Shown here: piece after piece, positions 1 to 64,000 of the stretch
How positions within the stretch are numbered: position 1 is the first letter of the stretch
Layout of the letters: each line of letters starts with the position of its first letter
Assembly: GCA_965178125.1 (NCBI GenBank)
Contig: OZ237742.1
Span: 620,001 to 684,000, forward strand
Source: Bilabrum cf. latius
Taxonomy: Eukaryota
Length of the DNA: 64,000 nt
Direction: 5' to 3'
Program-made: the position numbers and the translations under genes
Notes under the pieces: model-generated
Seen by the model: only the letters and a program-made list of their open reading frames with translations
What the model was told of the DNA's origin: nothing
Database searches by the model: none

Positions 1-3000
1 TCGCATGATCTCGTAGCACGATTTTCGATGGCAGTCCGATGCTTCCGCGTGATTGCTGCACTGCTAGTTGCTACTGCTGGGATGCATGGCAAGGAATCGG
101 CTTCTGATGCGAGCTCTAGATCAGCCTCAGATCCGCATTCGTAGCGAAAGTCAGAGTCAATGGCTGGCCTGCAACGCACAGAGCAGCAGGCCTGCGTTGT
201 AGAGCAGTGGACCCTGCCTACAATTTGCGTTGCGCTTGGCGTTGCGGAAAAGATGCTAGCAGTCGGGACAAAGATGCAGTCGCAGCGTTACAGAGAGGTG
301 TATGAGCAGGGTGGAGACACAGCAATGGATGAGGTTGGCACTGCGGAGAGCCAGCCGGGGCAGCGCGCTCGTGGGCAGATGAACCCTGCCGACGACAGCA
401 CTCCTTCGCACGCCCCAAAACAAACAGCTTCTCCAGTCGCCCATTCCAACTCCAGTCTCGATTGCATGCATGATCGTCATGTTTGCGAGGCGATGGAATT
501 CGTTGCACTCCTTGGTAGGGCCCTAACATGCTCTCCTGTTGGCTTCCGTGTTCTGCTTCGCTCCGGCGATGGAGACCCGCACAGCCCCAAAGCCCTGGCT
601 AGAACCGCGCTGGCGCTTGTACTACGCAGCTGGAGCTGGAGCCATGATGCATTTGCTCGGGTTTCTGCAGAGCTGCCTTTGCTTCCCGCTCACCCGGACA
701 AGCCGCAGCACTGGGCAGCAGTGCCTCCCGCCAGCAGACCCTCGGCCTCGAGCTGGCAGCTAGACCCCGGCAGCGACAGCGATGATGAAGCCAGCGCTTC
801 CATTCCGTTCTAGGGCTATGAAGGGATTAAGAGTTGGGCAGCTCCTGGAAGGCGGGGTCGCTCGGGCCGGAGAGGCTCGATTCTGGAGAAGAGGCACGTG
901 CGACGCCAACTATTCGCACTGGAGTCCTCGAGATGCACTCGACAGCTGGTTGCCGAGACACTAGGTGCTGCGATGGCTCATGATTAGTTGCAGACCAACA
1001 GAATTTTGTCTTCGGTAGGAGGCATGGGTTGGCGGAATCTAGGTCCGATCTCTGCGGCTGTGCCTGACAGGACGGCGTCAGAGTCTGCCGCCTTTGCCGC
1101 CATTCTTTGTTCGCTCGGTCTTGCGGCTTCAGGTGGCATTCAAAGTACATCTGCGTCTATCACTGGTGGCACGAGCATCCGAGATAAGCTATTTGCATGG
1201 TAGCCTGCCATGCAGGCTGCAGCCTATCCCTAGTCGGTTCCTTCTCTTGATGAAGCCCTGCACTAGCACGAGCTGTTCAATCCCGCGTTTTACTTCGAGC
1301 ACGACAAGGACATGGCAGCGGCAATAGCTGTAGCAGAAAAGCGAAAAGAGCAATCAGAGCTTGGTAGTGTTGATGTTCACGTGAAGCAGGCCTAGACTCT
1401 CTCGGCTGAGCTGCTGAGAACCCTGTCTGCTGAGAGGGTTTGGTTGCGTTCTGGCGTGTCTGCAGTCAGTCTGTCGCAGGATGCGCCTGGCTTTGGGGTA
1501 TCTGTTGCAGCGGCAGCCTCTGACGGATCGTTGCGGACCCAAAGCATGATCGGGGATCGCACAAGGTCCATCCTGGAGAAACTGTTGGAGCTGCAGAGAG
1601 GAGACCTCATTCAGAAATCAATGATGGGTACCTCAAACCGCGCAGACAAAGTCAGCGTTGCGGACAGGAGCACAATGGGTAGCGCATCGGCGTTATCCGC
1701 AGGAAGTTTCGATGCGCATGCTCACTTTGAACATGATGGGAGCTTGCCTCTGCTGTGCCGTGGCATTTTGGGAACGGACGTATCAGTCAACTCGATGTTT
1801 TCGGCCGCTCTAGCTGCGACTGGTGCTTGGTCAGAGATTCGAAGCGCGACTCACACCATGTCTCGACTCGCCGCAATTAAAAGCTTTCACCAGAATGCTA
1901 GGCTTGCGTCCCTAGTCGCCAATTTTTGGGGCCGGTCAGTTGATTTTAGGACCCCACTAGCAACGAGCCAGACCGCCAGACCCCGAGCTGGCTTGCGCTG
2001 GCCAATGCGCCAAGATCCTGGCCGTGTGTTCCTGAGACATGCGGGCTTGGGTAGCGCCATCAATGATGCGTTCATGCACGCAGGTATTTCGGGTAGTGCA
2101 AATTCTGGTTCGATTGGAGTCGGCGGAGATTAGCAGCGTGGTAGAGGTGTAGATGTTCATGACTCGAGACTGGAAGTAAGTCGATTTGAGAGCATGATAC
2201 AATCTGCAGCCGGCCTGCTTGGTCGAACCATATGGTTCGCAGTTATTGCACGAAATGCGGATCTCCAAGAAGACGAAGCTCCTGGTCGTGGTCGGACGGC
2301 TTACACACTTGCTGCGATCGAACGACTGCAATTGCGAAGGGGCCTACTAGGTAGCATTTCATCTGCACCGCCTGCATTGTTGGTAAAAGGCTATGTAGCC
2401 GCCTGCAGGTTGCCTTCACCTGAACCTGTATCTCCGAAAATGTGTGCAGCCATGTGCATGCAATTATCAGTGTCACTGTTGCGGCACAGCATTGCAAGCG
2501 AGAGATACAGAGATGCTTTGCTTGCCGCGTGCTCCATGCGACAATTGCTCAAGGCAAGCGTTGAAGAAGACAATCAAATGGATCCACCAGTTGTCCGTGA
2601 CTTTGTTGACATGATTGCTCCCCTTGTGCGAGTCTCGACCCGTCTACGTGCAGAGCTATTCGTTGCTGGGTAGTTGCAGCGATCAAGGGCAGAAGCAATG
2701 ATCGCCACTTCAAGGCTCAAATCTGCGCAATCTACTCTAAGACGAGCCTCACAGGAGCTCTTGGCGTCAAAGACCACAACAGGAAGCGATAGCGGCTTTC
2801 CACCGGGCAAGATGCACTCCTCGAGAATCAGCGCCGACGAGGCGCAGCGTCGCACGAGTGTGGCAGAGGACCAAGCCAGCACAGCTGCGCGCGCTCTCCT
2901 GAAGGCAAGGGGCAGATTGATGAGCGCTCGCAAAGGAGCAGGCAGCTAGAAGAGCAGTATGACCGTCCGGAGAATGGCAAGGTAGCTTTATGGTGTCACC

Positions 3001-6000
3001 CAGTTGCTTTCAGCTTGCTTTGACGTGCTGAGAGCACGACTGGACTTGCTTGAAGGGGGTCATCGGACGGCGGACTTCGCCCTCGACCTCATGCATGCTG
3101 TCTCCCCTCTTGTACGAGCAATGAACATGAGTACTGAGCTTCCTATGGTCTCGTCTGCACTGGATCTATTCTGGAGGTTATGTCGGGTCGTGCGGCAATT
3201 CGATCCGCATGGCTCGTTTGTTCACCACGAGGTCATTGAGTCGATGGTTTGCACCAGCCGATGGGCGGCTTGCATGGCTGTGCTGGCCAACAGCGTGCTA
3301 AAACCGGCGCTCTAGAGTAAAAGCATGGGGCTGGAGCGGTCGACGGGCGTGCAAGGGGCTGGAATCAGCTCTGACAAGAAATCTCCTGGCCATGCTGGAC
3401 ATGGTGCAGTCGAAGCATCAGATAGCAGCGCAGGAAAGCTTTCCGAAAGCAAAGATGCGATATCAGCATGCAAGCAGCTTTTGGCAGTTGATTCTGTCGG
3501 CGATCAAGTAATGTCGCAGCTTCTAGGTTCTCTGCAGAAGTGCTGCAGCCCTATTGGTGCGATGCAACCAGATGAGATCGCCCACGTGATGCTAGTCTCT
3601 CTCATTCGGCAGCTGCGGCGAGTCCTCGTCCGGGACACAAGCGTTAATGGTATTTTAAACGTGTATCCATGGCTGACAATAGAGTAGGCTGGCGCGGCTC
3701 AATTAGCAGTTTCTCGCAAGCCGTGCGCCCCTTTTGATCCAACTCTTGGCGACTGCGTGCTGCTTACTGGCATCTCACTTGGCTCATTGGATGCTACAGG
3801 AGGTATCTCTGCCGGTGATAAAGCTTTAAATGAACTGATTCATGGTCCAAGTGAGCAGCTTCGAGCCATTCCAGAGTCCGTACCTGCAGGTACTAATGCG
3901 TCATGGGTTGGTGCGAGTTGCGGGATGCATGGAGGCGAGGGACTGCACAGGATCATTCGAGAGTGTTGTGCTGCTATATGGGCATCGTTACACTTTAGTA
4001 GCGCTGCTGCTGACATTGTGAGTACAGAGACAGTTCCACGGGCGATTGCAACTGTATTGCGGCCGTGCGGGCAGCAGTTTGCTGAGGCATACGAGTTGCT
4101 GCAGCGCGCTCCTGACGAGCCGCGAGCGGAAGCTGCTGACAGCAAAGCAAACAGATCAACATCACGCAGCTCGAGAGGGCCTCGCTTTGAATTCCACGAC
4201 AAGTCGGTTTTCTCATTCCCGTCTAGCGGCCTGACATCGAACCAGCCGTCCGCTGCGTTTGACCGCTTTCGCAAGACGCACTATTCGCACTTCAAAGGAT
4301 CTGATGCTGCGCCAAAGGAGACGGATGCAGGACTTGGAGGCGTTGACTTAGACGCGTCTCCTTCCTTCACTAGACACAGGCGACGATTGTACGATGAGAC
4401 AGCCCCGTATTTGCTTGGACAGGGCTCTGCAGACATTCGCAAGACCCGGGAGGCGGTTCATGCGGTGTTAAAGCGACGAGACCTGAACAAGCTAGGTCGA
4501 AGCGTATTGGTTCGTTCTGTGCATGACCTGCTATCTAGTTTGGGCCGGGGTAGTGGAACCGAAGCCATTGAAGCGGCTGCCCAAGCTCTGGCTCGGGTAC
4601 GGCCGGTGCAATCCGAAAAGATTGTGCTGGACGGCATGGAGCCCTCTGCGGTCATGTTGAATGTGTCAAAGTCCTTGGTGCTGTGGTATCAGGACATGAG
4701 AAAGGATGGTATAACTTCAGATACTCGGCCGTTAGACACATCGCCGGTTCCACAGCACGTTGAAGGGCCGATCAGCTGTTCAGATGCCATTCGAATCTAG
4801 AAATTGGGATCCGAGTCGGCAGCGCTTGCCGGTGGTGAAGGTGATGCACCCATAGAATTTCCTGAAATTTCTTCGATTTCTCCCTTCTTCTCGGACGGTG
4901 TTGCCCACTGTGCTCTTGAGGCTGCGGCTTCCATGTGCAGTGCCATGGCTGCCAAAGCTGACGCGATCTCAGTCGTCCATTCAGTTGGGTTTACTGCATC
5001 TTTAGGACTCTGTGCGGCCAACGTGTTCTGTTCAGCGAAACTCAGGGTTCGCTCCGCCGAAGTGCTCTGGATGCTACACTTAAAGTGGAGATCCATCCAG
5101 CAGCGATCACTGCGGGCTAGCCAGGACCTTGCGCACTCCGTGAAACGAAGCAGTGCCACCCCGCAGGGCAAGAGCAGCGGCAAGGACGGAGTACTTCCAA
5201 CCGTTCTAGGAGTTGCGCAGATGCTGCTTGGCTAGCACAGCCTATGGAGAGCAGCAGCACACCTGCTCCGTGCGATTGGTATGTCACCTCGCAACGTGTG
5301 CATGCCGAATGCGGTTCGACAACGGCGTGTTTGCACGCGCAGTGCGCTTTCTGCTGAAGCGCCCTTGTTGGCAGCCAAGCTTGGGTTGGCTAACGAGCGC
5401 ACCGAATCACAGTCACCGGCGCTGGATCGATTCGCAAACGGGGTCAGTCGTGCAGCTTGGAACTCACAGATTGATGTGCAGGAGCGATGTGCATCATTGC
5501 TCGCTGGCATATCCGCAGAGATAGGCCATGGCAAAGGCGACAGCGGATGCAGTGGCCGAGTTATAGCGGTGGTGTAGCGCACAAAGAAATCGCTTCGTTA
5601 GCTTGCCACCGAGGATTGGGAGGACAAGCACATGAACACATCTGCAGTCGTTGGGCAGCTTCACAGAACCATTTCACTCCTTTTAGTGGTACTTGTAAAT
5701 CTTTCGGCAGATGACCGCTTCAAGTCATCCAGCAAGAGTGCCATACTATCCATCTTTGGCATGGCGTACCCGGTCAGCCGATTCAAGCCTTTAGTAGGCG
5801 GTGGGCACTTGCACCTCAAGCCAAGGCTGCCACCAGCCATTTAGTCCCTGGCAATGAAGCTGGTGACCAATCTTACCCATTCGCCGACGCACAGATCCCT
5901 CGTGTATCGTAGCGAGCTCGCGCACCGAGCCCGCATCGCAAGAAGTGAGCATAAACGGACATGGGCGGTGGATGAAGAAGACTGGAGGCTTAAGCAAGTG

Positions 6001-9000
6001 GACCGAGCAGCAGCTGTGTTTGATCCGAGCTCCACTGATAGCGAGGTCGATGATCCCCTAATCGATGCTCAGGCAGGTATAAAGCTCAGCCGGCAGATCG
6101 CCACCAGGAAACAGGCTCGGGCCCGGGACGTGGAACGCCTACCTCCACACTCTTCAAGCTAGCTTTCTGAAAGCGCCATGCTCCGAATCGAGTCTCGCCC
6201 GCTGCAATGCATGATGCAGCGACCCACTCTGGATAGAAGGGTTATTGTCCGGCAAGAAGAGCTTGAATCCACCCCAACTGACGTGATTCATGTTGAGAAG
6301 GCAAGTCGATCGACCCGGCCCCGCTCTGCAAGACTTCTTCGAGCGAAAGGGACCACAGTATCAGGCACTAGTGGACCAGTTGCTGCTAGCTATTTTGATG
6401 CGCGCTCTGGCTAGTCTCCGCAACCCAATTAGTATACGCTGGCGCCTGGTCCACGACGACCGACGAGTGCCCGCCCGATTCGAAGCTCGCCGAGCGTGAG
6501 CAGGAGCAGGAAGCGTGCTGGTATTCCAAGCTCTCCAATGAGAGTGAAGCCCTTGGGCCTTCGACCAGCCTCGGCTCAAATCGGACTACAGCGACAGTCC
6601 AGCGCGATACTAGATTCTCACAATGCGACTACCTCTGAGTTTTAGTCGCGATTGCGCTGGGCACCAGACGTAACTGCGGTGTCGGCTGGTGGACAGACAC
6701 TGCGAGCGCGCCGAGTTGCAAGCGCGTCGATCGAGCAAAACCTCGGAAATTCTTCTCAATTTGGAGTTGTGCAGGATGGTGCCTTGCAAATTCGAGCAGG
6801 ACAGAGTGAGAACGTGGAGTTTGAGGGTACTTTCTTGGCATTTGGACACGTGCTGCGTGAGTCTAAGGTTGTGGATGAGGGTTCGAGGCAGACTGGCGCC
6901 CGGATATCCACTGCTGCATCTGGTGACGAAGTTCGAAAACGTCGATTCGGTTTTGAATCGCCAAATCGCTCCGCGAGGCAAAGACGCGAACTTCTGGGCA
7001 CGTTCGATGACGACGATGATGACTCTGTTGCAGGCGGGGATGCGGCTGATCATGGCACCCCTGCCAAGCTGATTCACTCTGTGAGACTCTCTCGAGAAGC
7101 TGCCATCGATTCTAAGGACGCCACAGATAGCATCGCTCCAGCAGAATAGGTGCTAGTCGCCACGCATTCGGCAGTGAATGCTGCAGCGTAGGCGTTTGTC
7201 TCAAGAAGAAAAGGCCGTCACGCTGCCGCGAGCCCGATGCGATTTCAGGCCAAGTTCAAAAATGAAGCCAGTGGTGATCAACTCGCCGCGTCTGGTTCTT
7301 TGCGAGACCCCGACGATATCGAGGCAGACCGTAAAGCATTCGGTGGTAAAAGCTTCGAAGTTTCGACCGGGTCAAAGCCTGCAGTACGACGACCTCGTGG
7401 GTCCGAGAATCCAGGCACCGACACGCTGGCGCCGTTCCTTCGCCGACAAGCCAAGAACTGCACCCGTGCTGATGCACTGATCGCTGATGCGCTTGGACTA
7501 GATATTGCACATGAGTCGCAGGCCTTGGGCGGCAGAACAAACAGGCTAGTCGCGCCGTCGGTGGAGCAGGTGCCTGGCATCCATGCCGTGGGCGAGCACG
7601 TGATTGATGGCAGCGGCCACGTCAGGTACTATCCTAAGTCTTAGACGGCTCCAAAGCTGGAGTTTGAGGCCAAGGTGTAGCACGATCGGGTGATGAAGTT
7701 CACGTTCGGCTCTGAGAAGCGTGAGCATGCAGATCCAGCGTCAGCGCGTCATGGACTTGGCGGCTTCAGCAAATCTGCTGCATCAGAGCGCGAGTCTGCT
7801 GGCCCGCACCTGTGGGCGTTCGAGGCACATGAAGGTTCTCGTATCGCAGAAGAGGCGGGAATCCCTTCGCAACGCCTGCCGAATGGACGTTTGGTGAGGT
7901 ATTATTTCCGGTCTGACGTTCACCGGGCCGTGTACCAGCACGATGGCACGCCGGCAAGCTTCCCCTCGGACCCATTTGTCGATTTGAGGCGTCTGCAAGC
8001 TGGGCCATCTGACACCAACATCGGCATGCTACTTGAGGACTGCCCGCTTTTGCCGATGCATCGCATGGATGAGCGTCGCCTGCCTCCCATTGGCTCATTG
8101 CTGGACCCCAATTCACCCAGATGGCGCAGCAGGCCGTGGGCGCGCGGTCTTGTGCTCCCCAGTCCGTTCGAGGGCAAGCTACAGGTGTATTTTGACGACA
8201 AGTCTTACAGCGTCCCGTAGCTTCCTGCACTCCCGCGTGAAAAGCGACCGACCAACCTTGGTGCCAGGAAGAAGAAGGCGGTCGACAAGATAGTGTCTGT
8301 TTTCAAGCCTCGCTCGAGGGAGAGTGCATCCGGGACTCTCTTTACTGGAGAAGCAGTTGGGGCCAAAGCCATTCGACTCGAATGGAAGAGGCAAGAGCTA
8401 AAAGGTGCACTCTTTGTTATGGTCAATCGAATGTACAAGGAGGTGCGAGGGGGCTCTAGAGGAGCCACCGATCTTGGTCGCACCCTTGAAGTTCTGTGTG
8501 AGCCAGACAATGCTGAGCTTGTGCTCGCGGTGTTCGATCTGTACGCCGCAGTCACCGGTGGCACCGACACGGATGCGTTCCTCACGCTTACCCAGGCAGG
8601 TTTTCACCTGTTTGCGGCCCATGCTGGCATTGTGCAGGTGCCCGGGGTGCAGCCATCCAGCGCCGGCAGGCGTTTCAGCAAATTTGCTCTCAGAAGCAGC
8701 GATCTGGACACTGTGTACATCCAGGCACATGTGCAGACCAAGCGGTTGTAGGATGCCAGGGCCATGAAAGCAAGCAGGGCAATCGGAATTCGGCCCGCTC
8801 CTCGCTCAGGATCTGTTGCAGCCACTGGACGGTCTTCAACATCAAGTGCATCCGCTGCTCGAGGCAGACAGGCAGGCCAAAGCAGCCCCGCTGCAAGGCA
8901 GGGCTCGCCGACCCGCGTATCATTGCCACCGGAACCTGCCGATCGATCGCTGCATCGCTGGTAGTTCATTGAGAGTCTAGCCCGCATCGCACACGACATG

Positions 9001-10302
9001 TACGTCAAGTCCTCGCAAGAGCGGTCGTTAGCGGGTGCGATGCGGCGGTTGCTGAGCCAGGACCTTAGAAGGCGTCTACCGTTCTTCGTGCAGATTGCTG
9101 GCGATCGGTACAGGAAGCGGCGCTTGTACACGCTGGCGGTCGATGATGCCATCAGACCGCACCTGCAGACGCTACGAAGGCTCCACACTACATACGCCTC
9201 GCCTGACGCGACATTTACTGTGGAAGTCCCAGTTCGTCGCGGCAAGGCGCTCCTCAAGGCCGTTGCAGGAGCACTGCGAATGCGACTGGCGATGCTAGGC
9301 GCAAAAGGGCTCAAGCAAGGGGCGGGTTCTGGCAACAAGCCAAGTGGTGGGCTGCTTGGGGCCGTCGGGAAAGTGGCGGCAGCTCAGCAGATACCTGCTG
9401 CTGATAGTGTGAGCGAAACAAGTTCGACTTCAACTCCGAATACTCGCACAGTGAGGATGCCACTGATGGCTCTGGAAGGCTTCATGAGGCTGATGCATGA
9501 CGCTCGCGTTGTGGACGGGGACCTCACAAAGCGAGACATCGTCCTTGCGTTTACATTTGCTCGGCTTAGACGACCCGATCCACTGAGGGGATCGGGAGAA
9601 ATGCAGCGCTCTACGCATCTATCATTCATGGACTTCCTCGAGGCGCTGTGCCGAGTTGCAGACTCCCATACCCTACCGACGCACGAGGAAATGCAGGCAG
9701 CTGGCGTGCAGGATCCCAACGAGTATTTCAAGAAGCTGGACGCTGCCGGACTGCCTCGGCCGAGGCGACCTTCAGGGTCGTGGGTCGCCCCGAAAACGCG
9801 GCCGCTAGGTGTGAAGGTCCAGCTGTTCTTGGATCGACTGATGGGCGGCCTAAAAGATCGCGTGGCAACGCTTCGTGACAGCGACTCCAAGATCAAGTCT
9901 GCCCTAGTCCCAACCCCGGCTGGCGGGCTCGCAATTCCAGCTGGTGCCCTCGCTGGAATCAAGGATCCAAAGAAAGCCGTCGAATTTGTGCGTGCAGCCG
10001 CCGCGCTGGCTAGCCGCGCTGCACGAGCTAGGGAGGTTTTAGCCTCAAAGTCAAGGTCCTCCGACCGCAAGCAGCAGCAAATTGTGCTAGATGGGGATGG
10101 TAGAGCCAGCTAGGGGGCCGTGCACAGCTCCGGGCCACGTATTCTGCTCGAGGGAAGTTCTAGTGCGAACGCGCGACGCCGAGGGTCCGTCGTGATCGGA
10201 GCTGGAGACTTGGCCAGGCTGGCCAGCTCGGTGCAGGGTGCTGATCTTGCTAGTAGGGCAGGTGTTCGACGAAGGGTCGGACACAGGAGGCAGTCTGTTT
10301 GA
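1..10302 (+). CDS. Giant uncharacterised protein (>3,433 aa, starts before the window) with C-terminal EF-hand-like helical motifs
   Basis: Frame 1 is open from base 1 to TGA at 10300-10302 except for 30 TAG codons (e.g. 142, 811, 985, 1201, 2131, 4798, 8962, 10111). There is no TAA/TGA and no frameshift, and ORF-track pieces 160..813 through 10120..10302 share this frame. C-terminal motifs LAVFDLYAA, SLHRW[Q]FIESLARIAHDMY, MALEGFMRLMHDAR and LSFMDFLEALCRVA resemble degenerate EF-hand-type helices. Function not assigned. Confidence 0.85.
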
Positions 10303-10444
10303 TTGTACGTGGTCTGTTGCACCATTATGGTTTGACTACATCACGGAATGGTTTGAGTCGAGGCCGTGCACGCACCCAATGTGGCCTTAATGCTGTATGC
10401 ATAGCTACGTCTAATCTATACTACACTTTCTCTAGTTTCAACCA

Positions 10445-13175
10445 TCAGTAAGTTGGGGCAATTCCAGCAGCCCTTAGCTGCTGCCGAAGCCGGTCGGCCT
10501 TGACTGCCAGCAGCTTCGACATTTCCACGCACACTTCCAGCTCCTGCTTGAACCCATCCGCGCCGACCACCCGCCGTTCTGTGGAAGGGTCATCAGTCGA
10601 TAAGCCCGGCGAGTCAAGGAGCTTCTTGCAGTTGTCTACTACCCACTTAAATCCCGCCTGCGCATCCACGCAGTCCCTGACACGGCCAGCGGCCGTAGGA
10701 TCCAGCCTCTTGTTGACGAGGTGGGCCACCACAAATGCTGCGTTCAGGTAAGCCATGGTCGTCCCGCTGTCAATCTCCGTGGCGCCAACGAGCGGCTTGT
10801 CCTAACTGCCGCCAGCGTATCCCCCGTCCGCAAGAATGCTAGGCTGCTCTTTCGCAAGCACAGCGTCTCTCATGACATCTTGGATCAGGTCCGCCCTCTC
10901 TGATATGCAACGGGGTACTGGGGGTCCACCGGCTGGCAGCCGCTTGTCGCTAAAACATCTCAAGAAGTGCAAGTTGAAGAAGATGGCTCGATCCACAACC
11001 TTGCACAAGCCGTTCAGCTCGCCGAGACTGGGTGCCTTTTGCGATTGCTCGAAGGCGTCATCCACCAGCTGCATCTTGATCTCTGCGGCCTCTCGCGCTG
11101 CCATGGCACACTGGTGCGATAGTTCTTTGTGGTTCACGATGAAGATGGACGGGTTCAGCACACCAAGCAAGCCTGCCTGCAGACCGACCCGCCGCAGGTG
11201 CATGGCCTGGGCGCGCTGTGGCGTGGACTCAAAGCCAACCAAGCAGCGGTAGAGCCCAGCCTTGTCCTCCTGGATCCGTACATAGTCCGTGACAAAGCCG
11301 TCCAGCTTGAAGTACTTCAGTGCCGTGGCGAAGTGGGCATTCGCCCGTTTGAAGTAGGTTCGGGCCTGCGGGAAGCTGTTGACGTCTTTAGGGGTCGGGT
11401 GCTTGGGATCAAGCGATGGCGGGGTGGCCGGTGGAGTCGTCTCATCTGCACATTCCTGCATGAATGACGCGAAGGGAAGAGCTACTTCGGACGGGGCGAG
11501 CAGCCGCTCGCCCTCGCTTAGCTTGCTCTCTTCGGCTCCCGATGATGGGGCAGACGTGCCTCTGCTTCCCGCTCCCTCCCCAGCCCCACCAGCGGGGGGC
11601 GATTTCGTCTCCACCTCGTCCTCCAGATCCGACTCGGAATCACCTATGTCAACATCAAAGTCGTCGTCCTCAGCGTCATCATCGGCGCCCGTGCCCGATG
11701 CAGCAGCCCCAGAACCCGACTCAGACCCGTCTCCAGGGCGCAGTGGCATGTCAGACCTCGTCCTAACGTTGGACGCGGCTTCAGCCAGGGGAACTGGCAC
11801 GGCCATGCGACGCCTTCTCTTGTAGAGCATGCCCTCCGTCCCTGCAGGCCCAAGTCGATCGGCCTTGATCTCCTCCTGCACATCCCTCTCTCGGGCGGTG
11901 TCCAGCACGTCCAGAAGCAGCCTACCGCGGTAGAGGCTGACCTCCGCGGTAACCCTCTTCGCGCGGTCTCCGACCTCGACGCTACCTGGAGAGATGTCTT
12001 CGACCGATGCAGCGGATGTGGCCTGCATCACGTCCAGCGTTCGCTGCTGCTTGTGGTGCTGCAGCATGCACTCCGCAGCACCGAGACACCTTGCCGCGTG
12101 CTGCCACCATCGCCGCGCCTTGTAGAAATTGCAGAGCCGCACGGCGTTTCTAGACCACTCGATCCGGTCGATTGATGCGCCGATGGTGCTCTTCGTGTCT
12201 GCGGCATCATCCCCCGGGCTATGCTCCGCCGCTGCCAGCTCATCCTGTCCATCTGCCGAAGCATCGCTTCGCGTGACAGCCATATGAGGCGACGAATAGC
12301 CAATCAGCTACCGCTCCAACGTGACTCGGACATATCTCGATGCTGCACTGGTCTCTTGCATGCTAGCGTACACTTGAGCGTAGTAGAAGGTGGTGTGCGT
12401 GTAGGCTGCCTCGAGCTGCAGCGACAGCTCATGCAGCCTGGCTGGTGGCACCGGGGCTGGTTCACCTGCTCGGCCTACCTCGTGTGCCGAAGGGTCTGCT
12501 AACACCACAGCGCTACTCCCGCCTTTGATGTCTGAATCACCATCCTTTGGAACAGCAGGCGCTTGCTTGAGCAGCGGAAGAACTTCGGAATGCACTCGCT
12601 TCGCAAGCCGCAAGTGCTTCAGGGCCGCCCGGGGCCGTGACCACCCAGTTAGAATGAGAGACCTGTGCCCACAGGCACGGATTATGTCGCTCGCAAAACC
12701 AACAATTCCACAAATCAGGGGAGCACTGTCTGCTGGTGCTTTGCGTGATCTGACGGAGCCAAGCAGTGCGGCCAGCACTGGCATCCCCTTCTGTAAAGAC
12801 TCGCCAATCTGCCTATCGCCAGTCGTGTTTTCTTCCGTGTCAATGAAATTGATACCCTTGCGGAGCTTTATCCTTGTGCGCAACAAATCAAGATCCGGGA
12901 TGTCAGCCGCAGTGGAAGCGGCTGTTTCATTGAGGGCTTTCAGCTGCCCATCCTACGGTTATGCGGGAAGGAGTGCAGTACAATCAAGTGTAGACGAATT
13001 GGACGTGAAAAAGCAGCTTTGAAACCTGGACTGTACTTACTAGAACTGCTCTAGCTTCGTACTTGAACTTGTACGGTTCTTTTTCAGGGGACACTTTGGC
13101 CTCTAGAGCATCGGCAGACCTAAGGTCGTTCTAGAATGAAAAGTACAATTCATTCAATTCGTGAGCACCTGACAT
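10445..13175 (-). CDS. KIFBP: KIF-binding protein (KBP/KIF1BP) homolog, 2 exons (13175-13041, 12952-10445)
   Basis: Exon 1 MSGAHELNELYFSF[TAG]NDL...PEKEPYKFKYEARAVL matches the KBP N-terminal PEKEPYKSKYSARALL motif. Also YTHTTFYYAQVY...YVRVTLER[TAG]L, IEWSRNAVRLCNFY and YFKLDGFVTDYVRI. Three in-frame TAG (13131-13133, 12308-12310, 10802-10804); ends TGA at 10445. Confidence 0.93.
12953..13040 (-). other. Spliceosomal intron (88 nt, phase 0) in KIFBP
   Basis: GTAAGT donor and ...CCGTAG acceptor; removing it joins the conserved N-terminal motif in frame to the rest of the protein. Confidence 0.85.
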
Positions 13176-13285
13176 GAATCACGCAAACGATCAAAATGTT
13201 ATCAAGAACACTTTTCGTGGGCGAATTGAGTGGGAGAAGCAGTCGAACCAAACACGATTCCACTTTGGCGCACAACAGCCCCCCA
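13176..13285. promoter_or_regulatory. Putative compact bidirectional promoter (KIFBP / C9orf78-like)
   Basis: Head-to-head start codons about 110 bp apart with an AT-richer spacer. Inferred from geometry only. Confidence 0.45.
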
Positions 13286-14689
13286 ATGCAAGGCACTGAC
13301 AGCGCAGATATTAGCAACTTGTTCAAACCGCGGAAAACGCGAGCGGGAAAGAAGAGAAAGCGTCGGGCGAGGGAAGATGTGGCATAGCAGCTCGACAACA
13401 CCGGCTCAAGCTCGACTGCCGGTCTGGAGGACCAGGAAGAAGAAGACAGGCGCAGGTTGCTGATTCGAGCGGTAGCAAGTAATGTTGCTACCGGCTTGCG
13501 TTCCGCGTCCCACGTCGGGCGCCCGTCTGGGCCGCCGATGAAGAGACCTAGGGCAACCGCTGGTGCCTCTAATCCACCAGATAGCGACATACCGAATGGC
13601 AAGACAACCGCGGGCGCTAGTACGAAGCAACTAGGCGCAACATTCTAGTAGGGCGCTGGTCTGCAGGGCACGCACGGAAGCGAGGATACTGGAGACTTGG
13701 ATGCTACAGACCGCGCTAGGCGTGACCGCTTTGTGCAAGAACAGCTCAAAAAAATGGCGAATGGCAGCAAATCTCCCAATAGCGAAGCGAGCAAATAGGC
13801 TGTAGGTGGGGGCAGTTCAGAATCTGGTGCGATGGATGGATAGCTTCGCGGCATCGCTGCTCTTCGAGAGCTGGAGCGAAGCAGCGACACGTCCTTGTTC
13901 GCGGAACCAGAGGCCGTGCGGCGAGCGAGGGCTGCAGCCAGGCAGGAGCAGCAGTCCAGAAGGCTGCCCCTTGGTCCCAGCGGGGCCCCGTACAGCCACT
14001 CGTCATCCTCATCATCATCATCCTCCGCACAGGGAGCGCAGAAAGAAGACTCAACTGGTGCTGGTGCTGGTGCTGCCGACGCTGCCGACGGCGACGTGGG
14101 GCAGGGAGGCATGCTAGCATACAATACGGGTCTGGCGGAGGTTGAGCTCCCGGCGGAGGAAAGGCTCAGAGTCATCGCAGAGACGGAGCGAGCGCTGGCA
14201 GCCGCTCAGAAGAAGCGAGCACAGGCGGAAGCCGATGCAGCAGCTCTGGCGGAGCGCGAGGCAGAGGCACAGGGAGCGATCGGGGGCGAGTCGGGGGTGG
14301 TCACCGAGGCAGGGGCGAGCGGTGATGCCGTTCGGTTCTCGGGTTCGAGCGTTGCCGCGGATTTCACCAAGCACCGGCGGGCCTTCTCGTACAAGATGCG
14401 GTCGAAGGGAGCGAGCGCCAGGCTGTTCCGTAGGAAAGAGGAAGCGAGGCGTCTGAGGGCCCGTGGGGAACACGCGAGGGCAGATGCGATGGAAAAGGAC
14501 GCAGAGGAGGAGGCCAGGCGAGCCATGGTGGCGGCGCAGGAGGCAGAGCGGAAGGCTCTGCACTGGGAGGACGAGCACCATGGGGGGGGTGAGGAGGAGG
14601 CCGGCGCGGCGTCCAACCGGGCCTCTGCCAGCGACGAGCAGCTGTTCAACCGGATTAAGGGGCGGACTTACATGCGAAGGAGAGGTTGA
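13286..14689 (+). CDS. C9orf78/Tls1 (hepatocellular carcinoma-associated antigen 59 family) splicing-associated protein
   Basis: One frame with 5 TAG (13385, tandem 13646+13649, 13796, 13841), ends TGA. Basic N-terminus (FKPRKTRAGKKRKRR), DRFVQEQLKK, TGLAEVELPAEERLRVIAETERA and C-terminal ASDEQLFNRIK resemble family motifs. Alternative in-frame ATG at 13196. Confidence 0.75.
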
Positions 14690-14854
14690 TTGCTCGCTGC
14701 ATCATTTATTTGCGGTGCATCGCCGTGTATAGAGGCCCCAAACTTCCACCCACAATGTTGCAGAGCTGTGCGGAACCTGTCGGCGATGCTATGCGCGGCG
14801 CTGCCAGGAAATATCCAGCTGCGGTTTGCCATTCGCGCACCGCCTTCTTGCACG

Positions 14855-16726
14855 ATGGGCCACGAAGGATGGCTGTGGAAACTAGGATCATCCACAATGA
14901 TGGGTAGGAGCTACAAGAAACGGTGGTTCGTGTTGAACGGGGCCATGCTAACCTACTTCGCTGACGAAGGCATGGCGAAGCCTCTTGGAAGCGTAAATCT
15001 AAAAGCCTGCACACAATTTGGAGCAGCAGACCCCTCCAAGCATACATCGTCATCCGTTGCTAGATTTGCTATCTACGCCTTGGAAATTGCCACGCCAAGC
15101 CGAAGTCTGGTGATCATTCCCGAGTCTGGCGACGATCAAAGGCAATGGACGAGACAGGTCATGCGCCAAGTACCCCAATCTGCATTATCGGATACGCTGC
15201 CTGTATTGAAGGCTGGATCTCGCAAGGGAGACGGTCCTGACAGCGACGATTCCGACGCTGGGGAATCCAAACGGTCCGGAGGTAGCAAGAAACAAGTTCG
15301 TCTGAAGGGCAGAACATCAACTGCGTTGGTTCCAGTAGACAGCGACGACGAGGATGGAGGTGCGAAGGTTCCGCTGGCGGGCGTACTAAGGCAGCAGAAC
15401 GAGTAGCAGGAAGAAATTGACGAGCTGCGCGCCGAGCTCGCGCAGCTACGAACAGAAGCGAGCAGGCGCGCCTCGAATGCCTCTTCGATCGGGGCACCCC
15501 TCCTCATCAGCGACTCTGATGGGGATACTTCTGGAATCAGCGTGGCACCGCGAGGTTTTCTAGACAGCGAGGACGAGGACGACGACGATGACGAGAAGCT
15601 GGACCCCACCTGCTGCTGCGGCCTCTGCTGCCGCTGCTGCGGGACGTGGAACTGGAAGGTGCTCTACCTGGCCGTCGCTAACGTGGTCGTGCTGGCGCTG
15701 GGCCTGATCATCCTCATCATGGCCGTGGTGGCGCTGAAGAACAAGGCGCAGTTCGAGCAGATTCTGCCCATCCTGGGCATCTACATTCTCCTGGGGACGG
15801 GCATCGTCACGGTGTTTGCAGCACCGGGGGGCACGTTCTGCGCAACGAGGCACAAGTCTGGGTGCGGCAAGATGGGCCTGGTGGTGTACTGCGGCATTTT
15901 GCTCGTGCTCGTGCTGGCCCAGGCGGGCACGGGGGGACTCATGGCGTCGCAGGGAATCATGCTCAAGAAATTCCACGTCAACTCCCAGGGCGAGGTATCC
16001 GGAGCCAAAAAGGGGCTCAACGCGTTCCTCGAGGACGTCTGCAAGCACTGCTGCTAGAATTCGAGCACGGCTCAAGGCGGTGTGGGTGCCTCTGGTCCTG
16101 GCTCGTACGGCAGTGCTGCTGCTGCTGACTGGGCCGTGCTTTCGGGCGGCAACCAGGACCTGGTGCATCCCGAGGAGGGCACCTTGCTTCGGGGCAGCAC
16201 GCAGCCATCGTCCCGCGATGCCGTGGATCTCTCGGTGGACGAAGGCCTTGTGCCAGGGTATGCCTCGGCTGCAGGGCCTGGTGCCGATTCCAGCGTGCTA
16301 GATCTGTGGAGGAAGAAGAAAGGGGGCAGCGAGTGCTCGTGGATCCCTGCCAAGGTCAAGAGCAAGTGCTCCGTGGACGTCGTGGGGCAGTCTGGGTGCG
16401 ATGGTTTCTTGCACTCGCTCACCCATTGGCTGCAGCAACGGATCCTGCCTGTCTCTGGCGTGTGCATCGGGGTGGTCTTCATCGAGATCGTTGCCATCGG
16501 ATTTGCGCTCCGTCTCGTGTCTCCGTGGTGCTGCTCCATGGCCTGCCTCTGCTGCTGCTGCAAGAGAGGAACCAGCTCCGATGACAGCGATGATAGCGAT
16601 TTCGAGGACGATTACAGGAGCAGGCGGGGCTCCCGGAAGGGTGGCAAGCGGGGCCGCGGGGGAGGCAGCAAGCGCTCCAGGAGGAATTCGAGGAGGAGGG
16701 CTTCCACGAGCTCCGGGTTTTACTGA
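14855..16726 (+). CDS. PH domain + coiled coil + tetraspanin-like four-TM membrane protein (623 aa)
   Basis: MGHEGWLWKLG...SYKKRWFVL...LTYF...PLGSVNL...QRQW is a PH domain. The frame continues through TAG 15404 (RQQNE[Q]QEEIDELRAELAQL) into three clustered TM segments, a Cys-containing loop (CKHCC[Q], TAG 16055; SGCDGF) and a fourth TM. Ends TGA. Confidence 0.8.
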
Positions 16727-16923
16727 GGGTTTGTCTGTCTGCGCTTTGCGGTTGCTTTGAATAAGTGGGATTGTGTGCTAGTGTGTCTGGTACGGAGCTT
16801 TCGCCACAGTGTCGACAGGATTCCCGCACCACGGATCGGATCAATTGCGGATCGGATGGCGGCGGGAATGCCGTGGCCGCAGCTTCCGATGCATACTACA
16901 CATATCTTGCTTTGTGTAATTGA

Positions 16924-17520
16924 ATGAACAGCGCTATCATGCAGGCACAGCGGACGATTGGCAGAAACGCAGACAGACTTGATGAAGGCGGCCAGTGGTA
17001 AGGGCTTCGGGACTCGCGTAGCTGCCAGTGCGCGAAAGATGCGGACCCGACCGATAGCGGCATACTTTGCGATCCCACCCTGCATCGCAGGTACGCAATA
17101 CTTTCGTGTGTTGCCGTTGGGTCCCTGTTTACGCATGAGCTCGACGCGGTGCTGTTGGAGGAGTGGCGATTCCTTCCGCTTTTCAGTATGGTTCCGGAAG
17201 AGTATGGGTAGGCCGCATTCATTGCCGCTCACGTCCCATTGAACATATTTGTTCTCTTGGCACTGATTTCGGATCAGAGTGCTGCAGAGAGGTCACCAAC
17301 GTCCAGGAGGGCAAGCTCGGTCTTCGCGACCGGGAGGGTGATGTTCGGTATCAATGCCTTCTGCGGCATACATGTTGGCCTTCATCTCTTGCTTGCAGCA
17401 CTGCAGCCAAAGAATCCATTCGTAGGGATTCTATCTTGGACGTATATAGTCGGTGCGGGAGTGGCTGGTTCATCAGCTTGCGCACTACTAGATCGCTGCA
17501 GTAACGGCCAGTTCGGATGA
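16924..17520 (+). CDS. DUF6713-like small membrane protein, 2 exons (16924-16997, 17091-17520)
   Basis: Spliced product contains SLFTHELDAVLLEEWRFLPLF...G[TAG 17209]AAFIAAHVPL...NAFCGIHVGLHLLL...LSWTYIVGAGVAG, matching from recall the HELDA..EWR / HVPL / HxGLH pattern of DUF6713. Start may be ATG 16924 or 16939; ends TGA. Confidence 0.72.
16998..17090 (+). other. Spliceosomal intron (93 nt, phase 2)
   Basis: GTAAGG donor and CATCGCAG acceptor; removes an in-frame TAA at 16999 and restores TG|G (Trp). Confidence 0.7.
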
Positions 17521-17658
17521 ATCCACTAAGTTTGATCCAAATTATCCCTTTTGTGATAGTAATCAGCAGGTTTGCTTATGTGTCTGCGAATCTCCACAAC
17601 AATATCGATTCCGGAATCCGGATTGCACAATAGCCACAAACATCGATCATTCAACGCA

Positions 17659-20600
17659 ATGCGAAACCTGCTTGCAATCATTCCTGCGGCATTTTTGCTA
17701 TAGGTGACTGCACACGCGGATCAGTCGGTGAATTTGGATGTTGACTGGCCTGAGTTTCTGGAACGGTCAGACATGCTGTTCAGCTGGGACTCGACGTCGT
17801 CGAATCAGCCCAATTCGTTTCGAAATGGTCCCTGGCATGGTAACGGTCTACTTGGATACGTTGCATGGTAGACCAACCAGTCCACGATGTACTTCGAACT
17901 TTCGCGAATGGATGTCTACGACGACCGCCCGTTTTCAGACAGAACCAAGGATAGCTTTGTTTGCCAGCAGCCTCGGCTCCCTATCGCTAGCTTTCAAATT
18001 GAATGGACTGGCCCTGTGAGGTCTGCTTCTACGAGAACCTCGCTTTGGAATGGCGAAACCACCTGGCTGATTTCGACCAATCAAGGCACCTTGTCCTTCA
18101 AGTCGCTTGCTAACTCTGATTGGAGAAAGGCAGACGTAATGGCGTTCCAGTTCAATTCTAGTGCTTCTGGGGCATTCACGGTCTCGTTGAATCCGAAGCA
18201 GGCGGCGTCAACATGGGCGCACAAGTGCCCGGACTACGAATACAACCCTCCCGCCGATGTCTTGCCCATTGGTCACGGACTGCAGGGCTCTGTGCTTCGG
18301 CAAAGGCATCTAATCAACACCTCTCATTCCACTGCAATGGCTATCTGGTCACCCTCCTCTGGTCCGATTGCTGTGGAATCAGGCCGAGCATCGCTGCCTG
18401 CCGGTGGGACCGAACTGGCCATCAGCATATCGGGGGTCACCCCAGACCTCGAGTCTTCCATCGTTAATGCAACGGAGCAGGTTCTGCTAGCCCAACAGCT
18501 TGGTTACGCTGGAGTCAGCGAGTTGAACGCGGCCTGGTGGCACGCATACTGGCCCAGCGGAGGTTTCATCACGCTGAACGAGTCCATCGTGGAGTCGTTC
18601 TACTACCAGCAGGTGAGCTAGCAGCGACAATATAGGTGCAACGATGTGCTCAAGAACGTTTTGAGTAGCGCACAAAGTAATGTACCACCTCATCATGCCA
18701 TTATTGCCCAATTGCACGCATCATGTTCCGCAGATCTTCAAGTTCGCATGCGCGGCTCGCGGAGACCGACGAGTGGTGCACGACCTGCAGGGGCCCTGGT
18801 TCTACGAGGGAACAGCATGGCCTGATTTGCATTGGGGTGAGCACAGTACAGCACGGCACGGCACCAGGTGCAGGTGCAGGTGCAGGCGCAGCCGCAATAT
18901 TGCACACACTTGCCGGTGGGTGGTCACTCCCGGTGGGTGGCCCGACCTCCCGATGACAGCTCGGTGCAAGATTACTCCATCCTGTTTTGCTCCAATGTGT
19001 TCATAGATGTTCCCACAAAATGGTATCCCCTAAGCTGCGTAACTCTTGCCTGCTCCACAACGCCTCTCAGATATGAACCTGCAGCTAACGTACACGCTTC
19101 CCGCCCGGGCCAACAGGCACGAGCTGGGAGACTCGCTGTGGACATGGCTCGCAGACGTGGCTCCAAGCTTCGAGCAGAACGTCAATTCGAGCTGGGCCGG
19201 GACCATGGCTGCCCCAGTGGGTGCCTCGAGTTTGAATGCCATCATGACGTGCTACTGGGACCACGCGGTGGACAACAAAGGAGACTGCATCACCGGCAGC
19301 CCATCGATTACCGGCAACCTGCTGTGGGTGCTGCAGGTCGTGTACGAGCAGTACCGCCGCGCCACTGAGACGTCGAGGACACAAATGCGCACATCAGTGT
19401 TCCAGCCTATCTTCCCCAAGGCAATCGCGTTTTATCAGAAGCTGATTGAGATGGGCGCTCACGACGGAGACGGCGTCCTGCACCTGCCCAAGACCTACTC
19501 CCCGGAATACCCCGGTCCCAGAGGCACCGACACGAGCTACGACCTGGCACTGCTCGAGTGGGCTCTGCAGACCGTGCTGGGAGACGTTTCTCTGGGCCTA
19601 TCGTCCCACCCCGGTGCAGCTCAATGGCGCTCCATGCAGCAGCACCTCACCCCCCTCGTCCAAGACGATGCGACGGGGTGGTACATCGCCCGCGACGTGC
19701 CGTTGGCCGTGTCGCACAGGCACTACTCCCACCTCTTCAAGGTATGGCCGCTGCAGACTCAGGATCTGCGGCCCGGTCAGACCGTGGAAAGCGAGCTGCA
19801 ATCGAGCACCGCGGCCCCACTGGGAGAGCTTGAAGGACTCGCGCTGGCTGAACGCAGCGTGGACCACTGGATCGGCATGACAGGCGCTCTCACTGGATTC
19901 TGCCGAGGCCCAGTCTCCTCCATGTCGGCCCTGATGGGCCGGCCGACCGGGTCCTGGACCAACGTCACGTACCTGCTCTTCAATTACATCACAGAGAACG
20001 AGATGTACTTCGAGTCGGGCGGGCCCTGCACGGAGACCCCTAGCGGGGGCGCCATGGCCCTGCTCGAGTCCATGATGCAGGTGCACAACGATACGATTCA
20101 CCTGTATAGAGGCGTGCTGGACCTCCCCGGGAGCAATTCGACCGACTCGTCGCACGCTGCAGCGTTCCATCAGCTCAGCGCCCCTGATGGTGTTCTGGTC
20201 ACGGCCCAGCGCGGCACCGTAGGTGCCGACGATCGCCCGCGCACTACCCTGGTCGGCATCGACGTTCACGCCGACGCACCCCCTCAAGGTTCGTGGGACG
20301 CGGTCCGCATTGCTGCCGACATGCCGGCCCCCAAGGATGGCGGGTGGCACCTGGCGTACGCGACGCCTGGCTTGGATCCCAGCAGCATCACGGTGGAGGT
20401 CACGCCCACCAGGGACCTGCCCGACCCCGAGGGGCAGGCCTTCGAGCGAGTCACCGTCACCGTGCGAGGACTCAAGCCTGGACAGGGGGCGGCATTCGAC
20501 GTGGTTCCGCCAAAGAACTCCCCGCATACTTCACCCCCGGAATCGGCTTTGTCGCAGCCCAGCATGTCTCCTGCAGCGGGGTGCCCCTCGCAGATGAACT

Positions 20601-21235
20601 ACTGGGGAGTGCGCAGCAAGAGCTCCGTGCCGGCCCTGATCGCACCCTGCAGCAACGGCACCACCGCCAACTCTTCGCAGCACTGGCAGTACGACGCGCC
20701 CACCGGCCGCTTCCTCCTCTCGGCCTCCGTGGAGGCGGGCGCCAAGCTCGTGTGCCTGACGGCCCCGTGCACGGATTCTCTCGCACACGTGGCCGGCGGT
20801 GCTCCCTTGGACGACCTGGCCACTGTGGAGCCGTGCGCGGACCAGTCTCCCCCACAGGTCAACATCGAGCCGCTGGCACCCGGGATCGCACACGCCGCCG
20901 CGACCACCAGCGGCGGTGCAGGGGGTGCTGCAGCGCAGCCCGGATGCTTCCCGTCCAAGTCCCAGCGGTGCAATGGCGTGAACCAGCAGTGGGACATCGC
21001 CAGCTCCAAGTACAACCCCTCCTCCAGCCTCCTCGTGACCAGGCAGTCCAGCGGGCAATGCCTGGGCGTTCCGGGGGCAGTCGGGCCCACGCTGATCATG
21101 TATGCGTGCGATGATCACTTTGAGCAGTTTGACAACGAGGGCTTCTTGGTGGATGCCGAGAAAAAGCTGCTGCTGTCGGCGAACTCGGGGCCGGGCTGGG
21201 GCCCGGACTACTGCGTGACCGCGGCGAGCTCGTGA
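17659..21235 (+). CDS. Secreted GH95-like alpha-L-fucosidase with C-terminal ricin-B/CBM13-like region, 3 exons (17659-18612, 18734-18836, 19071-21235)
   Basis: Signal peptide MRNLLAIIPAAFLL[TAG]VTAHA; VDWPEFLERSD, GNGLLG, FELSRMDVYDDR, FYYQQIFKFACAAR, DLQGPW, WPDLHW-DMNLQLTY, HLPKTYSPEY, SHRHYSHL, ENEMYFESGGPCTETP. C-terminal QHW/QQW motifs with Cys. TAG at 17701 and 17869; ends TGA. Confidence 0.85.
18613..18733 (+). other. Spliceosomal intron (121 nt, phase 0)
   Basis: CAG|GTGAGC donor and TTCCGCAG acceptor; joins FYYQQ to IFKFA. Confidence 0.85.
18837..19070 (+). other. Spliceosomal intron (234 nt, phase 1) containing a short (CAGGTG)n run
   Basis: G|GTGAGC donor and CCTCTCAG acceptor; joins LHW-G|AT to give WDMNLQL. 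Confidence 0.85.
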
Positions 21236-21804
21236 TGGGATGCATCCGGTCGACTATAGTCAGATCTGATCTCGATCCCGTCTTGCAGTCCACTTTCGTC
21301 GTTTATACCTCACTCAGTCAATCAAGAAGGCGTGCCGATCCAGATGGCCCAGCACGGCATCAAAACTCAATGGTGTCATCATCCTAGATTTCAGGCGAGT
21401 CGCTGACAAAACATTCTGCTTCAAACGAAGCCCATTGTGTCTATGCTCGCGCGATAGAAACGTAGCAACTAGCATGCATTCATTTATCAGGAATTGTGTC
21501 TAACTGTATTGTAATTTTGCGACAGAATGCATGCGAAAGAGAGAACCAAAGGCAATCATGATGTGCCACAGAGTTGCGCACTGGCAGTCGTCGGTCACGT
21601 GAGTCTTGGAAGGTTGGGGGAGCAATTGCATTCTGCCGCTGTGTGGGGATGAGCGCTCACGTGCATTCCTTCCGAGCGGGCTACAGCATGCGACTGCCAG
21701 TGGCACCTTGTTGTTGGACGACAGCATGAGGCCAAGGCTGGTCTGAGCAGCTAAGTTGAACAAAGATTTCAATGACGAAGCCCGCCCAACGTCTACAATC
21801 AACT

Positions 21805-24800
21805 TCAATCAGGCCGGACGGCTCTCCTGAGACAGCCGAAAATCACCGAATGCTGCATCATCGCGGGGAAGGAGCAGAACGCCCACGCTGACGGCAGCCC
21901 GGTGATCAAGTCCACAAGCCCAAACACGGTCTGCAGCCCGATGTGCAGTACCAACGACACCCCAAGCACAACGTACGACAGCACACGAAGGCCGAAGCCG
22001 TCGAACACTGCGCGCTGCATGTATGAGTACGCCTGAAGCGCACTGATGGCCACATCTTCAGCGCTCAGGTGCCTCTAGTGCTCCGGCACGGGCTGAAGCA
22101 CCGGCTGCACGCCACCAGCCTGCGGGTCTGCCACGAGCTTCGCGCGACGCAGGACGCCGTTCTCTCCAAGATCGCCCTGGTGACTCGAGCAAGGCAGCTC
22201 ACCGTGCCTGCAGAAGCCTAGGAAAGAGGCGTGGAGCCTCAACACAAGTCCCATAATTAGCAGCATGCTCTGACTAATGGCGCTTGCCACCATGTAGCAC
22301 GTGATGAAGCCCAGGGACAGACCGAGTGCCACCACCCGAGTGGGCCCCCCAGCGTAAACGACGCCGATTCCAAACACGCAGATGAATGCAACCGCTGTGG
22401 CTAGCGCCCAGCGCCATGGCGGTGTGTCGATCAGCTGGTCCAGCAGGGTCGAGACGAACACGGAGCAGCACCCGGGCTAGCTCTGGCTCGCTGGCCCTGC
22501 CGCTGCCTTCAGAGGATTTGCTTTCCTATCGGAGTCTGCACCGCCCTCGCTGGTTGCGGTGCCGGCGCCATTTCCATTGCTGGTGCTGTTGTACAGCTCA
22601 TGCGAAAGGGGCGGGCTGCGGTTGGCTGGCTTCCTGCAGCAGCACAGGCATCCACAGGACTCCTCTTCTTCGGCTGGGTTGACGGGCCCGCAGCACCGGC
22701 CGCAGCACTCCGTGAAAGCCAGTGCGAGGGCCCACAGCAGCACGATTGACATGGCCGACCAGATGATTGTGCCCCAAACCGTCCACGTGTACTCGGCAGC
22801 CACCGCCGGCTGCGCGGCGCACAGCACCACCACGATGCCCCACGCCGCGAGCACCCGGACGAGCAGCCCAAGAGGGTGCCTGAGCTGCGTTTCATCCACG
22901 AACTGGCCCAGGACAAAGTCGGACTTCTCCACGGCAGCGTGCTTCACGGTGCCGTGGCCCCGAGCTGCGGCCTTGCGCTGGCCCAGCCTCAGAGTTTCCC
23001 AAGCCTCGCTCACATCGTCGAGAATGTTTCCCCACCAGTGAGGGCTGTAGGCGACGGACGACATGATTACCAAAATACCATTCAGCATCACGAGCAACCC
23101 CGAAATCGTGAAGAACCCGCTCGGCTGTACCGCGATTGTAGCCCCCGCGAGCGCAAACTGCAGGATGGATCGAAGCAAAAGCACCCAAGTGCCCTTGGCG
23201 ATGGTAAGCCAGCTCACGTGTCCACCGGACGGGCCGCGCCCAGTCGCAACATACCCCGCCTCTCCGGACAGGACGCTCGACACGATGGCGTATCCAACCA
23301 TCTCATTTGCAGTGCTGTGGTACAGGCAGAGAGGCGACCAGAACACCTCCTTGACCATGCGTGCGATCTCACCCTGCATGCAGCGGTCAATGATGACCAG
23401 CAGGACAGGCAGCGCCCCGGCTTGCAGCACCCACGGAGAGGCAAATGACAGGTATAGCCCGCCCAGCGAAGCAGACGTCTGGCCGGACAGAGAACTAAGG
23501 GCCAGAGCCAGCCCGAGTAGCACAGCCATGATGAAGCTAATCCCACTGGTGACAAAGTATCCGAACAGCGAGTGGAACAGTGCAAAGTTCTTGTGCATGC
23601 TCATCGTGAACGACAGCTGGTGCATGTCCCGGGATCGCATGACACCGCCGGACCCCGCTGAGATTTTGAACTTGAAGGACAGCGCGTTTAGGTACACCTC
23701 CTCTCGACCCTTGCCCCACGACAGCATGTCGCTGTGTCGGCTCGTGTAGCCCTTTGCTGCTACAATAAAGCCGCTAAACACGTCCTCGCTCAGGTTCAGC
23801 TGGGGCGATGCCTTGGAGAGAGCACCGGCGGCCCCTCGGACGTAGTGCGTGTTCCAAGCATCAGGATGCCCGTAGTGCATCCTCAGTCCCGCTAGCTGGT
23901 CAAAGACGCGCTGCTACAAACGGCCAAAAACGGACTCGGCCACCGCCTCGGCGGATCCCACTGGGCTGACGTCCTCTGTGACGATTTCTTCCGGGAGACC
24001 CACGAGGGTGACGGTGTTCGAGGGGTCGTCGATGTACTTGGCAACTCCGAGGTCCGCAGACCTGGGTGCCGGCACCCGAGGGTACATGGTCGAGCGCATC
24101 AGCAGGGGGATCTTTTGCGTCTCCAGGGCCCAACCGTCCTGGTTGCAATCGAGCGTGAAGCAGAAGTGGCCAGTCACAAAGCGGATACCCATGCTCTGGT
24201 TGGCTGCCTTGCCTTGGGTCGCCCACAAACCCTTGCCGAGACGCAGTGGCGCATGTCTCTGGATCATACGCATCACATCAATGTTGATCTGCTGCCTTTC
24301 CCCTTGCTACAGAGGAGACCCCGGCCATCGCATCTGGTCGTTAAGACTCCAGTCATTCGGGCGACCGGGACCGTCACGGTGCCGCACCCTGAAGGCCAAC
24401 GCAAACTTCATCTCACCAGTCGTCCGGATGTGTCGTTCAAGATCAGTATAAATCCCGAGGCTCGTGGCCTTTGCAAAAATCCCCCTCAGCAGAGCGTAGC
24501 ACAACCAACTGTCGCCATACCTGGCCTTGTAGTCGTTGTTGTTGATCCTTTCCAGGAGCTTGTCGAATGGCTACAATGCACCAGTCTCGCCCGCTTCTGG
24601 CTGGTCTTTGAGCCCACCTAGCTCAACGCTGGTAACAACCGTGATATTGCGACCCTTCAGTCTCGGGTGCGTTGCGAGCAGCCCAACGAGCCGATCGGCC
24701 GTGGTGGCGTTTCTGGTTCCCCCAATGCGACCCGGGGCCACATCGTTTCCGTTCCACTTCATTCCTCCAATCGTCTGATGACTCAAAACGACCTGGAAGA

Positions 24801-27800
24801 ACTGCTGTGAGAACTGGTTCTCGAACGTCTCGCTCTCAGATTGCTCAACCCCGCCCATTTCTGCGTCCATTTCCTGCATGTCTACATCAACCGAATCAAG
24901 GCCGCGGGCAGCGCTGGCATACGCCTCCAGCGGTTCAAAGTAGGAAGCAGCGCCAACTAGAGTTCGACCAACGGTCTGGGTCCTTTCGGAGAGCCAGAGC
25001 TGGGCCGCGCACTGCGCTGCTCGGAACAATTGGTAGAGGCGGTGGCGAGGGTGCTGAGAGTGCTGCACAGCCCTTGGGTTGGAGGTGAGCAGGGAGCAGG
25101 CGTTGTGCACGCCACGAAGGAATTCGATGGGCGTGCTGTGCTTCCGCACCTGGCACACGCGCACACCGGTGGCGCCGTGGCCCTCTTCACTCCCACTTCC
25201 AGCACCATCGTACGAGTCGTGATTCTCATGGGCGCCGGAGAGGGAGCGACTTCCAACTGTAGACTCCGTTGGGACTGCCCAGGCTGCAGCCCTGGTTGTT
25301 CTCTGCTCAAAGTGGGTCTGCAAATCGATGCCGAGATTGAACAGGCATTTCTGCTCGAGCTCGCTGACCCTGGTCTTCTACAGCTGCTGCAGAATCTCCG
25401 TGCTGCTTTGTCGAAGATGCCTCTTCCAACGCTCGAACAGTGCCTTCCACTCATTGTCAAACTACAGAGCGCGCTGAACCATGATAGTCTCAGGCAGGCC
25501 TTCCACGGGACCCTGCTCCGCCATGGGGCGGAAGGCCCACCACGCGTTGCCTCCCTGATCCGATCGCCCGCTGGTGTTGGCAAGAATGGGCTCGCCGTAC
25601 GCTGGGATCAGCACAGACCCAGCCTCTGGAGTTGTCTGATACGAAACCGCTTGTCCCTTCTCGTCCGTTCGAGTTCTCTGGAGATAGTCTGGCTGATTCA
25701 GCGTGAAAATTCCGCGTCTCGCTGCGCTCAGAAGGCTCACCAGTCGCCTGTAGGCGATCGGGGACATCGACTTCTAGTCGCGCTGCTGTGGCTCTGGCGC
25801 ATCCGAATTTGCCTGGGCCCATCGCTTGATACGGTTGTGGTCGGAGTCACCCAGCAGATCGCGCTCCCTTAGGTCCCGGAAACCAGCAGCAAGAACTTCT
25901 GACGCAATGTGCTTCTGCCTCGACTCCAAAGAATTGCCACCTGAGCTTGGCCCACCTGCCGGCGTTTCCGTCACGGGGACAGCGTACGCAGACTTCACCA
26001 TGGACGTGATCCCACCGTGGAGCTCACCTTGGGAGGAACGGGCAGCGGCGCAGTACAGGCAAAGCCGGTCGCTGTCGGTGCTGCAAGTCAGCACACTCAG
26101 CGCAAATCCGAATACGAGGTTCACCATCATGAAATCCAGGTACGGCACACTCAACGCGCCGAGGATTGTATTGAGGCCTGCGCCCAGCTGACAAGCCTAG
26201 CATGAGCGTTCCCAGACCACACCGTCCCCCATTTCGCTGTTGGTGAGCTGGAAGGCTAGGTCGGTTCTGAGTCCCTGTGGCATCACTTCGCTGTCGCATG
26301 CTTGCGAGCAGAAGGAACCACTGGTGGAATTAAGGAAGAACGGGGCCACTGACACGGACAGCACGTAGATCAGCAAGCTTCGCTGGATCAGCACCACGAT
26401 GCTCAGCCCACAGCCGTCGCGTTTTAGCGCTCTTGCTTCGCCACCAAGATCTGGCATACCGCACAAGAGAGACATGAGCGGCGAGCAGGCGCTCCCCTTC
26501 CTTGAAGGGGAGCAGCAGGCCACGCCCCGAACGCCACAGCATCTGTTCTCCATGCACACCAGCAGGTCATGCATGATCTGCAGAAAGTACAGCAGGGCTC
26601 TGTAGGCAGCGTACACTAGTGCGATGTCGAGGTGCTGGTCGGCCAATGGTGGAAACCTGAGCACTGCCATGAAGAACAGCGTTATGCACGCATCTAAGAG
26701 CTCTCGCAAGTATGCAATGTCTCCGTAGATATCAGTAGATTGAGAGCAGTACTGCAGGCACGTCCGATTCCCAACCACAGCCTCAACGAGCCTGGGCCTC
26801 CCAAGCCGAAGCGACTGCGCAAGCCAGTACGTGGTCATCCCCCAGCAGCCCGAAGGCCGGTTGCCCTGGCGAAGCGTTGTCAAGAAGGCAGTCAGCAGCG
26901 ACGATACCCCCAGCATGGTCGATTCCACAAGTGACACAGTGAACAGCCACCGCTTGCTCTCCAACCACCGGTCCGTGGTCTGGATGCGACCCCCAATCAC
27001 CCGCTCGCTAGTGTAGATGTTGAAGACACCAGCCAAAGACATGAGCCAGACCCACTGCAGAATCGTCGGTCTAAACACGACCAGCGCATCTAGAATAACG
27101 TCGGGCCCTCGTGCTTCGGACCAAGCCTTCTTCACTTTGGTGCGCTTCACTTCGTCCTTGGCTCTGCCGCTCCCGGATGCAGCGTGCTGAAGCGGACTCG
27201 TGGTCGCGGTCGCCCCGTCCTGCTACTGCTGCAGCGCCTTCTTCACCTTGGGGGGAACTTTGGCCATCCAGCTCTCTTCAATGTCGTCAAAGTTGGTGCG
27301 GTGCACGCTGCCCCACGCTTGCGCCACCTGAACAGTACGCTGGGGAGCCACGTGCATGTGCTGAATGGTCTAGTTGAAGGCACGGTGCAACATCTTGGCA
27401 CCTTCACCCGGTGAGCCTAGTCCTTGCAGTTCGACGGCCATCCGTCGCGCCACAGCGGCCACAATCGCAGGCGCGTGGGACGCCGAGTCAGCCTGGCTGA
27501 ACACCAGGTGGTACAGCACGATCGACTGCAGCATCTCCCGGGCGCTTTGCTTGCTGGCCACTTGCTGCTCTGAGACGACGTCTTCGGTTGCCTCTCCCCA
27601 CATCGACTGCCTTCTTGACTTGGTGGGGTCCTCAAGCAAAACGCCGCGTGCCTTTTCGAATAGCCTCGTGTGCAGCATCTTGATGCTGTCATGGACCAGG
27701 ATCCCGAGGTCGTGCGCCATCTGCGTGGAGCTGCCGCGGCACTCCTCTTCCGTCACCATCCCGGCCATGAGACGCCGCAGCATGGTCCAGCGGCTGTCTC

Positions 27801-30444
27801 CCTCGCAGCTCTCCGAGAAAATAACCAGCAGGCAAGACACGAGCTGGGTCGTGACCGTGTGCATGATGGTGTCAGCGTGGGTCCTGAATCCAACGTCGCC
27901 CCCAATGAATTCTGAAGCCCGCGGCAGCCTCACGCTGATTGAAAGCGTGCCATCGGAACCGAACTGCCAGCTGGCCGTGTCACTTCCCGACCCGCGCCCT
28001 GCGGATTCCTCGTCGCCGCTCTCGAACTGCCAGTCGATATCGATGGATTGCTTTGCGGCACCGGGCAAAATGACCTTCACAGATACATCGAGATCATCCT
28101 ACATTCCGTGGGGCTCTGATCGGGGCAACGGCGGGAACGCGCTGCCATGGGGCATCGATGCACCGGCAGCTCCACGCTTCGAGTCCAACTGCTAGTACGG
28201 AGGTCGGCGAGCTGCCCCGCCGGCTGCAATGGCTGCCCTAGAGGCCAGAGCAGGAGGTGGGCCAGGGGCGGGCTGTCCGGCGCGCTGAGTACCGCGGCTA
28301 TCTGCTGAGACCAGGTTCCTGCCAGAGTACTGCAGACCAAAACTCTTCGAGTTTCGGCGCGCTTGGCCATCCGGCACACCAGCTGCAGTTGACCTAGCCG
28401 TGTTCCGGCGACCAATCTGCGACCACAGGGGCTTGAAACGCAGCTTAAGCGTGGTGGTTGCATTTCCTGCTGCAGCATCCGAGTTCCCAATGGATCCAGT
28501 CTTCTGGTCCCCCTGTTCCTTCCGCTCGCCCTAGTCGTAGGCGTCCTGGACGGCCCCACCGAGAGGATTCACGATCCCCTGCTTCGTCGACTCTGCCTTG
28601 GCTGGCGTGCAGCATCCGCAACAACAACGCATCGCGGCCAGTGCGACAGCATTCTCAGCTTTCTCGGCTGACTTTTGGGGCCTCGCGTGGCACGCACAGA
28701 CGCAGCTCGGTGCACCTGTCACCGGCTGACAAACATATGAAAGCACCAGCATAGCCACAGACACAAACAAAAGACCGCTAGCCACAATCAGGACCGGTTC
28801 CGCGCCGTACGCAGTCTGTACCTCGGCGGTCGGAAGGGTACGGTACACGTCGAGCTTGGAGCAGTCGCTCTGGTTGGTCATGTCGGGCCTTGCAAGGCAG
28901 TCCCCGATCCGAAGCGTGCCCCAATCCAGGCGCACATCGCTTCCATTCGATGATCCGCTGCCTCCAGCACCAGGAATGCTACCGTCAGCATAGTTTTGTG
29001 CACCCTCCATGTAGCACACGGCAACGGCAGCAGCAGGACGAGGGCGGAGGCACACCTCGGGACCGACGAGAGCGTCCGGCCTTGAACGGCCGCCCTCGAG
29101 CTGTCGCAGCAGGCCCTGTCGCTGCACGGCCGATCTCACAGCAGGCTGCGTCCCTCCCCTGGGATCCAGTTGCTGTTCGAAGCACGAGCTGTCGAAGAAC
29201 CATGGGGATGCCCCGGCCCCGGAGCCTGTGCTGTCGCACGACACGACCCCGTCCGACGCTGCGACTCGCCAGAGCTGATCTTTCACCTCGCTGATCATGA
29301 AGCCGGAGAATATCTATCCCCGCTCAATTTCCTCTTGGGTTGGGAAGCTGGACGGTGTCCGCAGCACGCTGGGAGCCAGCAAGCGCATGGCCTGGTCCAT
29401 GGTCTCGTTCAGCTGGGCGGCTTGCTTGTCCACGTTCATGCCGAACGTGGTGGCATCGGCGTCATAGGCGGATTCAGCCACTGAAACGATGATGTGAAAG
29501 CTCCCAAATCCAGTGCTGGTTCCTGAATCGGACGGCTCCACCATCAGAGTCTCCGGGAGCACCCGCGTGATCGTGGGGACCGACTGCCGCAGCGCAGGCC
29601 CGACATAGAGCACCACACCGTCGAACCTGGCGGAGCTGCCCGAGCCTGGCACTGTTGCAGAAAGAGACGTGTGCACAAAAGGTAGAATAGAGGACCACGT
29701 AGTAAGGCTCGCCTGATCGAGGTTAATGTTGAGAAGAATGGGAAGATCCGATGAAACCTAGGCGCGAAGGAATCGCAAGGCGTCCCCATGCAGCGCTAAA
29801 GCCTGCTGAACACCGGCCTCTGTGTCTTGCTCAGTCCCTGCGACGGGGAAAATCTGGTCCTCTCTGGTTCCAAGCACAATGCCGGTGACTATTCCCTCCT
29901 TGCAACGCGAGGAATCCAAAGAGTCGGCAAGCTGCGATAGGGAGAGACCCACAACGACCATTGCAACAGATACATATGAACTTAATACAAACATGGCTTG
30001 GCAGAAAGAATGGTGTCGGATACTCACGACGGCCATGGCGCGCTCCACTTTGGCGATGTCAGACAAGACTGCCTAAATCCCACCGACAGCATCCAGGAGT
30101 GGACTCAAACTAACGGATAATAAGAGTTTTAGATTCGACTGGTCTGCATACGCGCACAGAGACTGGCTGACCATTATCTCTTCACCATCACTTGTCATTG
30201 AACCAATGGGAACGGTGATTGTTCGGCCAGCTCCAAACACCTCGGCGATCTCGCTGAAATCCTGAAAGATCATGTCTCGTCCCTGCCAGCCGTAAACATA
30301 TCTAGACACTCCCAATTGATTGTAGGCACCAACTCCAATGCCTGAGGGCGAATAGATGACGGAGGATGCCAGCTCAGAACGCCACGCGGTCGTTGCAACG
30401 GACCATCTTGCAAATCCAAGCAATGCCAGGATAGCCACCTTCAT
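21805..30444 (-). CDS. 1,3-beta-glucan synthase (GT48; FKS1/callose synthase family) with signal peptide and long N-terminal extension (~2,879 aa)
   Basis: Single frame with 17 TAG, ends TGA at 21805. Motifs RTNFDDIEESW, SVLIPAYGE, NEWKALFER, LWLSERTQTVGRTLVG, QGKAANQ, TLDCNQD, RMHYGHPD, LNLSEDVFSG, GKGRE, KISAGSG..SRD and many TM segments. Start placed at the signal-peptide-like MKVAILALLGF; upstream in-frame ATGs exist (e.g. 30606). Confidence 0.9.
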
Positions 30445-30795
30445 CAATGTCTTTGTTTCAAAGCAAAAACTCGGCTTGTGGCACTTGGGCTGATGACTCG
30501 CCTGAGAGTCGGCTGACACCGCAGACAGAGAGAGGGTCTGCGATACAAGTCTCATTTGGGTGGTAAAATCAAGTACCGTGCACCTACGGTATACCAGATT
30601 TAGCATGAATATGCCGATCTAGAGTCTGCTCGCCGCCCCAAACATTAGATGCGGCAGAAGCGAAATTTATGCGTAACCGTTTTATTTTGTTTCATTGGTG
30701 CATGCGCTGACGGCTTCGGCGGGCCCGGACCAGCCTGAGACTGGCAAGACAGAGTTGGCACCGCAACTTCAGTACAAGTGCACACTGCGTTCAGG

Positions 30796-33024
30796 ATGGC
30801 AGACCAGGTGGAGAGCGTCAAGTGGATACAATACTTCAAAAATATATCAATCGATGGCTTTAGATTCTAGCAGCCGCCCCATGGAGGGATCCCACCCGTC
30901 TACATCTTGACGCATTGCCACTCGGACCACACTACTGGGCTCTCGCCGTCCAGGTGCCCGACCAACGTATGGTGCACTGCAATCACTAAGAGAATCATTT
31001 CGTCGACTTTATCGATTCCTCGGTCGAGAACTTTTTCTCTACGGACAGGCTCGTGGACTACTGTTCGACGCGACGTCGACGTCTGCGCTCTGGATGCTGG
31101 GCACTGCCCTGGAGCCGCAGTGTTGATTGTGCGAAACAGAGATACGAAAGCACTGGTAATTCATACGGGTGATTTTAGAGCACATGATTGGTGGAGAAAG
31201 CAGTTCTTCGACACTCTTCGACAGCGCGGAGTTGGACGCGTAGATGCAGTATATCTCGATACCACCTACTCGAGGCCAACGAATCGATTCGTCAATCAGA
31301 GCCACACATTAAGAGCTATTCAGACGATCGTAGCTCGCGAGCGCGCACGGGAACTCAAAATCGGATTCGGCTGCCAGGGGCCATCAAGCCGAGCCGAACA
31401 GCAAACTGGGAATTCTGCGACTCACTGCCCGCTTTTTGTCGTCGGGACTTATAGCGTCGGCAAAGAGAAAGCTGTCGAGGCAGTCGGAAGGGCGGCGGGG
31501 GGACTATGCTACGTACCAAAGAGCAAGGCCAAGCTGGTGCAGCTCGCCGGGCAGTGGAAGGCCGGGCTGCACACGCTGTCGTTTGCAAGGCCAGGACATG
31601 CACTGGCAGCTGCTAGTGTAAGCTCTCATGAGCTTCCATACGGTCAGTCTGGCGCTTCGAAAAGCGGCCATACGGGCCACCACGCCGCAATACCAGCCCT
31701 GGCCGTCCGCATGCTTGCTAGCGGTAGGCCGCCTGGAAGGGCCAGTGGGTCCAGTGGGCCGCCTGGAAGGGCCAGTGGGTCCAGTGGGCCGCCTGGAAGG
31801 GCCAGTGGGTCCAGTGGGTCCAACTTGAACGAGTCTGGAGCCCTTCATGGCAACAGCGTCGCGCAGACGAGTGCTCTGCCACAGGCCTCGTCCAGCGTTC
31901 GTCCAAGCAATCCGGACACCGGGACGGGCAGTGCTCGATATATTAGGTCTAGTAGTAGGGGGCAGCAAGACAAACGATAGAGAGGTGCTGGCAGAGCGCC
32001 AGAAGCATCTTAGAAGTATCCGTTCGTGACCACTGTCATGACTTGGCTGCGCGCCATCCGCCCGGACAAGCTCATGGATATGCTAACATATGCCAATTCA
32101 CCGGCCAGTGAGAAGCTTTCGAGCAGTACCCCGCAGACGAAAGTCGGTGGAGATGACGTATTCGATGCGCAGGACTTGCTTGCGGAAGAGGCGCCGACTT
32201 CTAAGCCTGTCACTGCAGCTGGAGTCCCGTCTGCCGCCACAAGCGGGTCCAGCAAGGTTAAAGTAGAAGCTGATACTGATGAGGTAGCTGAATTTAGTGC
32301 TACTGGAATTGCGATGGCAAGTTTCAGCTCTAGCTCCAGTTTTGGCTCCGGCTTTGGCCGCGGCTCCAGAGCCGCGAGACGCGAACCCGGCAGCAGCTAG
32401 GCGAGTTCCGGCATGTAGGCCCAAAACGAGCTCAGAAAACAAGTGGCGTCGATGCAGCATCCAGAGAGACCCTTCTACTCGTGCATCGTAGGGTTCAGAT
32501 GCACGGGGTGGTCGGCTGGGTCCTGCAAGGGCGGGCCCCTCACTTCAATGGAAGCTGCCCTTGATCGCATAGAGCCCAAGGTGAGTCACGGTGGGAAAGT
32601 GAGGATATACTCTGTGCCATACAGTGAGCACAGCAGCTATGATGAGCTGAAGGCTTTTGTTCGGGAATTGATCTAGTTCAATGGGGGCGTAGTGCCAGAA
32701 ATCATCCCGACAGTTGGAGCCTCGACAAAGGAGCAAAAGGACAGGATCCTCCGTGATTTGCTGCCGAGAGCCCCGGCAAGTGAGTCAAGGCTAGCGAGAA
32801 TGCTTGCAAAGCAGTCCGGGGGCGCCCGTGAAGACTATGGGGGCCAGCCGGTGCTTCATGAGGTGGACCTCGGCAGCAAGCGGAAGCGGCAATCAAGAGC
32901 GAATGCGAGCAAAGGTAGCGGGATCAGCCATCTTATTGCTACTACAAAGCGCAGTCGACTTGAGGATCGTGTTGTACAATCAAAAGAGGATGTTGTGGAT
33001 CTGTTGGACGCAGATAGCGATTGA
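30796..33024 (+). CDS. SNM1/PSO2 (DCLRE1-family) metallo-beta-lactamase/beta-CASP DNA cross-link repair nuclease
   Basis: ISIDGFRF[TAG 30868], YILTHCHSDH, DAGHCPGA, HTGDFRA, YLDTTY, GTYSVGKEK, VGFRCTGW, YSVPYSEHSSYDEL, IIPTV. Six TAG in frame; ends TGA. Confidence 0.92.
31727..31816 (+). repeat. Perfect 30-bp tandem repeat x3 (GGCCGCCTGGAAGGGCCAGTGGGTCCAGTG), encoding (PPGRASGSSG)3
   Basis: Directly visible; units start at 31727, 31757 and 31787. Confidence 0.95.
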
Positions 33025-33253
33025 GGCTGGAAACAGTTGAGCACGGTGCGTTGGCTTTCGTCGGAGTCTCGTTTAGAGTACTATCATTGTTGCGATCATA
33101 TGAAAGCCAACACGAATAGGCTTTTGCATAGAGTACAGATCTATGCATTTGTTTCGCGAAATCCGGAGCAGCGATTGGTATCGCCGTGCATCCCCACACA
33201 GAGCTCCACCAGTAAATTATTCGCACAAGTCGTTCAATAGCATAGCTTTTACC

Positions 33254-35773
33254 ATGGGTACGTCTAGCAAAGCGGACGCCCAATCGCCGCTAGTGGCTGT
33301 GATCGTGTGCGCGATTGCAGCTGCAACTACTGTCAGCGCTGCTGGAACGAATTATCCTGGTTCAAGGCAAACTGATAGCCGGAGCATATCAGGCATCAAT
33401 AGTTTTGAAATTTATGGTCCGGTTCGCGGATCACAGCTCGGGTACTCAGACCAGCCCCAGCTGGCTTTCTCTTCGAAAGATCCCGCAGAGTGGTACTGCG
33501 TTTTGACCCGTGGTACGCAGAAAGAAGGACAGAATCTTGAATGGGTACAAGGATACAGAAGCTATGACTTTGGCCTCAGCTGGAAATTGGATGCTCCTAT
33601 TCGGAAGAGCAACCCATTTGGGCCTCCAAGCGCTTGGGTCAACGTGCTGCAGTCTCCTGGTACGTCGCGTCTATATGCCACCTACACCTACAACGTGGAC
33701 AATGTCACGCAAGTCCCCGGGTACAAAGGTGAATAGAGGAACGACATGTGGGGTGTGTAGATGGTCACCGCGTCGGACGACCTTGGCAAGACGTGGTCCT
33801 CGCCCGCAACGATCCCTCCCGTTCTCAGGGCGATCGACCGATCGAACGTTTTCAACGGGTCCACTTTGTGCGGGTGGTCTGTGGGTAAGCCCATCATAGC
33901 ACCTGGTGGGCGCGTTCTCCAGCAGTTCACCAAGAGGTACTCCGGCACGCAGAAGCCCGCAGGGCTCCCCTACGTGCCAATGGAGCAGTTCCTGCTTGCC
34001 TCGAACGACCTGCTCGGGGGCGGGCACGATGATAGCATGAGCAGCAGCATGAGCAGTAACATCCCAGATGAACACGATACGACAAGCGATGTTGCTCGCA
34101 CGCCGCAGGCTCGACCCCCACCGAGCGCCACCTGGGAGACCCTCCCTCTCGGGCAGCATGGCATCAACGCAACGGCAGGTGAGCTAGCGGAGGAAGGCGA
34201 CGTTGTTCTGATGCCTCCCCCTGGACCTGGACGCCCCAACCACGCGACGCGCACCAACCAAACTGCAAACGACGATGGCAACGAATCGCAGCACTGGCTT
34301 GCCTACATCTACAGAACCTACTCGGGGTTCCTCAACGCCGCCTTTTCTCTCGACGGCACCCGGGGAGCCGAGTGGACGGCCCCATAGACGCTCGCATATG
34401 CCAGGCAGTTTCATGACAATGCACAGAGTCCGTTCTTCCGCGCTTTAAAGAACCCTAATGGTCCGACAAGCCCCCGATCCTTCGCGGCGTCAGACGTGAT
34501 TGGCTCCAGCACAGCGCAGCGACTTGCCTCGAAGCTTGGACAAGACATGCCTGGCTGGTTCGTAATTGTGCCCTACTATGCAAATGGAGACAATGACAGC
34601 CCGCACAGGTACCTCTGGCGTAACCCATACTGGCTTGCTTGTGGGTATGTGCCGCGATCAACCAGCGACGGTTCTGCGGCGGGGCCAACAATTCTGTGGG
34701 GTGAACCAGCCGTACTGGCGTACGATCCTGATGCCACGAAGCACGGGATTGGTTACCCAGATCTGGTCCTGCGCAATAATACGGCTGTATCTGGGCAACC
34801 AGCTCCTCAATGGGACAGCGCATCGGCTCCATCGCTTGCTTCCGGGGCCGCTGATTCTTCGACCGAGTTCCTTTTCGCAGAAACCAACAAGCTGTATGCT
34901 CGATTGCACAAGTGGAACGCCGCCAAGCTGTTTTTCGGAACGACAGGGGAGGAAGCTGGTTTGTGCACCCAGCCGTTGCTGTCGAGCCAGCCCGAAGAAG
35001 GTTTAGTCGCGCACGTGCGAGGGCCACGGAACGGCTCGGCGGTGCATTTGAAGCAGCCTGCATTCCCATCTGCGTTCACGTCCGTCGGACAGGGCCTCAC
35101 AATTGATGTGTCGGTCTCGGTGGCCAATGAATCCAAGGACCTACCCATGGAGATCATCCTGCTGGAGTGCAATGGAGGCATGGAGCATGGGCTTGACGCC
35201 TCAAGACCTGCGCAAGCCACGGGTAGCACTTTTGGATGGCTGCGAGCCGAGATTAGGTGGGCGTCGGCCTTCGCAGGCCAGATTTGCATCAACTCCAGCG
35301 TAATTTTGAGCGGCAACGAAACCTCCAGCGGGGACGAGCGGCTGTCCATCATCTCTGGGTGCAGCGATGTAGTGCCAGCAATTGGCGGTCAGCTGCATGC
35401 TTCTGTAGTCCTAGATGGCGCGTCGCGAGTGCTGCACTTTGTGGCTAACGGTGCACTCAGTGATGGCGGCAATAAGAGCACCACTGGGTTTGTCGAGCTG
35501 CCTGCAAATGCAACTCGTCTCGGTCCAGCGCCTGCAGATGTCCAAACTGGCGGCACTCAACGATCATTGCCAGGCCAGTCCGGTGAGCACGGTGCGCCAC
35601 CGGTGCCAATGTGTACGTCAGGCAAGACTCACGGCAGTGATCCGAGGCGTGTGGGGCTTCTTGCCGATAGCAGTCCCATTCTGACTGAGCTCTTCATCTA
35701 TGACAAGGCCCTGTCCGTGCCTCAGCTGGTGAGTGCGCATCAGAGCAGGGGTCTGCCGTCGACTGGGTGGTGA
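33254..35773 (+). CDS. Secreted BNR/Asp-box sialidase-like protein with C-terminal LamG/concanavalin-like region
   Basis: Hydrophobic leader LVAVIVCAIAAATTVSA; Asp-boxes RSYDFGLSW, ASDDLGKTW and FSLDG..W; GYSDQP, GWSVGKP, RNPYWL, GYPDL; C-terminal HASVVLDG...FVANGALSDGG. TAG at 33734, 33758 and 34385; ends TGA. Confidence 0.75.
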
Positions 35774-35947
35774 CTGCGTTATTGATCTGAATGAGATCTT
35801 GGCTGCAGGATGCGTGGAAAGCATACAGCACCAGGTGTGATGCCTTAACAAGCACTGGGTTGGATCGATTGCATGGAGTACACTGTTTGTCTTCATACGC
35901 GTGAACATTGCTGTTCCATTCCATTGGACCGCGGATCCATCCCGACA

Positions 35948-38900
35948 TCAGCTCTTCGATTTCCCCTTGCTCTCCGATGATACCGCCGGAAATAGCATAT
36001 CTCCGTTCTCTAATGCAAGTTCCACGTACCCCAGCACTAGCGCAAGCCGCCTGAAAGACACAAGCACCAGGTCGAGCTGAGCCGCCTGTTGCTGGGGCCC
36101 GCCGCCGCCGGTACCGGACCTCGTTCCCGTTCTAGATGAAGACTCTTGCAGCAAGGAAGGCGCGCCCGAGGGATCCGAGTCGGCTGGTACAGTAAGCTCA
36201 CGGGTGGCCGAGTGTCGGCCAGGTCCAGCAAGCGTACCAGAGTCCAAACGATCTCCAACCAGGGATGCGCCTGCGTGCCGACCGCCTTGCGCTCCTCGCG
36301 GCCGCAGAGGTGACCCGCCAGCAGCCAACCGCTTGGCTTCCTTCCTCCTCCGCTTCGCTTCTTTGCGCTCTTCTTCTCGTCGACTAGCAGGGTCCATACC
36401 CACGCCATCGCGCAGGGTATCGTCGCCGTCGTTTGGCGGCTTGGTGGCAGATCCCTTCGGATACGACCCATCCCCGCTGCGCGCCTGCAGCACCATCTGT
36501 CCCTTCCTGGTAAAGCTTTGCGCCTTCGACAGACCCTTTGCTCCCGATGAGCCGCCGGATCTAACGCTTGGCCTGGCCTCATCGTCACTTGAGCTGTCGC
36601 TGCTGCTGTCGCTCTCCGTCGTGAACGCCATGTTTACCTTGGTCATTGACGCCCGCCGTGCACGCCGAGCAGTAGTGTGGTCGCCTTTTCGAGTTGCTTC
36701 TTCGGCCGCCTCCATTCTGCAGTGCTCGCTTACAGCAGCACACCGCCGGAATATGGGAACCAGAAACGAACGGAAGGCAGCGGGAGGTCGCTTCAGAGCC
36801 CGCCTGGCCACGTCGAGGAAATCGTGGCACCGCAGCTCGGTGGCACCTCTGGTGTCCGATGCGAAGAAATGTCGAAGCATGCGCTGCAAGCGAGGTTCCT
36901 GCATTCCGCCGCCCGCAAGCTGGTGAGCCAGGAAGTCCAATATCAACTCGCTGGTGATTTGCGGCGCGGCCTCCTCCCTCTGTTTCCTCAGCTTGGCCCT
37001 CAGTCCCGCCTTGCCCGCGGCCCCCGCGCCCATCATGATGTCTGCAGCATCCAAGTTGTGCCTGGCAGCGTTGTCTTCGATCTCTCGCAGGATCTGCGCC
37101 TGCTCCGAATCGAGACCACTCTCTCCCATGCTCGCCCTGCGAGCTGCCCTGCGCATCGACTGCACCAGCGGGTCGCCAGACTCCCCGGGAGCACCGCTGG
37201 ATCGGTCGTCGCCATCCTCAGAGTTTCCGTCCGTTGCTTGCTTGGCTGGGTGTGCCTTTGTAGTGCGCGCCACCAAAGCCCCACCCTTTTTGGCCTTTGC
37301 AAAGGCATATAATTCATCGATCCACTTGCGTATGTCCGGAGTGTTGGGCACAGGGTACAGAGCAGATGCGATGATTCCCGGGTCCCTCTGTGCATCCTTT
37401 GCGTCTGTCTCCCGCTGGGCTTCCTTGTCGCTTGCCGATCGCTCTTTGTGCCCAGACGAACCTGCTCGACCAGCATCTGGGGCCATTGCCCCCGCGACAC
37501 TGTCTACGCCAGCACTGGCACCAGACTGCACGGTGGCCTGCAGCGCCTGCTGCGCCTTTCGGAAGGCCTCGTGGGTCCTGAGCCCGGAATCCAAGCGCAC
37601 CCCTGCCGTATCCAACGCGAGCAAAGATCGCACGACGTAGCGGATGGCACACTCCTCCTCCCTTCCACGCAGCACGTCCAGAATCAGTGCGGCTCCCTCG
37701 CTTCGCTTCGCCGCCGTGCCCAACGCCACGATCACCGACACGACCGCAGACGAAGCGGCGCCGTCGTGCCTCAGCACTCGTCGCAAGTACCGAATCAAGT
37801 ACACCAGCAGTGGCACGTTCACCGTCATGTACTGCCCCAGATCAGCTGCGTCCGTTCGCCTGCCGCGCACTTCGCCAGGCGATTGCAACCCTGGCTATCG
37901 TCCGGACAACCCAGCAGCAGCCTGTTCCGCCCTTGAAGCTGACGCAGCAGCCACAATCTCTGCCTTCTTGTCCGAGTTGGCGCCACCTCTCGACAGCAGG
38001 TACTTGCGAGCCTCCGCGGGGGAAAGCCCCAGCTCCACAGCTCGCACAGACGCCTCGGCCTCCGCCGTCTCGACGTGGAGCTTGTCCACCGCTGCGCTTA
38101 TGGCGATTCGAATGGCCTGCGCGCTCGTCAGGCGGCGAGGCGGTGGAAAGGTGGCAGGCATGTGCTAGGACAGCAGAGCCGCACATATCCACGCGGGCCC
38201 GCAAGGCCGCGGCTGAGCCGACAGCAGCGGCACCAGGTCCACATCATGAGGCATGATCGGCGGGAGTGACATCCCTTTCGATGTGTCACTGCGGGAGGAC
38301 GCCCCAGCACCTTCCTTTCCGTTGTGCGGCCGAACGTTCTCGATGGCGAGCCGCGCCTTGGTCTTGGTCCTCTGCTCCTCCTTCCAGGCCTCGAAGGCGA
38401 TGCAACCCTGCAGCGACACCGGCAGCACCAGCCCCGCCTGCATCAGCCACTGCAGCATGGGAAGGTACTTGGGTCTCCTAAGCAGCGTGCGGATGTGACC
38501 CTCCATCGCCTCTATCTCAGCACCTAGCTCCTGCAGCTCCATGCCTAGATCGTCCAGCTCTTCCGCGGGCGCCTCGTGCAGGCACAGAGACAGCAGCTGC
38601 ATCTTGGGAATCACGGGAATTGTTGAGGCTCGGGGCCCACTCTGCGGAGAGTGGTGCACGCACCCCCGCTCCTGCATCCGTTCGACCTCGAGCGCAGACG
38701 TCGCGAAGGCGCCTTGCCCTTGCGTAGACGACAGAGGGGCCAAGCCCTGCACCCCTGCAAAGGAGCCGAGACCGAGGGCGGCACGCCAGGCCTCCCTCCG
38801 ATTGTCCTCATCTTCGAGTGCGGCGCTGTCCACCTCTCCCATCCGCTGCTGGAACGCCTCGTACAGGTCGAGGAGAAGCCTGCCAGGCGATGACAGCGTC

Positions 38901-40024
38901 CTGTCAGCAAGGAACGCCCTGGAGGCCTGCTTGCCCAGTGCGTCCAGCCGCTACCGCCAGCTTGTCTCTCGAGATCGAGGAACGGATCTTGAGCGAGAGC
39001 TCGATCCGCCGTTCAAAGGCACGACCAGCCCGTCTCCGCGTGCGTGAACGGATGCAGGTGCATCAGACCCAGACGCCTCGGAGCCCTAGCTGGGCAGTCG
39101 CGGGCGCGTTGGTGGCTGCGGTTTTCTTCGAGGGGGCGAATCGGGGGCTCTCCCAGAGCTTGGAGAAGGTGCGCGCGCTCTAGGGGGTCTGCGGGGCGGC
39201 TGCGACCTGGCGCGAGCCTGGGCGGTGTCCACTGTGCTCCTGCCCATCGCCTGAATCGGTCTCACTGACAAGCCGCCCCTGCCGGGGGCAGTCGAAGCAT
39301 CATGGCCTGCTGCCTCTGCAGCGATGAGTTCTTTGCGCCGCCGCACTTCCAGGCTCTCGAACCGCCGCTTGGTGAGGGCGCTAGATCCCGACTGCTCCCT
39401 CAAGGCCACGACCTCTGCGTGGAGTGACGCGTGGGCAGTTCGAAGCTGGGCTACCTCGGCAGCCAGCGCAACGTTTCGGCGCATGGACTGCTCCTCCTCC
39501 GCTTGGCGCCTGGCTTTCGCTTCTTCCATTTCCTTGCTAGAGGCTTCGGCACTGACTCCCAATGAAGCGAGCTGTCGCCGCAGCTCCCGAATCCGTTGAA
39601 ACGCAAGGTCGGCCCTTTTCTCAGCGGCTGCTCGAGCATCTACAGCAGTATTGGCTTCCTGCCGTAGAGCGTCAATTTCCCTAGTGGTGGTCTGAGCCTG
39701 CGAGCGAAAGCCGGTTGCAAGTGCGAACCATGGCACCTGCATTGCCGTGACTTTGCTGCCCCCAGCTGCCCTGCTGTCTGTATCCACCACACTTGTCACT
39801 TCTTTGCTCAACAACATTGGTTTCAGCATGACTAGAACTCGCTGCAGTATTCGAGCGTACGCTGGGCCGAGGGATTTGCAGAGTGCAGACAAGCATTTCA
39901 ACACGCCCGTAGCAAACTTTGCACAGGATGCCTTGTCTTCTACTAGTGGTAGCTAACGAACATTCGACCCATCAAAGAGGTGGTCGTTTGCGAGCTCTGC
40001 CAGGGCACGTTCCAGGCCAGCCAT
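35948..40024 (-). CDS. Uncharacterised coiled-coil protein (1,358 aa)
   Basis: ATG 40024 to TGA 35948 in one frame with 5 TAG (39953, 39086, 38951, 38165, 37895); heptad-like segments (REIDALRQEANTAVDAR, LQELGAEIEAMEGHIRTL). No family recognised. Confidence 0.8.
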
Positions 40025-40156
40025 GACACAATTTAAGTTATCTTCAAAACGGATCGCATAGTATTGTCTTCATCTTTATTTCATGCGAACGTCGCAAAAA
40101 CGATCATTGATTTGTGTTTGGTAGGATATGTGCCTGCTTCAGACGATTGGTCTTCG
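40025..40156. promoter_or_regulatory. Putative compact bidirectional promoter (coiled-coil gene / HflX)
   Basis: Head-to-head ATGs about 130 bp apart with an AT-rich spacer. Inferred from geometry only. Confidence 0.45.
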
Positions 40157-42649
40157 ATGAGAAGGGGTCTGGTGTGGTGTGTAAAGCTACTTGCGAGAGC
40201 TCACCGACACGCGCCCCTCAGAACACCGCATAGGTGCGCTTCTAGTGCAATCGTGATCCACCCGTACAAGCATAGGAGCAAGGGATGGACTTCATCGGAG
40301 CTCAAGTCCCAAGCCAGTGATCGTTTGGAAGAAGCGATTGCATTGGCTGAAGCCTTGGATTGGAAAGTGGTCGGATCTGCAGCAAGCCCGACGCGAGCGT
40401 CGTCGGCTGCGCTCCTTGGGCCAGGACAAGTGTCAGACCTCTCCGAAGCAGTGCAGAACCTTGGGGCAAGTGTGATATTTATAGATTTGCACGTGTCTCC
40501 TATGCGCGCAAAATCTCTGAGAGATGCCGTCTCAGCCTCTATCGTGGATCGCAAAGGCGTGATTCTCAGCATCTTTGAGAAGCAAGCTCGAACCAGAGAG
40601 GCCTAGGTGCAGACGCGCTTGGCAAGGCTGTAGTACGAGCGAGCACGAATCGTTATGTCAAGCGGAGAGTTCAGGTTTGACTAGCAACGAGGCGGCGCGG
40701 CTGCTATTGGAGGCGCAGGCGAGTAGCAGATCGAGCTGGTCAGGAGACGCTTGGACAAGGCAATCGGCAAGGCAAAGCGCGAGCTCTCGCAGCTGCAGCA
40801 ATCTGCCCGCCACAAGAATTCATCTCATGCTGCTGAGTCGCCAAGCTCTGTCGAGTCGCGGAGGATGCAATTCTTCAGCCAACACGAGGCCATCGACGAG
40901 CCAGTTGAGCAGGTGCTCCATGGGAGCCAGCGCACCAGTTCGAAGGGTAGCATGGACATCCTGTCCGAATTTAGGCTAGCCCCGCTGGTAAGAGCAGATC
41001 CTGTGGCGCTATCGCGCCGATGGTGCTCGCGGCACAAGTCCCAGAGCTCTGGTGGAGCCCCCATCACGGTTGCTCTAGCAGGGTACACGAACGTCGGGAA
41101 GACCGCGCTGGCAAGGGCGCTGTGCGCTGGCAGTCCGTCTGCAGATGACTTCGAGCCGCACGACAGGGTGTTTGCCACGCTCGACACCAAATCAAGGCGC
41201 TCCCGACTGCCGTCAGCGGCGCATGCAGTGCTTGTGGACACGGTTGGATTCATCACCGAGCTTCCGCTTGAGCTGGTGGCCTCGTTTCGGAGCACCCTAG
41301 GGGAGGTGTCGAGAGCAGACATGCTGATTCACGTGCGGGACGCTTCTGCCTCCCGATTCGAGCAGCAAGGCCAGGATGTACGGGAGACCCTGGCGTCCAT
41401 CGGGGCACCCTTAGACGGGCCGGGGGTCTCTGCCGGGGCTGGGCTGCTCTATGTGACGCCGCAAGGGCAGCTATGCCTGGAAGTGTGGAACAAAGTGGAC
41501 AAGTTGCGCGCCCAGGCAGATCAGCAGGAACGCAGCGAACCGGCTGCTGCACTGCATTGCACGACGTAGCAGCAACAGCGAGAGTAGTTGGGTGATAAAG
41601 AATGGGCCACATTGCAGGACTACTTGGATGATGAGGAGAATGCGATGGAGACGCTCGGTGACGACCAACAGGCTACTGCTGCGGGCATCTCCCTTCAATC
41701 GCCTGGCGGAGGCGACACCTCGGAGACAAATTGCGCGCCGCCTGGGCAGCACGAGGCATCCCGGCACTCGACTCCAATTCCAGGCAGATCCACTCGATCC
41801 TCTACCCAAAGGCTTGCTCTTCTAGATCAATGGGAGCATGGCACGCCGCCGGCATAGGCCTCGGCCTCGGAGGGGAACTCCCTTGGTGTGAGCGCGGAGA
41901 CCGGAGAGGGAGTAGGTCGGCTCCGCGAAGCGATCGACTACGCCCACATGCTGCTATCCGGGGAGGTGGACGTGCTGGTAGCTCTCGACGGGGTCTCGAC
42001 GGAGGACATAGAGGCGCAGGTGTGGCTGTTCGCGCCGGACAGTACTACTGGCGGGAGGGGCAACCAACGGATGGACGGGCCGGGGCCACGACGGGGCCGT
42101 GCTTCCAAGAGACCCGGGTCGAAAGGGCGGCGATCTCGCCGTCAACACGACAAGGGAGATTTCAGAGCAGGGACAAGCACAGGCACAGGCACAGGCGCAG
42201 CAACGTCTTGGCAGTTGGAAAGCGGGGAGGACTAGAGTGGTGAGGACAAGGGTGGTGAGGAAGGCCCAGACTGGAAGGACGGCACCTCGGACGGCCTGCA
42301 GTCGCAGAATTATCGCCAGTCAGAGTTGGCTGCATGGCTACGTTGCGACGCCGCAGTACAAGTCCGGGTCACTGATGTGACGGCTGGAGTCGTCAAACGC
42401 AAACACACCGGTGGTGACATCGGCAGCGCCGAACCCATTTCGGAAGGAGGCAGCGATGAAAGCAACGGACAGAGCATGCAGGAGGCCGCCCCCTTGCTGA
42501 TCAGAGCCCGTATGAATCCAGCAGCAGTAGTGCACATGGCACAGCAGTTTCCAGGGATTTCTCAGAGGCTGTCTCCTGCTGACGATGTGTCGGCCCGGCG
42601 ATTGAGGTACCTATTCGAGCACGCGGTGCACAGTCATGGCCGGGGATGA
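40157..42649 (+). CDS. hflX: HflX-family GTPase (GTPBP6-like), probably organelle-targeted
   Basis: LEEAIALAEAL, IVDRKGVILSIFEKQARTREA[Q]VQTRLARL[Q]Y...D[Q]QRGG...GAGE[Q]QIELVRRR; G1 GYTNVGKT, G2 FATLD, G3 DTVGF, G4 NKVD, G5 SAETGEG. Arg-rich N-terminal leader. Eight TAG; ends TGA. Confidence 0.92.
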
Positions 42650-42875
42650 CGCTGCCGCTCGAATGTATTTGGTTGTGTACAGACTAAATTGGAGGATCCC
42701 TTCATTCAGGTTTAATCTGGATTACAACCACGTGGATCCGAAGCTGATCCAAGCAACAAGCATGCAGGTCCCCACGGCAGCGCTTCAACTCGACGCAAGC
42801 ATTCAAATACAATACAGCTTGATCTAAAAAAGCGCTGGCTTATGTTTGGGCCCAGAGTCGTGCCGCACGGCGCGC

Positions 42876-43496
42876 TCAAAGCTCACTGTGAGACGGTCCT
42901 CCTGCGACGCGCACGAGCCTCATCTCGTGATCCAGGTCATCCTCAACCTTGTGGTGCGGTGAAATGTGCTCGATCACCCAGAGCTCGTGTGCTTTGTCCA
43001 CAATGAAGTCATCGATGTCTTCTGACGGTGAAAGAGACACCCAGGGGTGCATGGTGGATCCGTAGTGGTACTGCCCGTCATCGTACACCAGAATCGCCCA
43101 TTCATGCCCACCGAGCCAGTCGATTAGCATAACGCTTGATTCGCCAGTGAACGTCGCAAAAAGCTCGCTAGCTGTCTGTCCCTCGAACATGACTGGGGCC
43201 CCTTCCTTGCGATGGTCTCCCAAGAAGTGCAATTTCTTTTCAACCGTCTGTGGGTGCGACTGCTGCAGAGCTTCCGCGCTGTTGAGCTGCTCTTTCGTTG
43301 CCGAAATACCCAACGCTTTCAAAGCCTTGTGCGCGAGGTCGGCGCTTGTAATGTCAGTGTCGTCCTGAATGGAATCGAACAGCTCTGTCATCAACTTCGA
43401 ATAGCTCTTGCGAGTCCCCCAGGCCGCAACAGGCTAGAGCACGCAACCAAGGATGAAAGAAGCTGCGATTAACCTTGTGGCTGTACTTATTCCCAT
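42876..43496 (-). CDS. Small putative secreted protein (206 aa), unknown function
   Basis: MGISTATRLIAASFILGCVL[TAG 43434]PVAAWG signal-peptide-like leader in frame with ORF 42876..43394; ends TGA. Upstream in-frame ATGs exist, so the start is uncertain. Confidence 0.65.
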
Positions 43497-43729
43497 TCTG
43501 ATGCTTGGCGCACTGCCCAATGTGCAAATAAATGAACCACAGCTGGCAAAGTGTGGCGCCGCGGTCATGGCAACGGAACCACTCATTCTGGAGGTCGCAA
43601 GGCCAACAAGCAAGGTCGCGAGGCGACGAAAGCAGGGCCATGCAAAACTAGCGCTACCTTCAGGCCCTGCGGTGAACGACTGCATCTCGATTGCTGCCTG
43701 CTGCGATTTGTAAGTGGTATCACCGCGCA

Positions 43730-43957
43730 TTACTGCTTCATGGCAGCCACATGAACCGGTATGCTCGAACTGTGTAGGGACCTCTGGTTGTTCTCTGGCA
43801 GGGCCTCCAGCAGTATGGCGCAGTTATTCGACGGGTTGCAGCTCCACAGCTCCTCCAAGTTGCCGTGGGCGGATGTCGTGGCCCTGAAATGCAGCTTGTC
43901 GTTGAAGATCCAGCCGCTGGCGCCGGAGCCCCCACTGGCAGACACGTGGTCGAGCAT
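43730..43957 (-). pseudogene. Possible gene fragment with one ELWxxDGT-like repeat unit
   Basis: IFNDKLHFRATTSAHGNLEELWSC resembles the LYF.A....HG.ELW unit. Single copy, short, ends in TAA. Confidence 0.3.
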
Positions 43958-44053
43958 CGCCTACAAGTCGCTGGAGCGCTGTTGGTGGAAGGGAATGTGA
44001 GAGATGCGCTTGTTCGCCTCGATTGAGCAAACGAAGCGAGGCGAGCGTGACCG

Positions 44054-44953
44054 TCGTGACGGGGGGGGATCTGATATTTTGTGGACTCAACACCGTCGTG
44101 AAATACAGAAATACAGAAATACATTGTTGGGTAAAGATTCCATAAACACCCAGATGCACCGTCGCCCCCGAGGGGGTTTGGGTGATCACCTAGATCCAGA
44201 GGAGCCCTAATAACAAAGGACTACAAGACCCCCGACCCTTTCAGGCCAAAGGCCCCCCGTTCTCAGCCTATGCCGCCGAGTTCCCATTCTTCGCCATCAG
44301 TGTGGTCCCCCACAGGCCCCCAGCCTGTTGCCTTCACAAGGAGAAAGCATACAGGTGCGGAGCATGTGCCCGGCACAAAGCGCGGTCCAGTCCCACATCA
44401 GGGTCCCCTGCCGGGACCCACCATTTCCTCCTCCATGACCGTCTCTGCGTCTCACGATCCTTCAGAGAGGCGAGCATGCACGCGCTCATGCCTTTGGCCC
44501 ATTGCCTCTCTATATCCTTTAGCAAGCCGTGGGGCTTGAAAATCCGTCGCTGTAGTCGGGCGTTCGCATTGGTTGCCGTTATCAGCTCCTGCGTGGCCGT
44601 GGCGGCTAAGGCAGCCGCCGCATCACCACGCATCCACTGCCTGCATGTCAGTTGCTCCTGCTGGCGCAGCTGGTTTCTGAGCACCTGCACCACTTGGTTG
44701 GCCAGCACCTTGACAGCTGTACGTTCCGAGGACCGTGCAATCGTGCGCTCTATCCGAATGAGCGCGCCTTCGACGATTGGCTTGGCCCTGTTGGTGTGTT
44801 CCAGCTTCTCGTCCCAGGGATCCAGGGCGAGAGCTGTCTTCGCCCATGCCTTGCGAAGAGAGGCGGGCGACCTCCCTCTATTCTGATCCCCGGCATCAGG
44901 TTGCCACGGCTTCGTTTCGGCGTGACGCTCATGCTCAGCCCGCTCGTGACGGG
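44054..44953 (-). mobile_element. Candidate 5'-truncated retroelement or other insertion relic
   Basis: Identical 10-mers TCGTGACGGG at 44054-44063 and 44944-44953 flank an ORF tail with no plausible start (ends TGA 44334) and a structured 3' region. No RT/transposase motif seen. Confidence 0.3.
44100..44123 (+). repeat. 8-bp tandem repeat (GAAATACA)x3
   Basis: Directly visible. Confidence 0.9.
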
Positions 44954-45029
44954 CCTGCAATGTTGCGTGAAATTTGCGAAAACTCTGTTTTTCTGTCGGA
45001 TTCGTCAAATACCACGGTCCGTCTCCAGC

Positions 45030-48016
45030 ATGAGTTGGTTTCGATCGTCTGATATGGAGTATATTTCCGTAGTTATTAATAGGTAGAGAGCCCGCGAATG
45101 CATGGAGCGCCTGGGGGACCTTGGGGTAATGCAATTTCGTGATGTAAGGACTGTCTGCGGCGTAACTGGAAACCATTCTTTATCGAATCCTCGCAATGGC
45201 ACATATCACAACACCGTGAATCTATTGCTCTCTCCTCTCAGCTACAAGGAGACACGACAGCTTTCAAACGCGATTTTACGGATGATATTAGGGTATGCGA
45301 TGAGCTGGAGCTCATCCTGGCGAACTTTGAGAAAGAAATGAAGGCGTTCGGCATCGCCCCAGACGTAAGTTGCCATAGAATGTTGAGCACTTGCCTGTGA
45401 GAAGCCGTCAACCCCGCAATGCTGCTCTAGTCATGTCCCAATCCATGCCTACTGCAGCACCTCACGGTGGAAGATTTTTATGATTGGAGAGCGAACGAGG
45501 ACAACGCAAACGCATCGAACTCCAAAGCAGTTCACAGACCTATTCTAGAGTTTTGGCAAGGACGGCTTCAGAGGGAGCACAACGAGTATCAGCACATCAC
45601 GAAAGCACGAGATGAGAACATTCGAGCACGGGCCCACGCCGTCGAGGAAGAAGAAGTCGTGGAACGTCTCGCAGAGCTGTTTGAGGTAGAAACCAACCCG
45701 GGCGGTATTATGGACACAGGAAACGTTGCCGTGACAGATGACGGCAGCATGGCGCTCATGGGCGGGTCTGCCGGCGGATTTGGAGCCGGTGACAGCAAGC
45801 GGGCCGCGCAGCAGCAGCCGCAGCAGCAAGTTGGCTTCCAACACGTTGCAGGCACCATTCCTCGTTCCCAGGTCCGCAAGTTCGAGCGCAGGGTGGTGAT
45901 TGCCAGCCGTCGACAAGCCTACGTGCGGTTCTCTGAGCCTCAATACGAGCTCTACAACCGGCGCGGGGAGGCCGAGGACCGCGTGGTGTTCGCCGTGTTT
46001 TTTCATGCCACTGCGGTGGCGAAGAGGGTGAGGAGGGTGTGCTCGGCCTATGGGTCCAGCCTGTACACGGTGCCTGAGCTGGGCGACCCCATGCGGGCGC
46101 ACGCCGCGGTGTCTGCAAGGCAGAAGGATGTTCGAAGGCACATCGAGGAGCAGTCGGACCTGCTGAGGAGACAGGAGGCCCAGATTAAGACCATGCTCGT
46201 GCGAGCAGCGAGGGACCTCGTCCATCTGAAGCGCGGTGTCCGCAGGGAGAAGGCCATCGCCATCGCTCTCAACCGGCTGGAGCCCGCCTCCGACACGATG
46301 CTGAAGGGGGAGGCCTGGGTGCTGCCCGACAAGCGGGGTGCTGTCGAGGACGCGGTGAGAAGCGCGCACATGGTGCAGTCGACGGGGAATCCGCTGCCCT
46401 ACTTCATCAACACGGTGCCCAAGCAGCACTGGGGCATGCCCCCCACCCACTTCCGCACCAACAAGTTTACCAAGATTTTCCAGGACGTGGTGGACACGTA
46501 CGGAGTGGCCATGTACAAGGAGGTCAACCCCGCTCTATTCACCACGATCAGCTTCCCGTTTCTGTTCGGAGTTATGTATGGTGACGTGGGCCACGCGTCG
46601 ATCATCTTTATTATCGCGGCGCTGGCCATCATCTTCGAGGAGCAGCTGATCCGCGCCAAGCTCAGCGACATGTACCAGATGGCGTTCCAGGGCCGGTACA
46701 TGATCCTGCTCATGGCATTCTTTGGAATGTACTGCGGCATCGTGTACAATGACCTGTTTGGCTTGAACTTCCAGCTGTTTGAATCCAGGTGGTTCCACCC
46801 AGAGGTGGAAGGTCCCAACGGCACCATGGTGGAGCAGCGGGAGGCGGTACGCAGGGAAGTGGACGGCACCAACGTGTATCCCTTCGGGGTGGATCCGGAG
46901 TGGAAGCGCTCGCAGAACGAGCTCTTGTTTCTCAATTCCATGAAGATGAAGATGAGCGTCATCATCGGGATCGTGCACATGTTCTTCGGGCTCACACTGC
47001 GGGCGGCCAACTCGATTTACTTTGGCAATATGGCTGAGCTGGGCCTCGAGGTGGTCCCCATGTTCGTGCTGTTCATCACTTTCTTGGGATACATCGCCTT
47101 CTTGATCCTGTACAAGTGGAGCGTGGATTGGTACGCCCCCGATTCTCCCGGTGGTCCCCCGAACCTCATCGATCTGCTGATCGGTATCCTTCTGAAGCCT
47201 GGCCAGGTAGATGAGCCGATGTTCGAGGGTCAGGCAGCCGTTCACTCGCTCATCCTCGCGATCGTGTTCATCTGCATCCCGCTCATCTTGCTGGGCAAGC
47301 CGATGGCGCTCTGGAGGTGGCACTCCCAGCAGCGGGTGCGCGCGCCCTTGGGAGCTTCGTACGGTGCTTCTGCCCCGCGGCACGGTGGAGGGGAGGGAGC
47401 GCTTGGGGTTGAGGCCGGAGACGCCGACTCGCTCTTCGATGACGACGAGACGGAAGACCAGAGGGCTTCCTCGCTGTTTGCGCCCGCGTCTGGCGCGGCG
47501 AACGGGGGCGACACTGGCGGCCTTTTGCCAGCATCTGCCGCCGACGAGGAGGACATTTTGGGAGGAGACGATGAAACAGCCGCTTTGACTGGTGGGGGCG
47601 GTGGTGGAGGCCATGGCCACGGCCACGACGGGCCTTTTGACTTTGGTGACGAGCTTATGCACCAGGCCATCGAGACGATCGAGTTCACGCTCAACCTCAT
47701 GAGCCACACTGCGTCATACCTTCGACTATGGGCGCTATCACTGGCGCACACGCAGCTCGCAGCGGTGTTCTGGGAAAAGGCCCTGCGAGGCACCATCGAG
47801 ATGGGCAGTCCGTTCGCAGTCTTCATTGGGTTTGGTGTTTTTGCCGGCGTCACGTTTATGGTGCTCTGCATGATGGACGTGCTGGAGTGCTACCTGCACA
47901 CTCTGCGGCTGCACTGGGTGGAGTTCCAGACAAAGTTCTACAAGTCGGACGGGTACAAGTTCCAGCCGTTCGCTTTCAGCCGCATCGTGGACGAGCCGAT
48001 CGACGCCAGCATGTGA
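45030..48016 (+). CDS. VPH1: V-type H+-ATPase V0 subunit a, 3 exons (45030-45143, 45242-45364, 45458-48016)
   Basis: MSWFRSSDMEYIS...NR[TAG 45084]RARECMERLGDLGVMQFRD|LQGDTTAFKRDF...CDELE; PPTHFRTNKFT, YKEVNP, FPFLFGVMYGDVGH, GRYMILLM, NSMKMKMS, HQAIETIEF, SHTASYLRLWALSLAH, LHTLRLHWVEFQTKFY. Ends TGA. Confidence 0.96.
45144..45241 (+). other. Spliceosomal intron (98 nt, phase 0)
   Basis: GTAAGG donor, pyrimidine tract and CTCAG acceptor; restores QFRD-L. Confidence 0.9.
45365..45457 (+). other. Spliceosomal intron (93 nt, phase 0)
   Basis: GTAAGT donor and CTGCAG acceptor; an alternative in-frame acceptor ends at 45430. Confidence 0.75.
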
Positions 48017-48107
48017 TTGGGTGGTTATCCGTTTCGGAATCCGTTTGCTGTGAATTATGTTTTTTTGATTTGACCTTTGAATATCCGGATGATCTGATTA
48101 TCATCAA

Positions 48108-51100
48108 TCACTGAATTTGTCCAGCAAGGTCATTGTCAGCGCCGGCCTACGCCTTGTCCTGCCCGTTCGTGCCGCCCTCCTCACCTTCCTCGACATCGGC
48201 GTCAGCGCGGACATCTAGTATGTCGAGGGTCGCGCCTCGAGCGTCATCCGCTAGGCCACCACTCATGAATGCCGAGGTTTCTGTCTTTAAGGCTGCCCGC
48301 AAAAGCAGCGCCTCTCGCTCAGCAGAGCGGGCATCGGCGTGGTGATCAGGCTGCACTGAGACCCGAGGCCCGCTGCGGTGCCTCCTGCGGTTTCGATGCG
48401 ATGCATGCGATGCAGCGACTTCGTCATCTTCATCGCTGCTGCTACCATCGCCGCCCTGGAGAATGTCCCGCTTCGTGCCGCTGGCTCCCCCAGACTTGCC
48501 GCCCTTGCCCTTTTGACGCTGTTGATCCTCAGCTGACGCCCCAACGATCCCGAGCGCCTCCAATGGATCCACCTCCTGCCCACCAGGAGCAGTATCACGT
48601 TCGTCATCATGGGCCTCTGCCCCACCGCGATTACCGCTGCTAGAGCCTCCATTGGTGCCATAGCTCGATTCGTCGCCTCCAGACCCGAGGAGCGCAGCTC
48701 GCAGCACGTCCAGAGTGATTCGTCTCGCCCCCTTGCTCTCCTCCTGCCCCTGCCCGCCCACCCCACCGCTACCATGCGTGGTCGAAGGCTACAGACCAAG
48801 CGACTGGACTGCGTCGCGGATCGCCATTCTAGCAGCTTGTGCCTAGCGCCTTGTCGGCAGCCGCGCGCCTGACTTTCCCCGGTGTCCAGACTGCCGACTG
48901 CTGCGGTCGAACTTCCCGAGACCCAACAGCCCAGCAGTCTCCGCGATCGTTGCATCTACTACAGTAGCTGCTAGCTTGGCTCTCCCAGACACCGACTCTG
49001 TCTAAAGGCTGTGAAGAGTGTGCTAGATCTGCTTCATCTGTTTCCTCAGCTTTCTCGCCTGCCGCCTGGCACGCAAATTTTCTTGGTTCTCGTTTCCATC
49101 ACCCTCGCTGTCTGATGACGTTGCTGCCGCAGGCTTCTTTTGTGCTGTTTCATGACCCCTCTCCTCATCTGAAGCACCGCTGTCACTGCGAGCATCGCTG
49201 CTCCACGCACTGTCATCGTGTTCCTCGGGGTCAACGCTAGGAGGCAGCGACTGCATACCCAGCATGGCACGACCTGCCGACCGCAGGAGTCGCTGCGCTG
49301 CAGTGCGCTGCAACAGAGAGACTCCCCGCTTTCCATTCATCAGGCCCGACCATCTCTTCAAAGATCGGCTGCCGGAGGCCCGGGCGTTTATATGGTGCGC
49401 TGTACCCGAGGAGCCGCCACCGCCTTGAAGCACCATGGCCGGACCTGCTGCCGCAACTTGAATCGCAGCAATATTGTCGCTGTCTTCCGACCCATACCCT
49501 CCGTCATCTGCGGCATCGTTGAAGACTCCATCGAGAGCTTGGCCAGGGTTACCGGATGTGCCTTCTGATTCAGCACTCTTTGCGGATCTGCAACACTACT
49601 CCCAGCAGCAGCAGCAGCAAAGCCAGGACAGCACTTTCAAGCAACCTCTCCACGCGCCAGCGCAGCACCGCATGCATGCTCCAGTGGAGGCCTGGCAGCA
49701 AGCGCAGCAGCAGTTACCGCACAGGAGCGCAGCAGACAGAGCAACCACACCGTTGAACACTCCCAGAAGTAGAACGTTCAGCGCAAAGAGCGGTCGTAAG
49801 CACCAATGCGCCTCACGACTGATCCGCTGTGCCGCTTTAAGTGATTCTCGCGACCCAAACGAAGGGCCAAACCTGTTGCCTGTCAGAAGAAGGGCATCCT
49901 GGGCATGAGATACGGCCACCGATGGATACGGGGCCTCTCCTTGTGCCCTCCCCGTCCAGGGTGCCACAGCGACAAGGATGGGTGGGGCGGCCAAGTCGCG
50001 CCGCTCAAGACCAAGGGCATCCTGCATGTCTTGCACTGAGGTGAAGACCTGGGCGTTCTGCACCGCAGAAGCACCGTTGGAGACATCGGTCCCCCGACGA
50101 AGCTCGAAGGCGCGACGCGCCCGCAGCGACTGAGGAATGTACTCAACACCATCTCTCTCCACCCTGCTGCTGATTGTGGAGGGGAGCAGGTTGCTCATGT
50201 TGATCTCCGGATGGCCAGACTTTTGCTGCTTTTGCCCATCGCTTTGCTCCTCTCTTTGCTCGCCCAAGGCGAAGCCCATCTCGTCGTCCAGGTCGCGAGC
50301 GAAGCTGCTCAATTCAGTCTAGGCTACGCCATCCTCGTTAACCCTCGCTGCACCCCCAAGCACCATGCGGGCACCCATTGATGCCAGTCTTGACAACTGT
50401 GTCTGCGCCTCGCGGTGAAGCGACTCGCGATTTGACTGCGGGTCAAGACTGGTCAGGCTCGGGGAGACCCCTTCTACCTACGACGCCCCTGACATGTTCC
50501 GCGCAGCCAAGGCACGTTCACGCACCAATTGGATCCGAAGCAGCGTGCTGGCCGTAACTTCCTCCGCATGGTCCTGGGCAGCTTCCTGGCTGTCAAGCAT
50601 GGCCTCGTCGGCTTCTGATCTCTCCATCATGGACGTGATGAGGCTGTTCCACTGCCGGCCGGAGTCCCGTCGCACAGAGGGGAAAATGCTCGAAATCAAC
50701 GCGATGTAAAGGTTCAATGAGGACACTGCAGTCACCACCACGAATGCCACGAGCATCATGGTGGCCAAGAACCGGTCAGTCGCCTTGAGGTCATCGATGC
50801 CTCCGAGCCCGAGCTGAAATAGACTCAGCATGGCCTTCCCGACCGTGTCGTAGTCCTCGTTCTAGCTGCCGATAGCAATATGCAAGCTGAGCCCAAATAG
50901 GACATGGAATGCTGCCAACAGCAGCAAGTACAGCACAACAGTACCATGCGACAAGGTACTGAATACGCTTACCAGCATTGGCCCTGCGCCAGGGAGCACC
51001 ATCAGAAACTGCACCACGCGTGCCGCTGCCAGCAGCGTAGTAATAGCAATCAGGTCAAACAGTCTGTATATCTGACTACCAACACCGTGCACATCGACGA

Positions 51101-54100
51101 ACAGTAGCGCAGGCGAGTCTGGCACGCTTGGATGAACCCTTGGCTACGAGGCAGTCCCTGCGAACAAGAAGCCAGCATCAGCAGCAGACACCGGCTCGAA
51201 GCCAGTGGATGATTCCGCAGACTCGCCGCCGAACCATAGCGAATGGGAGCTAGTTTCCCACAGCGACGGTGCTAAGGCCCCTCTACTCTTGGGGTCCACA
51301 ACAGCAGCTGCAGAGACGTCTGACGAGGGAATTCCACGGAGTCCGTGTCTCCGGATGGGCTCCAGCACATCTCGACCCTCCACTCGCCATCGCAAGATGA
51401 ACTCCTCCACCAGCAACCAAACCATGACTCCAAGCAGTATAAAATCGTATATCAGCCAGCCCTGAGCCGCTGACCACTGGCACCAACGACCACGCTTTTT
51501 GGATCTACCACTCGCAGACGGTGCCCCGGGCGTAGCCGCTGGACTCACCGTAGGGCTTGATCCTTCAATACGGTCGTACTAGCCTTCAGTGCCGCAGCAG
51601 CCACAGCAGTTGCACCAGTACTGCCAACAGCTGCAAGCCTGACACAAGCACCAGCCGCTGCTGGCTACGGGCTCAGCGAAGTCCGACTCTGTAGTTATCG
51701 CGGACTCTGTGTCGCTGTAGTAGTCCTCGTCCAACTCGCCAGCTGTCGCTTGCTCCTTTGCCGCAGCTGCCGCCTTCGCATCTAGAGCGCTCGCCTGCTG
51801 GTCCTAGTCGTCAGCAGCACCTCGCACAGCGATCGTCTCTGCCAGGGTTGAGCTTGCCCCTGACTGGATAGAACCTTGCCGTAGCATCCTGGATGTCGTG
51901 GCAGCCAGCTGGGCCAGGAACACGATCGCCATGACTAGTTCAAAGGGCAGCGAAGGCAGAAACCTTCCGCTAAATAGAAAGAATGGAAGCGCCGAAACGT
52001 GAACCGATGCTGACCCCAGTGACGAAAGAGTGCCACCGATAGTTCTGTTTGCGCCGACTTCGCCTGTGCCAGCCTCTGATGTTGCGTCAACTGCCCCATC
52101 CTCTGCAGCCACCTGCAGCCTAGTCTCAACGAGGGCCGCGGAGAGGATGCCTGATTGGTCATCGTACAAGGTGAAGGCGATATCGACCTTGAACGTAAAA
52201 CTGTCCACCAGAGGCACCAGAGAAGGGTGGTCGGCCACCTCCTCGTCTTCCAGCACAGACCGAATGCTCGGTAGGATGAGGCCGCCAGGCCGGGTGCACA
52301 GGGACACTCCGTTCATGTCGACCTCGGTAGAGTTGCACAGCAGCGCAGACTCTGCGGGCGACGGCGGCAGCCAAAACCTGTACGCCATGTCCGACATTGC
52401 GCCCGCCGCGCCGGCTAGCACTCGGTCCTGCCTGAGGATACGGTAGTCTTGGAGCGCGTCAGCATCGCTAAGCCTCCTGCTCTGGCCCGTATAGAACCAC
52501 CCTTCCGCGCTGATCTAGGACGATGCCGGCTTTCCTGGAACTCCAGAGGAGGCCACATCTCTGCCGCCTGACCTGCCAGCATGCAAGCCGCAGGCACCCA
52601 GCCCCTGCTTGGTACGCTGCGATGATCGGCATGCGATTCTGCTCTCCAGTGTCTCGCCAAGATCGTCCTCGCTGGACGCACGGATAGACATGGTTGGGAC
52701 TGCCCTGTACCGCGTGAATCGCAGTGGTCCAACCAGCTTAAACTGACCGAACCTGTTGACGAAGGGCGGTGGCAGGCTGCTGTCAACCACCGCCACGCCG
52801 TCTTCAGCAGACTGTTCGGACGATCCTGCATCGGCACTGTCATATCTGGGTGCAAAAATGGGTCCCCACCCATCTCCTGACAGCAGCCCCGTAGTTCCAA
52901 CCGATGGATCAAGGTCGCGCTGCAGAGATATTAGGGAACCATACGCTGCCTGGTCTCCAGCCGCAGTCTAGTTTCCGTTCAGTCGTAGGGCGGTCGCAGG
53001 AATAGGAAGCAGGGTACCAAGGACCCACTGTTTCCACTGCGCACTTGAATTGACGTTTGCTGCCGATGTTGCGAGCACTCTTTCGATCGTCTCGGCTGTG
53101 TCGACCAGACCTCTGGTGGGGAAGTCCCACGCAAATGGCGACACGAGAGACACGACGAACAGAAGAATAGCAAAGAGGAACACGCGCTGCAATGCCTACA
53201 GCAGTGCAAAGTTCTACCGCTCGTCTAGGGTTTGCTTCGCGGATGAAAGCAGTCGCGTCATCGCTTGTGCCTGCTTCTCCCTTCTCGACATCCTCGCCAG
53301 ATCTGCATTTGTTTGCTGGAGCAGCTGCTCTGCCTGCCGTTGGCGTCGCGCAGACCTGACAAACCCTGCGACAACGTCGGCCGTGTCTGTGCCCAGCGAC
53401 CCCTGCCCCAGTGCTTCTGCTTTGACGGTGGTACCCATCGATGGAGTGCTCCTTCTGTTTACCACCATTCGGACGACAGTTGGAGCCACGATTGAGCTGC
53501 CGCTATCGCAGCTGCCATCCTAAATCGCAATGAGCTCATTGATGGGCATCAGGTTTTTCTTCTTTGGTCTATCAGAATCACCATTATCCAGTGTATCTGC
53601 TGACAGCATTGCATCGGATGAGGACAGCCCTGCTTCCAGAGACAGAAGAGCCTCGTTTACCTTGGTCACTGCGCTGCGGGCGCGAGGAGAAGAAGCCACC
53701 CTTTCAGCGCCTGCAAGGCCAAATTCCTTCGCGTGAAACTCCTGAAAGCGCTTCAAGAATTCCTGAGCGATCTGATTCTCTTCATTCACCAGGTGAGCAG
53801 ACGCACCCAGTCCAGCAGTAGGTCCAGAGGAACTTGCGGTGAACTCAGGCCGAATTCCCACTCCTACACCAGCAGTCAGGCGGCGCTTGGATTCGCTCGC
53901 CTGCAGCGGACCCCGTTCACTGATGGATTCCGCAACAGTCCCAGTTCCTGGCCGAGGAGACCTGGAACCACCCGCTGCCCCGACGGTGGCAGCGTGCGCT
54001 GCGGCTGCGAGGGTGTCATGCGTTTGCCCTGACGACGTCGCAGACCCAGGCACGGTGAGCACCTGCCCACCCCCGCTGCCGCCGAATGGTCTCGGCGACA

Positions 54101-57100
54101 TGCGTATGCCTGATGGAGTGGGTGAATTAGAGCCAACTGATGAATCGTGGCCGAAGCGAGCGCTAAGCAGTGCAACTGCGTAGCGTGCCGCAACTGTCTT
54201 CCTAGCAATATCCAGCAAACCAGTCTCCGCACTTTCTACTGCCTGCGAAGAAGATTCAAGCTCTGAGAGCGCAGCCGCTCTCTGTTGCCGCAGCACATGA
54301 AGGTTTGCCCTCGCGGTCATGTGCGCGCGCAGAGCGCGCTGGTACGGCGAGAAACCCGACCCGTCAGCACGAGTGGGATCGGCTCCAAGAGAAAGGAGAA
54401 CAGAGGCTGCCGATCCCTACCGAGTTCGTACCGCCAAGCCCAGGGGTGAGAGTCGTCCGCCGCTCCACGGAGCCATCGACGAGGACCGCGAGCCGTGCGC
54501 ACTAAATAGTGGACTACCCTGGCGTTGAAGCTGTTGTTGCGCTTGCTTTGCCACCTATGCAAGAACAGCACCAGCACCATCGGCCGCATAAGCCCCAAAC
54601 ATTCGATACTGGGGACCCACAGGAAGCAACGGCCTGCACCAGAGAGCCTCTGGGGGCGCCTGGTCGCCACACATGACTTCTGGTGATCCATGTCTCCGCA
54701 GCCATGTCCGAAGCACCGCGCTGGCTCCAGGTACGTAGAACTCTTCAGGAGCTGTCATTTGCTGAGATTCGTTCAGCCTACCGCTGTAGCTCGAAATTTC
54801 ATCATGCGAGGCTCCTTGCGAGGATACCACGCTGCTCTTGCCTGCTGCAACCAATACGTGCAGGAGGGCAGACGCAGCATCACCGTCTAGCATTCCCATC
54901 TTCAGCATCAATCGTGCAAGCAGTGTTTCTTGGACAGTTGCGGAGGAACCAGGCAGTGAAGCCTGCCTTCGATATCGCGGACTTTCGTGAACCGATGTTG
55001 GTTCGTCTGCAGTTCCAGCCGCGAATCCAACTCGCCGAGAAGACGGTGCAGTCTTGCTTGAGCCACAGCATCCATCCCGAGCGCATCGCGACCCACAGTA
55101 CCCGCAGCAGCACGAATAGTTGTGATCAAAGCTCCTGCTCATGGGCCACCACACCATGCAGCAGCCGCAGAAGCAGCACGCCCACACAAGCCACAGCAGA
55201 AGATCACCCAGCCATGAACAGCAGGACCTACGCGGCGAGGTGCTTGAAGCAGCTCTCGGACTATCAGCACTATTTCCACTCAGAAGACCAAGCTTTGCAG
55301 CGCTCTACCACTTCTTTGCAGTTTCAAGTCGAGCTTGACGTTGCACGCCAGGGTCCACTTTGTTTTCGTCGGGTGTCTCGCCTCCTGACGAGCCGTTAGT
55401 GCCGTTCACCTCTTTCTAGGGCCGTTTGAGCACTTGCAAGCGAGCCTCATGGACGCTTGAATGCGAGTTATTCGTCTCGCTGGGGTCTGCAGCCACGTGA
55501 AGGTGGCGCTTAGATACCTGCCTTCCGATCTCCCTTGAAGATGGTGTGCGGCCAGACCTAGACGATATCAAGTTCTCAACGCGAGGAGATGCCGATGTCG
55601 AAGCAGACGACTTGACGCCGGGCTGCAACGCATCGTCGACGTGAATCCAGGGCAGACTTGCGCCTGGTGGGACTGCGGCGAGCGCTCGTTGGAGAGGAGT
55701 AGCTCCTCTATCCTCACCCTTCCGCATTGCGACACCCACACCTTCAACTACGCTAGCAGGAACAGATGGAAGTTCGTCTACAGCATGCACACCATCGGCA
55801 GTCCCACTATTGGAGTCAACGGCAGCATCTACGGCTCTGGTTCTTCCGTCTTTGCCAGTTGTTCCCCACAGTGCGTGTTCTCGTCTCTGCCGATTTCGAG
55901 AATTGAGGACAGCGGCAGCAAGTGACGTACCTGCATCACCATGGACACCTGCATGACGATCAAATGCGACGCTAGCCTACCCAGAGGACGCCGATTCAAG
56001 CTCGTAGCCCCCCTTTCTCGAGGCTGCTGCGCCAATTAATGCCACCATGGAAGCGTTCCCCGAGAGGACCGCTGCATGCAGAGCATTGAAGCCCATTCGA
56101 TCTGCTTGTCGAACCGATGCTCCAGATGCCAGCAATGCGGTGCACAACCTCGCATGACCTCTCACAACCGCCGCGACCAGAGCAGTGATACCCTAAGAAT
56201 CTGCTTTCTGAACTTCAGCGCCAGCATTCAACAGCAGGCGAGCAACCCCCACATTGCCGGCACGGGCTGCCAGCATGAGCGGGGTCTAGCCCAGAAAGTT
56301 GATGCAGTCTACAGCAGGCTCTGGCTACATTTTCGGCCTCCGGTTGCGCATTGCCAAGATAACGCTGGCTAGGCCAACATCGCCGACCAGAGCGCTTCGC
56401 AGCAGCAACTAGCTCCACAGCTGGCGTTTCACTGCGAGGAGAACAGCCTACTCAGTACGTGAGGCCTCAGCTGCAAAATTCGACAGCTTTTCTGTCGCTT
56501 TTCGAATCTATTCGAGGACATCGATTCCTTTGGATTCCGTTGGAGCCACAGAATCAGCGTGTGCTGTGCCTGCGACCTGCCCGCTGATCTTTGCGTCGAT
56601 GGCATCGCCAGGAGAACTAGCAGGCTTGCTTTCACCTTTTCCAAGGTCTCCATGCAGCTCTGGACTTGATCGTGTGACTCCAATGGCCTCGCCGTCCATG
56701 AGCTCCTCCTGCTCCTCGTCGACTTCCAGCTGCCTGATCTCGTTGTGCTCGGCCTCCTCCAACTCTTGTGCGAGCTGAGTCTGCGGCACAATCCTGTAGC
56801 CCATGGCTACGACAGCTTTAACGAGCTCTTCAGCCTAGCTTCGGTTACCACGCTAGTCCTCTGGAGGCAACAGCTCGAACGGGCGCAGCAGGGCAGACGT
56901 CTGAACCTCTACCCTCGTCGTAGCGTGCCGCTCCTGCCTTGCGCCGCGCTTGCCCGCCTGACTCTTGATGATCTTCACAATGGGGCGACCGTCACCATGC
57001 ACCACACCCTTCTTCATTTGCTCTAGAGACCAAGTCTCGTGGTAATTTCTTGCGAGCAATTCGCACAGGCTTCTCTGCACAGAGTCCAGGCGCACTGTGC

Positions 57101-60100
57101 CGACGTCAATGAGCTCGTCGCTGAGAATATCAGCAAGGCTCGTTGCTCGAGATTGTGGTGTAGGCGGTGCGTTGAATTGTTGCATTGTACCCCTTCGACT
57201 GTGCATCATGCTAAGAGATCCACGGCTGCTGGCCCGCGAGCCGAGCGATCGCTCGCTCTAGAACTTGCTTGGTGACGTCGAGCTCACGCTGGGCTGCACT
57301 GCCTGCGCAGATACCACAGAGGCGAAAGATGCTCTCCCATCGACACCGCCAGCAACCACATCGCCCAGTCCCGGACTACTTTTGAGTGCTTTTCCCATGG
57401 CAAGGGCCAGCTTCGGGGGCCTTCGCGATGCGCCCGCTGACCCTTCCGAGCCGGTGCCTGGGCTGTCGCTTGCAGCCGGTGCGGCCAGTATCGCTTCAAC
57501 TCCTTGCTGCAGTCCAGCATCACCACCACCAGTCGTTGCATTGATAGGGGGAAGGGATGGGGTAGAACTGCTACCAGCCATTCTTCTCTCGTCAGCTTCA
57601 TCCTCATTGTCTTTGCCGGGATCATCGTGCTCTTCAAAGCTGCTCACCTGTCCGCTGACCAATTGAACCTGACCTGGGAGCGAAGAAGATGCTGCGGAAG
57701 ACTCGTCTTCATGACCATGTTCGAGGCTCTCTACGTTCTCGGGAGTAGTAGGCTGCGTCTCATCCACACCTGATGATGCGGCAGAGACAACACTCCGATT
57801 CGATTTCCCGAGCATTCCGAGTAAGGCCCTCCTGCTCCTGTCCTTGAGGATGACTAGCCGACTCACGCCCTTCATTAGCTCATTTCCACGCCTGCTTTCC
57901 TTCGACTGCTCTGTCCCAGACCCTGCAGCAGGCTCTGAACCTCCCTAAGACTCGGCAGCACGGCTTCCCCCTTCATCACAGGATGCTGCAATTGACCTCA
58001 CTACGTTGCCTGATGCATGCGAGCCTGCTGCTCCCGGACTACGACTAGATGCGTGAGCAGACTATGAAAGCTGATCGGACATCTGGTGCCCCGTGCCACC
58101 GTCGTGATCATTGTCATCATCGTGCCCCTCCCCGACCAAAACTCGAGCGGCATTATCTCCCATGTTGGTTTCGCGCATCGCATCTGTGCGTCCGTCTTCA
58201 GCCGGCGGGGCCTGCAGCACAAATCCGAGGGCGGCAATGAGCTTAAGGCTGTCATGCGCCGCCTTAAGGTTGTTCTCTTGCCCATCTGCATCCAAGGAAG
58301 CAAAAGTTCGCAACAGCGGGTGCAGCTTCTTGCTGTTGTCACGCTTTGCACCAAATCTCCAGCCCTGACCCAGCCGCATGAGCGCCCATACCGTGTGGCT
58401 ATTGCGCGCCAGTGCTCGCTTCAGGCATTCAATGTGGGCTTTTTTGAGGTCTGTCTCTGCTTCAAGGACCTCTTTGACTTCTGGGGCACCTTCTAGTCGC
58501 GTTGTATCGAGGTTGAAGAGGATGTCCTCGTCCTCTTCGTGGTCAATGTCGGCTTCATCATCGTCATCGTCGTCATCATCGTCATCGTCCTCATCAGACG
58601 ATGAGTCAGAGCTAGCCTCGTCAAGGAGCGCCAGTTCCTCTTGTTCTGAAAGACCCACCGCACCTGCAGCACCAGATGACACGCCTACCTCGGTGTCGAT
58701 GACACCCTCAGCCAGCAATTCCTGCCCCAGAGATGCGCGCTTGACATGTCCATGACCACCTGCCTCCCTTCCGTGGCCGTGCTTGCCATTGAATAGCTAC
58801 CGCACGGCGTCTTCGCTGCTCTTCGCAGTTGACGATGGCGAATGCGGCCCGGTTCCTGGTGATGAATCTACCGTGCCCGGTAGGCTATCAGCAGCCGGTA
58901 CATGTTCCGGCGGTTCGGTAGCCGCAGCCATGCCTGCATCCAGCTAGTCTGCTCTGTGATCGATGCCGACCCCAGCCCCAATTTCCATCTCTCGTCGATT
59001 TCGAAGCATCCTCCGGATGGCACGCTTTCGAAGCTTCCGCCTGGCCTTTCGTTCCTCAAGAACAATCCTGACCTGTGCCTTTGTGAGCGCAGATCGAATG
59101 GCCTTGCGCGTGGCTGGAATGTCCACCGTGACGTCGTCCTCGCCAGTGTCAACCGGCGCTGGCCTGTACGCCATGATCCTCTATTCCTCGCTTTCGTCGG
59201 CCCTGATGGCCCGACATGAGTGTCTAGGGCACTCGCAGAAGCGAGGCGTCGAGGAGAGCCCCAGGCGATGCAGATGTGGGATGGCACTGATCGGGGGCGC
59301 GATCAACGAGGGGGCCCCAAATGGCGCACCTCCCGGCCCTCGAAGCACGAGTGGCGCACCGCCGCCCACGTGAGCATGCAGGCCACCGGCACCGCCAGTG
59401 TCAGCATCCAAAGCATAGCTGTCTGCGACAGCATCCCAGACATACGCCCCGATAGCAGCGACTTCTTGTCCTGCCTCCTGCTAGTACCTGGTGGCTGCCT
59501 CTACCTCTCTGATCGCGGCATTTGGCGATAGGTTTACTCCATGCCTGTGGCACTGCACTGCACATGCCTGGCAGACTACCTTCCCACACCCCGGGAAGTC
59601 GCACCGAACCAGATGCTATCGGATTGGGTTGTTGTAGCCTGCGTACTCAAATGAGCATCCGCACCTGTGCTTTTGCAGCACTGCTGTGCGGACCGCAGCA
59701 GACCACACGTGCTTCGAGACCGGGTTGCGGCGACGAGCCAGTAGACCAGAAAATGCCGGCGCGTCGAATGATAGCACCGACCACTCAAGCATCTCACCAA
59801 GAGTGCGCGCCCCTGTGCGAGCAGGCCTTGCATCTGCTGCAAGAAGCATGGAAGCCCCAGGCCAGTCGGCCTGGCGGAGAGCTAGGTCGCATGCCGTGTG
59901 CCCATACGCAGAAGCTACGTTTCGTCTCGATGTGAGTCGCCACGGCGCAATTGCAGTTGGAAGGGCCATGCCAGCCGTTCGAGTGACCCAGTCAACGCCC
60001 TGGTCCGCGACGACACTAGCCACTCGCAGGACGGCTTCTGCAGGGGTTTCCTTTCTGCCGCTGCTAGTCTCGCCCGGGTCATTCAATAATAGACCGTCTT

Positions 60101-63100
60101 CAGGGTGACCTCGTGTTTCTAGACCTGACACCTCACCACTTGCTGATATGGCCTCGCTGCTGGCATCCAGCATCTGTGCAACCCGTGCTGATAGGGCTAT
60201 CGCGGCAGGGTCTTGCTAATCAGCAGTTGCGGGGTCGCTCGCTGGCCGGTTACTACACTCTTGCTCCCGCAAGCGCTCCAGCAGACTGGCAACGCCAGAG
60301 CGAACTTCATCCCGGATCAGGCGCCCTCTGAGCTGGCCAGGACCGGAGAGGAGATGCAGCGCTGTCTGAGGTGCCCTGGCCTCGATAGCAAGCCGGGCCG
60401 CCTGCACTGTTCCCCCCAGATCGTGGAGCAAGCTGCGGACCACATCGTGCTGTCCAAGCCACGCGGCTAGCATGAGGGGAGTGTACCGTTCGCGATTGGT
60501 GCCGCGACCGGGATCCGCTTCTAGGATGCAGGAAGGCCCAAGCAGTTTGCTCCACGACACGCAGGCCAGCGTGCCGGCCTTGGACCCCTCATGGAAGGGT
60601 GTCCAGCCCTCCTAATCGCCCATTGAGGCCACTCGGGCTACCTGATCGTGCGAGAGGCCGGCAAGCATCGCCATTGCGCACCTTTGGGCCATCATGATGG
60701 CGACCTTGTGTCCCCTGGCCACGTCGCGCTGCGATGGCGACATAGCAGCGAGTAGTTTGGCTTGCGGAGATTTCTCAACTGCGTCCAGTCGGCTGCCACC
60801 TGTCAGTCCGCGCCTTGACGTCTGCCCCATCGCGGGACTGGCACTCGGCGCCCCCCGAAAGGACGAGTACCCCGTACCCTTTCGCATTAGAGAAGGTTCC
60901 TTGCCCTTGGCTTCGCCCCCGTCTTTGTCGAACACGGATCGCCGGCTGCCAGCAGGCAGCGGGCCCATCGCAACCGATGCGTGAGACATGACCGAGGTGC
61001 GGCTGTCCCATTTCTGAAGCTGGCCTCTGCCACTGGCTTTCCTTCCGCTTCGTGTCCTCCCGAGACCGCGCGCGGCCCGCAGCATGATCGCCCCGCCCGG
61101 CATGGGGGCACTTCCGTCTGCCTGCCCACCAGGTCCCCCGCTGCCTCCGCCGCCAGCGGTGAGCCCAAGCCTTGCAGCTCGCTTGTGCTCCTGCGTGGCC
61201 AGCCGCTGAGACAACTCTCGCCTCTATCGCCTTCTGCTCGCGCGCACTTCTTCCCACTGCATCCTCGCTAGCGAGCTGGACAAGGCGTAGTGCAGCGGAT
61301 TCTTGCCAAAGCTTGACTTGACGGCACACCGAGCTCCGGCAGCTACTAGCAAAGCTACGCAGCGCGGGTGGGCAGCCCTGCAGGCCATGTGCAACGGGGT
61401 TAGCCTTTCAGTATTCTCCCGTGCATTTGGGTCTGCTCCCGCAGCGAGAAGAAGTGCAACCACCAGGGCATTTCCGGACGAGGCTGCGAAGTGGAGCGCG
61501 GTTTCACCTCCACCGACCTTGGAGTCGCATGCCGCCGGGTCCGCCACGACATCACTTGCTGCAAGCAGCTCGAGCGGGGCCGAAACGTGAGATGCCAGCG
61601 CCGGCTTGGGCTACACAATGAGCTGCTGCTAGTTGGGTGCCAGCGATGAAGCTGATCTTGCCTCCGTTTGAGGCGGGGCGGGGCTTGCAATAGATGGCGA
61701 GACTCCGGGCTAGATAGACGATGCGGTTGCAAGCTCCGGACTACGAGCACTTGGGGTCGCAACCAAGCCGATAGCATCAGTGGCACCGCTGAAGCTGGGC
61801 TTGCGACCCTTGCTGCCACCCGTGTCTGGGCTGCCAAAGACCGGCGTGCGCGGCTGCCTAAACCGGATGCCCCCAGTCCCTCCGTTCGTGGCGGACCCAG
61901 ACGGCACTCCACCCCGCTTCGGAGAGAACAGAGGTCCGCGGCGAGGTCCGTCTTCCACGAGCTCACGCAGCCACTTGCGCCTACCAGCCGCCGTCACCAC
62001 CTCTGGCCACCGCCGCCCCGTCAGCAAATCAGTGAGCAGCCTTCGGAAGTAGAACGGGTCTCGGTTCTTCTGCTACACCATGCTGACGCCACCAGCATGA
62101 GACCCGCGTCTGGCGGCGAAGGAGCGGCGGCGATGCTGGGAAGATCGGCGGCTGTGCGTGCTCTTCGCCTCACTCGCTCCTGACGCCTCACGGCCGCCCG
62201 TCGCATCGCCCTCAGCCTCGGTGTCTCTTGCAGCCTGCAGAGCAAGATGCAAGGAGACGCGCCGCTGAAGCTTCGGACGGGCAGACGAAGGCTCCTGGCC
62301 CTTCTCGTTGTTTCCAGACGCCTCTTCTTTGCTGTCTCGCATGGATGCACCGGCAGGCCCTCCACGAGTCCCCTGCCGCTCGACCGCAGATGCGCTACCC
62401 ATGGGGGTGCCCCCCGCCATGCTGTCCTGGTGGCCGGGAGGAGGGTTCACCGTTGAGTCGATTCCCAGCTCTGTCTTAATCTTGGCTTGCTCTTCCTCGT
62501 TGATGAAGCGCATGGATCTCCTCTTGGCTTTCTGCAGGATGCTGCGGCGACGAGCGGTGGATCGTCTGCGGGCACGCAGAACCGTGTCCTCCCGATCTCC
62601 GCCAATATCGTCCTCATCGCCATCAGCAACCGTAGCGTCGGGTTTGCGGCCTGCCAGCACGGAGGATCGCACGATGCTAGCGGTCGCAAGTGAGATGTCC
62701 GCTTCATCTGTGGCGAGAGCGTCGAGTACCACGGCGACACACCGAGCAGCGCGAACTTCAGAGGGTCGCAGCCACGTGGACGATGGAATCGCAGGGCACA
62801 TCCAAGACTCACCACTTGCATGGTGCGGCCCTGGTACAGCTGCCCGGCTGCCTGCACGGCTTCTGCCTGTCGCACCTGCTGCGCTCTGCCTCTCCGGGGC
62901 AGCTGTTGAACCAAGGATCGGCGGCGGCAGCAGCTGGAATGCCTTGGATCTGCTTGCGACTGTTGTGCCAGAGTGTCGCTTGCTGCCACGAGGACTAGAG
63001 GGGTGGGGACCCAAGCTCCCCGGCTCGAGCAGCTCCGCAGCTTCGTCTGCAGTGATACCACCTGCTCCGACCCCACTCCGACTTCGTGAAGACGCGCTGT

Positions 63101-64000
63101 CACCACTGACGCTGTTACCGTCCTAAGTGGACCTGCGAGGAGCCAATGGCGGGGCAAGGATCCCAGCATCCGTCGCGGATGCCGTGATTTCGGCTTCCAC
63201 GGCAGCACACCAGAGAGGCGGCTTGGGACCGAGCCCGTCCCCGCTGCCGGTCGCTTCTTCGTCCGAGTCATCTGCAGCGATTGCTGGCGCTGTGGGCCCA
63301 CCCAGGCATCTAGGCACTCCCTAGAACGCTTCTTTCTGCGGGTCAGTGCCCGCATAAATCTTGTTCATGAGCTTCAGCTTGCCACCCAGGATGGCGCTCC
63401 TGGACATACGGAAGCTGGTTCCAGAATCCCAGCCCGCGCGACTTGAAGTGGCGGTGCCGCCGCTGCCAAATGGCACGTTGCTCTCCCGATTTGCGTTCTT
63501 GCTGCCCGAGGCATGCGAGCCCCGCGAGGCACTGGAACCCCTTCGTTGCCGCACGGGTGGGCTCCCGATCCCACCCATTCGCGGATATTCCTGATCGCCG
63601 CCGCCGCCCCCGCCGCCGCTGCTGCCGAGCTAGGGGTTCTACGGCGACCGCCTGCGGAGAGCGGCACGAAGCAGTGCTCTCTTTGCCCTGTCTCGTTTGT
63701 CTGCCGATCCTTTGGACCTTGTGCTCTTGCCATCGCTGGACTTGGCTTTTGATTTGGACGGGCGCTGGTCCAGCTGCAGCCACGGCCGGCCAGACGACTC
63801 CACCGCGCCCCAGCCATGCGGCCCTGCCTCACCGTGAGTAAACACGTCTTCGTCTTCAAATTGAAGCCGGGCACCGTCTGGGCGTCTGGACATTCGGTAC
63901 GTGCAAAGCATGTGGAGCCCGTTCCAGCCAAGGGGCAATGCGCTTACCGATGGATCGGCGCCCCGGCGCAGCCAAAGCATGATACCGGTAGGATCTGCTC
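48108..64000 (-). CDS. Giant polycystin/TRP-type cation channel with ankyrin repeats, UBR-box-like zinc finger and two RyR repeats (PKDRR-like; >5,290 aa, starts beyond the window)
   Basis: One frame open from 63998 to TGA 48108 apart from about 49 TAG. Ankyrins (GETALHFAA, LTPLHMAC, YTPLMLAA, G[Q]TPLMLAA, GFNALHAA); RyR repeats (LARNSHTVW...GWRFGAKRDNSKKLHPLLRTF near 58.2-58.4 kb; LARNYHETW...LLRPFELL near 56.8-57.1 kb); CSF...[Q]HLVRC...CQACAVQCH...FCEC near 59.2-59.7 kb; channel TMs and pore IGS[Q]NEDYDTVGKAMLSLFQLGLG...LNLYIALIS near 50.7-53.2 kb. Confidence 0.87.

What the first reader, a model, noticed from the sequence alone, without database searches (positions are those of the whole stretch)
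1..64000. Non-standard nuclear genetic code: TAG is a sense codon in every gene of the window
Seen in sequence: all 14 genes contain in-frame TAG (about 130 in about 19,700 codons, manual count) with no internal TAA/TGA and no frameshifts. This includes frames of 10.3 kb (30 TAG), 8.6 kb (17 TAG) and 15.9 kb (about 49 TAG), and conserved genes such as V-ATPase a, HflX and SNM1. Established knowledge: nuclear reassignments usually move UAA and UAG together (many ciliates, hexamitid diplomonads, some ulvophytes). UAG-only changes are rare (Iotanema spirale Gln, a rhizarian Leu, some phyllopharyngean ciliates). Inference: gene content and high GC suggest a stramenopile, a group where I know of no nuclear UAG-only reassignment, so this could be an independent, undescribed code change.
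Basis: partly seen in the sequence, partly recalled or inferred. Interest (0 to 1): 0.97.

Follow-up and report, generated by a model that had tools for sequence, protein, structure and literature searches.

The report
TAG read as glutamine, nuclear genes
This stretch of a compact, GC-rich eukaryotic genome uses the stop codon TAG as an ordinary codon, most likely for glutamine, and ends its genes with TGA, a rare kind of genetic-code change that may not yet be described for this lineage.

Summary
Read with TAG as sense, the window is tiled by 13 long frames. They hold 131 in-frame TAG, 0 TAA and 0 internal TGA in 19,504 codons, and all 13 end at TGA. The other two frames of the same DNA hold 60-65 TAA and 301-444 TGA.

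The genes are eukaryotic: V-ATPase a, KIF-binding protein, SNM1, glucan synthase and an ankyrin/RyR channel. Contigs from two other studies carry the V-ATPase a gene with two GT..AG introns removed, so they come from RNA. One of these runs covers 21 of the 31 in-frame TAG in the 20 kb laid, unchanged. This argues against editing, splicing and assembly error.

The amino acid is most likely glutamine:
- Fragments 87-95% identical show Q, Q, Q, S at our TAG sites.
- Where their own frames stop, ours has TAG, TAG, CAG, CAG, CAG, TAT, TTG.
- Fragments 64-68% identical show Q, Q, and human KIFBP shows Q.

TAA is never sense, so this is a UAG-only change. That kind is known from Iotanema, Protocruzia and some phyllopharyngean ciliates. 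Here the lineage is unnamed; ochrophyte stramenopiles are its closest named relatives. No tRNA or eRF1 gene could be examined. My eight literature searches found no matching report.

The parts
1..10302 (+). 3' part of a very large gene of unknown family (3433 codons in the window, 5' end outside); 30 in-frame TAG; ends at TGA
   Evidence: no Pfam family. Seven ORF fragments of a relative, 87-95% identical, map onto it. They read Q, Q, Q, S at four of our TAG sites and break at two others.
10445..12886 (-). KIF-binding protein (KBP) homologue; 2 in-frame TAG; ends at TGA
   Evidence: Pfam KBP_C, E 3e-45. Human KIFBP aligns Q to the TAG at residue 192.
13196..14689 (+). gene of unknown family; 5 in-frame TAG; ends at TGA
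14690..16726 (+). PH-domain membrane protein with Cys clusters; 2 in-frame TAG; ends at TGA (true start uncertain)
   Evidence: Pfam PH, E 1.5e-8.
17572..21235 (+). two frames (17572-18825 with 3 TAG; 19046-21235 with none); the second is GH95-like; possibly one gene
   Evidence: Pfam Glyco_hydro_95_cat matches from profile position 95 onward in the second frame. That they form one gene is inference.
21805..30645 (-). 1,3-beta-glucan synthase-like giant membrane protein, 2946 codons; 18 in-frame TAG; ends at TGA
   Evidence: Pfam Glucan_synthase, E 6e-46. Fragments of relatives 64% and 68% identical read Q at two TAG sites. Near-identical fragments (97-100%) start shortly after a TAG, and one also ends at a TAG.
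30778..33024 (+). SNM1/DCLRE1-type DNA repair nuclease; 6 in-frame TAG; ends at TGA
   Evidence: Pfam DRMBL. PDB DCLRE1A, E 2e-25. An RNA contig of run X5 covers 31789-33161, including 5 TAG, unchanged.
33143..35773 (+). gene of unknown family; 3 in-frame TAG; ends at TGA
   Evidence: X5 contig 33198-35899 covers all 3 TAG and ends 126 nt after the TGA.
35948..40024 (-). gene of unknown family, 1358 codons; 5 in-frame TAG; ends at TGA
   Evidence: X5 contig 36104-38850 covers 2 TAG unchanged.
40064..42649 (+). HflX-type GTPase with long insertions; 8 in-frame TAG, 4 of them in the conserved N/M domains; ends at TGA
   Evidence: Pfam GTP-bdg_N, GTP-bdg_M and MMR_HSR1. Column analysis against 119 homologues. 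A 91% identical fragment, P0135, begins 5 codons after a TAG. X5 contig 41200-42693 covers 4 TAG.
42876..43730 (-). small ORF of 284 codons with 1 in-frame TAG; possible 14th gene
   Evidence: No Pfam family. A contig of run X8 lies at 42704-43521. Weak.
45030..48016 (+). V-ATPase subunit a gene. Exons 45030-45143, 45242-45364 and 45458-48016. Introns 45144-45241 (98 nt) and 45365-45457 (93 nt), both GT..AG. In-frame TAG at 45084-45086 in exon 1; the TAG at 45428 is intronic. Ends at TGA.
   Evidence: Pfam V_ATPase_I, E 3e-210. Spliced contigs in runs X5 and X8 (two studies); the DNA run X4 is unspliced..
48108..64000 (-). giant gene (at least 5296 codons, 5' end outside the window) with ankyrin repeats, two RyR domains and an ion-transport/polycystin-like channel part; 49 in-frame TAG; ends at TGA
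   Evidence: A 17,490-nt X5 contig starts at 48094, 14 nt beyond the TGA, and covers 6 TAG unchanged in the part that was laid.

Best explanation
The window is nuclear DNA of an intron-poor, compact eukaryote with 58% G+C, in which UAG has been reassigned genome-wide from stop to sense, most likely to glutamine. UAA has not been reassigned, and UGA ends every gene seen.

Shown here:
- TAG is in frame in conserved and lineage-specific genes alike, about as often as in the non-coding frames.
- It is present unchanged in spliced, RNA-derived contigs.
- It is shared at the same sites by close relatives.
- Where relatives differ, the partner codon is mostly Gln/CAG.

Inferred from what is established for other such codes, and not tested here:
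- A cognate tRNA-Gln with anticodon CUA, one base away from the CUG anticodon, reads UAG.
- eRF1 has lost or weakened UAG recognition while still recognising UGA.
For: 1. Frames. There are 131 TAG, 0 TAA and 0 TGA in frame in 19,504 codons. The two off frames hold 158/162 TAG, 65/60 TAA and 301/444 TGA. Only freeing TAG opens the 5297-, 3434- and 2954-codon frames. 13 of 13 frames end at TGA.

2. The genes are real and eukaryotic: V_ATPase_I (E 3e-210), KBP_C, DRMBL, Glucan_synthase, the HflX domains, PH, and Ank + RyR + Ion_trans.

3. RNA. Runs X5 and X8, from two studies, hold contigs that join 45143 to 45242 and 45364 to 45458 across GT..AG introns, while the DNA run X4 is unspliced there. 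The listed X5 contigs end near gene ends and cover 21 of the 31 in-frame TAG of 30000-49900 with 0 other letters. X5 depth varies from gene to gene (5-87), whereas X4 is flat at about 90-110 outside repeats.

4. Amino acid.
- In fragments 87-95% identical, 4 of our TAG sites are spanned and read Q, Q, Q, S.
- At the 7 places where those fragments end, our codon is TAG, TAG, CAG, CAG, CAG, TAT, TTG. All five non-TAG codons are one base from TAG.
- Fragments 64% and 68% identical read Q, Q.
- Human KIFBP reads Q.
- A BLOSUM62 sum over 18 entries (the comparisons at our own TAG sites with near relatives, more distant relatives and deep homologues; the fragment-end comparisons are not included) gives Q 22.7 and E 6.5, with all other residues at or below 0.

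5. TAG is not a terminator here. In 11 of 11 genes the tail between the last TAG and the TGA scores highest in frame 0 on codon usage. One gene scores about 0 and one tail has only 12 codons.

6. TAG needs no strict context: the base after it is C in 45, G in 36, A in 33 and T in 17 of 131 cases.
Against: - No tRNA gene (0 found) and no eRF1 gene lie in the window, and no whole genome is held. The mechanism is therefore untested.
- Deep-homologue columns alone do not single out Gln. The four HflX columns are dominated by R, A/S/T, R (118 of 119) and T. The V-ATPase a column is D/H/E and the glucan synthase column is V/F/C. The deep-only sum is Q 2.7, E 1.5, D 0.3.
- 3 of the 9 informative comparisons with the 87-95% relative are not Q (S, Y, L).
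- More distant fragments (50-57% identical) read V, V, T and a gap.
- The run tool itself labels X5 'RNA? (probably DNA)'. I call it RNA because of the spliced contigs and the contig ends. Contigs drop rare variants, so partial editing cannot be excluded.
- There is no peptide evidence.
- TAA was never seen as a stop either, so its status is open.
Confidence: 0.85

Rival explanations
1. UAG is a sense codon but stands for another amino acid, for example Glu, Tyr, Leu, Ser or Lys. All of these are one base from TAG and some are known from other lineages.
For: Deep-homologue columns are not specific for Gln: R, K, T, D, E and H are common there. One S, one Y and one L appear among the 9 informative comparisons with the 87-95% relative. 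UAG=Leu, UAG=Ser and UAG=Glu codes exist (passages of PMC11687900).
Against: Q accounts for 6 of the 9 informative comparisons with the 87-95% relative, 2 of 2 with the 64-68% relatives, and the one KIFBP site. No other residue occurs more than once among these. In the summed score E reaches 6.5 against 22.7 for Q.
Confidence: 0.06
2. UAG has two meanings, sense inside genes and stop near some 3' ends, as in the context-dependent codes of Condylostoma or Blastocrithidia. Alternatively it is read through at high efficiency without full reassignment.
For: C follows TAG in 45 of 131 cases (34%, against 24% for codon first bases overall), and CAG is the next codon in 13 of 131. This recalls leaky stop contexts. 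3' UTRs seen in the RNA contigs are short (14-126 nt). In gene 1 the relative also breaks at our last TAG, 63 codons before the TGA.
Against: TAG occurs in frame about as often as in the off frames (131 against 158 and 162), up to 49 times in one gene. Incomplete readthrough could not sustain that. The first non-TAG stop is TGA in 13 of 13 genes. All 11 tails after the last TAG keep their best coding score in frame 0. All four bases follow TAG.
Confidence: 0.07
3. The in-frame TAG are not translated as such. They would be assembly errors, RNA-edited sites, tiny introns or marks of pseudogenes.
For: None found. The idea rests only on the rarity of code changes.
Against: Contigs from four runs of four studies match with 0 other letters outside one repeat. 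The only GT..AG joints seen by two runs in the 20 kb laid are the two V-ATPase a introns; the other four listed joints are single-contig skips without GT..AG ends. Contigs of the run that holds the spliced transcript keep the TAG. Pseudogenes would also collect TAA, TGA and frameshifts, but there are 0 of each in 19,504 codons. Relatives conserve the frames.
Confidence: 0.02

Closest known systems
UAG-only stop-to-glutamine nuclear codes: Iotanema spirale (Fornicata), Protocruzia tuzeti and two phyllopharyngean ciliate lineages. NCBI table 15 has this form (table number recalled).
   Same: UAG is sense and most likely Gln. UAA is not sense. UGA terminates. The list of known cases comes from passages of PMC11687900 and PMC5304391.
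   Different: The lineage differs. This is a GC-rich (58%) genome with giant intron-poor genes. Its V-ATPase a is closest to unnamed environmental sequences and, among named ones, to ochrophyte stramenopiles rather than ciliates or metamonads. No UAA stop was seen among the 13 genes, so whether UAA still terminates is open.
UAR-to-glutamine codes (NCBI table 6 type): many ciliates, Hexamita, ulvophytes, Streblomastix, and the aphelid Amoeboaphelidium protococcarum
   Same: A stop codon is read as Gln, presumably by a tRNA-Gln with a changed anticodon.
   Different: TAA is never in frame here: 0 in 19,504 codons against 131 TAG, although CAA makes up 209 of 787 CAA+CAG codons. The aphelid is also unlikely as the source. 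Yeast FKS1 gives only 88 bits with the glucan synthase, and animal and yeast V-ATPase a give 385-395 bits against 526-560 for ochrophytes.
Other UAG-only reassignments: rhizarian exLh (Leu), Scotinosphaera (Ser), and Oligohymenophorea sp. PL0344 (UAG=Glu, UAA=Lys)
   Same: UAG is uncoupled from UAA.
   Different: The amino acid differs. Here L and S each appear once, and E not at all, among the 9 informative comparisons with the 87-95% relative, against 6 Q.
Context-dependent stop/sense codes (Condylostoma, Parduczia, Blastocrithidia)
   Same: In-frame standard stop codons in all kinds of genes; short 3' UTRs.
   Different: Only one stop codon is affected, and a different, unambiguous codon (TGA) ends all 13 genes. 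I found no sign that TAG terminates.

Membership tests
UAG-only stop-to-Gln nuclear code (table 15 type) | UAG occurs in frame in bona fide protein-coding nuclear genes | tested here: met
   131 in-frame TAG in 19,504 codons of 13 frames. TAG lies inside Pfam-matched genes.
UAG-only stop-to-Gln nuclear code (table 15 type) | UAG is present in the mature mRNA (not edited, not spliced out) | tested here: met
   The contigs listed for run X5, which also holds the spliced V-ATPase a transcript, cover 21 of the 31 in-frame TAG of 30000-49900 with 0 other letters. These are contigs, not raw reads.
UAG-only stop-to-Gln nuclear code (table 15 type) | UAG is decoded as glutamine | tested here: met
   Indirect evidence only. 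Q in 6 of 9 informative comparisons with the 87-95% relative, in 2 of 2 with the 64-68% relatives, and at 1 KIFBP site. The summed score is Q 22.7 against E 6.5. No peptide evidence.
UAG-only stop-to-Gln nuclear code (table 15 type) | UAA is not a sense codon | tested here: met
   0 in-frame TAA in 19,504 codons, against 60-65 in each off frame.
UAG-only stop-to-Gln nuclear code (table 15 type) | UAA and UGA remain terminators | tested here: inconclusive
   UGA ends 13 of 13 genes and UAA ends 0 of 13. The sample is too small to say that UAA is unused.
UAG-only stop-to-Gln nuclear code (table 15 type) | A cognate tRNA-Gln(CUA) and an eRF1 with altered UAG recognition | not testable with these tools
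   There are 0 tRNA genes in the window, no eRF1 gene in it, and no genome is held.
UAR-to-Gln code (table 6 type) | Both UAA and UAG are in frame as sense codons | tested here: not met
   TAA 0 against TAG 131 in frame.
Context-dependent dual-meaning stop codes | The reassigned codon also terminates genes near the 3' end | tested here: not met
   13 of 13 genes run to a TGA. 11 of 11 tails after the last TAG score best in frame 0. This is weak for one gene (score about 0) and for one 12-codon tail.
Stramenopiles (taxonomic placement) | Marker genes branch within stramenopiles | tested here: inconclusive
   Only V-ATPase a could be tested. The named hits among the 120 listed are ochrophytes (diatoms, chrysophytes). 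In a FastTree of those 120 hits the query groups with about 20 unnamed sequences, apart from the rest that includes the named ochrophytes. The tree holds no outgroup taxa. The window has no rRNA.

The most novel reading that the evidence does not exclude
This is an independent and not yet described UAG-to-Gln reassignment in a stramenopile-affiliated lineage of GC-rich, intron-poor eukaryotes. It is shared by a small clade: the relatives at about 90% identity, and probably those at about 65%, also break at TAG, whereas one at about 50% shows 631 uninterrupted codons. A bolder addition, not counted in the probability, is that UGA is the only terminator in use and UAA is left unassigned.
Probability: 0.45. 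Interest if true: 0.8.

Novelty: new member of a known kind. Interest (0 to 1): 0.72.

Why it matters
Nuclear genetic-code changes are rare, and changes that separate UAG from UAA are rarer still. Passages of PMC11687900 list only a handful of such cases. A further case in a GC-rich non-ciliate would help in several ways:
- It would add an independent data point on how UAG can be freed without UAA.
- It would test the idea that such changes depend on low G+C or on ciliate-type genome architecture.
- It could offer a clade in which the step is recent, because relatives with and without in-frame TAG seem to exist.

There is also a practical consequence. Standard-code gene calling shatters this organism's genes. 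The public protein collections hold only fragments bounded by TAG, so any annotation, completeness estimate or phylogenomic use of these assemblies needs a TAG=Gln table.

Tried and rejected
- Whole genome: none is held, so no genome-wide codon inference and no search for tRNA or eRF1 was possible.
- tRNA scan of the window: 0 genes.
- Rfam at gathering threshold: 0 matches, so no rRNA for placement.
- Earlier findings of this scan: nothing for this genome, its relatives or the words searched.
- RNA runs: no RNA holder is listed by the look-up of sequencing runs. I inferred the RNA nature of X5 and X8 from spliced contigs only.
- Exact 40-base pattern of the window: 0 matches in viral contigs and 0 in metagenome contigs.
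- The search for related loci with a V-ATPase a alignment in metagenome contigs: 80 loci were kept, best identity 38%, none a close relative. I did not examine them further.
- ESM Atlas with V-ATPase a: it returned only the family, with plant, fungal and animal clusters all at 0.97, which is useless for placement.
- Pfam on four small ORFs of 42876-45176: no family. Tandem repeat search of 42600-45500: none.
- Deep-homologue columns as the main route to the amino acid: too few and too variable. I therefore relied on near relatives.
- A strict sequence context for TAG: rejected, only a mild excess of C/CAG after TAG.
- Literature: eight searches found no nuclear UAG reassignment reported for a stramenopile or labyrinthulomycete. 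Subscription journals, supplements and papers outside the library were not seen.
- Aphelid origin (Amoeboaphelidium, a TAG/TAA=Gln code; passage of PMC6299283): rejected on the absence of in-frame TAA and on weak similarity to opisthokont V-ATPase a and FKS1.
Full report
**The observation**

The window has 55-64% G+C along its length. Under the standard code it holds only 15 ORFs of 300 aa or more, the longest 849 aa. With TAG read as sense it is almost fully tiled by 13 long frames on both strands. Among them are frames of 3433 codons (30 TAG), 2946 codons (18 TAG) and 5296 codons (49 TAG).

As a control I listed stop-to-stop frames with each stop freed in turn:
- TAG freed: 5297, 3434 and 2954 codons.
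- TGA freed: at most 1071.
- TAA freed: at most 862.
- Standard code: at most 862.

In the 13 frames I counted 132 TAG, 0 TAA and 13 TGA in 19,530 codons, and every TGA is the terminal codon. After the V-ATPase a frame was trimmed to its last exon, frame 0 holds 131 TAG, 0 TAA and 0 TGA in 19,504 codons. The two other frames of the same DNA hold 158/162 TAG, 65/60 TAA and 301/444 TGA. So TAA and TGA are completely excluded from the reading frame, while TAG is almost as common in frame as out of frame.

**What the genes are**

Pfam finds these families:
- KBP_C (E 3e-45)
- PH
- a GH95-like catalytic domain
- DRMBL/SNM1
- the three HflX domains
- V_ATPase_I (E 3e-210)
- Glucan_synthase (E 6e-46)
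- ankyrin repeats, two RyR domains and an ion-transport/polycystin-like part, all in the giant gene

PDB searches agree for SNM1A, KIFBP, FKS1 and V-ATPase a. This is nuclear DNA of a eukaryote. The window has no tRNA or other Rfam RNA.

**RNA evidence**

Sixteen public runs were listed and 15 of them hold the 38100-48050 stretch or part of it; six hold half or more of its sampled words. I laid four runs from four studies on 30000-49900.

- The deep run X4 behaves as DNA. Its depth is flat at about 90-110 outside repeats, and one contig runs unspliced through 44916-46603.
- Runs X5 and X8 each hold a contig that joins 45143 to 45242 and 45364 to 45458. This removes 98 and 93 nt with GT..AG ends.

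The joined sequence reads as the missing N-terminus of V-ATPase a from an ATG at 45030. These contigs therefore derive from spliced RNA, even though the tool only guesses the run kinds.

The other X5 contigs listed look like transcripts:
- One ends 126 nt after a TGA, one 44 nt after, and one 76 nt after.
- One contig of 17,490 nt starts 14 nt beyond the TGA of the giant gene.
- X5 depth differs from gene to gene (5-87).

Together the X5 contigs listed cover 21 of the 31 in-frame TAG in the laid stretch, with 0 other letters. One of these is the TAG at 45084 in exon 1 of V-ATPase a, which X8 also covers. The output lists only the longest pieces (702 more are not shown), so coverage may be higher. 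The only differences reported in any run lie in a repeat at about 44,140-44,850. Editing, splicing at TAG and assembly error are thus not supported. Contigs can hide minority variants, so raw reads would be better.

**Which amino acid**

Three database searches returned ORF fragments from close relatives. Standard-code gene calling had evidently cut them at TAG.

*Gene 1 (frame 1-10302).* Seven fragments, 87-95% identical, were found, six of them from one 54-kb contig.
- Four of our TAG sites are spanned, and the fragments read Q, Q, Q, S there.
- The seven fragments end where our codon is TAG, TAG, CAG, CAG, CAG, TAT and TTG.
- Two ends therefore fall on shared TAG sites. The other five fall on codons one base away from TAG, as expected if the relative's own stops there are TAG.

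*Glucan synthase.* Fragments 97-100% identical start shortly after a TAG, and one also ends at one. Fragments 64% and 68% identical read Q at two TAG sites. Fragments 50-57% identical read V, V, T and a gap.

*KBP.* Human KIFBP aligns Q to one TAG.

*Deep homologues* are less telling:
- The four HflX TAG columns are R/V/K, A/S/T/G/E, R (118 of 119) and T (107 of 119).
- The V-ATPase a column is D/H/E.
- The glucan synthase column is V/F/C/T.
- SNM1A gives D and P.

A BLOSUM62 sum over these 18 entries, which do not include the fragment-end comparisons, ranks Q first (22.7), then E (6.5). With the deep columns alone the result is Q 2.7 and E 1.5.

I conclude Gln, resting mainly on the near relatives. 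With the 87-95% relative, 6 of the 9 informative comparisons are Q, and no other residue occurs twice. TAG would then be 131 of 918 Gln codons (CAG 578, CAA 209).

**Is TAG also a stop?**

I found no sign of it.
- All 13 genes run on to a TGA.
- In 11 of 11 genes the tail between the last TAG and the TGA scores highest in frame 0 on a codon-usage ratio trained on the rest of the genes. One gene scores about 0 and one tail has only 12 codons.
- The base after TAG is C in 45, G in 36, A in 33 and T in 17 of 131 cases, and CAG is the commonest next codon (13 of 131). This is a mild bias, not a required context.

TAA is neither sense nor, in this small sample, a terminator.

**Who it is**

No genome is held and there is no rRNA in the window.
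- V-ATPase a finds its best match at 45% identity (797 bits).
- Other unnamed sequences score 600-635 bits.
- The named sequences among the 120 hits listed are diatoms and chrysophytes, at 526-560 bits.
- Animal and yeast subunits in the PDB score 385-395 bits.
- Yeast FKS1 gives only 88 bits with the glucan synthase, against about 190 for unnamed proteins.
- In a FastTree of the 120 hits the query groups with P0001, then with about 20 unnamed, mostly metagenomic sequences, apart from the rest that includes the named ochrophytes. The tree has no outgroups, so this is not a placement.
- Cluster look-ups gave no organism names for that clade.

I therefore call the organism stramenopile-affiliated at most, and not an opisthokont. 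That also argues against the aphelid Amoeboaphelidium, whose code reads both TAG and TAA as Gln (passage of PMC6299283).

**How far the code extends**

The relatives at about 90% identity share TAG sites. The fragments at about 65% identity are short (96-126 aa), and one ends where we have CAG, which suggests that they too are cut by TAG. One fragment at about 50% identity runs 631 codons without a break. At our TAG density about 4 TAG would be expected there. This hints that the change is confined to a small clade, but without DNA it is inference only.

**Comparison with what is known**

Passages of PMC11687900 and PMC5304391 list these nuclear cases in which UAG and UAA differ:
- rhizarian exLh (Leu)
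- Iotanema spirale (Gln)
- Scotinosphaera (Ser)
- an oligohymenophorean ciliate (UAG=Glu, UAA=Lys)
- phyllopharyngean ciliates (Leu, and Gln twice)
- Protocruzia tuzeti (Gln)

The code seen here has the same form as the Gln cases, so it is a new member of a known kind rather than a new kind. For Iotanema, PMC5304391 puts forward as a working hypothesis a T32G change in the eRF1 GTS motif; it also notes that the tRNAs responsible are unknown for most described variant nuclear codes. A tRNA(CUA) together with an altered eRF1 is my inference here and could not be tested.

Eight literature searches found no nuclear UAG reassignment reported for a stramenopile or labyrinthulomycete. Apart from the passages cited above (and find look-ups in PMC13768787 and PMC12153298, which gave nothing relevant) I saw those papers only as search listings and abstracts. 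Supplements are closed, and the depositors of the 2025 runs may already know of this code.

**Verdict**

The amino acid is most likely Gln. The mechanism, the status of UAA and the identity of the lineage remain open.

Noticed in passing
window 44100-44950: A dispersed high-copy repeat lies just upstream of the V-ATPase a gene. Summed contig depth in the DNA run X4 is about 4,900-11,600 there, against about 100 elsewhere. Many variant positions and loose ends occur in all four runs. It has no Pfam family, no tandem structure and no Rfam match.
   Followed up: partly
window 42170-42200 (bin 41952-42615): A short GC-rich low-complexity segment inside the 3' part of the HflX gene attracts very high summed depth (3,444 in X4, 942 in X5) and many loose ends. 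It is probably a simple motif repeated across the genome.
   Followed up: no
window 14690-16726 (+), 21805-30645 (-), 48108-63998 (-): Three unrelated membrane proteins carry dense cysteine clusters: the PH-domain protein (2), the glucan synthase (2) and the giant channel (4). Examples are CCCGLCCRCC, CGCLCCC, CGNCCCACC and CCCCC. Two other large genes have none. This could be a lineage-typical palmitoylation-type motif.
   Followed up: partly
the 13 stop codons, e.g. 10300-10305, 14687-14692, 48014-48019: All 13 terminators are TGA, and the next base is T in 8 of 13 (TGA TTG in 4 of them). This is unusual, because purines are the usual strong +4 context in eukaryotes (recalled).
   Followed up: no
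window 48016-48108: V-ATPase a and the giant gene converge, with 91 nt between their TGA codons. The RNA contigs of X5 end at 48092 and begin at 48094, so the two 3' UTRs abut almost without a gap.
   Followed up: partly
window 40064-42649: The HflX-type GTPase is closest to alphaproteobacterial HflX (41-50% identity over the conserved parts). It carries long low-complexity insertions and a C-terminal extension that double its length. It is probably the mitochondrial HflX/GTPBP6-type factor.
   Followed up: no
window 17572-21235: Two consecutive frames on the + strand are separated by 220 nt, and the second is GH95-like starting at profile position 95. This may be one gene with an intron, or with a sequence error, between 18826 and 19045.
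   Followed up: no

What the first reader, a model, noticed from the sequence alone, without database searches (positions are those of the whole stretch)
10300..48110. All 14 genes stop on TGA; TAA is used neither as sense nor as stop
Stops at 10300, 10445, 14687, 16724, 17518, 21233, 21805, 33022, 35771, 35948, 42647, 42876, 48014 and 48108 are all TGA, and TAA never occurs in frame in these genes. TAA is therefore decoupled from TAG. It may be a rare stop (high GC alone favours TGA), a nearly unassigned codon, or an intermediate on the way to a UAR=Gln code. This predicts an eRF1 with altered specificity and a tRNA-Gln(CUA) without a UUA partner.
Basis: partly seen in the sequence, partly recalled or inferred. 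Interest (0 to 1): 0.75.

Follow-up and report, generated by a model that had tools for sequence, protein, structure and literature searches.

The report
TAG-glutamine protist ending genes only with TGA
This compact, GC-rich protist reads the stop codon TAG as glutamine, ends every gene seen with TGA and never uses TAA; too few genes are visible to tell whether TAA is a rare stop or a dead codon.

Summary
All 14 gene ends are TGA. The open frames hold 131 in-frame TAG and 0 TAA in 19,509 codons.

- **TAG means glutamine.** In a syntenic relative (L001) saturated at silent sites, 22 of 33 well-flanked TAG positions face Gln in the other species.
- **TAA is not a partner of TAG.** If it were, 21-70 in-frame TAA would be expected; there are none.
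- **The relative agrees.** It has 31 TAG, 0 TAA and two TGA ends.
- **Transcripts agree.** Spliced transcript contigs carry the TAGs unchanged and run 44-172 bases past four of the TGA stops.

Whether TAA is still a stop is open. The chance of 0 of 14 is 0.12 to 0.004, depending on the null used (TAA share 0.15-0.38). The 95% upper bound on TAA's share of stops is 0.17-0.19.

My best reading is a code-15-like code (UAG=Gln) with UGA-dominated termination and TAA as a rare stop. The rival, TAA effectively unassigned, is not excluded. In the known UAG-only lineages for which I read stop counts, UAA is the main stop (PMC5304391, PMC11687900), so this usage is reversed. eRF1 and tRNAs could not be examined.

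The parts
1..10302 (+). 5'-open frame of 3433 codons with no Pfam family. It has 30 in-frame TAG and 0 TAA. Stop TGA at 10300-10302.
10445..12958 (-). KIF1-binding-protein-like gene (KBP_C). 3 TAG, 0 TAA. Stop TGA at 10445-10447.
13178..14689 (+). Charged protein of unknown family. 5 TAG, 0 TAA. Stop TGA at 14687-14689. The next gene follows in the same frame.
14690..16726 (+). PH-domain membrane protein, likely ATG at 14855. 2 TAG, 0 TAA. Stop TGA at 16724-16726.
17002..17520 (+). Last exon of a small DUF6713 membrane protein. 1 TAG. Stop TGA at 17518-17520.
17563..21235 (+). GH95-like glycoside hydrolase in at least three exons. One intron starts near 18839 and holds the TAA at 19031-19033. 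The last exon has 0 TAG. Stop TGA at 21233-21235.
   Evidence: the exon joins are inferred from the frames, not from reads
21805..30513 (-). 1,3-beta-glucan-synthase-like gene with a 96-base in-frame intron at 29932-30027. 18 TAG in its frame, 0 TAA. Stop TGA at 21805-21807.
30739..33024 (+). SNM1/DRMBL DNA-repair nuclease-like gene. 6 TAG, 0 TAA. Stop TGA at 33022-33024.
33104..35773 (+). Protein of unknown family with a signal-peptide-like start. 3 TAG, 0 TAA. Stop TGA at 35771-35773. The transcript contig covers 33198-35899.
35948..40069 (-). Protein of 1373 codons, unknown family. 5 TAG, 0 TAA. Stop TGA at 35948-35950.
40037..42649 (+). HflX-type GTPase. 8 TAG, four of them in the conserved N/M domains; 0 TAA. 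Stop TGA at 42647-42649. The transcript contig ends at 42693.
42876..43823 (-). Small secreted-looking protein, likely ATG at 43499. 1 TAG. Stop TGA at 42876-42878. The transcript contig covers 42704-43521.
45030..48016 (+). V-ATPase subunit a with GT..AG introns at 45144-45241 and 45365-45457. One TAG, at 45084-45086 in exon 1. Stop TGA at 48014-48016. The transcript contig ends at 48092.
48108..63998 (-). 5'-open frame of 5296 codons with ankyrin repeats, RyR domains and an ion-transport domain. 49 TAG, 0 TAA. Stop TGA at 48108-48110.

Best explanation
The window comes from a compact, about 58% GC, intron-poor eukaryote of uncertain placement. Its nuclear code reads UAG as glutamine, while UAA and UGA remain nonsense codons. 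This is the code-15 type, as in Iotanema spirale.

Shown here:
- TAG stands at Gln positions.
- TAG is present in the spliced transcripts.
- TAG is never a terminator.
- TAA is excluded from reading frames.
- Every terminator seen is TGA.

Inferred:
- UAG is read by a tRNA-Gln with anticodon CUA. Its C34 cannot pair with the A of UAA, so UAA is not pulled along with UAG.
- eRF1 has lost its grip on UAG but still ends translation at UGA and, less often used, at UAA.
- TAA is rare at gene ends for three reasons. TA is about two-fold depleted. NTA is 4-6 times rarer than NTG in codons. Termination in this lineage favours UGA.
- On this reading, 0 of 14 is a small sample from a TAA share of a few percent up to about 15%.
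For: 1. TAG=Gln. In the alignments with L001, TAG in either species faces Q 24 times, and the next residue (H) 5 times. With at least 6 of 10 flanking residues identical, 22 of 33 face Q. Codons opposite the window's TAG are CAG 8, CAA 5 and TAG 4 of 32. Opposite L001's TAG they are CAG 11 and TAG 4 of 31.
2. TAA is nonsense. There are 0 TAA against 131 TAG in 19,509 codons, and 0 against 31 in 4,036 codons of L001.
3. Nulls calibrated on coding sequence make 0 of 14 unremarkable. GTA/GTG is 139/572, CTA/CTG 157/657 and TTA/TTG 42/262. The whole-window TAA share is 0.174. Six-frame ORFs end in TAA in 46 of 306 cases. These give P = 0.07-0.12.
4. The described nuclear UAG-only reassignments keep UAA as a working stop (PMC5304391 and PMC11687900, passages read). 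No nuclear case of an unassigned UAA turned up in searches.
Against: - 0 of 16 ends are TAA in two species whose silent sites are saturated (27-33% identity at four-fold sites).
- Non-coding DNA gives a TAA share of 0.30-0.33.
- The in-frame nonsense codons flanking the same frames are TAA in 10 of 26 cases (Fisher p=0.0075).
- In the other UAG-only lineages whose stop counts I read, UAA is the main stop: 56 of 71 and 104 of 119 transcripts (PMC5304391), and 86.9-98.3% of genes (PMC11687900). A lineage that avoids UAA needs a reason.
- TAA is usually held to be the most efficient stop. This is recalled, not checked here.
- No gene ending in TAA has been seen, so TAA's function as a stop is assumed, not shown.
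Confidence: 0.55

Rival explanations
1. UGA is the only working stop and UAA is effectively unassigned. eRF1 no longer recognises UAR at all, as in ciliates with UAR=Gln. Only a tRNA-Gln(CUA) exists, so UAA is neither terminated nor decoded and is purged from both frames and gene ends. This would be a standing 'UAG-first' intermediate on the way to a UAR=Gln code.
For: - 16 of 16 terminators are TGA in two species saturated at silent sites.
- TAA makes up 30-38% of TAA+TGA in non-coding DNA and among the nonsense codons flanking the same frames (p=0.004-0.0075).
- There are 0 in-frame TAA in about 23,500 codons although CAA is common (206 + 48). CAA is one transition from TAA.
- Stop usage is the reverse of the UAG-only lineages whose counts I read (PMC5304391, PMC11687900).
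Against: - The sample is 14 genes plus 2.
- Under the coding-calibrated nulls P is only 0.05-0.12.
- An absence of in-frame TAA is equally expected of an ordinary stop.
- No eRF1 or tRNA data are available.
- No precedent for an unassigned UAA in a nuclear genome was found.
Confidence: 0.33
2. An ordinary UAR=Gln code (table 6 type), in which TAA also means glutamine but is rare because of GC bias.
For: TGA is the only terminator seen. TAG=Gln.
Against: There are 0 TAA against 131 TAG and 0 against 31 in L001. Even the most skewed A/G codon pair (TTA/TTG, 0.16) predicts 21 TAA, and CAA/CAG predicts 47.
Confidence: 0.03
3. Standard code, with the in-frame TAGs explained as introns, pseudogenes or assembly errors, so that the stop statistics mean nothing.
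For: None beyond the prior that most eukaryotes use the standard code.
Against: - Frames of 3433, 2953 and 5296 codons stay open once TAG is read.
- Contigs of X5/X8 that skip three GT..AG introns keep the TAGs, with 0 differing letters.
- TAG and CAG/CAA replace each other between the two species.
- The same pattern is seen in the independent contig L001.
Confidence: 0.01

Closest known systems
Iotanema spirale (Fornicata): UAG=Gln, UAA and UGA stops (PMC5304391)
   Same: UAG alone is reassigned, and to glutamine. UAA is kept out of reading frames. UAG is never a terminator.
   Different: In Iotanema UAA ends 104 of 119 transcripts and UGA ends 15 (passages read). Here UGA ends 14 of 14, plus 2 of 2 in the relative, and UAA ends none. 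The organism here is GC-rich, and its V-ATPase a is most like those of diatoms among named hits (32-35% identity). That is only a weak hint of placement.
Phyllopharyngean ciliates Hartmannula sinica and Trochilia petrani: UAG=Gln, NCBI table 15 (PMC11687900)
   Same: The code table is the same as far as it can be tested: UAG=Gln and UAA not sense.
   Different: In the species with reassigned UAG, UAA is the stop of 86.9-98.3% of genes. The authors argue that this fixes UAA as a stop (passages read). Here UAA is unused, so that barrier to a later UAA reassignment would be absent.
UAR=Gln codes with UGA as sole stop (NCBI table 6: many ciliates, diplomonads, some green algae)
   Same: UGA is the only terminator observed, and UAG=Gln.
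   Different: TAA is not used as a Gln codon: 0 against 131 TAG.
Rhizarian exLh: UAG=Leu, UAA and UGA stops (PMC5304391)
   Same: UAG and UAA are uncoupled.
   Different: There UAG means leucine and UAA ends 56 of 71 transcripts. Here TAG faces Leu once and Gln 24 times.

Membership tests
Code-15-type nuclear code (UAG=Gln; UAA and UGA stops) | In-frame UAG at glutamine positions | tested here: met
   22 of 33 well-flanked TAG positions face Gln in the other species. Codons opposite TAG are CAG 19, CAA 5 and TAG 8 (the same 4 TAG-TAG pairs counted from each side) of 63 aligned. The HflX columns alone were ambiguous between R, K and Q.
Code-15-type nuclear code (UAG=Gln; UAA and UGA stops) | UAG is not used as a terminator | tested here: met
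   0 of 14 gene ends, and 0 of 2 in L001.
Code-15-type nuclear code (UAG=Gln; UAA and UGA stops) | UAA is absent from reading frames | tested here: met
   0 of 19,509 codons and 0 of 4,036 codons in L001.
Code-15-type nuclear code (UAG=Gln; UAA and UGA stops) | UAA terminates some genes | tested here: inconclusive
   0 of 14 in the window and 0 of 2 in L001. The 95% upper bound on the share is 0.17-0.19.
Code-15-type nuclear code (UAG=Gln; UAA and UGA stops) | A tRNA-Gln(CUA) is present and a UUA-anticodon partner is absent | not testable with these tools
   No tRNA gene in the window, and no genome is held.
Code-15-type nuclear code (UAG=Gln; UAA and UGA stops) | eRF1 N-domain altered so that UAG is not recognised | not testable with these tools
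   No eRF1 gene in the window or in L001.
UAR=Gln code (table 6) | UAA is used as a glutamine codon alongside UAG | tested here: not met
   0 TAA against 131 TAG, where 21-70 were expected.
UAR=Gln code (table 6) | UGA is the only terminator | tested here: met
   14 of 14 and 2 of 2. The sample is small.
Context-dependent stop/sense codes (Condylostoma, karyorelicts, Blastocrithidia) | The reassigned codon also ends genes near the 3' end | tested here: not met
   No frame ends in TAG. Four transcript contigs run 44-172 bases past their TGA.

The most novel reading that the evidence does not exclude
This lineage is a living 'UAG-first' intermediate. Its eRF1 ends translation only at UGA. Only UAG has been captured, by a tRNA-Gln(CUA). 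UAA is an unassigned nuclear codon, purged from frames and gene ends and free to be captured later. That would give the common UAR=Gln code a stepwise route and would be the first nuclear example of a stop codon caught in the unassigned state.
Probability: 0.3. Interest if true: 0.85.

Novelty: new member of a known kind. Interest (0 to 1): 0.55.

Why it matters
UAA and UAG almost always change meaning together. The few nuclear lineages in which only UAG changed use UAA as their main stop where counts are reported. That has been taken to mean UAA is locked in as a stop there (PMC11687900).

Here a GC-rich protist lineage, seen in two species, reads UAG as Gln and ends every observed gene with UGA. 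TAA is unused. If this holds genome-wide, the lock is absent.

The organism would then either show how codon usage frees UAA for capture, or be the unassigned-codon intermediate that codon-capture theory predicts. Both can be tested with data that already exist in public runs: stop counts, the eRF1 sequence and tRNA anticodons.

There is also a practical consequence. Standard-code gene calling shatters this organism's proteins. An example is the 306-residue HflX fragment P0121 from a 91%-identical relative.

Tried and rejected
- **Whole genome.** None is held for the window.
- **RNA genes.** ARAGORN found 0 tRNA genes in the window. Rfam found 0 families at gathering score.
- **Earlier notes of this scan.** Nothing on this genome or on look-alike stretches. 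Word searches returned only a giant virus and a phage with TAG=Gln.
- **More relatives for more gene ends.**
  - Metagenome contigs gave one close relative, L001, among 53 loci.
  - Genome contigs gave none in two scans.
  - Viral contigs gave none in one scan.
- **Protein database.**
  - The protein atlas gave no placement (after a busy answer).
  - The glucan-synthase search returned 1 hit.
- **HflX columns.** Across 120 homologues the four TAG columns held R/K/T/Q, E/Q/L/R, R/Q/G and T/K/R/Q. This did not separate Gln from Arg. The comparison of orthologous codons settled it.
- **Sequencing runs.** No RNA holder is listed. Even so, contigs of X5 and X8 skip three GT..AG introns that the contigs of X1 do not skip. 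All laid contigs matched the window with 0 differing letters outside the repeat at about 44100-44950, so they gave no strain differences at stop codons.
- **TAA-ended frames.** 46 of 306 six-frame ORFs of 100 codons or more end in TAA.
  - 43 overlap the 14 genes by at least half, in another frame or on the other strand.
  - 1 (18665-19033) ends inside the GH95 intron.
  - 2 lie 5' of gene 12, outside its transcript contig.
  - None is a credible gene end.
- **Tandem back-up stops.** The next in-frame nonsense codon after the stop is TGA in 10 cases and TAA in 4 of 14. Only 3 lie within four codons. This is too few to read.
Full report
**What the window is.**
- The 64-kb window is 55-64% GC.
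- Under the bacterial/standard stops it breaks into short frames.
- Once TAG is read as a residue it resolves into 14 long frames that cover 95% of it. These include frames of 3433, 2953 and 5296 codons.
- The products are eukaryotic: KIF1-binding protein, a PH-domain protein, GH95, a 1,3-beta-glucan synthase, an SNM1/DRMBL nuclease, HflX, V-ATPase subunit a, DUF6713, and an ankyrin/RyR/ion-channel giant.
- Genes lie 90-400 bases apart.
- The best database match of V-ATPase a is only 45% identical. Named hits are diatoms at 32-35%. Placement is therefore uncertain, and a stramenopile affinity is only a weak hint.

**The observation.**
- All 14 listed stops are TGA.
- The frames hold 131 in-frame TAG and no TAA in 19,509 codons. 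After trimming to likely starts the counts are 127 TAG and 0 TAA in 18,894 codons.
- The test is not circular. With TGA as the only stop no frame changes at its 3' end, and the largest frames still hold 0 TAA.
- The TAAs that appear lie upstream of the starts. The frames' upstream bounds are TAA in 6 cases and TGA in 6, of 12.

**Transcripts.** Four runs were laid on 28201-48200.
- Contigs of X5 and X8 skip three GT..AG intervals that the contigs of X1 do not skip. These are 45144-45241 and 45365-45457 in V-ATPase a, and 29932-30027 on the minus strand in the glucan synthase gene. They therefore behave as spliced transcripts.
- They match the window with 0 differing letters across TAG codons, for example in 33198-35899, 41200-42693 and 45042-45143. 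TAG is therefore in the mRNA.
- The contigs end at 35899, 42693, 42704 and 48092, which is 44-172 bases beyond the TGA stops at 35773, 42649, 42876 and 48016.
- The listing of runs named no RNA holder. The RNA nature rests on the splices.

**What TAG means.**
- HflX columns from 120 homologues were ambiguous between Arg, Lys and Gln. Pairwise alignments to solved HflX gave Q, Q, Q, K and K, R, R, T.
- A metagenome contig, L001 (13,009 bases), proved to be a syntenic relative. It has V-ATPase a at 821-3436 (+) and the giant gene at 3510-13007 (-). Amino-acid identity is 86% and 62%.
- Four-fold sites are only 27-33% identical, so silent sites are saturated.
- Opposite the window's 32 aligned TAGs, L001 has CAG 8, CAA 5 and TAG 4. 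Opposite L001's 31 TAGs, the window has CAG 11 and TAG 4.
- By residue, TAG faces Gln 24 times and the next residue (His) 5 times. With at least 6 of 10 identical flanking residues, 22 of 33 face Gln.
- TAG is therefore glutamine.

**TAA is not TAG's partner.** The other A/G codon pairs run from 0.16 (TTA/TTG) to 0.53 (GAA/GAG). A TAA read like TAG should then occur 21-70 times in the window and about 14 times in L001. It occurs 0 times in both. An ordinary UAR=Gln code is thus excluded in practice.

**Is TAA still a stop?** This is the open point. Sixteen ends in two species with saturated silent sites are all TGA. How surprising that is depends on the null used for the TAA share of TAA+TGA:
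- 0.15 among all 306 six-frame ORFs of 100 codons or more.
- 0.174 among all trinucleotides.
- About 0.14-0.20 by analogy with NTA against NTG codons.
- 0.30-0.33 in 4,891 non-coding bases.
- 10 of 26 among the in-frame nonsense codons that flank the same frames (Fisher p=0.0075).

Across shares of 0.14-0.33, P(0 of 14) runs from 0.12 to 0.004 and P(0 of 16) from 0.09 to 0.002. The 95% upper bound on the TAA share is 0.19 for n=14 and 0.17 for n=16. No credible gene end on TAA was overlooked. Of 46 TAA-ended ORFs, 43 overlap the genes in other frames, and the other 3 lie in an intron or a 5' region.

**Interpretation.**
- My best reading, at 0.55, is a code-15-type code: UAG=Gln through a CUA-anticodon tRNA that cannot read UAA, and an eRF1 blind to UAG. 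TAA remains a seldom-used stop and UGA is strongly preferred.
- The rival, at 0.33, is that UAA is effectively unassigned: a UGA-only eRF1 and no UUA-anticodon tRNA.
- Both predict no in-frame TAA. They differ only in whether some genes end in TAA, and a 14-gene window cannot settle that.
- The tRNA and eRF1 parts are inference. Neither gene is in the window and no genome is held.

**Comparison with what is known.**
- UAG-only reassignment in nuclei is described for the rhizarian exLh (Leu), Iotanema spirale (Gln), Scotinosphaera (Ser, as cited) and five phyllopharyngean ciliates.
- In those with counts that I read, UAA is the main stop. It ends 56 of 71 and 104 of 119 transcripts (PMC5304391, passages). 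It ends 86.9-98.3% of genes in the ciliates (PMC11687900, passages).
- The authors of the ciliate paper argue that this fixes UAA as a stop.
- The present lineage has the opposite usage.
- Four full-text searches found no report of a UAG=Gln nuclear code with UGA-only termination, of a stramenopile with UAG as a sense codon, or of an unassigned nuclear UAA. I read only listings and abstracts of the other hits.

**Verdict.**
- The decoupling of TAA from TAG is real and strong.
- The absence of TAA at gene ends is suggestive but under-powered.
- The finding is a new member of the known UAG=Gln kind with reversed stop usage. It carries a roughly one-in-three chance of being the more interesting unassigned-UAA state.

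Noticed in passing
window 44090-44916: A high-copy repeat sits between gene 12 and V-ATPase a. Summed contig depth is 1428-2312 in run X1, against about 16 on either side. There are many variant letters, and the long contigs of X1 break here. No Rfam family or tRNA was found.
   Followed up: partly
window, the 14 stop codons: The word after the stop is often the same. TGATTG follows at 4 of 14 ends (10300, 14687, 48014, 48108), against 37 of 1764 for all TGA in the window. A T follows TGA at 7 of 14 ends. At 21805 the stop reads TGA AGT TGA TTG. This may be a termination or 3'-end context.
   Followed up: partly
window 13178-16726: Two genes lie in the same frame, separated only by the TGA at 14687-14689. 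No other TAA or TGA occurs for 679 codons. The PH-domain gene probably starts at the ATG at 14855. Read-through would fuse the two proteins.
   Followed up: no
window 29932-30027 (minus strand): The 96-base intron of the glucan-synthase gene is a multiple of three and holds no TAA or TGA in frame. Retaining it would keep the frame open.
   Followed up: no
window 19043-21235 and 45030-48016: The genes richest in GC at third positions hold almost no TAG: the GH95 last exon (GC3 0.80, 0 TAG) and V-ATPase a (GC3 0.77, 1 TAG). The giant genes at GC3 0.55-0.60 hold 30 and 49. TAG use seems to follow codon bias or expression.
   Followed up: no
L001 3434-3439: In the relative, V-ATPase a ends in a tandem TGA TGA. 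Its giant gene ends TGA ACA, so the TGATTG context is not conserved.
   Followed up: no
protein P0121 (public assembly; HflX orthologue of window 40157-42649): A 306-residue protein, 91% identical, starts just after the cluster of four TAGs in HflX and diverges near the next TAGs. This points to a second close relative whose genes are cut at TAG by standard-code gene calling.
   Followed up: partly
window 17563-21235: The GH95-like gene seems to have at least three exons in three frames. A GTGAGC donor lies near 18839, and the conserved 'LQGPW' stretch sits in the frame 18665-19033. The exon joins are inferred from the frames only.
   Followed up: partly

Follow-up and report, generated by a model that had tools for sequence, protein, structure and literature searches.

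UAG as a probable glutamine codon in a GC-rich 64-kb stretch of eukaryotic DNA in which TGA is the only gene terminator seen

The genes located on a 64-kb stretch of DNA (hereafter the window, by which we mean the whole stretch analysed) carry TAG codons in frame, and judging from this single window UAG has very probably been turned into a standard glutamine codon in the nuclear genome of a eukaryote with high GC content and few introns. This meaning had been proposed in the initial annotation of the window, and it is supported mainly by the proteins and DNA of a close relative and by one invariant column of the KIF1-binding protein (KBP) family. Reassignment of UAG to glutamine is a known kind of code change; what appear to be new are the lineage and the pattern in which TGA is the sole terminator and TAA is not used.

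The GC content of the window is 55-64% (58% is the figure used for comparisons below), and its 64 kb are tightly packed with large eukaryotic genes. Pfam scans of its open reading frames (ORFs), with TAG masked as X, identified genes for KBP, a PH-domain protein, a GH95-like glycosidase, a 1,3-beta-glucan synthase, an SNM1/DRMBL nuclease, an HflX GTPase and V-ATPase subunit a, and a giant channel ORF. The following features are relevant for the analysis:

10445..12952, minus strand: KBP exon 2 (Pfam KBP_C, E 3.7e-45, profile matched to its last position), with its TGA end at 10445-10447
12308..12310, minus strand: TAG codon of the KBP motif TLER-TAG-L, at an invariant Gln column of the KBP homologue alignment
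12953..13040, minus strand: KBP intron of the GT..AG type (GTAAGT ... TAG), as read from frames and splice signals
13041..13175, minus strand: KBP exon 1, 45 codons from ATG, containing the TAG at 13131-13133; human KIFBP is its sole PDB match
21805..30666, minus strand: 1,3-beta-glucan synthase-like ORF of 2953 codons with 18 TAG and a TGA end (Pfam Glucan_synthase, E 5.6e-46)
27223-27225, minus strand: TAG in the Gln run CAG CAG TAG CAG of the glucan synthase-like ORF
30739..33024, plus strand: SNM1/DCLRE1-type nuclease ORF with 6 TAG and a TGA end (Pfam DRMBL)
40037..42649, plus strand: HflX-type GTPase ORF with 8 TAG (Pfam GTP-bdg_N, GTP-bdg_M, MMR_HSR1)
starts at 40604, 40631, 40682 and 40724, plus strand: four TAG codons within the conserved N and M domains of HflX, coordinates read directly
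41567..41569, plus strand: TAG opening the Gln run TAG CAG CAA CAG of the HflX ORF, as read from the sequence
45401..48016, plus strand: last exon of V-ATPase subunit a, with a TGA end (Pfam V_ATPase_I, E 3.4e-210, profile matched to its end)
48108..63998, minus strand: giant ORF of at least 5296 codons with 49 TAG and a TGA end, extending past the window edge and containing ankyrin repeats, two RyR domains and a TRP/polycystin-like channel

Human KIFBP is also the sole PDB match of KBP exon 2. Exon 1 matches the human protein at residues 21-43 with an E value of 0.046 (the printed alignment comprises residues 23-45), and joining of the two exons extends the match. Positions 12953-12955 also read TAG, but this triplet belongs to the intron of this gene as its splice acceptor and is not a codon. 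Because of the spliceosomal GT..AG intron and the presence of V-ATPase a, KBP, glucan synthase and the giant channel ORF, the window is, to judge by its gene content, cellular eukaryotic DNA.

If TAG is read as a sense codon, the longest stop-to-stop frames of the 64-kb window comprise 5296, 3433 and 2953 codons, compared with 861, 730 and 648 codons under the standard code. This lengthening is specific to TAG, and nothing comparable is obtained when TAA (861, 742 and 648 codons) or TGA (1070, 865 and 847 codons) is read as sense. The 14 main ORFs together contain 19,672 codons, among them 133 TAG, 586 CAG and 207 CAA, and TAG thus would account for about 14% of the Gln codons. All nine TAG codons cited in the initial annotation (at 12308, 13131, 59616, 50862, 56286, 56853, 40682, 27223 and 41567) are located in frame in long ORFs, and TAG codons are found inside Pfam domains, namely the N and M domains of HflX, the RyR domain and the Ank domain. 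Usage is uneven, however: around 20% of the Gln codons in the giant ORF and in the first ORF are TAG, whereas the second GH95 frame has no TAG next to 36 CAG/CAA, and the Pfam-matched part of the V-ATPase a exon likewise has none next to 36 CAG/CAA, the single TAG of this exon being located upstream of that part. Few genes are behind this unevenness, which would fit a codon that is read less efficiently.

Purifying selection was assessed using contigs of a relative diverged by about 8% (runs X10 and X11), which were compared with positions 52950-57280 of the window. In the 40 of 382 differences that were examined, 33 affect third codon positions, 34 are synonymous, and just two are indels (3 and 6 bases, both multiples of three). 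Since Pfam domains extend across TAG codons and the differences are mostly synonymous, the TAG-containing frames are genes under selection, and TAG is an in-frame codon within real, selected genes. The notion that the frames interrupted by TAG represent pseudogenes, or artefacts of assembly or sequencing, has nothing in its favour except the in-frame stops that appear under the standard code, and we give it next to no credence: besides the synonymous differences and the in-frame indels, contigs from two other studies (X6 and X7) are equal to the window without any listed difference, and TAG sites are common to two species, as described in the following. Among the sequencing runs listed as containing this sequence, none was an RNA run.

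When the giant ORF was used to look for shorter proteins, five fragments of 93-98% identity were obtained. They stem from standard-code predictions on public contigs and agree with the window at 1671 of 1749 non-TAG positions (95.5% identity). Two sets of TAG codons in the giant ORF are defined by these fragments:

span 51144..59618, minus strand: ten TAGs that correspond to Gln in the close relative (starts at 59616, 57258, 56853, 56835, 53520, 53214, 52515, 51804, 51579 and 51144), covered by fragments P0271, P0272, P0273 and P0275
span 49596..59483, minus strand: four TAGs common to the window and the relative (59481, 53196, 50862 and 49596), with fragments of the relative's standard-code ORFs ending just before each of them

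The relative thus has Q at all ten window TAGs spanned by P0271, P0272, P0273 and P0275, a figure that identifies the exchange partner of TAG and not a frequency, as fragments predicted under the standard code reach only sites at which the relative has no stop. At nine of these ten TAGs the flanking residues are the same in the window and the relative. Conversely, Q in the relative is paired with Q (67 times), TAG (10), E (2) or H (1) in the window and with nothing else; for R, K, L, Y, W and S there is not a single such pairing. As far as aligned residues of a close relative can tell, Leu, Trp, Tyr and Glu are therefore excluded as the meaning of TAG, as had been argued in the initial annotation. 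Four of the five fragments stop exactly ahead of a window TAG, so that these in-frame TAGs are common to both species. Similarly, a KBP fragment (P0121, 96% identical) ends immediately ahead of the TLER-TAG-L codon, and an HflX fragment (P0001, 91% identical) starts seven residues past the fourth HflX TAG.

At the DNA level, where the reading covered 3 out of 18 TAG sites within the compared stretch, both X10 and X11 show A to G changes on the plus strand at 53216 and 53522, each of which converts TAG to CAG, while the TAG at 53196-53198 is free of listed differences in both runs and is thus retained in the relative. First-base changes affect two of these three TAG codons (both to CAG) but only 3 of 206 other codons (hypergeometric p 0.0014). 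TAG is thus interchangeable with CAG between close relatives. A comparison of JGI metagenome contigs with the relative's fragment P0271 gave 365 pattern matches, none of which was confirmed.

More distant homologues are informative at few positions. In a MAFFT alignment of 124 KBP homologues of at least 400 amino acids, taken from 150 matches listed, the TLER-TAG-L column contains Q in 119 of 120 occupied cells and is flanked by conserved L, R and L columns. Human KIFBP has Q at this site, in agreement with the motif TLKRQL given in the initial annotation, and among distant homologues this is the only TAG column with a conserved Gln. The general statement of the initial annotation that TAG aligns with conserved glutamine thus applies to this column, and it also finds some backing in the channel pore and the RyR repeats of the giant ORF, but it does not extend to the other examples. 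The second KBP column (FSF-TAG-NDL), also put forward as a conserved Gln, is variable (E 22, D 16 and Q 3 of 91). The pore TAG at 50862 pairs with Q in TRPC6 (E about 1e-3); the partner originally named was PKD2, to whose chains the pore region shows a weak match (E about 0.02), yet all four printed alignments are with TRPC6. The TAG in RyR repeat 2 indeed pairs with a Q of repeat 1 (E 3e-6). The ankyrin motif G-TAG-TPL is uninformative, as the corresponding position in the other repeats of the same protein is occupied by E, K, W, L and Y, and for the presumed UBR box (IR-TAG-HLVRC) neither a UBR box (zf-UBR) nor any other convincing match was found at 59439-59741 in Pfam (E up to 10) or among PDB sequences. 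Two further proteins have other residues at alignable TAG columns, with F in yeast FKS1 at FGRL-TAG-QR of the glucan synthase-like ORF, and D and P in human SNM1A at two columns of the nuclease ORF.

The HflX columns are the reason to consider that TAG might specify another amino acid, i.e. Arg, Lys or Glu. In 119 mostly bacterial homologues, the four TAG columns are led by R 69/K 32, by E 59/L 18/Q 18, by R 106/Q 9 and by T 84/K 17, with 5, 18, 9 and 4 occurrences of Q, respectively; the third of these is the D-TAG-QRGG position, which had been regarded as compatible with Gln and is an Arg column instead. Among HflX chains in the PDB, Q occupies three of the four TAG columns in the best match, and E. 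coli has K, R, R and T. When BLOSUM62 scores are summed over the six usable HflX and KBP TAG columns, Arg (8.91) ranks even slightly above Gln (8.73), followed by Lys (6.22) and Glu (5.29). However, the genuine CAG and CAA codons of HflX and KBP are also mostly found where K, R or E is the commonest residue of the column. The distant columns are thus compatible with Gln without lending it support, and judged on alignments of this kind distant homologues by themselves do not discriminate between Gln and Arg or Lys. Against another amino acid stand the relative, in whose 95.5% identical proteins every one of the ten comparable sites is Q and whose Q never faces one of the six residues listed above, and the near-uniform KBP column; we therefore consider this explanation highly improbable. 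Tabulation of residues at conserved TAG columns, which had been suggested as a check, hence gives a clear answer for the TLER-TAG-L column of KBP, but not for HflX, in none of whose four columns Q is the leading residue. Finally, both Gln runs noted earlier (at 27223 and 41567) are present, but as evidence for Gln the enrichment of TAG next to Gln codons is weak: 16 of 134 TAG codons (0.119) have a CAG or CAA neighbour, a rate second to that of the Gln codons themselves (106 of 803; 0.132).

TGA is the final triplet of each of the 14 main ORFs, to the exclusion of TAG and TAA, although one of these TGA triplets (18823-18825) may fall into an intron of the GH95 gene instead of representing a gene end. 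TAG thus ends no gene within the 64-kb window, and termination is by UGA. One might nevertheless envisage an ambiguous TAG, which would be read as Gln within genes and would serve as context-dependent terminator of some of them, as in Condylostoma or in codes of the Blastocrithidia type. There are just 14 gene ends on which to judge this, and several TGA stops are followed by a TAG at a distance of 3 to 33 codons. Still, not one of the 14 ends is a TAG, and at the two C-termini that are anchored by Pfam profiles to the last position, those of KBP and V-ATPase a, the terminator is TGA in both cases, which makes an ambiguous TAG very unlikely.

A different fate is evident for TAA, of which the 19,672 codons of the main ORFs do not contain a single in-frame copy, compared with 133 TAG. 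Based on the ratios of A-ending to G-ending codons in the pairs TTA/TTG, CAA/CAG, AAA/AAG and GAA/GAG (0.15-0.54), about 20 to 70 TAA codons would be expected if TAA encoded Gln. Because none is seen against this expectation, TAA is not an ordinary sense codon in these genes. This bears on the possibility that the genes use a UAR = Gln code (NCBI table 6), in which TAA would also mean Gln and would be nearly unused through GC bias, with TGA as the only stop. Exclusive use of TGA at all 14 ORF ends is what such a code predicts, and in the UAG-only codes described in PMC5304391 and PMC11687900 UAA is the dominant stop, which is not what we see here. Yet GC bias would have to account for the lack of every one of the predicted TAA codons, and the frames of 5296 and 3433 codons are free of TAA despite 47 to 71 TAA per frame across the whole window. 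We thus regard a UAR = Gln code as unlikely, albeit as the least unlikely of the rivals. As a terminator TAA is likewise absent from the 14 ORF ends (0 of 14), and with this small number of ends it may be either a rare stop or a codon without assignment.

UAG as glutamine, with TAA outside the sense set, could be explained at the level of tRNA and release factor. UAG would be decoded by a tRNA-Gln with the anticodon CUA, by analogy with the prediction made in PMC5304391, and such a tRNA could arise from tRNA-Gln(CUG) by a single base change. In addition, eRF1 would have been altered such that UAG is no longer recognised. UAA may have remained outside the sense set because a CUA anticodon would be unable to read it. 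The 64-kb window itself contains no tRNA gene (ARAGORN, Rfam) or other Rfam family, and no eRF1 gene (Pfam scans). A more far-reaching interpretation, which we put forward only tentatively, is that UAG and UAA have been uncoupled here in a way that matches no published case: in a protist lineage not described so far, which may be related to stramenopiles and would include at least two species that differ by about 8% in DNA and have TAGs in common, UAG would mean Gln, UGA would in practice be the only terminator, and UAA would be neither sense nor stop and thus effectively unassigned.

The affiliation of this lineage can be approached through V-ATPase a. Among the 120 matches listed for this protein the best shows 45% identity; those with eukaryote names are from diatoms, oomycetes and a chrysophyte (31-36% identity), and one higher-scoring match (40% identity) carries the source label 'archaeon'. 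These names are a hint of a stramenopile affinity. For KBP, the best homologue with a source name bears just a transcriptome accession. The aphelid Amoeboaphelidium was considered as a source and rejected, since its genomes have GC contents of 40.5% and 39.9% (PMC10608142) compared with 58% for the window; no named aphelid is found among the 120 V-ATPase a matches listed. Open-licence PMC and bioRxiv literature (main texts) yielded no matching description of UAG as Gln in stramenopiles, labyrinthulomycetes, or GC-rich or recent protist genomes, and it seems that a lineage with this code has not been described earlier.

For the question of how UAG escapes from UAA, one more independent case, in a protist with high GC content and few introns, would provide additional data. 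This case offers close relatives for comparison, has TGA and not TAA as terminator, and bears on the existence of a stage at which a codon is unassigned. There is also a practical side, as gene callers that apply the standard code shatter these genes; the public protein fragments of the relative end exactly at TAGs.

Among known nuclear codes, a change of UAG alone from stop to Gln (NCBI table 15) has been described for the fornicate Iotanema spirale (PMC5304391) and for the ciliates Hartmannula sinica and Trochilia petrani as well as for Protocruzia tuzeti (PMC11687900). Different fates of UAG and UAA are rare, the cases covered by these two sources being Iotanema, a rhizarian, Scotinosphaera, a few ciliates and Protocruzia. 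A UAR = Gln code (table 6), on the other hand, is used by many ciliates, Hexamita, Streblomastix, ulvophycean green algae and the aphelid Amoeboaphelidium protococcarum (PMC11687900, PMC6299283). The window shares with the table 15 organisms the reading of UAG as Gln and a UAA that is not sense, and in both TAG is a minority Gln codon, at about 14% in the window and about 8% in I. spirale (PMC5304391). In contrast to the window with its exclusive use of TGA, UAA is the dominant terminator of the table 15 organisms treated in PMC5304391 and PMC11687900; moreover, these are ciliates and metamonads, whereas the window is rich in GC and its best named V-ATPase a matches are stramenopiles. With the table 6 codes the window has in common that UAG means Gln and that TGA is the only terminator seen, but TAA is sense in these codes and absent from the coding codons of the window. 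The same codon with the same meaning is found in phages and giant viruses that read TAG as Gln (code 15), from which the window differs in being cellular and eukaryotic.

TAG, read as glutamine in the genes of the window, is used very unevenly between them. It accounts for none of the 36 glutamine codons in the V-ATPase a exon (45401-48016, plus strand), and the second GH95 frame (19043-21235, plus strand), also with 36 glutamine codons, has no TAG either; its share is about 20% in the two long open-ended frames:

48108-63998, minus strand: giant ORF, one unbroken frame of at least 5296 codons that runs off the window end
1-10302, plus strand: first ORF, at least 3433 codons with 30 TAG, open at the window start

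This pattern may be due to avoidance of TAG in genes that are highly expressed or conserved. A Pfam search of the first ORF to an E value of 0.001 returned no family.

Genes are packed very tightly, with only some 70-80 bases between adjacent frames (30666-30739, 33024-33104). The HflX frame and its divergently oriented neighbor at 35948-40069 share 33 bases (40037-40069). Two further neighbors share a reading frame:

13178-14689 and 14690-16726, plus strand: two long frames with one TGA between them

The second of these contains a PH domain, and the two are probably close-packed genes.

Dense cysteine clusters of the CCxCC, CCCGCC and CCCCCW type adjoin hydrophobic segments and recur in several of the window's proteins that are unrelated to each other, the glucan synthase and the 14690-16726 protein included. 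Examples, together with a separate repeat, are:

49000-49200, 51500-51650 and 54900-55050, minus strand: dense cysteine clusters
31750-31850, plus strand: three tandem copies of the 10-residue unit GRASGSSGPP, between the nuclease domains of the SNM1-like protein

The cysteine clusters may be palmitoylation sites.

A relative diverging by about 8% in DNA from the window (compared over 52950-57280) is present in two public runs, one of them labeled protist metagenome, and sequence under four more organism labels contains 31-mers of the window, either at least half of them or roughly one third. Sequencing has thus covered several strains or species that are closely related.

Ankyrin repeats, two RyR domains and a TRP/polycystin-like pore all lie in the single frame of the giant ORF. 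The top PDB matches to this pore are TRPC6 and TRPV3, with E values of about 1e-3. A homologue of the giant ORF with 2016 amino acids (P0276), encoded on a public contig, is 23-35% identical to it.

What the first reader, a model, noticed from the sequence alone, without database searches (positions are those of the whole stretch)
48108..64000. Giant ankyrin + UBR-box + tandem RyR-repeat + polycystin-type channel
Channels combining RyR repeats with a PKD-type pore (PKDRR) are known from oomycetes. This one exceeds 5,290 aa with no intron needed, and has several dispersed ankyrin clusters, Cys-rich patches and a zinc finger. It is a candidate novel Ca2+-permeable channel architecture that extends the family's range, and would be invisible under the standard code (about 30 ORF-track fragments).
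Basis: partly seen in the sequence, partly recalled or inferred. Interest (0 to 1): 0.7.

Follow-up and report, generated by a model that had tools for sequence, protein, structure and literature searches.

The report
Giant ion channel carrying disabled nicotinamidase
A marine flagellate gene encodes a 5,786-amino-acid TRP-type ion channel whose cytosolic part carries a probably disabled vitamin-B3 enzyme and a ryanodine-receptor nucleotide pocket; the same design recurs in related protists and may let one channel sense the breakdown products of NAD.

Summary
The gene is real and larger than reported. It starts 1,468 nt beyond the window and encodes 5,786 aa in one frame (50 TAG read as Gln, TGA stop). 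Domain order: nicotinamidase-like, ankyrin, UBR4-type zinc box, two RyR repeats, ankyrin, six-helix TRP pore. Eleven compact relatives (1,950-2,670 aa, including Hondaea) share this order, and the Lys is replaced in 13 of 13 fused domains. The giant size is lineage-specific low-complexity insertion. It is not a PKDRR: the RyR pair precedes the pore, and named hosts are Bigyra, not oomycetes. RyR repeat 1 keeps the His/Trp/Arg/Arg/His residues that bind adenine nucleotides in RyR Repeat12 and, in part, cADPR in phage RyR proteins. Best reading (0.5, gating untested): a cation channel modulated by nicotinamide and an adenine nucleotide. I found no description of the family. The host, apparently close to Cafeteria, reads UAG as Gln with UAA and UGA as stops, backed by a CUA tRNA; I found no report of this code in stramenopiles.

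The parts
48108..64000 (-). In-window part of the gene (residues about 490-5786 plus TGA). The gene continues 1,468 nt beyond the window end to an ATG at G000:C8:685468; total 5,786 aa. The part outside the window holds the nicotinamidase-like domain (residues 4-221, G000:C8:684806-685459, L002), which keeps D15, C157, D56/H58/H87, F20, W84 and has S112 for the catalytic Lys.
   Evidence: nicotinamidase: E 1e-37 to 2wt9; PF00857 E 2e-17
61269..61580 (-). Ankyrin cluster 1 (residues 1297-1400)
60399..60671 (-). Ankyrin-like block 2 (residues 1600-1690)
59679..59960 (-). Conserved ankyrin-like/helical block before the zinc box (residues 1837-1930)
59214..59666 (-). UBR4-type UBR box (residues 1935-2085), split by an insertion of about 90 aa; its invariant Gln1951 is encoded by TAG
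58179..58511 (-). RyR repeat 1 (residues 2320-2430), closest to RyR Repeat 1; H2358, W2361, R2365, R2376, H2383, N2400
56778..57110 (-). RyR repeat 2 (residues 2787-2897), with an inserted loop; W2813
55989..56501 (-). Ankyrin cluster after the RyR pair (residues 2990-3160)
54279..54506 (-). Last ankyrin-like block (residues 3655-3730)
53115..53213 (-). S1 helix (residues 4086-4118)
51969..53114 (-). Large S1-S2 loop ending in three beta strands; TOP-like (Polycystin_dom hits in orthologs only)
51381..51962 (-). S2 (4503-4527), Cys-rich low-complexity S2-S3 loop, S3 (4668-4696)
50619..51062 (-). S4, S5, pore helix and filter (QLGLGGIDD from 4885), S6 and TRP-like helix with a Trp kept in all 15 aligned members (residues 4803-4950)
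49599..49817 (-). C-terminal hydrophobic, Cys-rich segment (residues 5218-5290); not conserved in compact orthologs; probable palmitoylation patch (inference)

Best explanation
One gene encodes one subunit of a tetrameric TRP-type cation channel of an undescribed Bigyra family. SHOWN from sequence and models: one open frame; conserved domain order; a nicotinamidase fold with an intact metal site but no catalytic Lys; a UBR4-type zinc box; a Repeat12-like RyR pair with the nucleotide-binding residues; a six-helix TRP pore. INFERRED: the nicotinamidase-like domain binds nicotinamide (or nicotinate) without turning it over efficiently; the RyR pair binds an adenine nucleotide (ATP/ADP or ADP-ribose type); the ankyrin stacks pass these binding events to the gate, so cation (probably Ca2+) flux follows NAD metabolism. 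The UBR box probably recruits a protein partner. The extra 3,100-3,800 residues relative to compact orthologs are disordered, lineage-specific padding.
For: Eleven compact proteins carry all modules in the same order: P0010, P0011, P0012, P0022, P0041, P0089-P0093, P0213. The catalytic Lys is replaced in 13 of 13 fused domains, and kept in the genome's stand-alone nicotinamidase and in 3 of 3 outside controls; D/H/H metal ligands are kept in 8 of 11 fused domains that cover them. Lys mutants of other nicotinamidases lose activity: MtPncA K96Q none detectable (PMC3025910); OiNIC K104A 1.45% (PMC3581539). Three members also lost the catalytic Cys, as expected of a pseudo-enzyme. RyR repeat 1 matches RyR1 Repeat 1 at E 1e-12. 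Across 14 members it keeps His W-3 (14), Trp (13), basic W+4 (10), basic W+15 (11), His W+22 (13); Trp881/Arg885/Arg896 bind AMP-PCP in Repeat12 (PMC12627627), and RyDEP H75/W78/H100 bind ADPR (10.64898/2026.05.28.727677). Precedents: nicotinamide is an agonist of OSM-9/OCR-4 and Nan-Iav (PMC5064019); human TRPM2, activated by ADP-ribose, carries a catalytically inactive NUDT9-H domain (PMC6461439).
Against: No binding or current has been measured. Cys157 is kept in 10 of 13 and Asp15 in 8 of 11, which also fits a slow or re-specified enzyme. The published Lys mutants were destabilised or refolded from inclusion bodies, so their loss of activity is not a clean catalytic test. P0092, P0093 and P0022 have lost metal or pocket residues, and P0015 has no detectable nicotinamidase domain, so nicotinamide binding cannot be universal. 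Four of 14 members lack the W+4 basic residue and P0012 lacks the Trp. AMP-PCP or ADP alone showed no detectable binding to isolated RyR Repeat12 by ITC. The filter is poorly conserved across the family, and both structure models are low-confidence overall (mean pLDDT 49.8 and 46.8).
Confidence: 0.5

Rival explanations
1. Chanzyme: the N-terminal domain is a slow or re-specified cysteine hydrolase that clears nicotinamide (or a related amide) near the channel, fusing into one chain the Naam-plus-TRPV partnership of insect stretch receptors.
For: Catalytic Asp, Cys, cis-peptide Gly-x-Ala and the metal ligands are kept here and in most members. OiNIC K104A kept 1.45% activity. Invertebrate TRPM2 is an active enzyme. 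Naam removes nicotinamide in chordotonal neurons (PMC9683716 abstract).
Against: The Lys is absent in 13 of 13; three members also lack the Cys; the genome has a separate intact nicotinamidase at C24.
Confidence: 0.2
2. Scaffold model: the nicotinamidase-like and RyR modules are structural or protein-binding blocks, and the channel is gated by force, temperature, lipids or a partner bound at the UBR box or ankyrins.
For: Ankyrin-rich TRPA/NompC-like clusters are the nearest Atlas look-alikes, all under 0.9. Pocket residues have decayed in several members and P0015 lacks the domain. RyR domains were proposed as interaction sites (PMC4820453).
Against: Selective retention of metal ligands, pocket aromatics and the Repeat12 His/Trp/Arg/His set across proteins only 22-47% identical to P0041 argues for ligand binding.
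Confidence: 0.22
3. It is a rearranged PKDRR: the pore and RyR pair descend from the oomycete PKDRR lineage, with the RyR pair moved to the N-terminal side.
For: Both are stramenopile channels with a PKD-type domain and two RyR repeats; two members have AGE/AGD at the filter, the PKDRR-B motif.
Against: Opposite domain order; none of the PKDRR rows of Table S3 lists ankyrin, UBR or nicotinamidase domains; the three Cafeteria PKDs placed near PKDRR are other accessions than the Cafeteria ortholog found here. A word-seeded search with the UBR-RyR-RyR region returned 6 of 1,583 candidates, all family members.
Confidence: 0.06
4. Artefact or several genes: an assembly chimera, or separate genes read through by a wrong code.
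For: The Cafeteria ortholog is annotated as a channel-only protein of 872-1,192 aa. No transcript is shown.
Against: No TAA or TGA in 5,786 codons; eleven standard-code orthologs are single proteins; a contig from another study (X5) bridges the nicotinamidase, UBR and both RyR regions over 9,583 nt with no difference or gap.
Confidence: 0.02

Closest known systems
PKDRR channels of oomycetes (PMC7399828, PMC4820453)
   Same: Stramenopile host; PKD-like pore plus two RyR repeats.
   Different: RyR pair before, not after, the pore; added nicotinamidase-like, ankyrin and UBR modules; named hosts are Bigyra; PKDRRs are mostly 1,000-1,500 aa.
TRPM2 with NUDT9-H (PMC6461439)
   Same: TRP channel fused to an NAD-metabolite enzyme domain that has lost catalysis in one lineage. 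This is the best model for how it may work.
   Different: Different enzyme fold (cysteine hydrolase, not Nudix), N-terminal, predicted ligand nicotinamide; ankyrins and RyR repeats instead of MHR domains (MHR recalled).
OSM-9/OCR-4 and Nanchung-Inactive TRPV with PNC-1/Naam (PMC5064019, PMC9683716)
   Same: Ankyrin TRP channels activated by nicotinamide, with a nicotinamidase controlling the ligand.
   Different: There the enzyme is a separate, active protein; here the domain is fused and lacks the catalytic Lys.
RyR Repeat12 and phage RyDEP (PMC12627627; 10.64898/2026.05.28.727677)
   Same: Same repeat with His/Trp/Arg/Arg/His nucleotide-binding residues.
   Different: No MIR, RIH or SPRY domains and a TRP rather than RyR pore; Asn at the RyDEP catalytic Asp position (as in animal RyR), so binding rather than hydrolysis is predicted; about 350 aa separate the repeats in this protein.
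Polycystin-2 (TRPP)
   Same: PKD_channel match, large S1-S2 loop with TOP-like strands.
   Different: S4-S6 is at least as close to TRPC6 and TRPV3 as to PKD2; ankyrins and a TRP-helix Trp are group-1 TRP traits (recalled).
UBR4/BIG UBR box
   Same: Same Cys/His pattern and fold.
   Different: Sits in a channel, split by an insertion here; no ligase domain detected.

Membership tests
PKDRR | [quoted passage not shown] | tested here: not met
   RyR repeats at 2320-2897, pore at 4086-4950; same order in all members with both; definition
PKDRR | Oomycete host | tested here: not met
   Sister to Cafeteria in the pore tree, 99/96; named members are Bigyra
PKDRR | PKD-type channel domain | tested here: met
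   PF08016 E 1e-4, 22.3 bits against cut-off 22.4 here; above cut-off in 7 of 8 family members scanned that carry RyR
PKDRR | Filter LGA (A) or AG(D/E) (B) | tested here: inconclusive
   LGG here; AGE and AGD in P0014 and P0015; other motifs elsewhere
PKDRR | Pore groups with PKDRR A/B in a tree | not testable with these tools
   No labelled PKDRR sequence came back; the tree has none
TRP superfamily | Six helices, pore loop between S5 and S6, TRP-like helix | tested here: met
   Hydropathy; the 60 listed sequence hits of S4-S6 are all TRP channels, best TRPC6 E 8e-5; the listed Foldseek hits are all TRPV or TRPC, best E 1e-4
TRPP / polycystin-2 | TOP domain between S1 and S2 | tested here: inconclusive
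   PF20519 not hit here; hit over about 50 residues in P0014 (2e-6), P0022 (1e-5), P0015 (1e-3); strands in the model at pLDDT about 60
TRPP / polycystin-2 | Pore closest to PKD2 | tested here: inconclusive
   TRPC6 8e-5, TRPV3 5e-4, PKD2 1e-3; fold Z 11.8 (Nan-Iav, rmsd 5.1, 215 aligned) to 11.0 (PKD2, rmsd 5.7, 207 aligned) are tied with Nav channels
Nicotinamidase (PncA) | Fold and Asp/His/His metal site | tested here: met
   All 7 PDB hits are PncA-type entries (6 named nicotinamidase), best E 1e-37; D56, H58, H87
Nicotinamidase (PncA) | Asp-Lys-Cys catalytic triad | tested here: not met
   D15 and C157 present, Lys replaced by S112; replaced in 13 of 13 fused domains
Nicotinamidase (PncA) | Hydrolyses nicotinamide | not testable with these tools
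   needs an enzyme assay
UBR box | Cys/His zinc-ligand pattern and fold | tested here: met
   Profile of 11 orthologs hits only UBR-box proteins, 9 of 9, best UBR4 8j9q E 3e-7; own model against 8j9q Z 6.0, rmsd 2.9, 68 aligned. Pfam zf-UBR misses this protein and hits 5 of 11 ortholog pieces weakly
UBR box | Binds N-degron peptides | not tested
   pocket residues not compared
RyR Repeat12 domain | Tandem repeats with nucleotide-binding Trp/Arg/His in repeat 1 and Trp in repeat 2 | tested here: met
   the Arg1019 equivalent in repeat 2 falls in an inserted loop and was not resolved
RyDEP glycosidase | His-Asp catalytic dyad | tested here: not met
   Asn at W+39 here and in 10 of 14 members; Asp in 2. 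Position inferred from spacing; the paper's alignment figure was not seen
RyR / IP3R channels | MIR, RIH domains and GGG(I/V)GD filter | tested here: not met
   No such Pfam hits over the whole protein; filter aligns with TRP filters

The most novel reading that the evidence does not exclude
The family is a coincidence detector for the two products of NAD+ cleavage: nicotinamide bound in a catalytically silenced nicotinamidase and ADP-ribose or a cyclic ADP-ribose bound in a Repeat12 pocket together open a Ca2+-permeable TRP pore. It would be a eukaryotic reader of TIR-type or other NADase signals in virus-hunted marine flagellates, and a simple system in which to test whether RyR repeats gate a channel by cADPR.
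Probability: 0.15. Interest if true: 0.92.

Novelty: new variant of a known kind. Interest (0 to 1): 0.78.

Why it matters
It defines a conserved TRP channel family that databases label as ankyrin protein, ryanodine receptor 3 or a truncated polycystin. It places RyR repeats in a eukaryotic channel family other than RyR and PKDRR, where the 2020 survey found them in only those two. The fusion of a Lys-less nicotinamidase to a TRP pore suggests that nicotinamide sensing by TRP channels, known from worms and flies, arose separately in stramenopiles by enzyme co-option, as ADP-ribose sensing is tied to an enzyme domain in TRPM2. Compact, standard-code orthologs such as Hondaea GBG29206.1 make two open questions testable: whether a pseudo-nicotinamidase can gate a channel, and whether RyR repeats couple ADP-ribose signals to a pore. 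The host's UAG=Gln, UAA=stop code is a separate, rare finding.

Tried and rejected
PKDRR membership: rejected on domain order and host. Active nicotinamidase: disfavoured, not excluded. UAA=Gln (table 6): rejected; the gene has 0 TAA against 50 TAG and table 6 leaves the 3' ends of the long frames unchanged, and the stand-alone nicotinamidase ends in TAA. Size and Cys patches as family traits: rejected. Extra hydrophobic stretches at 3416-3444 and 5218-5290 as conserved helices: absent from ortholog alignments. Search for nicotinamidase fusions with lengths 'longer' saw only 362-2,000 aa and gave 4 unrelated hits of 2,031 candidates. The family-profile search added one fragment (P0095) and was otherwise filled by ankyrins, 8,000 candidates scored. 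A tRNA pattern search found nothing because the pattern was too strict; the Rfam search found the tRNA. CD38-type cyclase search rang nowhere, so it is uninformative. Atlas hits were all under 0.9 and are leads only. AlphaFold did not fold RyR repeat 2 confidently (pLDDT under 50 over most of it), so the clamshell across the 350-aa insertion is not shown. Expression: no RNA holder listed. The X5 contig begins 115 nt upstream of the ATG, its length of 17,490 nt would end it 14 nt past the stop, and X5 has no cover further upstream; this looks like a transcript, but the run type is not on record, the tool guesses DNA, only 9,583 nt were laid and it is one study, so it is not counted as evidence. 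X1 may be the assembly's own source. No complex prediction was run. Earlier-finding look-ups by all words, by place and by sequence found nothing on this family.
Full report
OBSERVATION. The window is G000:C8:620001-684000 of a 48.6-Mb, 111-contig genome. With TAG read as Gln, one minus-strand frame is open from 63998 to the TGA at 48108 (5,296 aa, 49 TAG). The other five frames hold 60-146 TGA each, and 50 base shuffles gave at most 592 codons. The neighbouring DNA extends the frame to an ATG at contig position 685468: 5,786 aa, 50 TAG, no TAA. A contig from another study (run X5) bridges the N-terminal domain, the zinc box and both RyR repeats over 9,583 nt with no difference or gap; X1, which may be the assembly's source, spans all 10,000 nt laid. 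This supports the assembly. It does not show a transcript.

GENETIC CODE. Gln is the commonest residue opposite TAG in orthologs (28 of 111 aligned cells), as for CAG (55 of 277) and CAA (24 of 104); the invariant Gln of the zinc box is a TAG, with Gln in 8 of 8 aligned orthologs. In the stand-alone nicotinamidase a TAG lies where 3 of 3 controls have Gln. A tRNA with anticodon CUA at C23:907607 folds as a clean cloverleaf and shares its D-arm with the tRNA-Gln(UUG); 25 of the 30 tRNA loci fetched were scanned. TAA is not used as sense: none in the gene, and the stand-alone nicotinamidase ends in TAA. Of 43 frames of 400 codons or more in the DNA held, 34 end in TGA and 9 in TAA; this count includes shadow frames. 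Five of six standard-code fragments from close relatives stop just before a Gln of this protein (3 of 4 distinct positions; Gln is 4.5% of residues), so the code is probably shared by relatives.

ANATOMY. Pfam gives ankyrin, RyR (two repeats, the second split) and a weak Ion_trans/PKD_channel match. The part outside the window is a nicotinamidase: E 1e-37 to 2wt9, all 7 PDB hits PncA-type. It keeps D15, C157, the metal ligands D56/H58/H87 and pocket residues F20 and W84, but has Ser112 where nicotinamidases have the catalytic Lys. The only two RyR-family matches in the genome are in this gene (2 of 2 candidates scored, a lower bound).

A FAMILY. A HMMER search of 1.84 billion representatives with the channel region gave 78 hits. 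I scanned 23 long hits: 5 carry nicotinamidase-like, ankyrin, RyR and channel domains together (P0010, P0011, P0012, P0022, P0041), 3 carry ankyrin, RyR and channel (P0014, P0015, P0024), 14 are other channels without RyR, and P0008 had no Pfam hit. A search with the UBR-RyR-RyR region added P0089-P0093; P0213 and the fragment P0095 came. Eleven proteins of 1,950-2,670 aa thus have all modules, in the same order as here. Named members are Hondaea fermentalgiana, Cantina marsupialis (partial) and Cafeteria roenbergensis (channel-only gene models), all Bigyra; most members are unnamed, so the range is not established. CAK9073272.1 is labelled ryanodine receptor 3; its organism was not shown. In a tree of S4-S6 (60 of 86 rows, those covering at least 115 profile columns), the 18 labelled rows plus 6 unlabelled partial sequences form one clade (97/87), and this protein is sister to Cafeteria (99/96); the labelled rows alone are not a clade because the unlabelled ones nest among them, one being a cluster-mate of P0213. 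No labelled PKD2 or PKDRR was in the tree. Only 1,128 of 5,786 residues are covered by matches from three or more of 14 orthologs. The rest is low-complexity insertion, as in neighbouring genes. Close relatives keep some insertions at 60-66% identity, so those are probably coding.

NICOTINAMIDASE-LIKE DOMAIN. The Lys is replaced in 13 of 13 fused domains (Ala in 9, Ser in 2, Thr, Ile; the Ile alignment is uncertain; P0095 and P0213 were read) and kept in the stand-alone enzyme and 3 of 3 controls. Cys is kept in 10 of 13, Asp and the full metal triad in 8 of 11 that cover them. K96Q abolished detectable activity in MtPncA and K104A left 1.45% in OiNIC, though both mutants were poorly folded. 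A pocket kept while the Lys is lost across distant lineages is the pattern of a ligand-binding pseudo-enzyme (inference). Against this: P0022, P0092 and P0093 have decayed further and P0015 lacks the domain.

ZINC BOX. Eight Cys, one His, one Gln and one Thr are invariant in 11 orthologs. Their profile hits only UBR-box proteins, best UBR4 (E 3e-7). In this protein the box is split by about 90 residues, yet the model matches UBR4 8j9q (Z 6.0, rmsd 2.9, 68 aligned; a Z under 8 is not decisive alone).

RYR PAIR. Repeat 1 is closest to RyR1 Repeat 1 (E 1e-12); repeat 2 matches Repeat12 entries more weakly. In RyR Repeat12, Trp881, Arg885 and Arg896 hold AMP-PCP. Phage RyDEP uses H75, W78, H100 and D117 on ADP-ribose signals, and six of eight homologues bind 2'/3'cADPR without cleaving. 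By spacing these are W-3, W, W+4, W+15, W+22 and W+39. This protein has H, W, R, R, H and N. Across 14 members: His 14, Trp 13, basic 10, basic 11, His 13, and Asn 10 or Asp 2 at W+39. Animal RyR has Asn there too, so binding, not hydrolysis, is predicted. Nucleotide alone bound Repeat12 too weakly for ITC, so the true ligand is open. I owe this lead to earlier scan notes on bacterial RyR proteins, which I checked against the preprint.

PORE. Six hydrophobic helices, a pore loop and a TRP-like helix with a Trp kept in 15 of 15 aligned members. Sequence and Foldseek hits are TRP channels; the wide fold search ties Nanchung-Inactive, Nav, TRPC and PKD2. Polycystin likeness rests on the long S1-S2 loop and weak profile hits, so the subfamily is unresolved. 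The filter reads LGG followed by two Asp; Ca2+ permeability is inferred from TRP kinship.

MECHANISM. Best reading (0.5): a tetrameric cation channel whose cytosolic arm binds nicotinamide or nicotinate in a silenced enzyme pocket and an adenine nucleotide in the RyR pair, with ankyrin stacks as couplers. Precedents are TRPM2 and nicotinamide-gated TRPVs controlled by Naam. Rivals: scaffold only (0.22), slow chanzyme (0.2), rearranged PKDRR (0.06), artefact (0.02). The boldest reading, a detector of both products of NAD+ cleavage, is not excluded (0.15); the genome has two TIR-domain matches, which makes it possible but does not support it.

COMPARISON AND NOVELTY. PKDRR is defined by an RyR pair close to the C-terminus and an oomycete host; both fail. 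Table S3 of that paper lists no such architecture and other Cafeteria accessions. Three paper searches found no description of the family, nor did the scan's earlier findings. The library lacks most subscription journals. For the code, a 2024 paper lists UAG-only Gln in Iotanema, Protocruzia and phyllopharyngean ciliates, and three searches showed no stramenopile case in their listings.

WHAT I READ. PMC7399828: abstract, introduction, results (parts 1-3 of 7), passages, supplement parts 2-3 of 3. 10.64898/2026.05.28.727677: parts 1-3 of 5; figures and supplements not seen, which may bear on the residue mapping. PMC4820453, PMC3581539, PMC3025910, PMC12627627, PMC11687900: passages. PMC6461439, PMC5064019, PMC9683716: abstracts. 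Recalled, from no call: helix labels S1-S6, TOP and TRP-helix conventions, group-1 versus group-2 TRP traits, palmitoylation of Cys clusters, tractability of thraustochytrids, the dinoflagellate look of one 18S.

VERDICT. A real gene and a conserved, apparently undescribed TRP channel family; new variant of a known kind; interest 0.78. The architecture is firm, the gating mechanism is a testable inference.

Noticed in passing
genome-wide; tRNA at G000:C23:907607-907679 (L015:1500-1574, -): Nuclear code UAG=Gln with UAA and UGA as stops, with a CUA tRNA, in an organism that groups with Cafeteria; probably shared by relatives. Not found in print for stramenopiles. Deserves its own study.
   Followed up: partly
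Cafeteria KAA0167252.1, KAA0151118.1, KAA0172892.1, KAA0164868.1 (P0008, P0084, P0085): The Cafeteria ortholog is annotated as channel-only, beginning just before S1; the N-terminal modules are probably in a split or missed gene model. It shares a short C-terminal motif with this protein.
   Followed up: no
G000:C95:6099-7900 (L011) and G000:C12:942205-1029808 (L012): Two very different 18S genes: a divergent 1,700-nt tandem array on C12 and a single 1,802-nt copy on C95 that looks dinoflagellate (recalled), suggesting a second eukaryote in the assembly.
   Followed up: no
G000:C111: tRNA cluster with a TCA-anticodon tRNA and a weak SSU match; probably the mitochondrial genome with TGA=Trp.
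   Followed up: no
window 1-10302 (+): Another giant frame, over 3,433 aa and open at its start, 30 TAG, with no convincing Pfam match.
   Followed up: no
window 21805-30666 (-): 2,953-aa 1,3-beta-glucan synthase with a long unassigned N-terminal part and Cys clusters.
   Followed up: no
window 14690-16726 (+): PH domain fused to a multi-helix, Cys-rich membrane region that resembles a tetraspanin by eye; only PH was matched.
   Followed up: no
window 10445-12958, 30739-33024, 40037-42649, 45401-48016: KIF1-binding protein, SNM1-like nuclease, HflX and V-ATPase subunit a; several look inflated by low-complexity insertions. The V-ATPase gene is convergent with the channel gene, 91 nt apart.
   Followed up: partly
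G000:C5:1524232-1524498 (L047) and C4:1216023-1216358 (L046): Two TIR-domain matches; the C5 one follows several hydrophobic helices and Cys clusters.
   Followed up: partly
P0002, P0004, P0005: Other nicotinamidase-family fusions: with a protein kinase, with nitrilase plus NAD synthase, and with a class II tRNA synthetase domain (Pfam accessions read from recall). P0002 and P0004 keep the catalytic Lys.
   Followed up: no
P0048 (Cyanophora), P0028 (Euglena), P0047, P0067, P0071, P0076: Many other long ankyrin-polycystin channels exist in protists, with SPRY, LRR, CVNH or beta-propeller domains but no RyR.
   Followed up: no
run X5 contig, L013:1-9583: A 17,490-nt contig whose ends would fall 115 nt before the ATG and 14 nt after the stop; transcript-like, but the run type is unknown.
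   Followed up: partly
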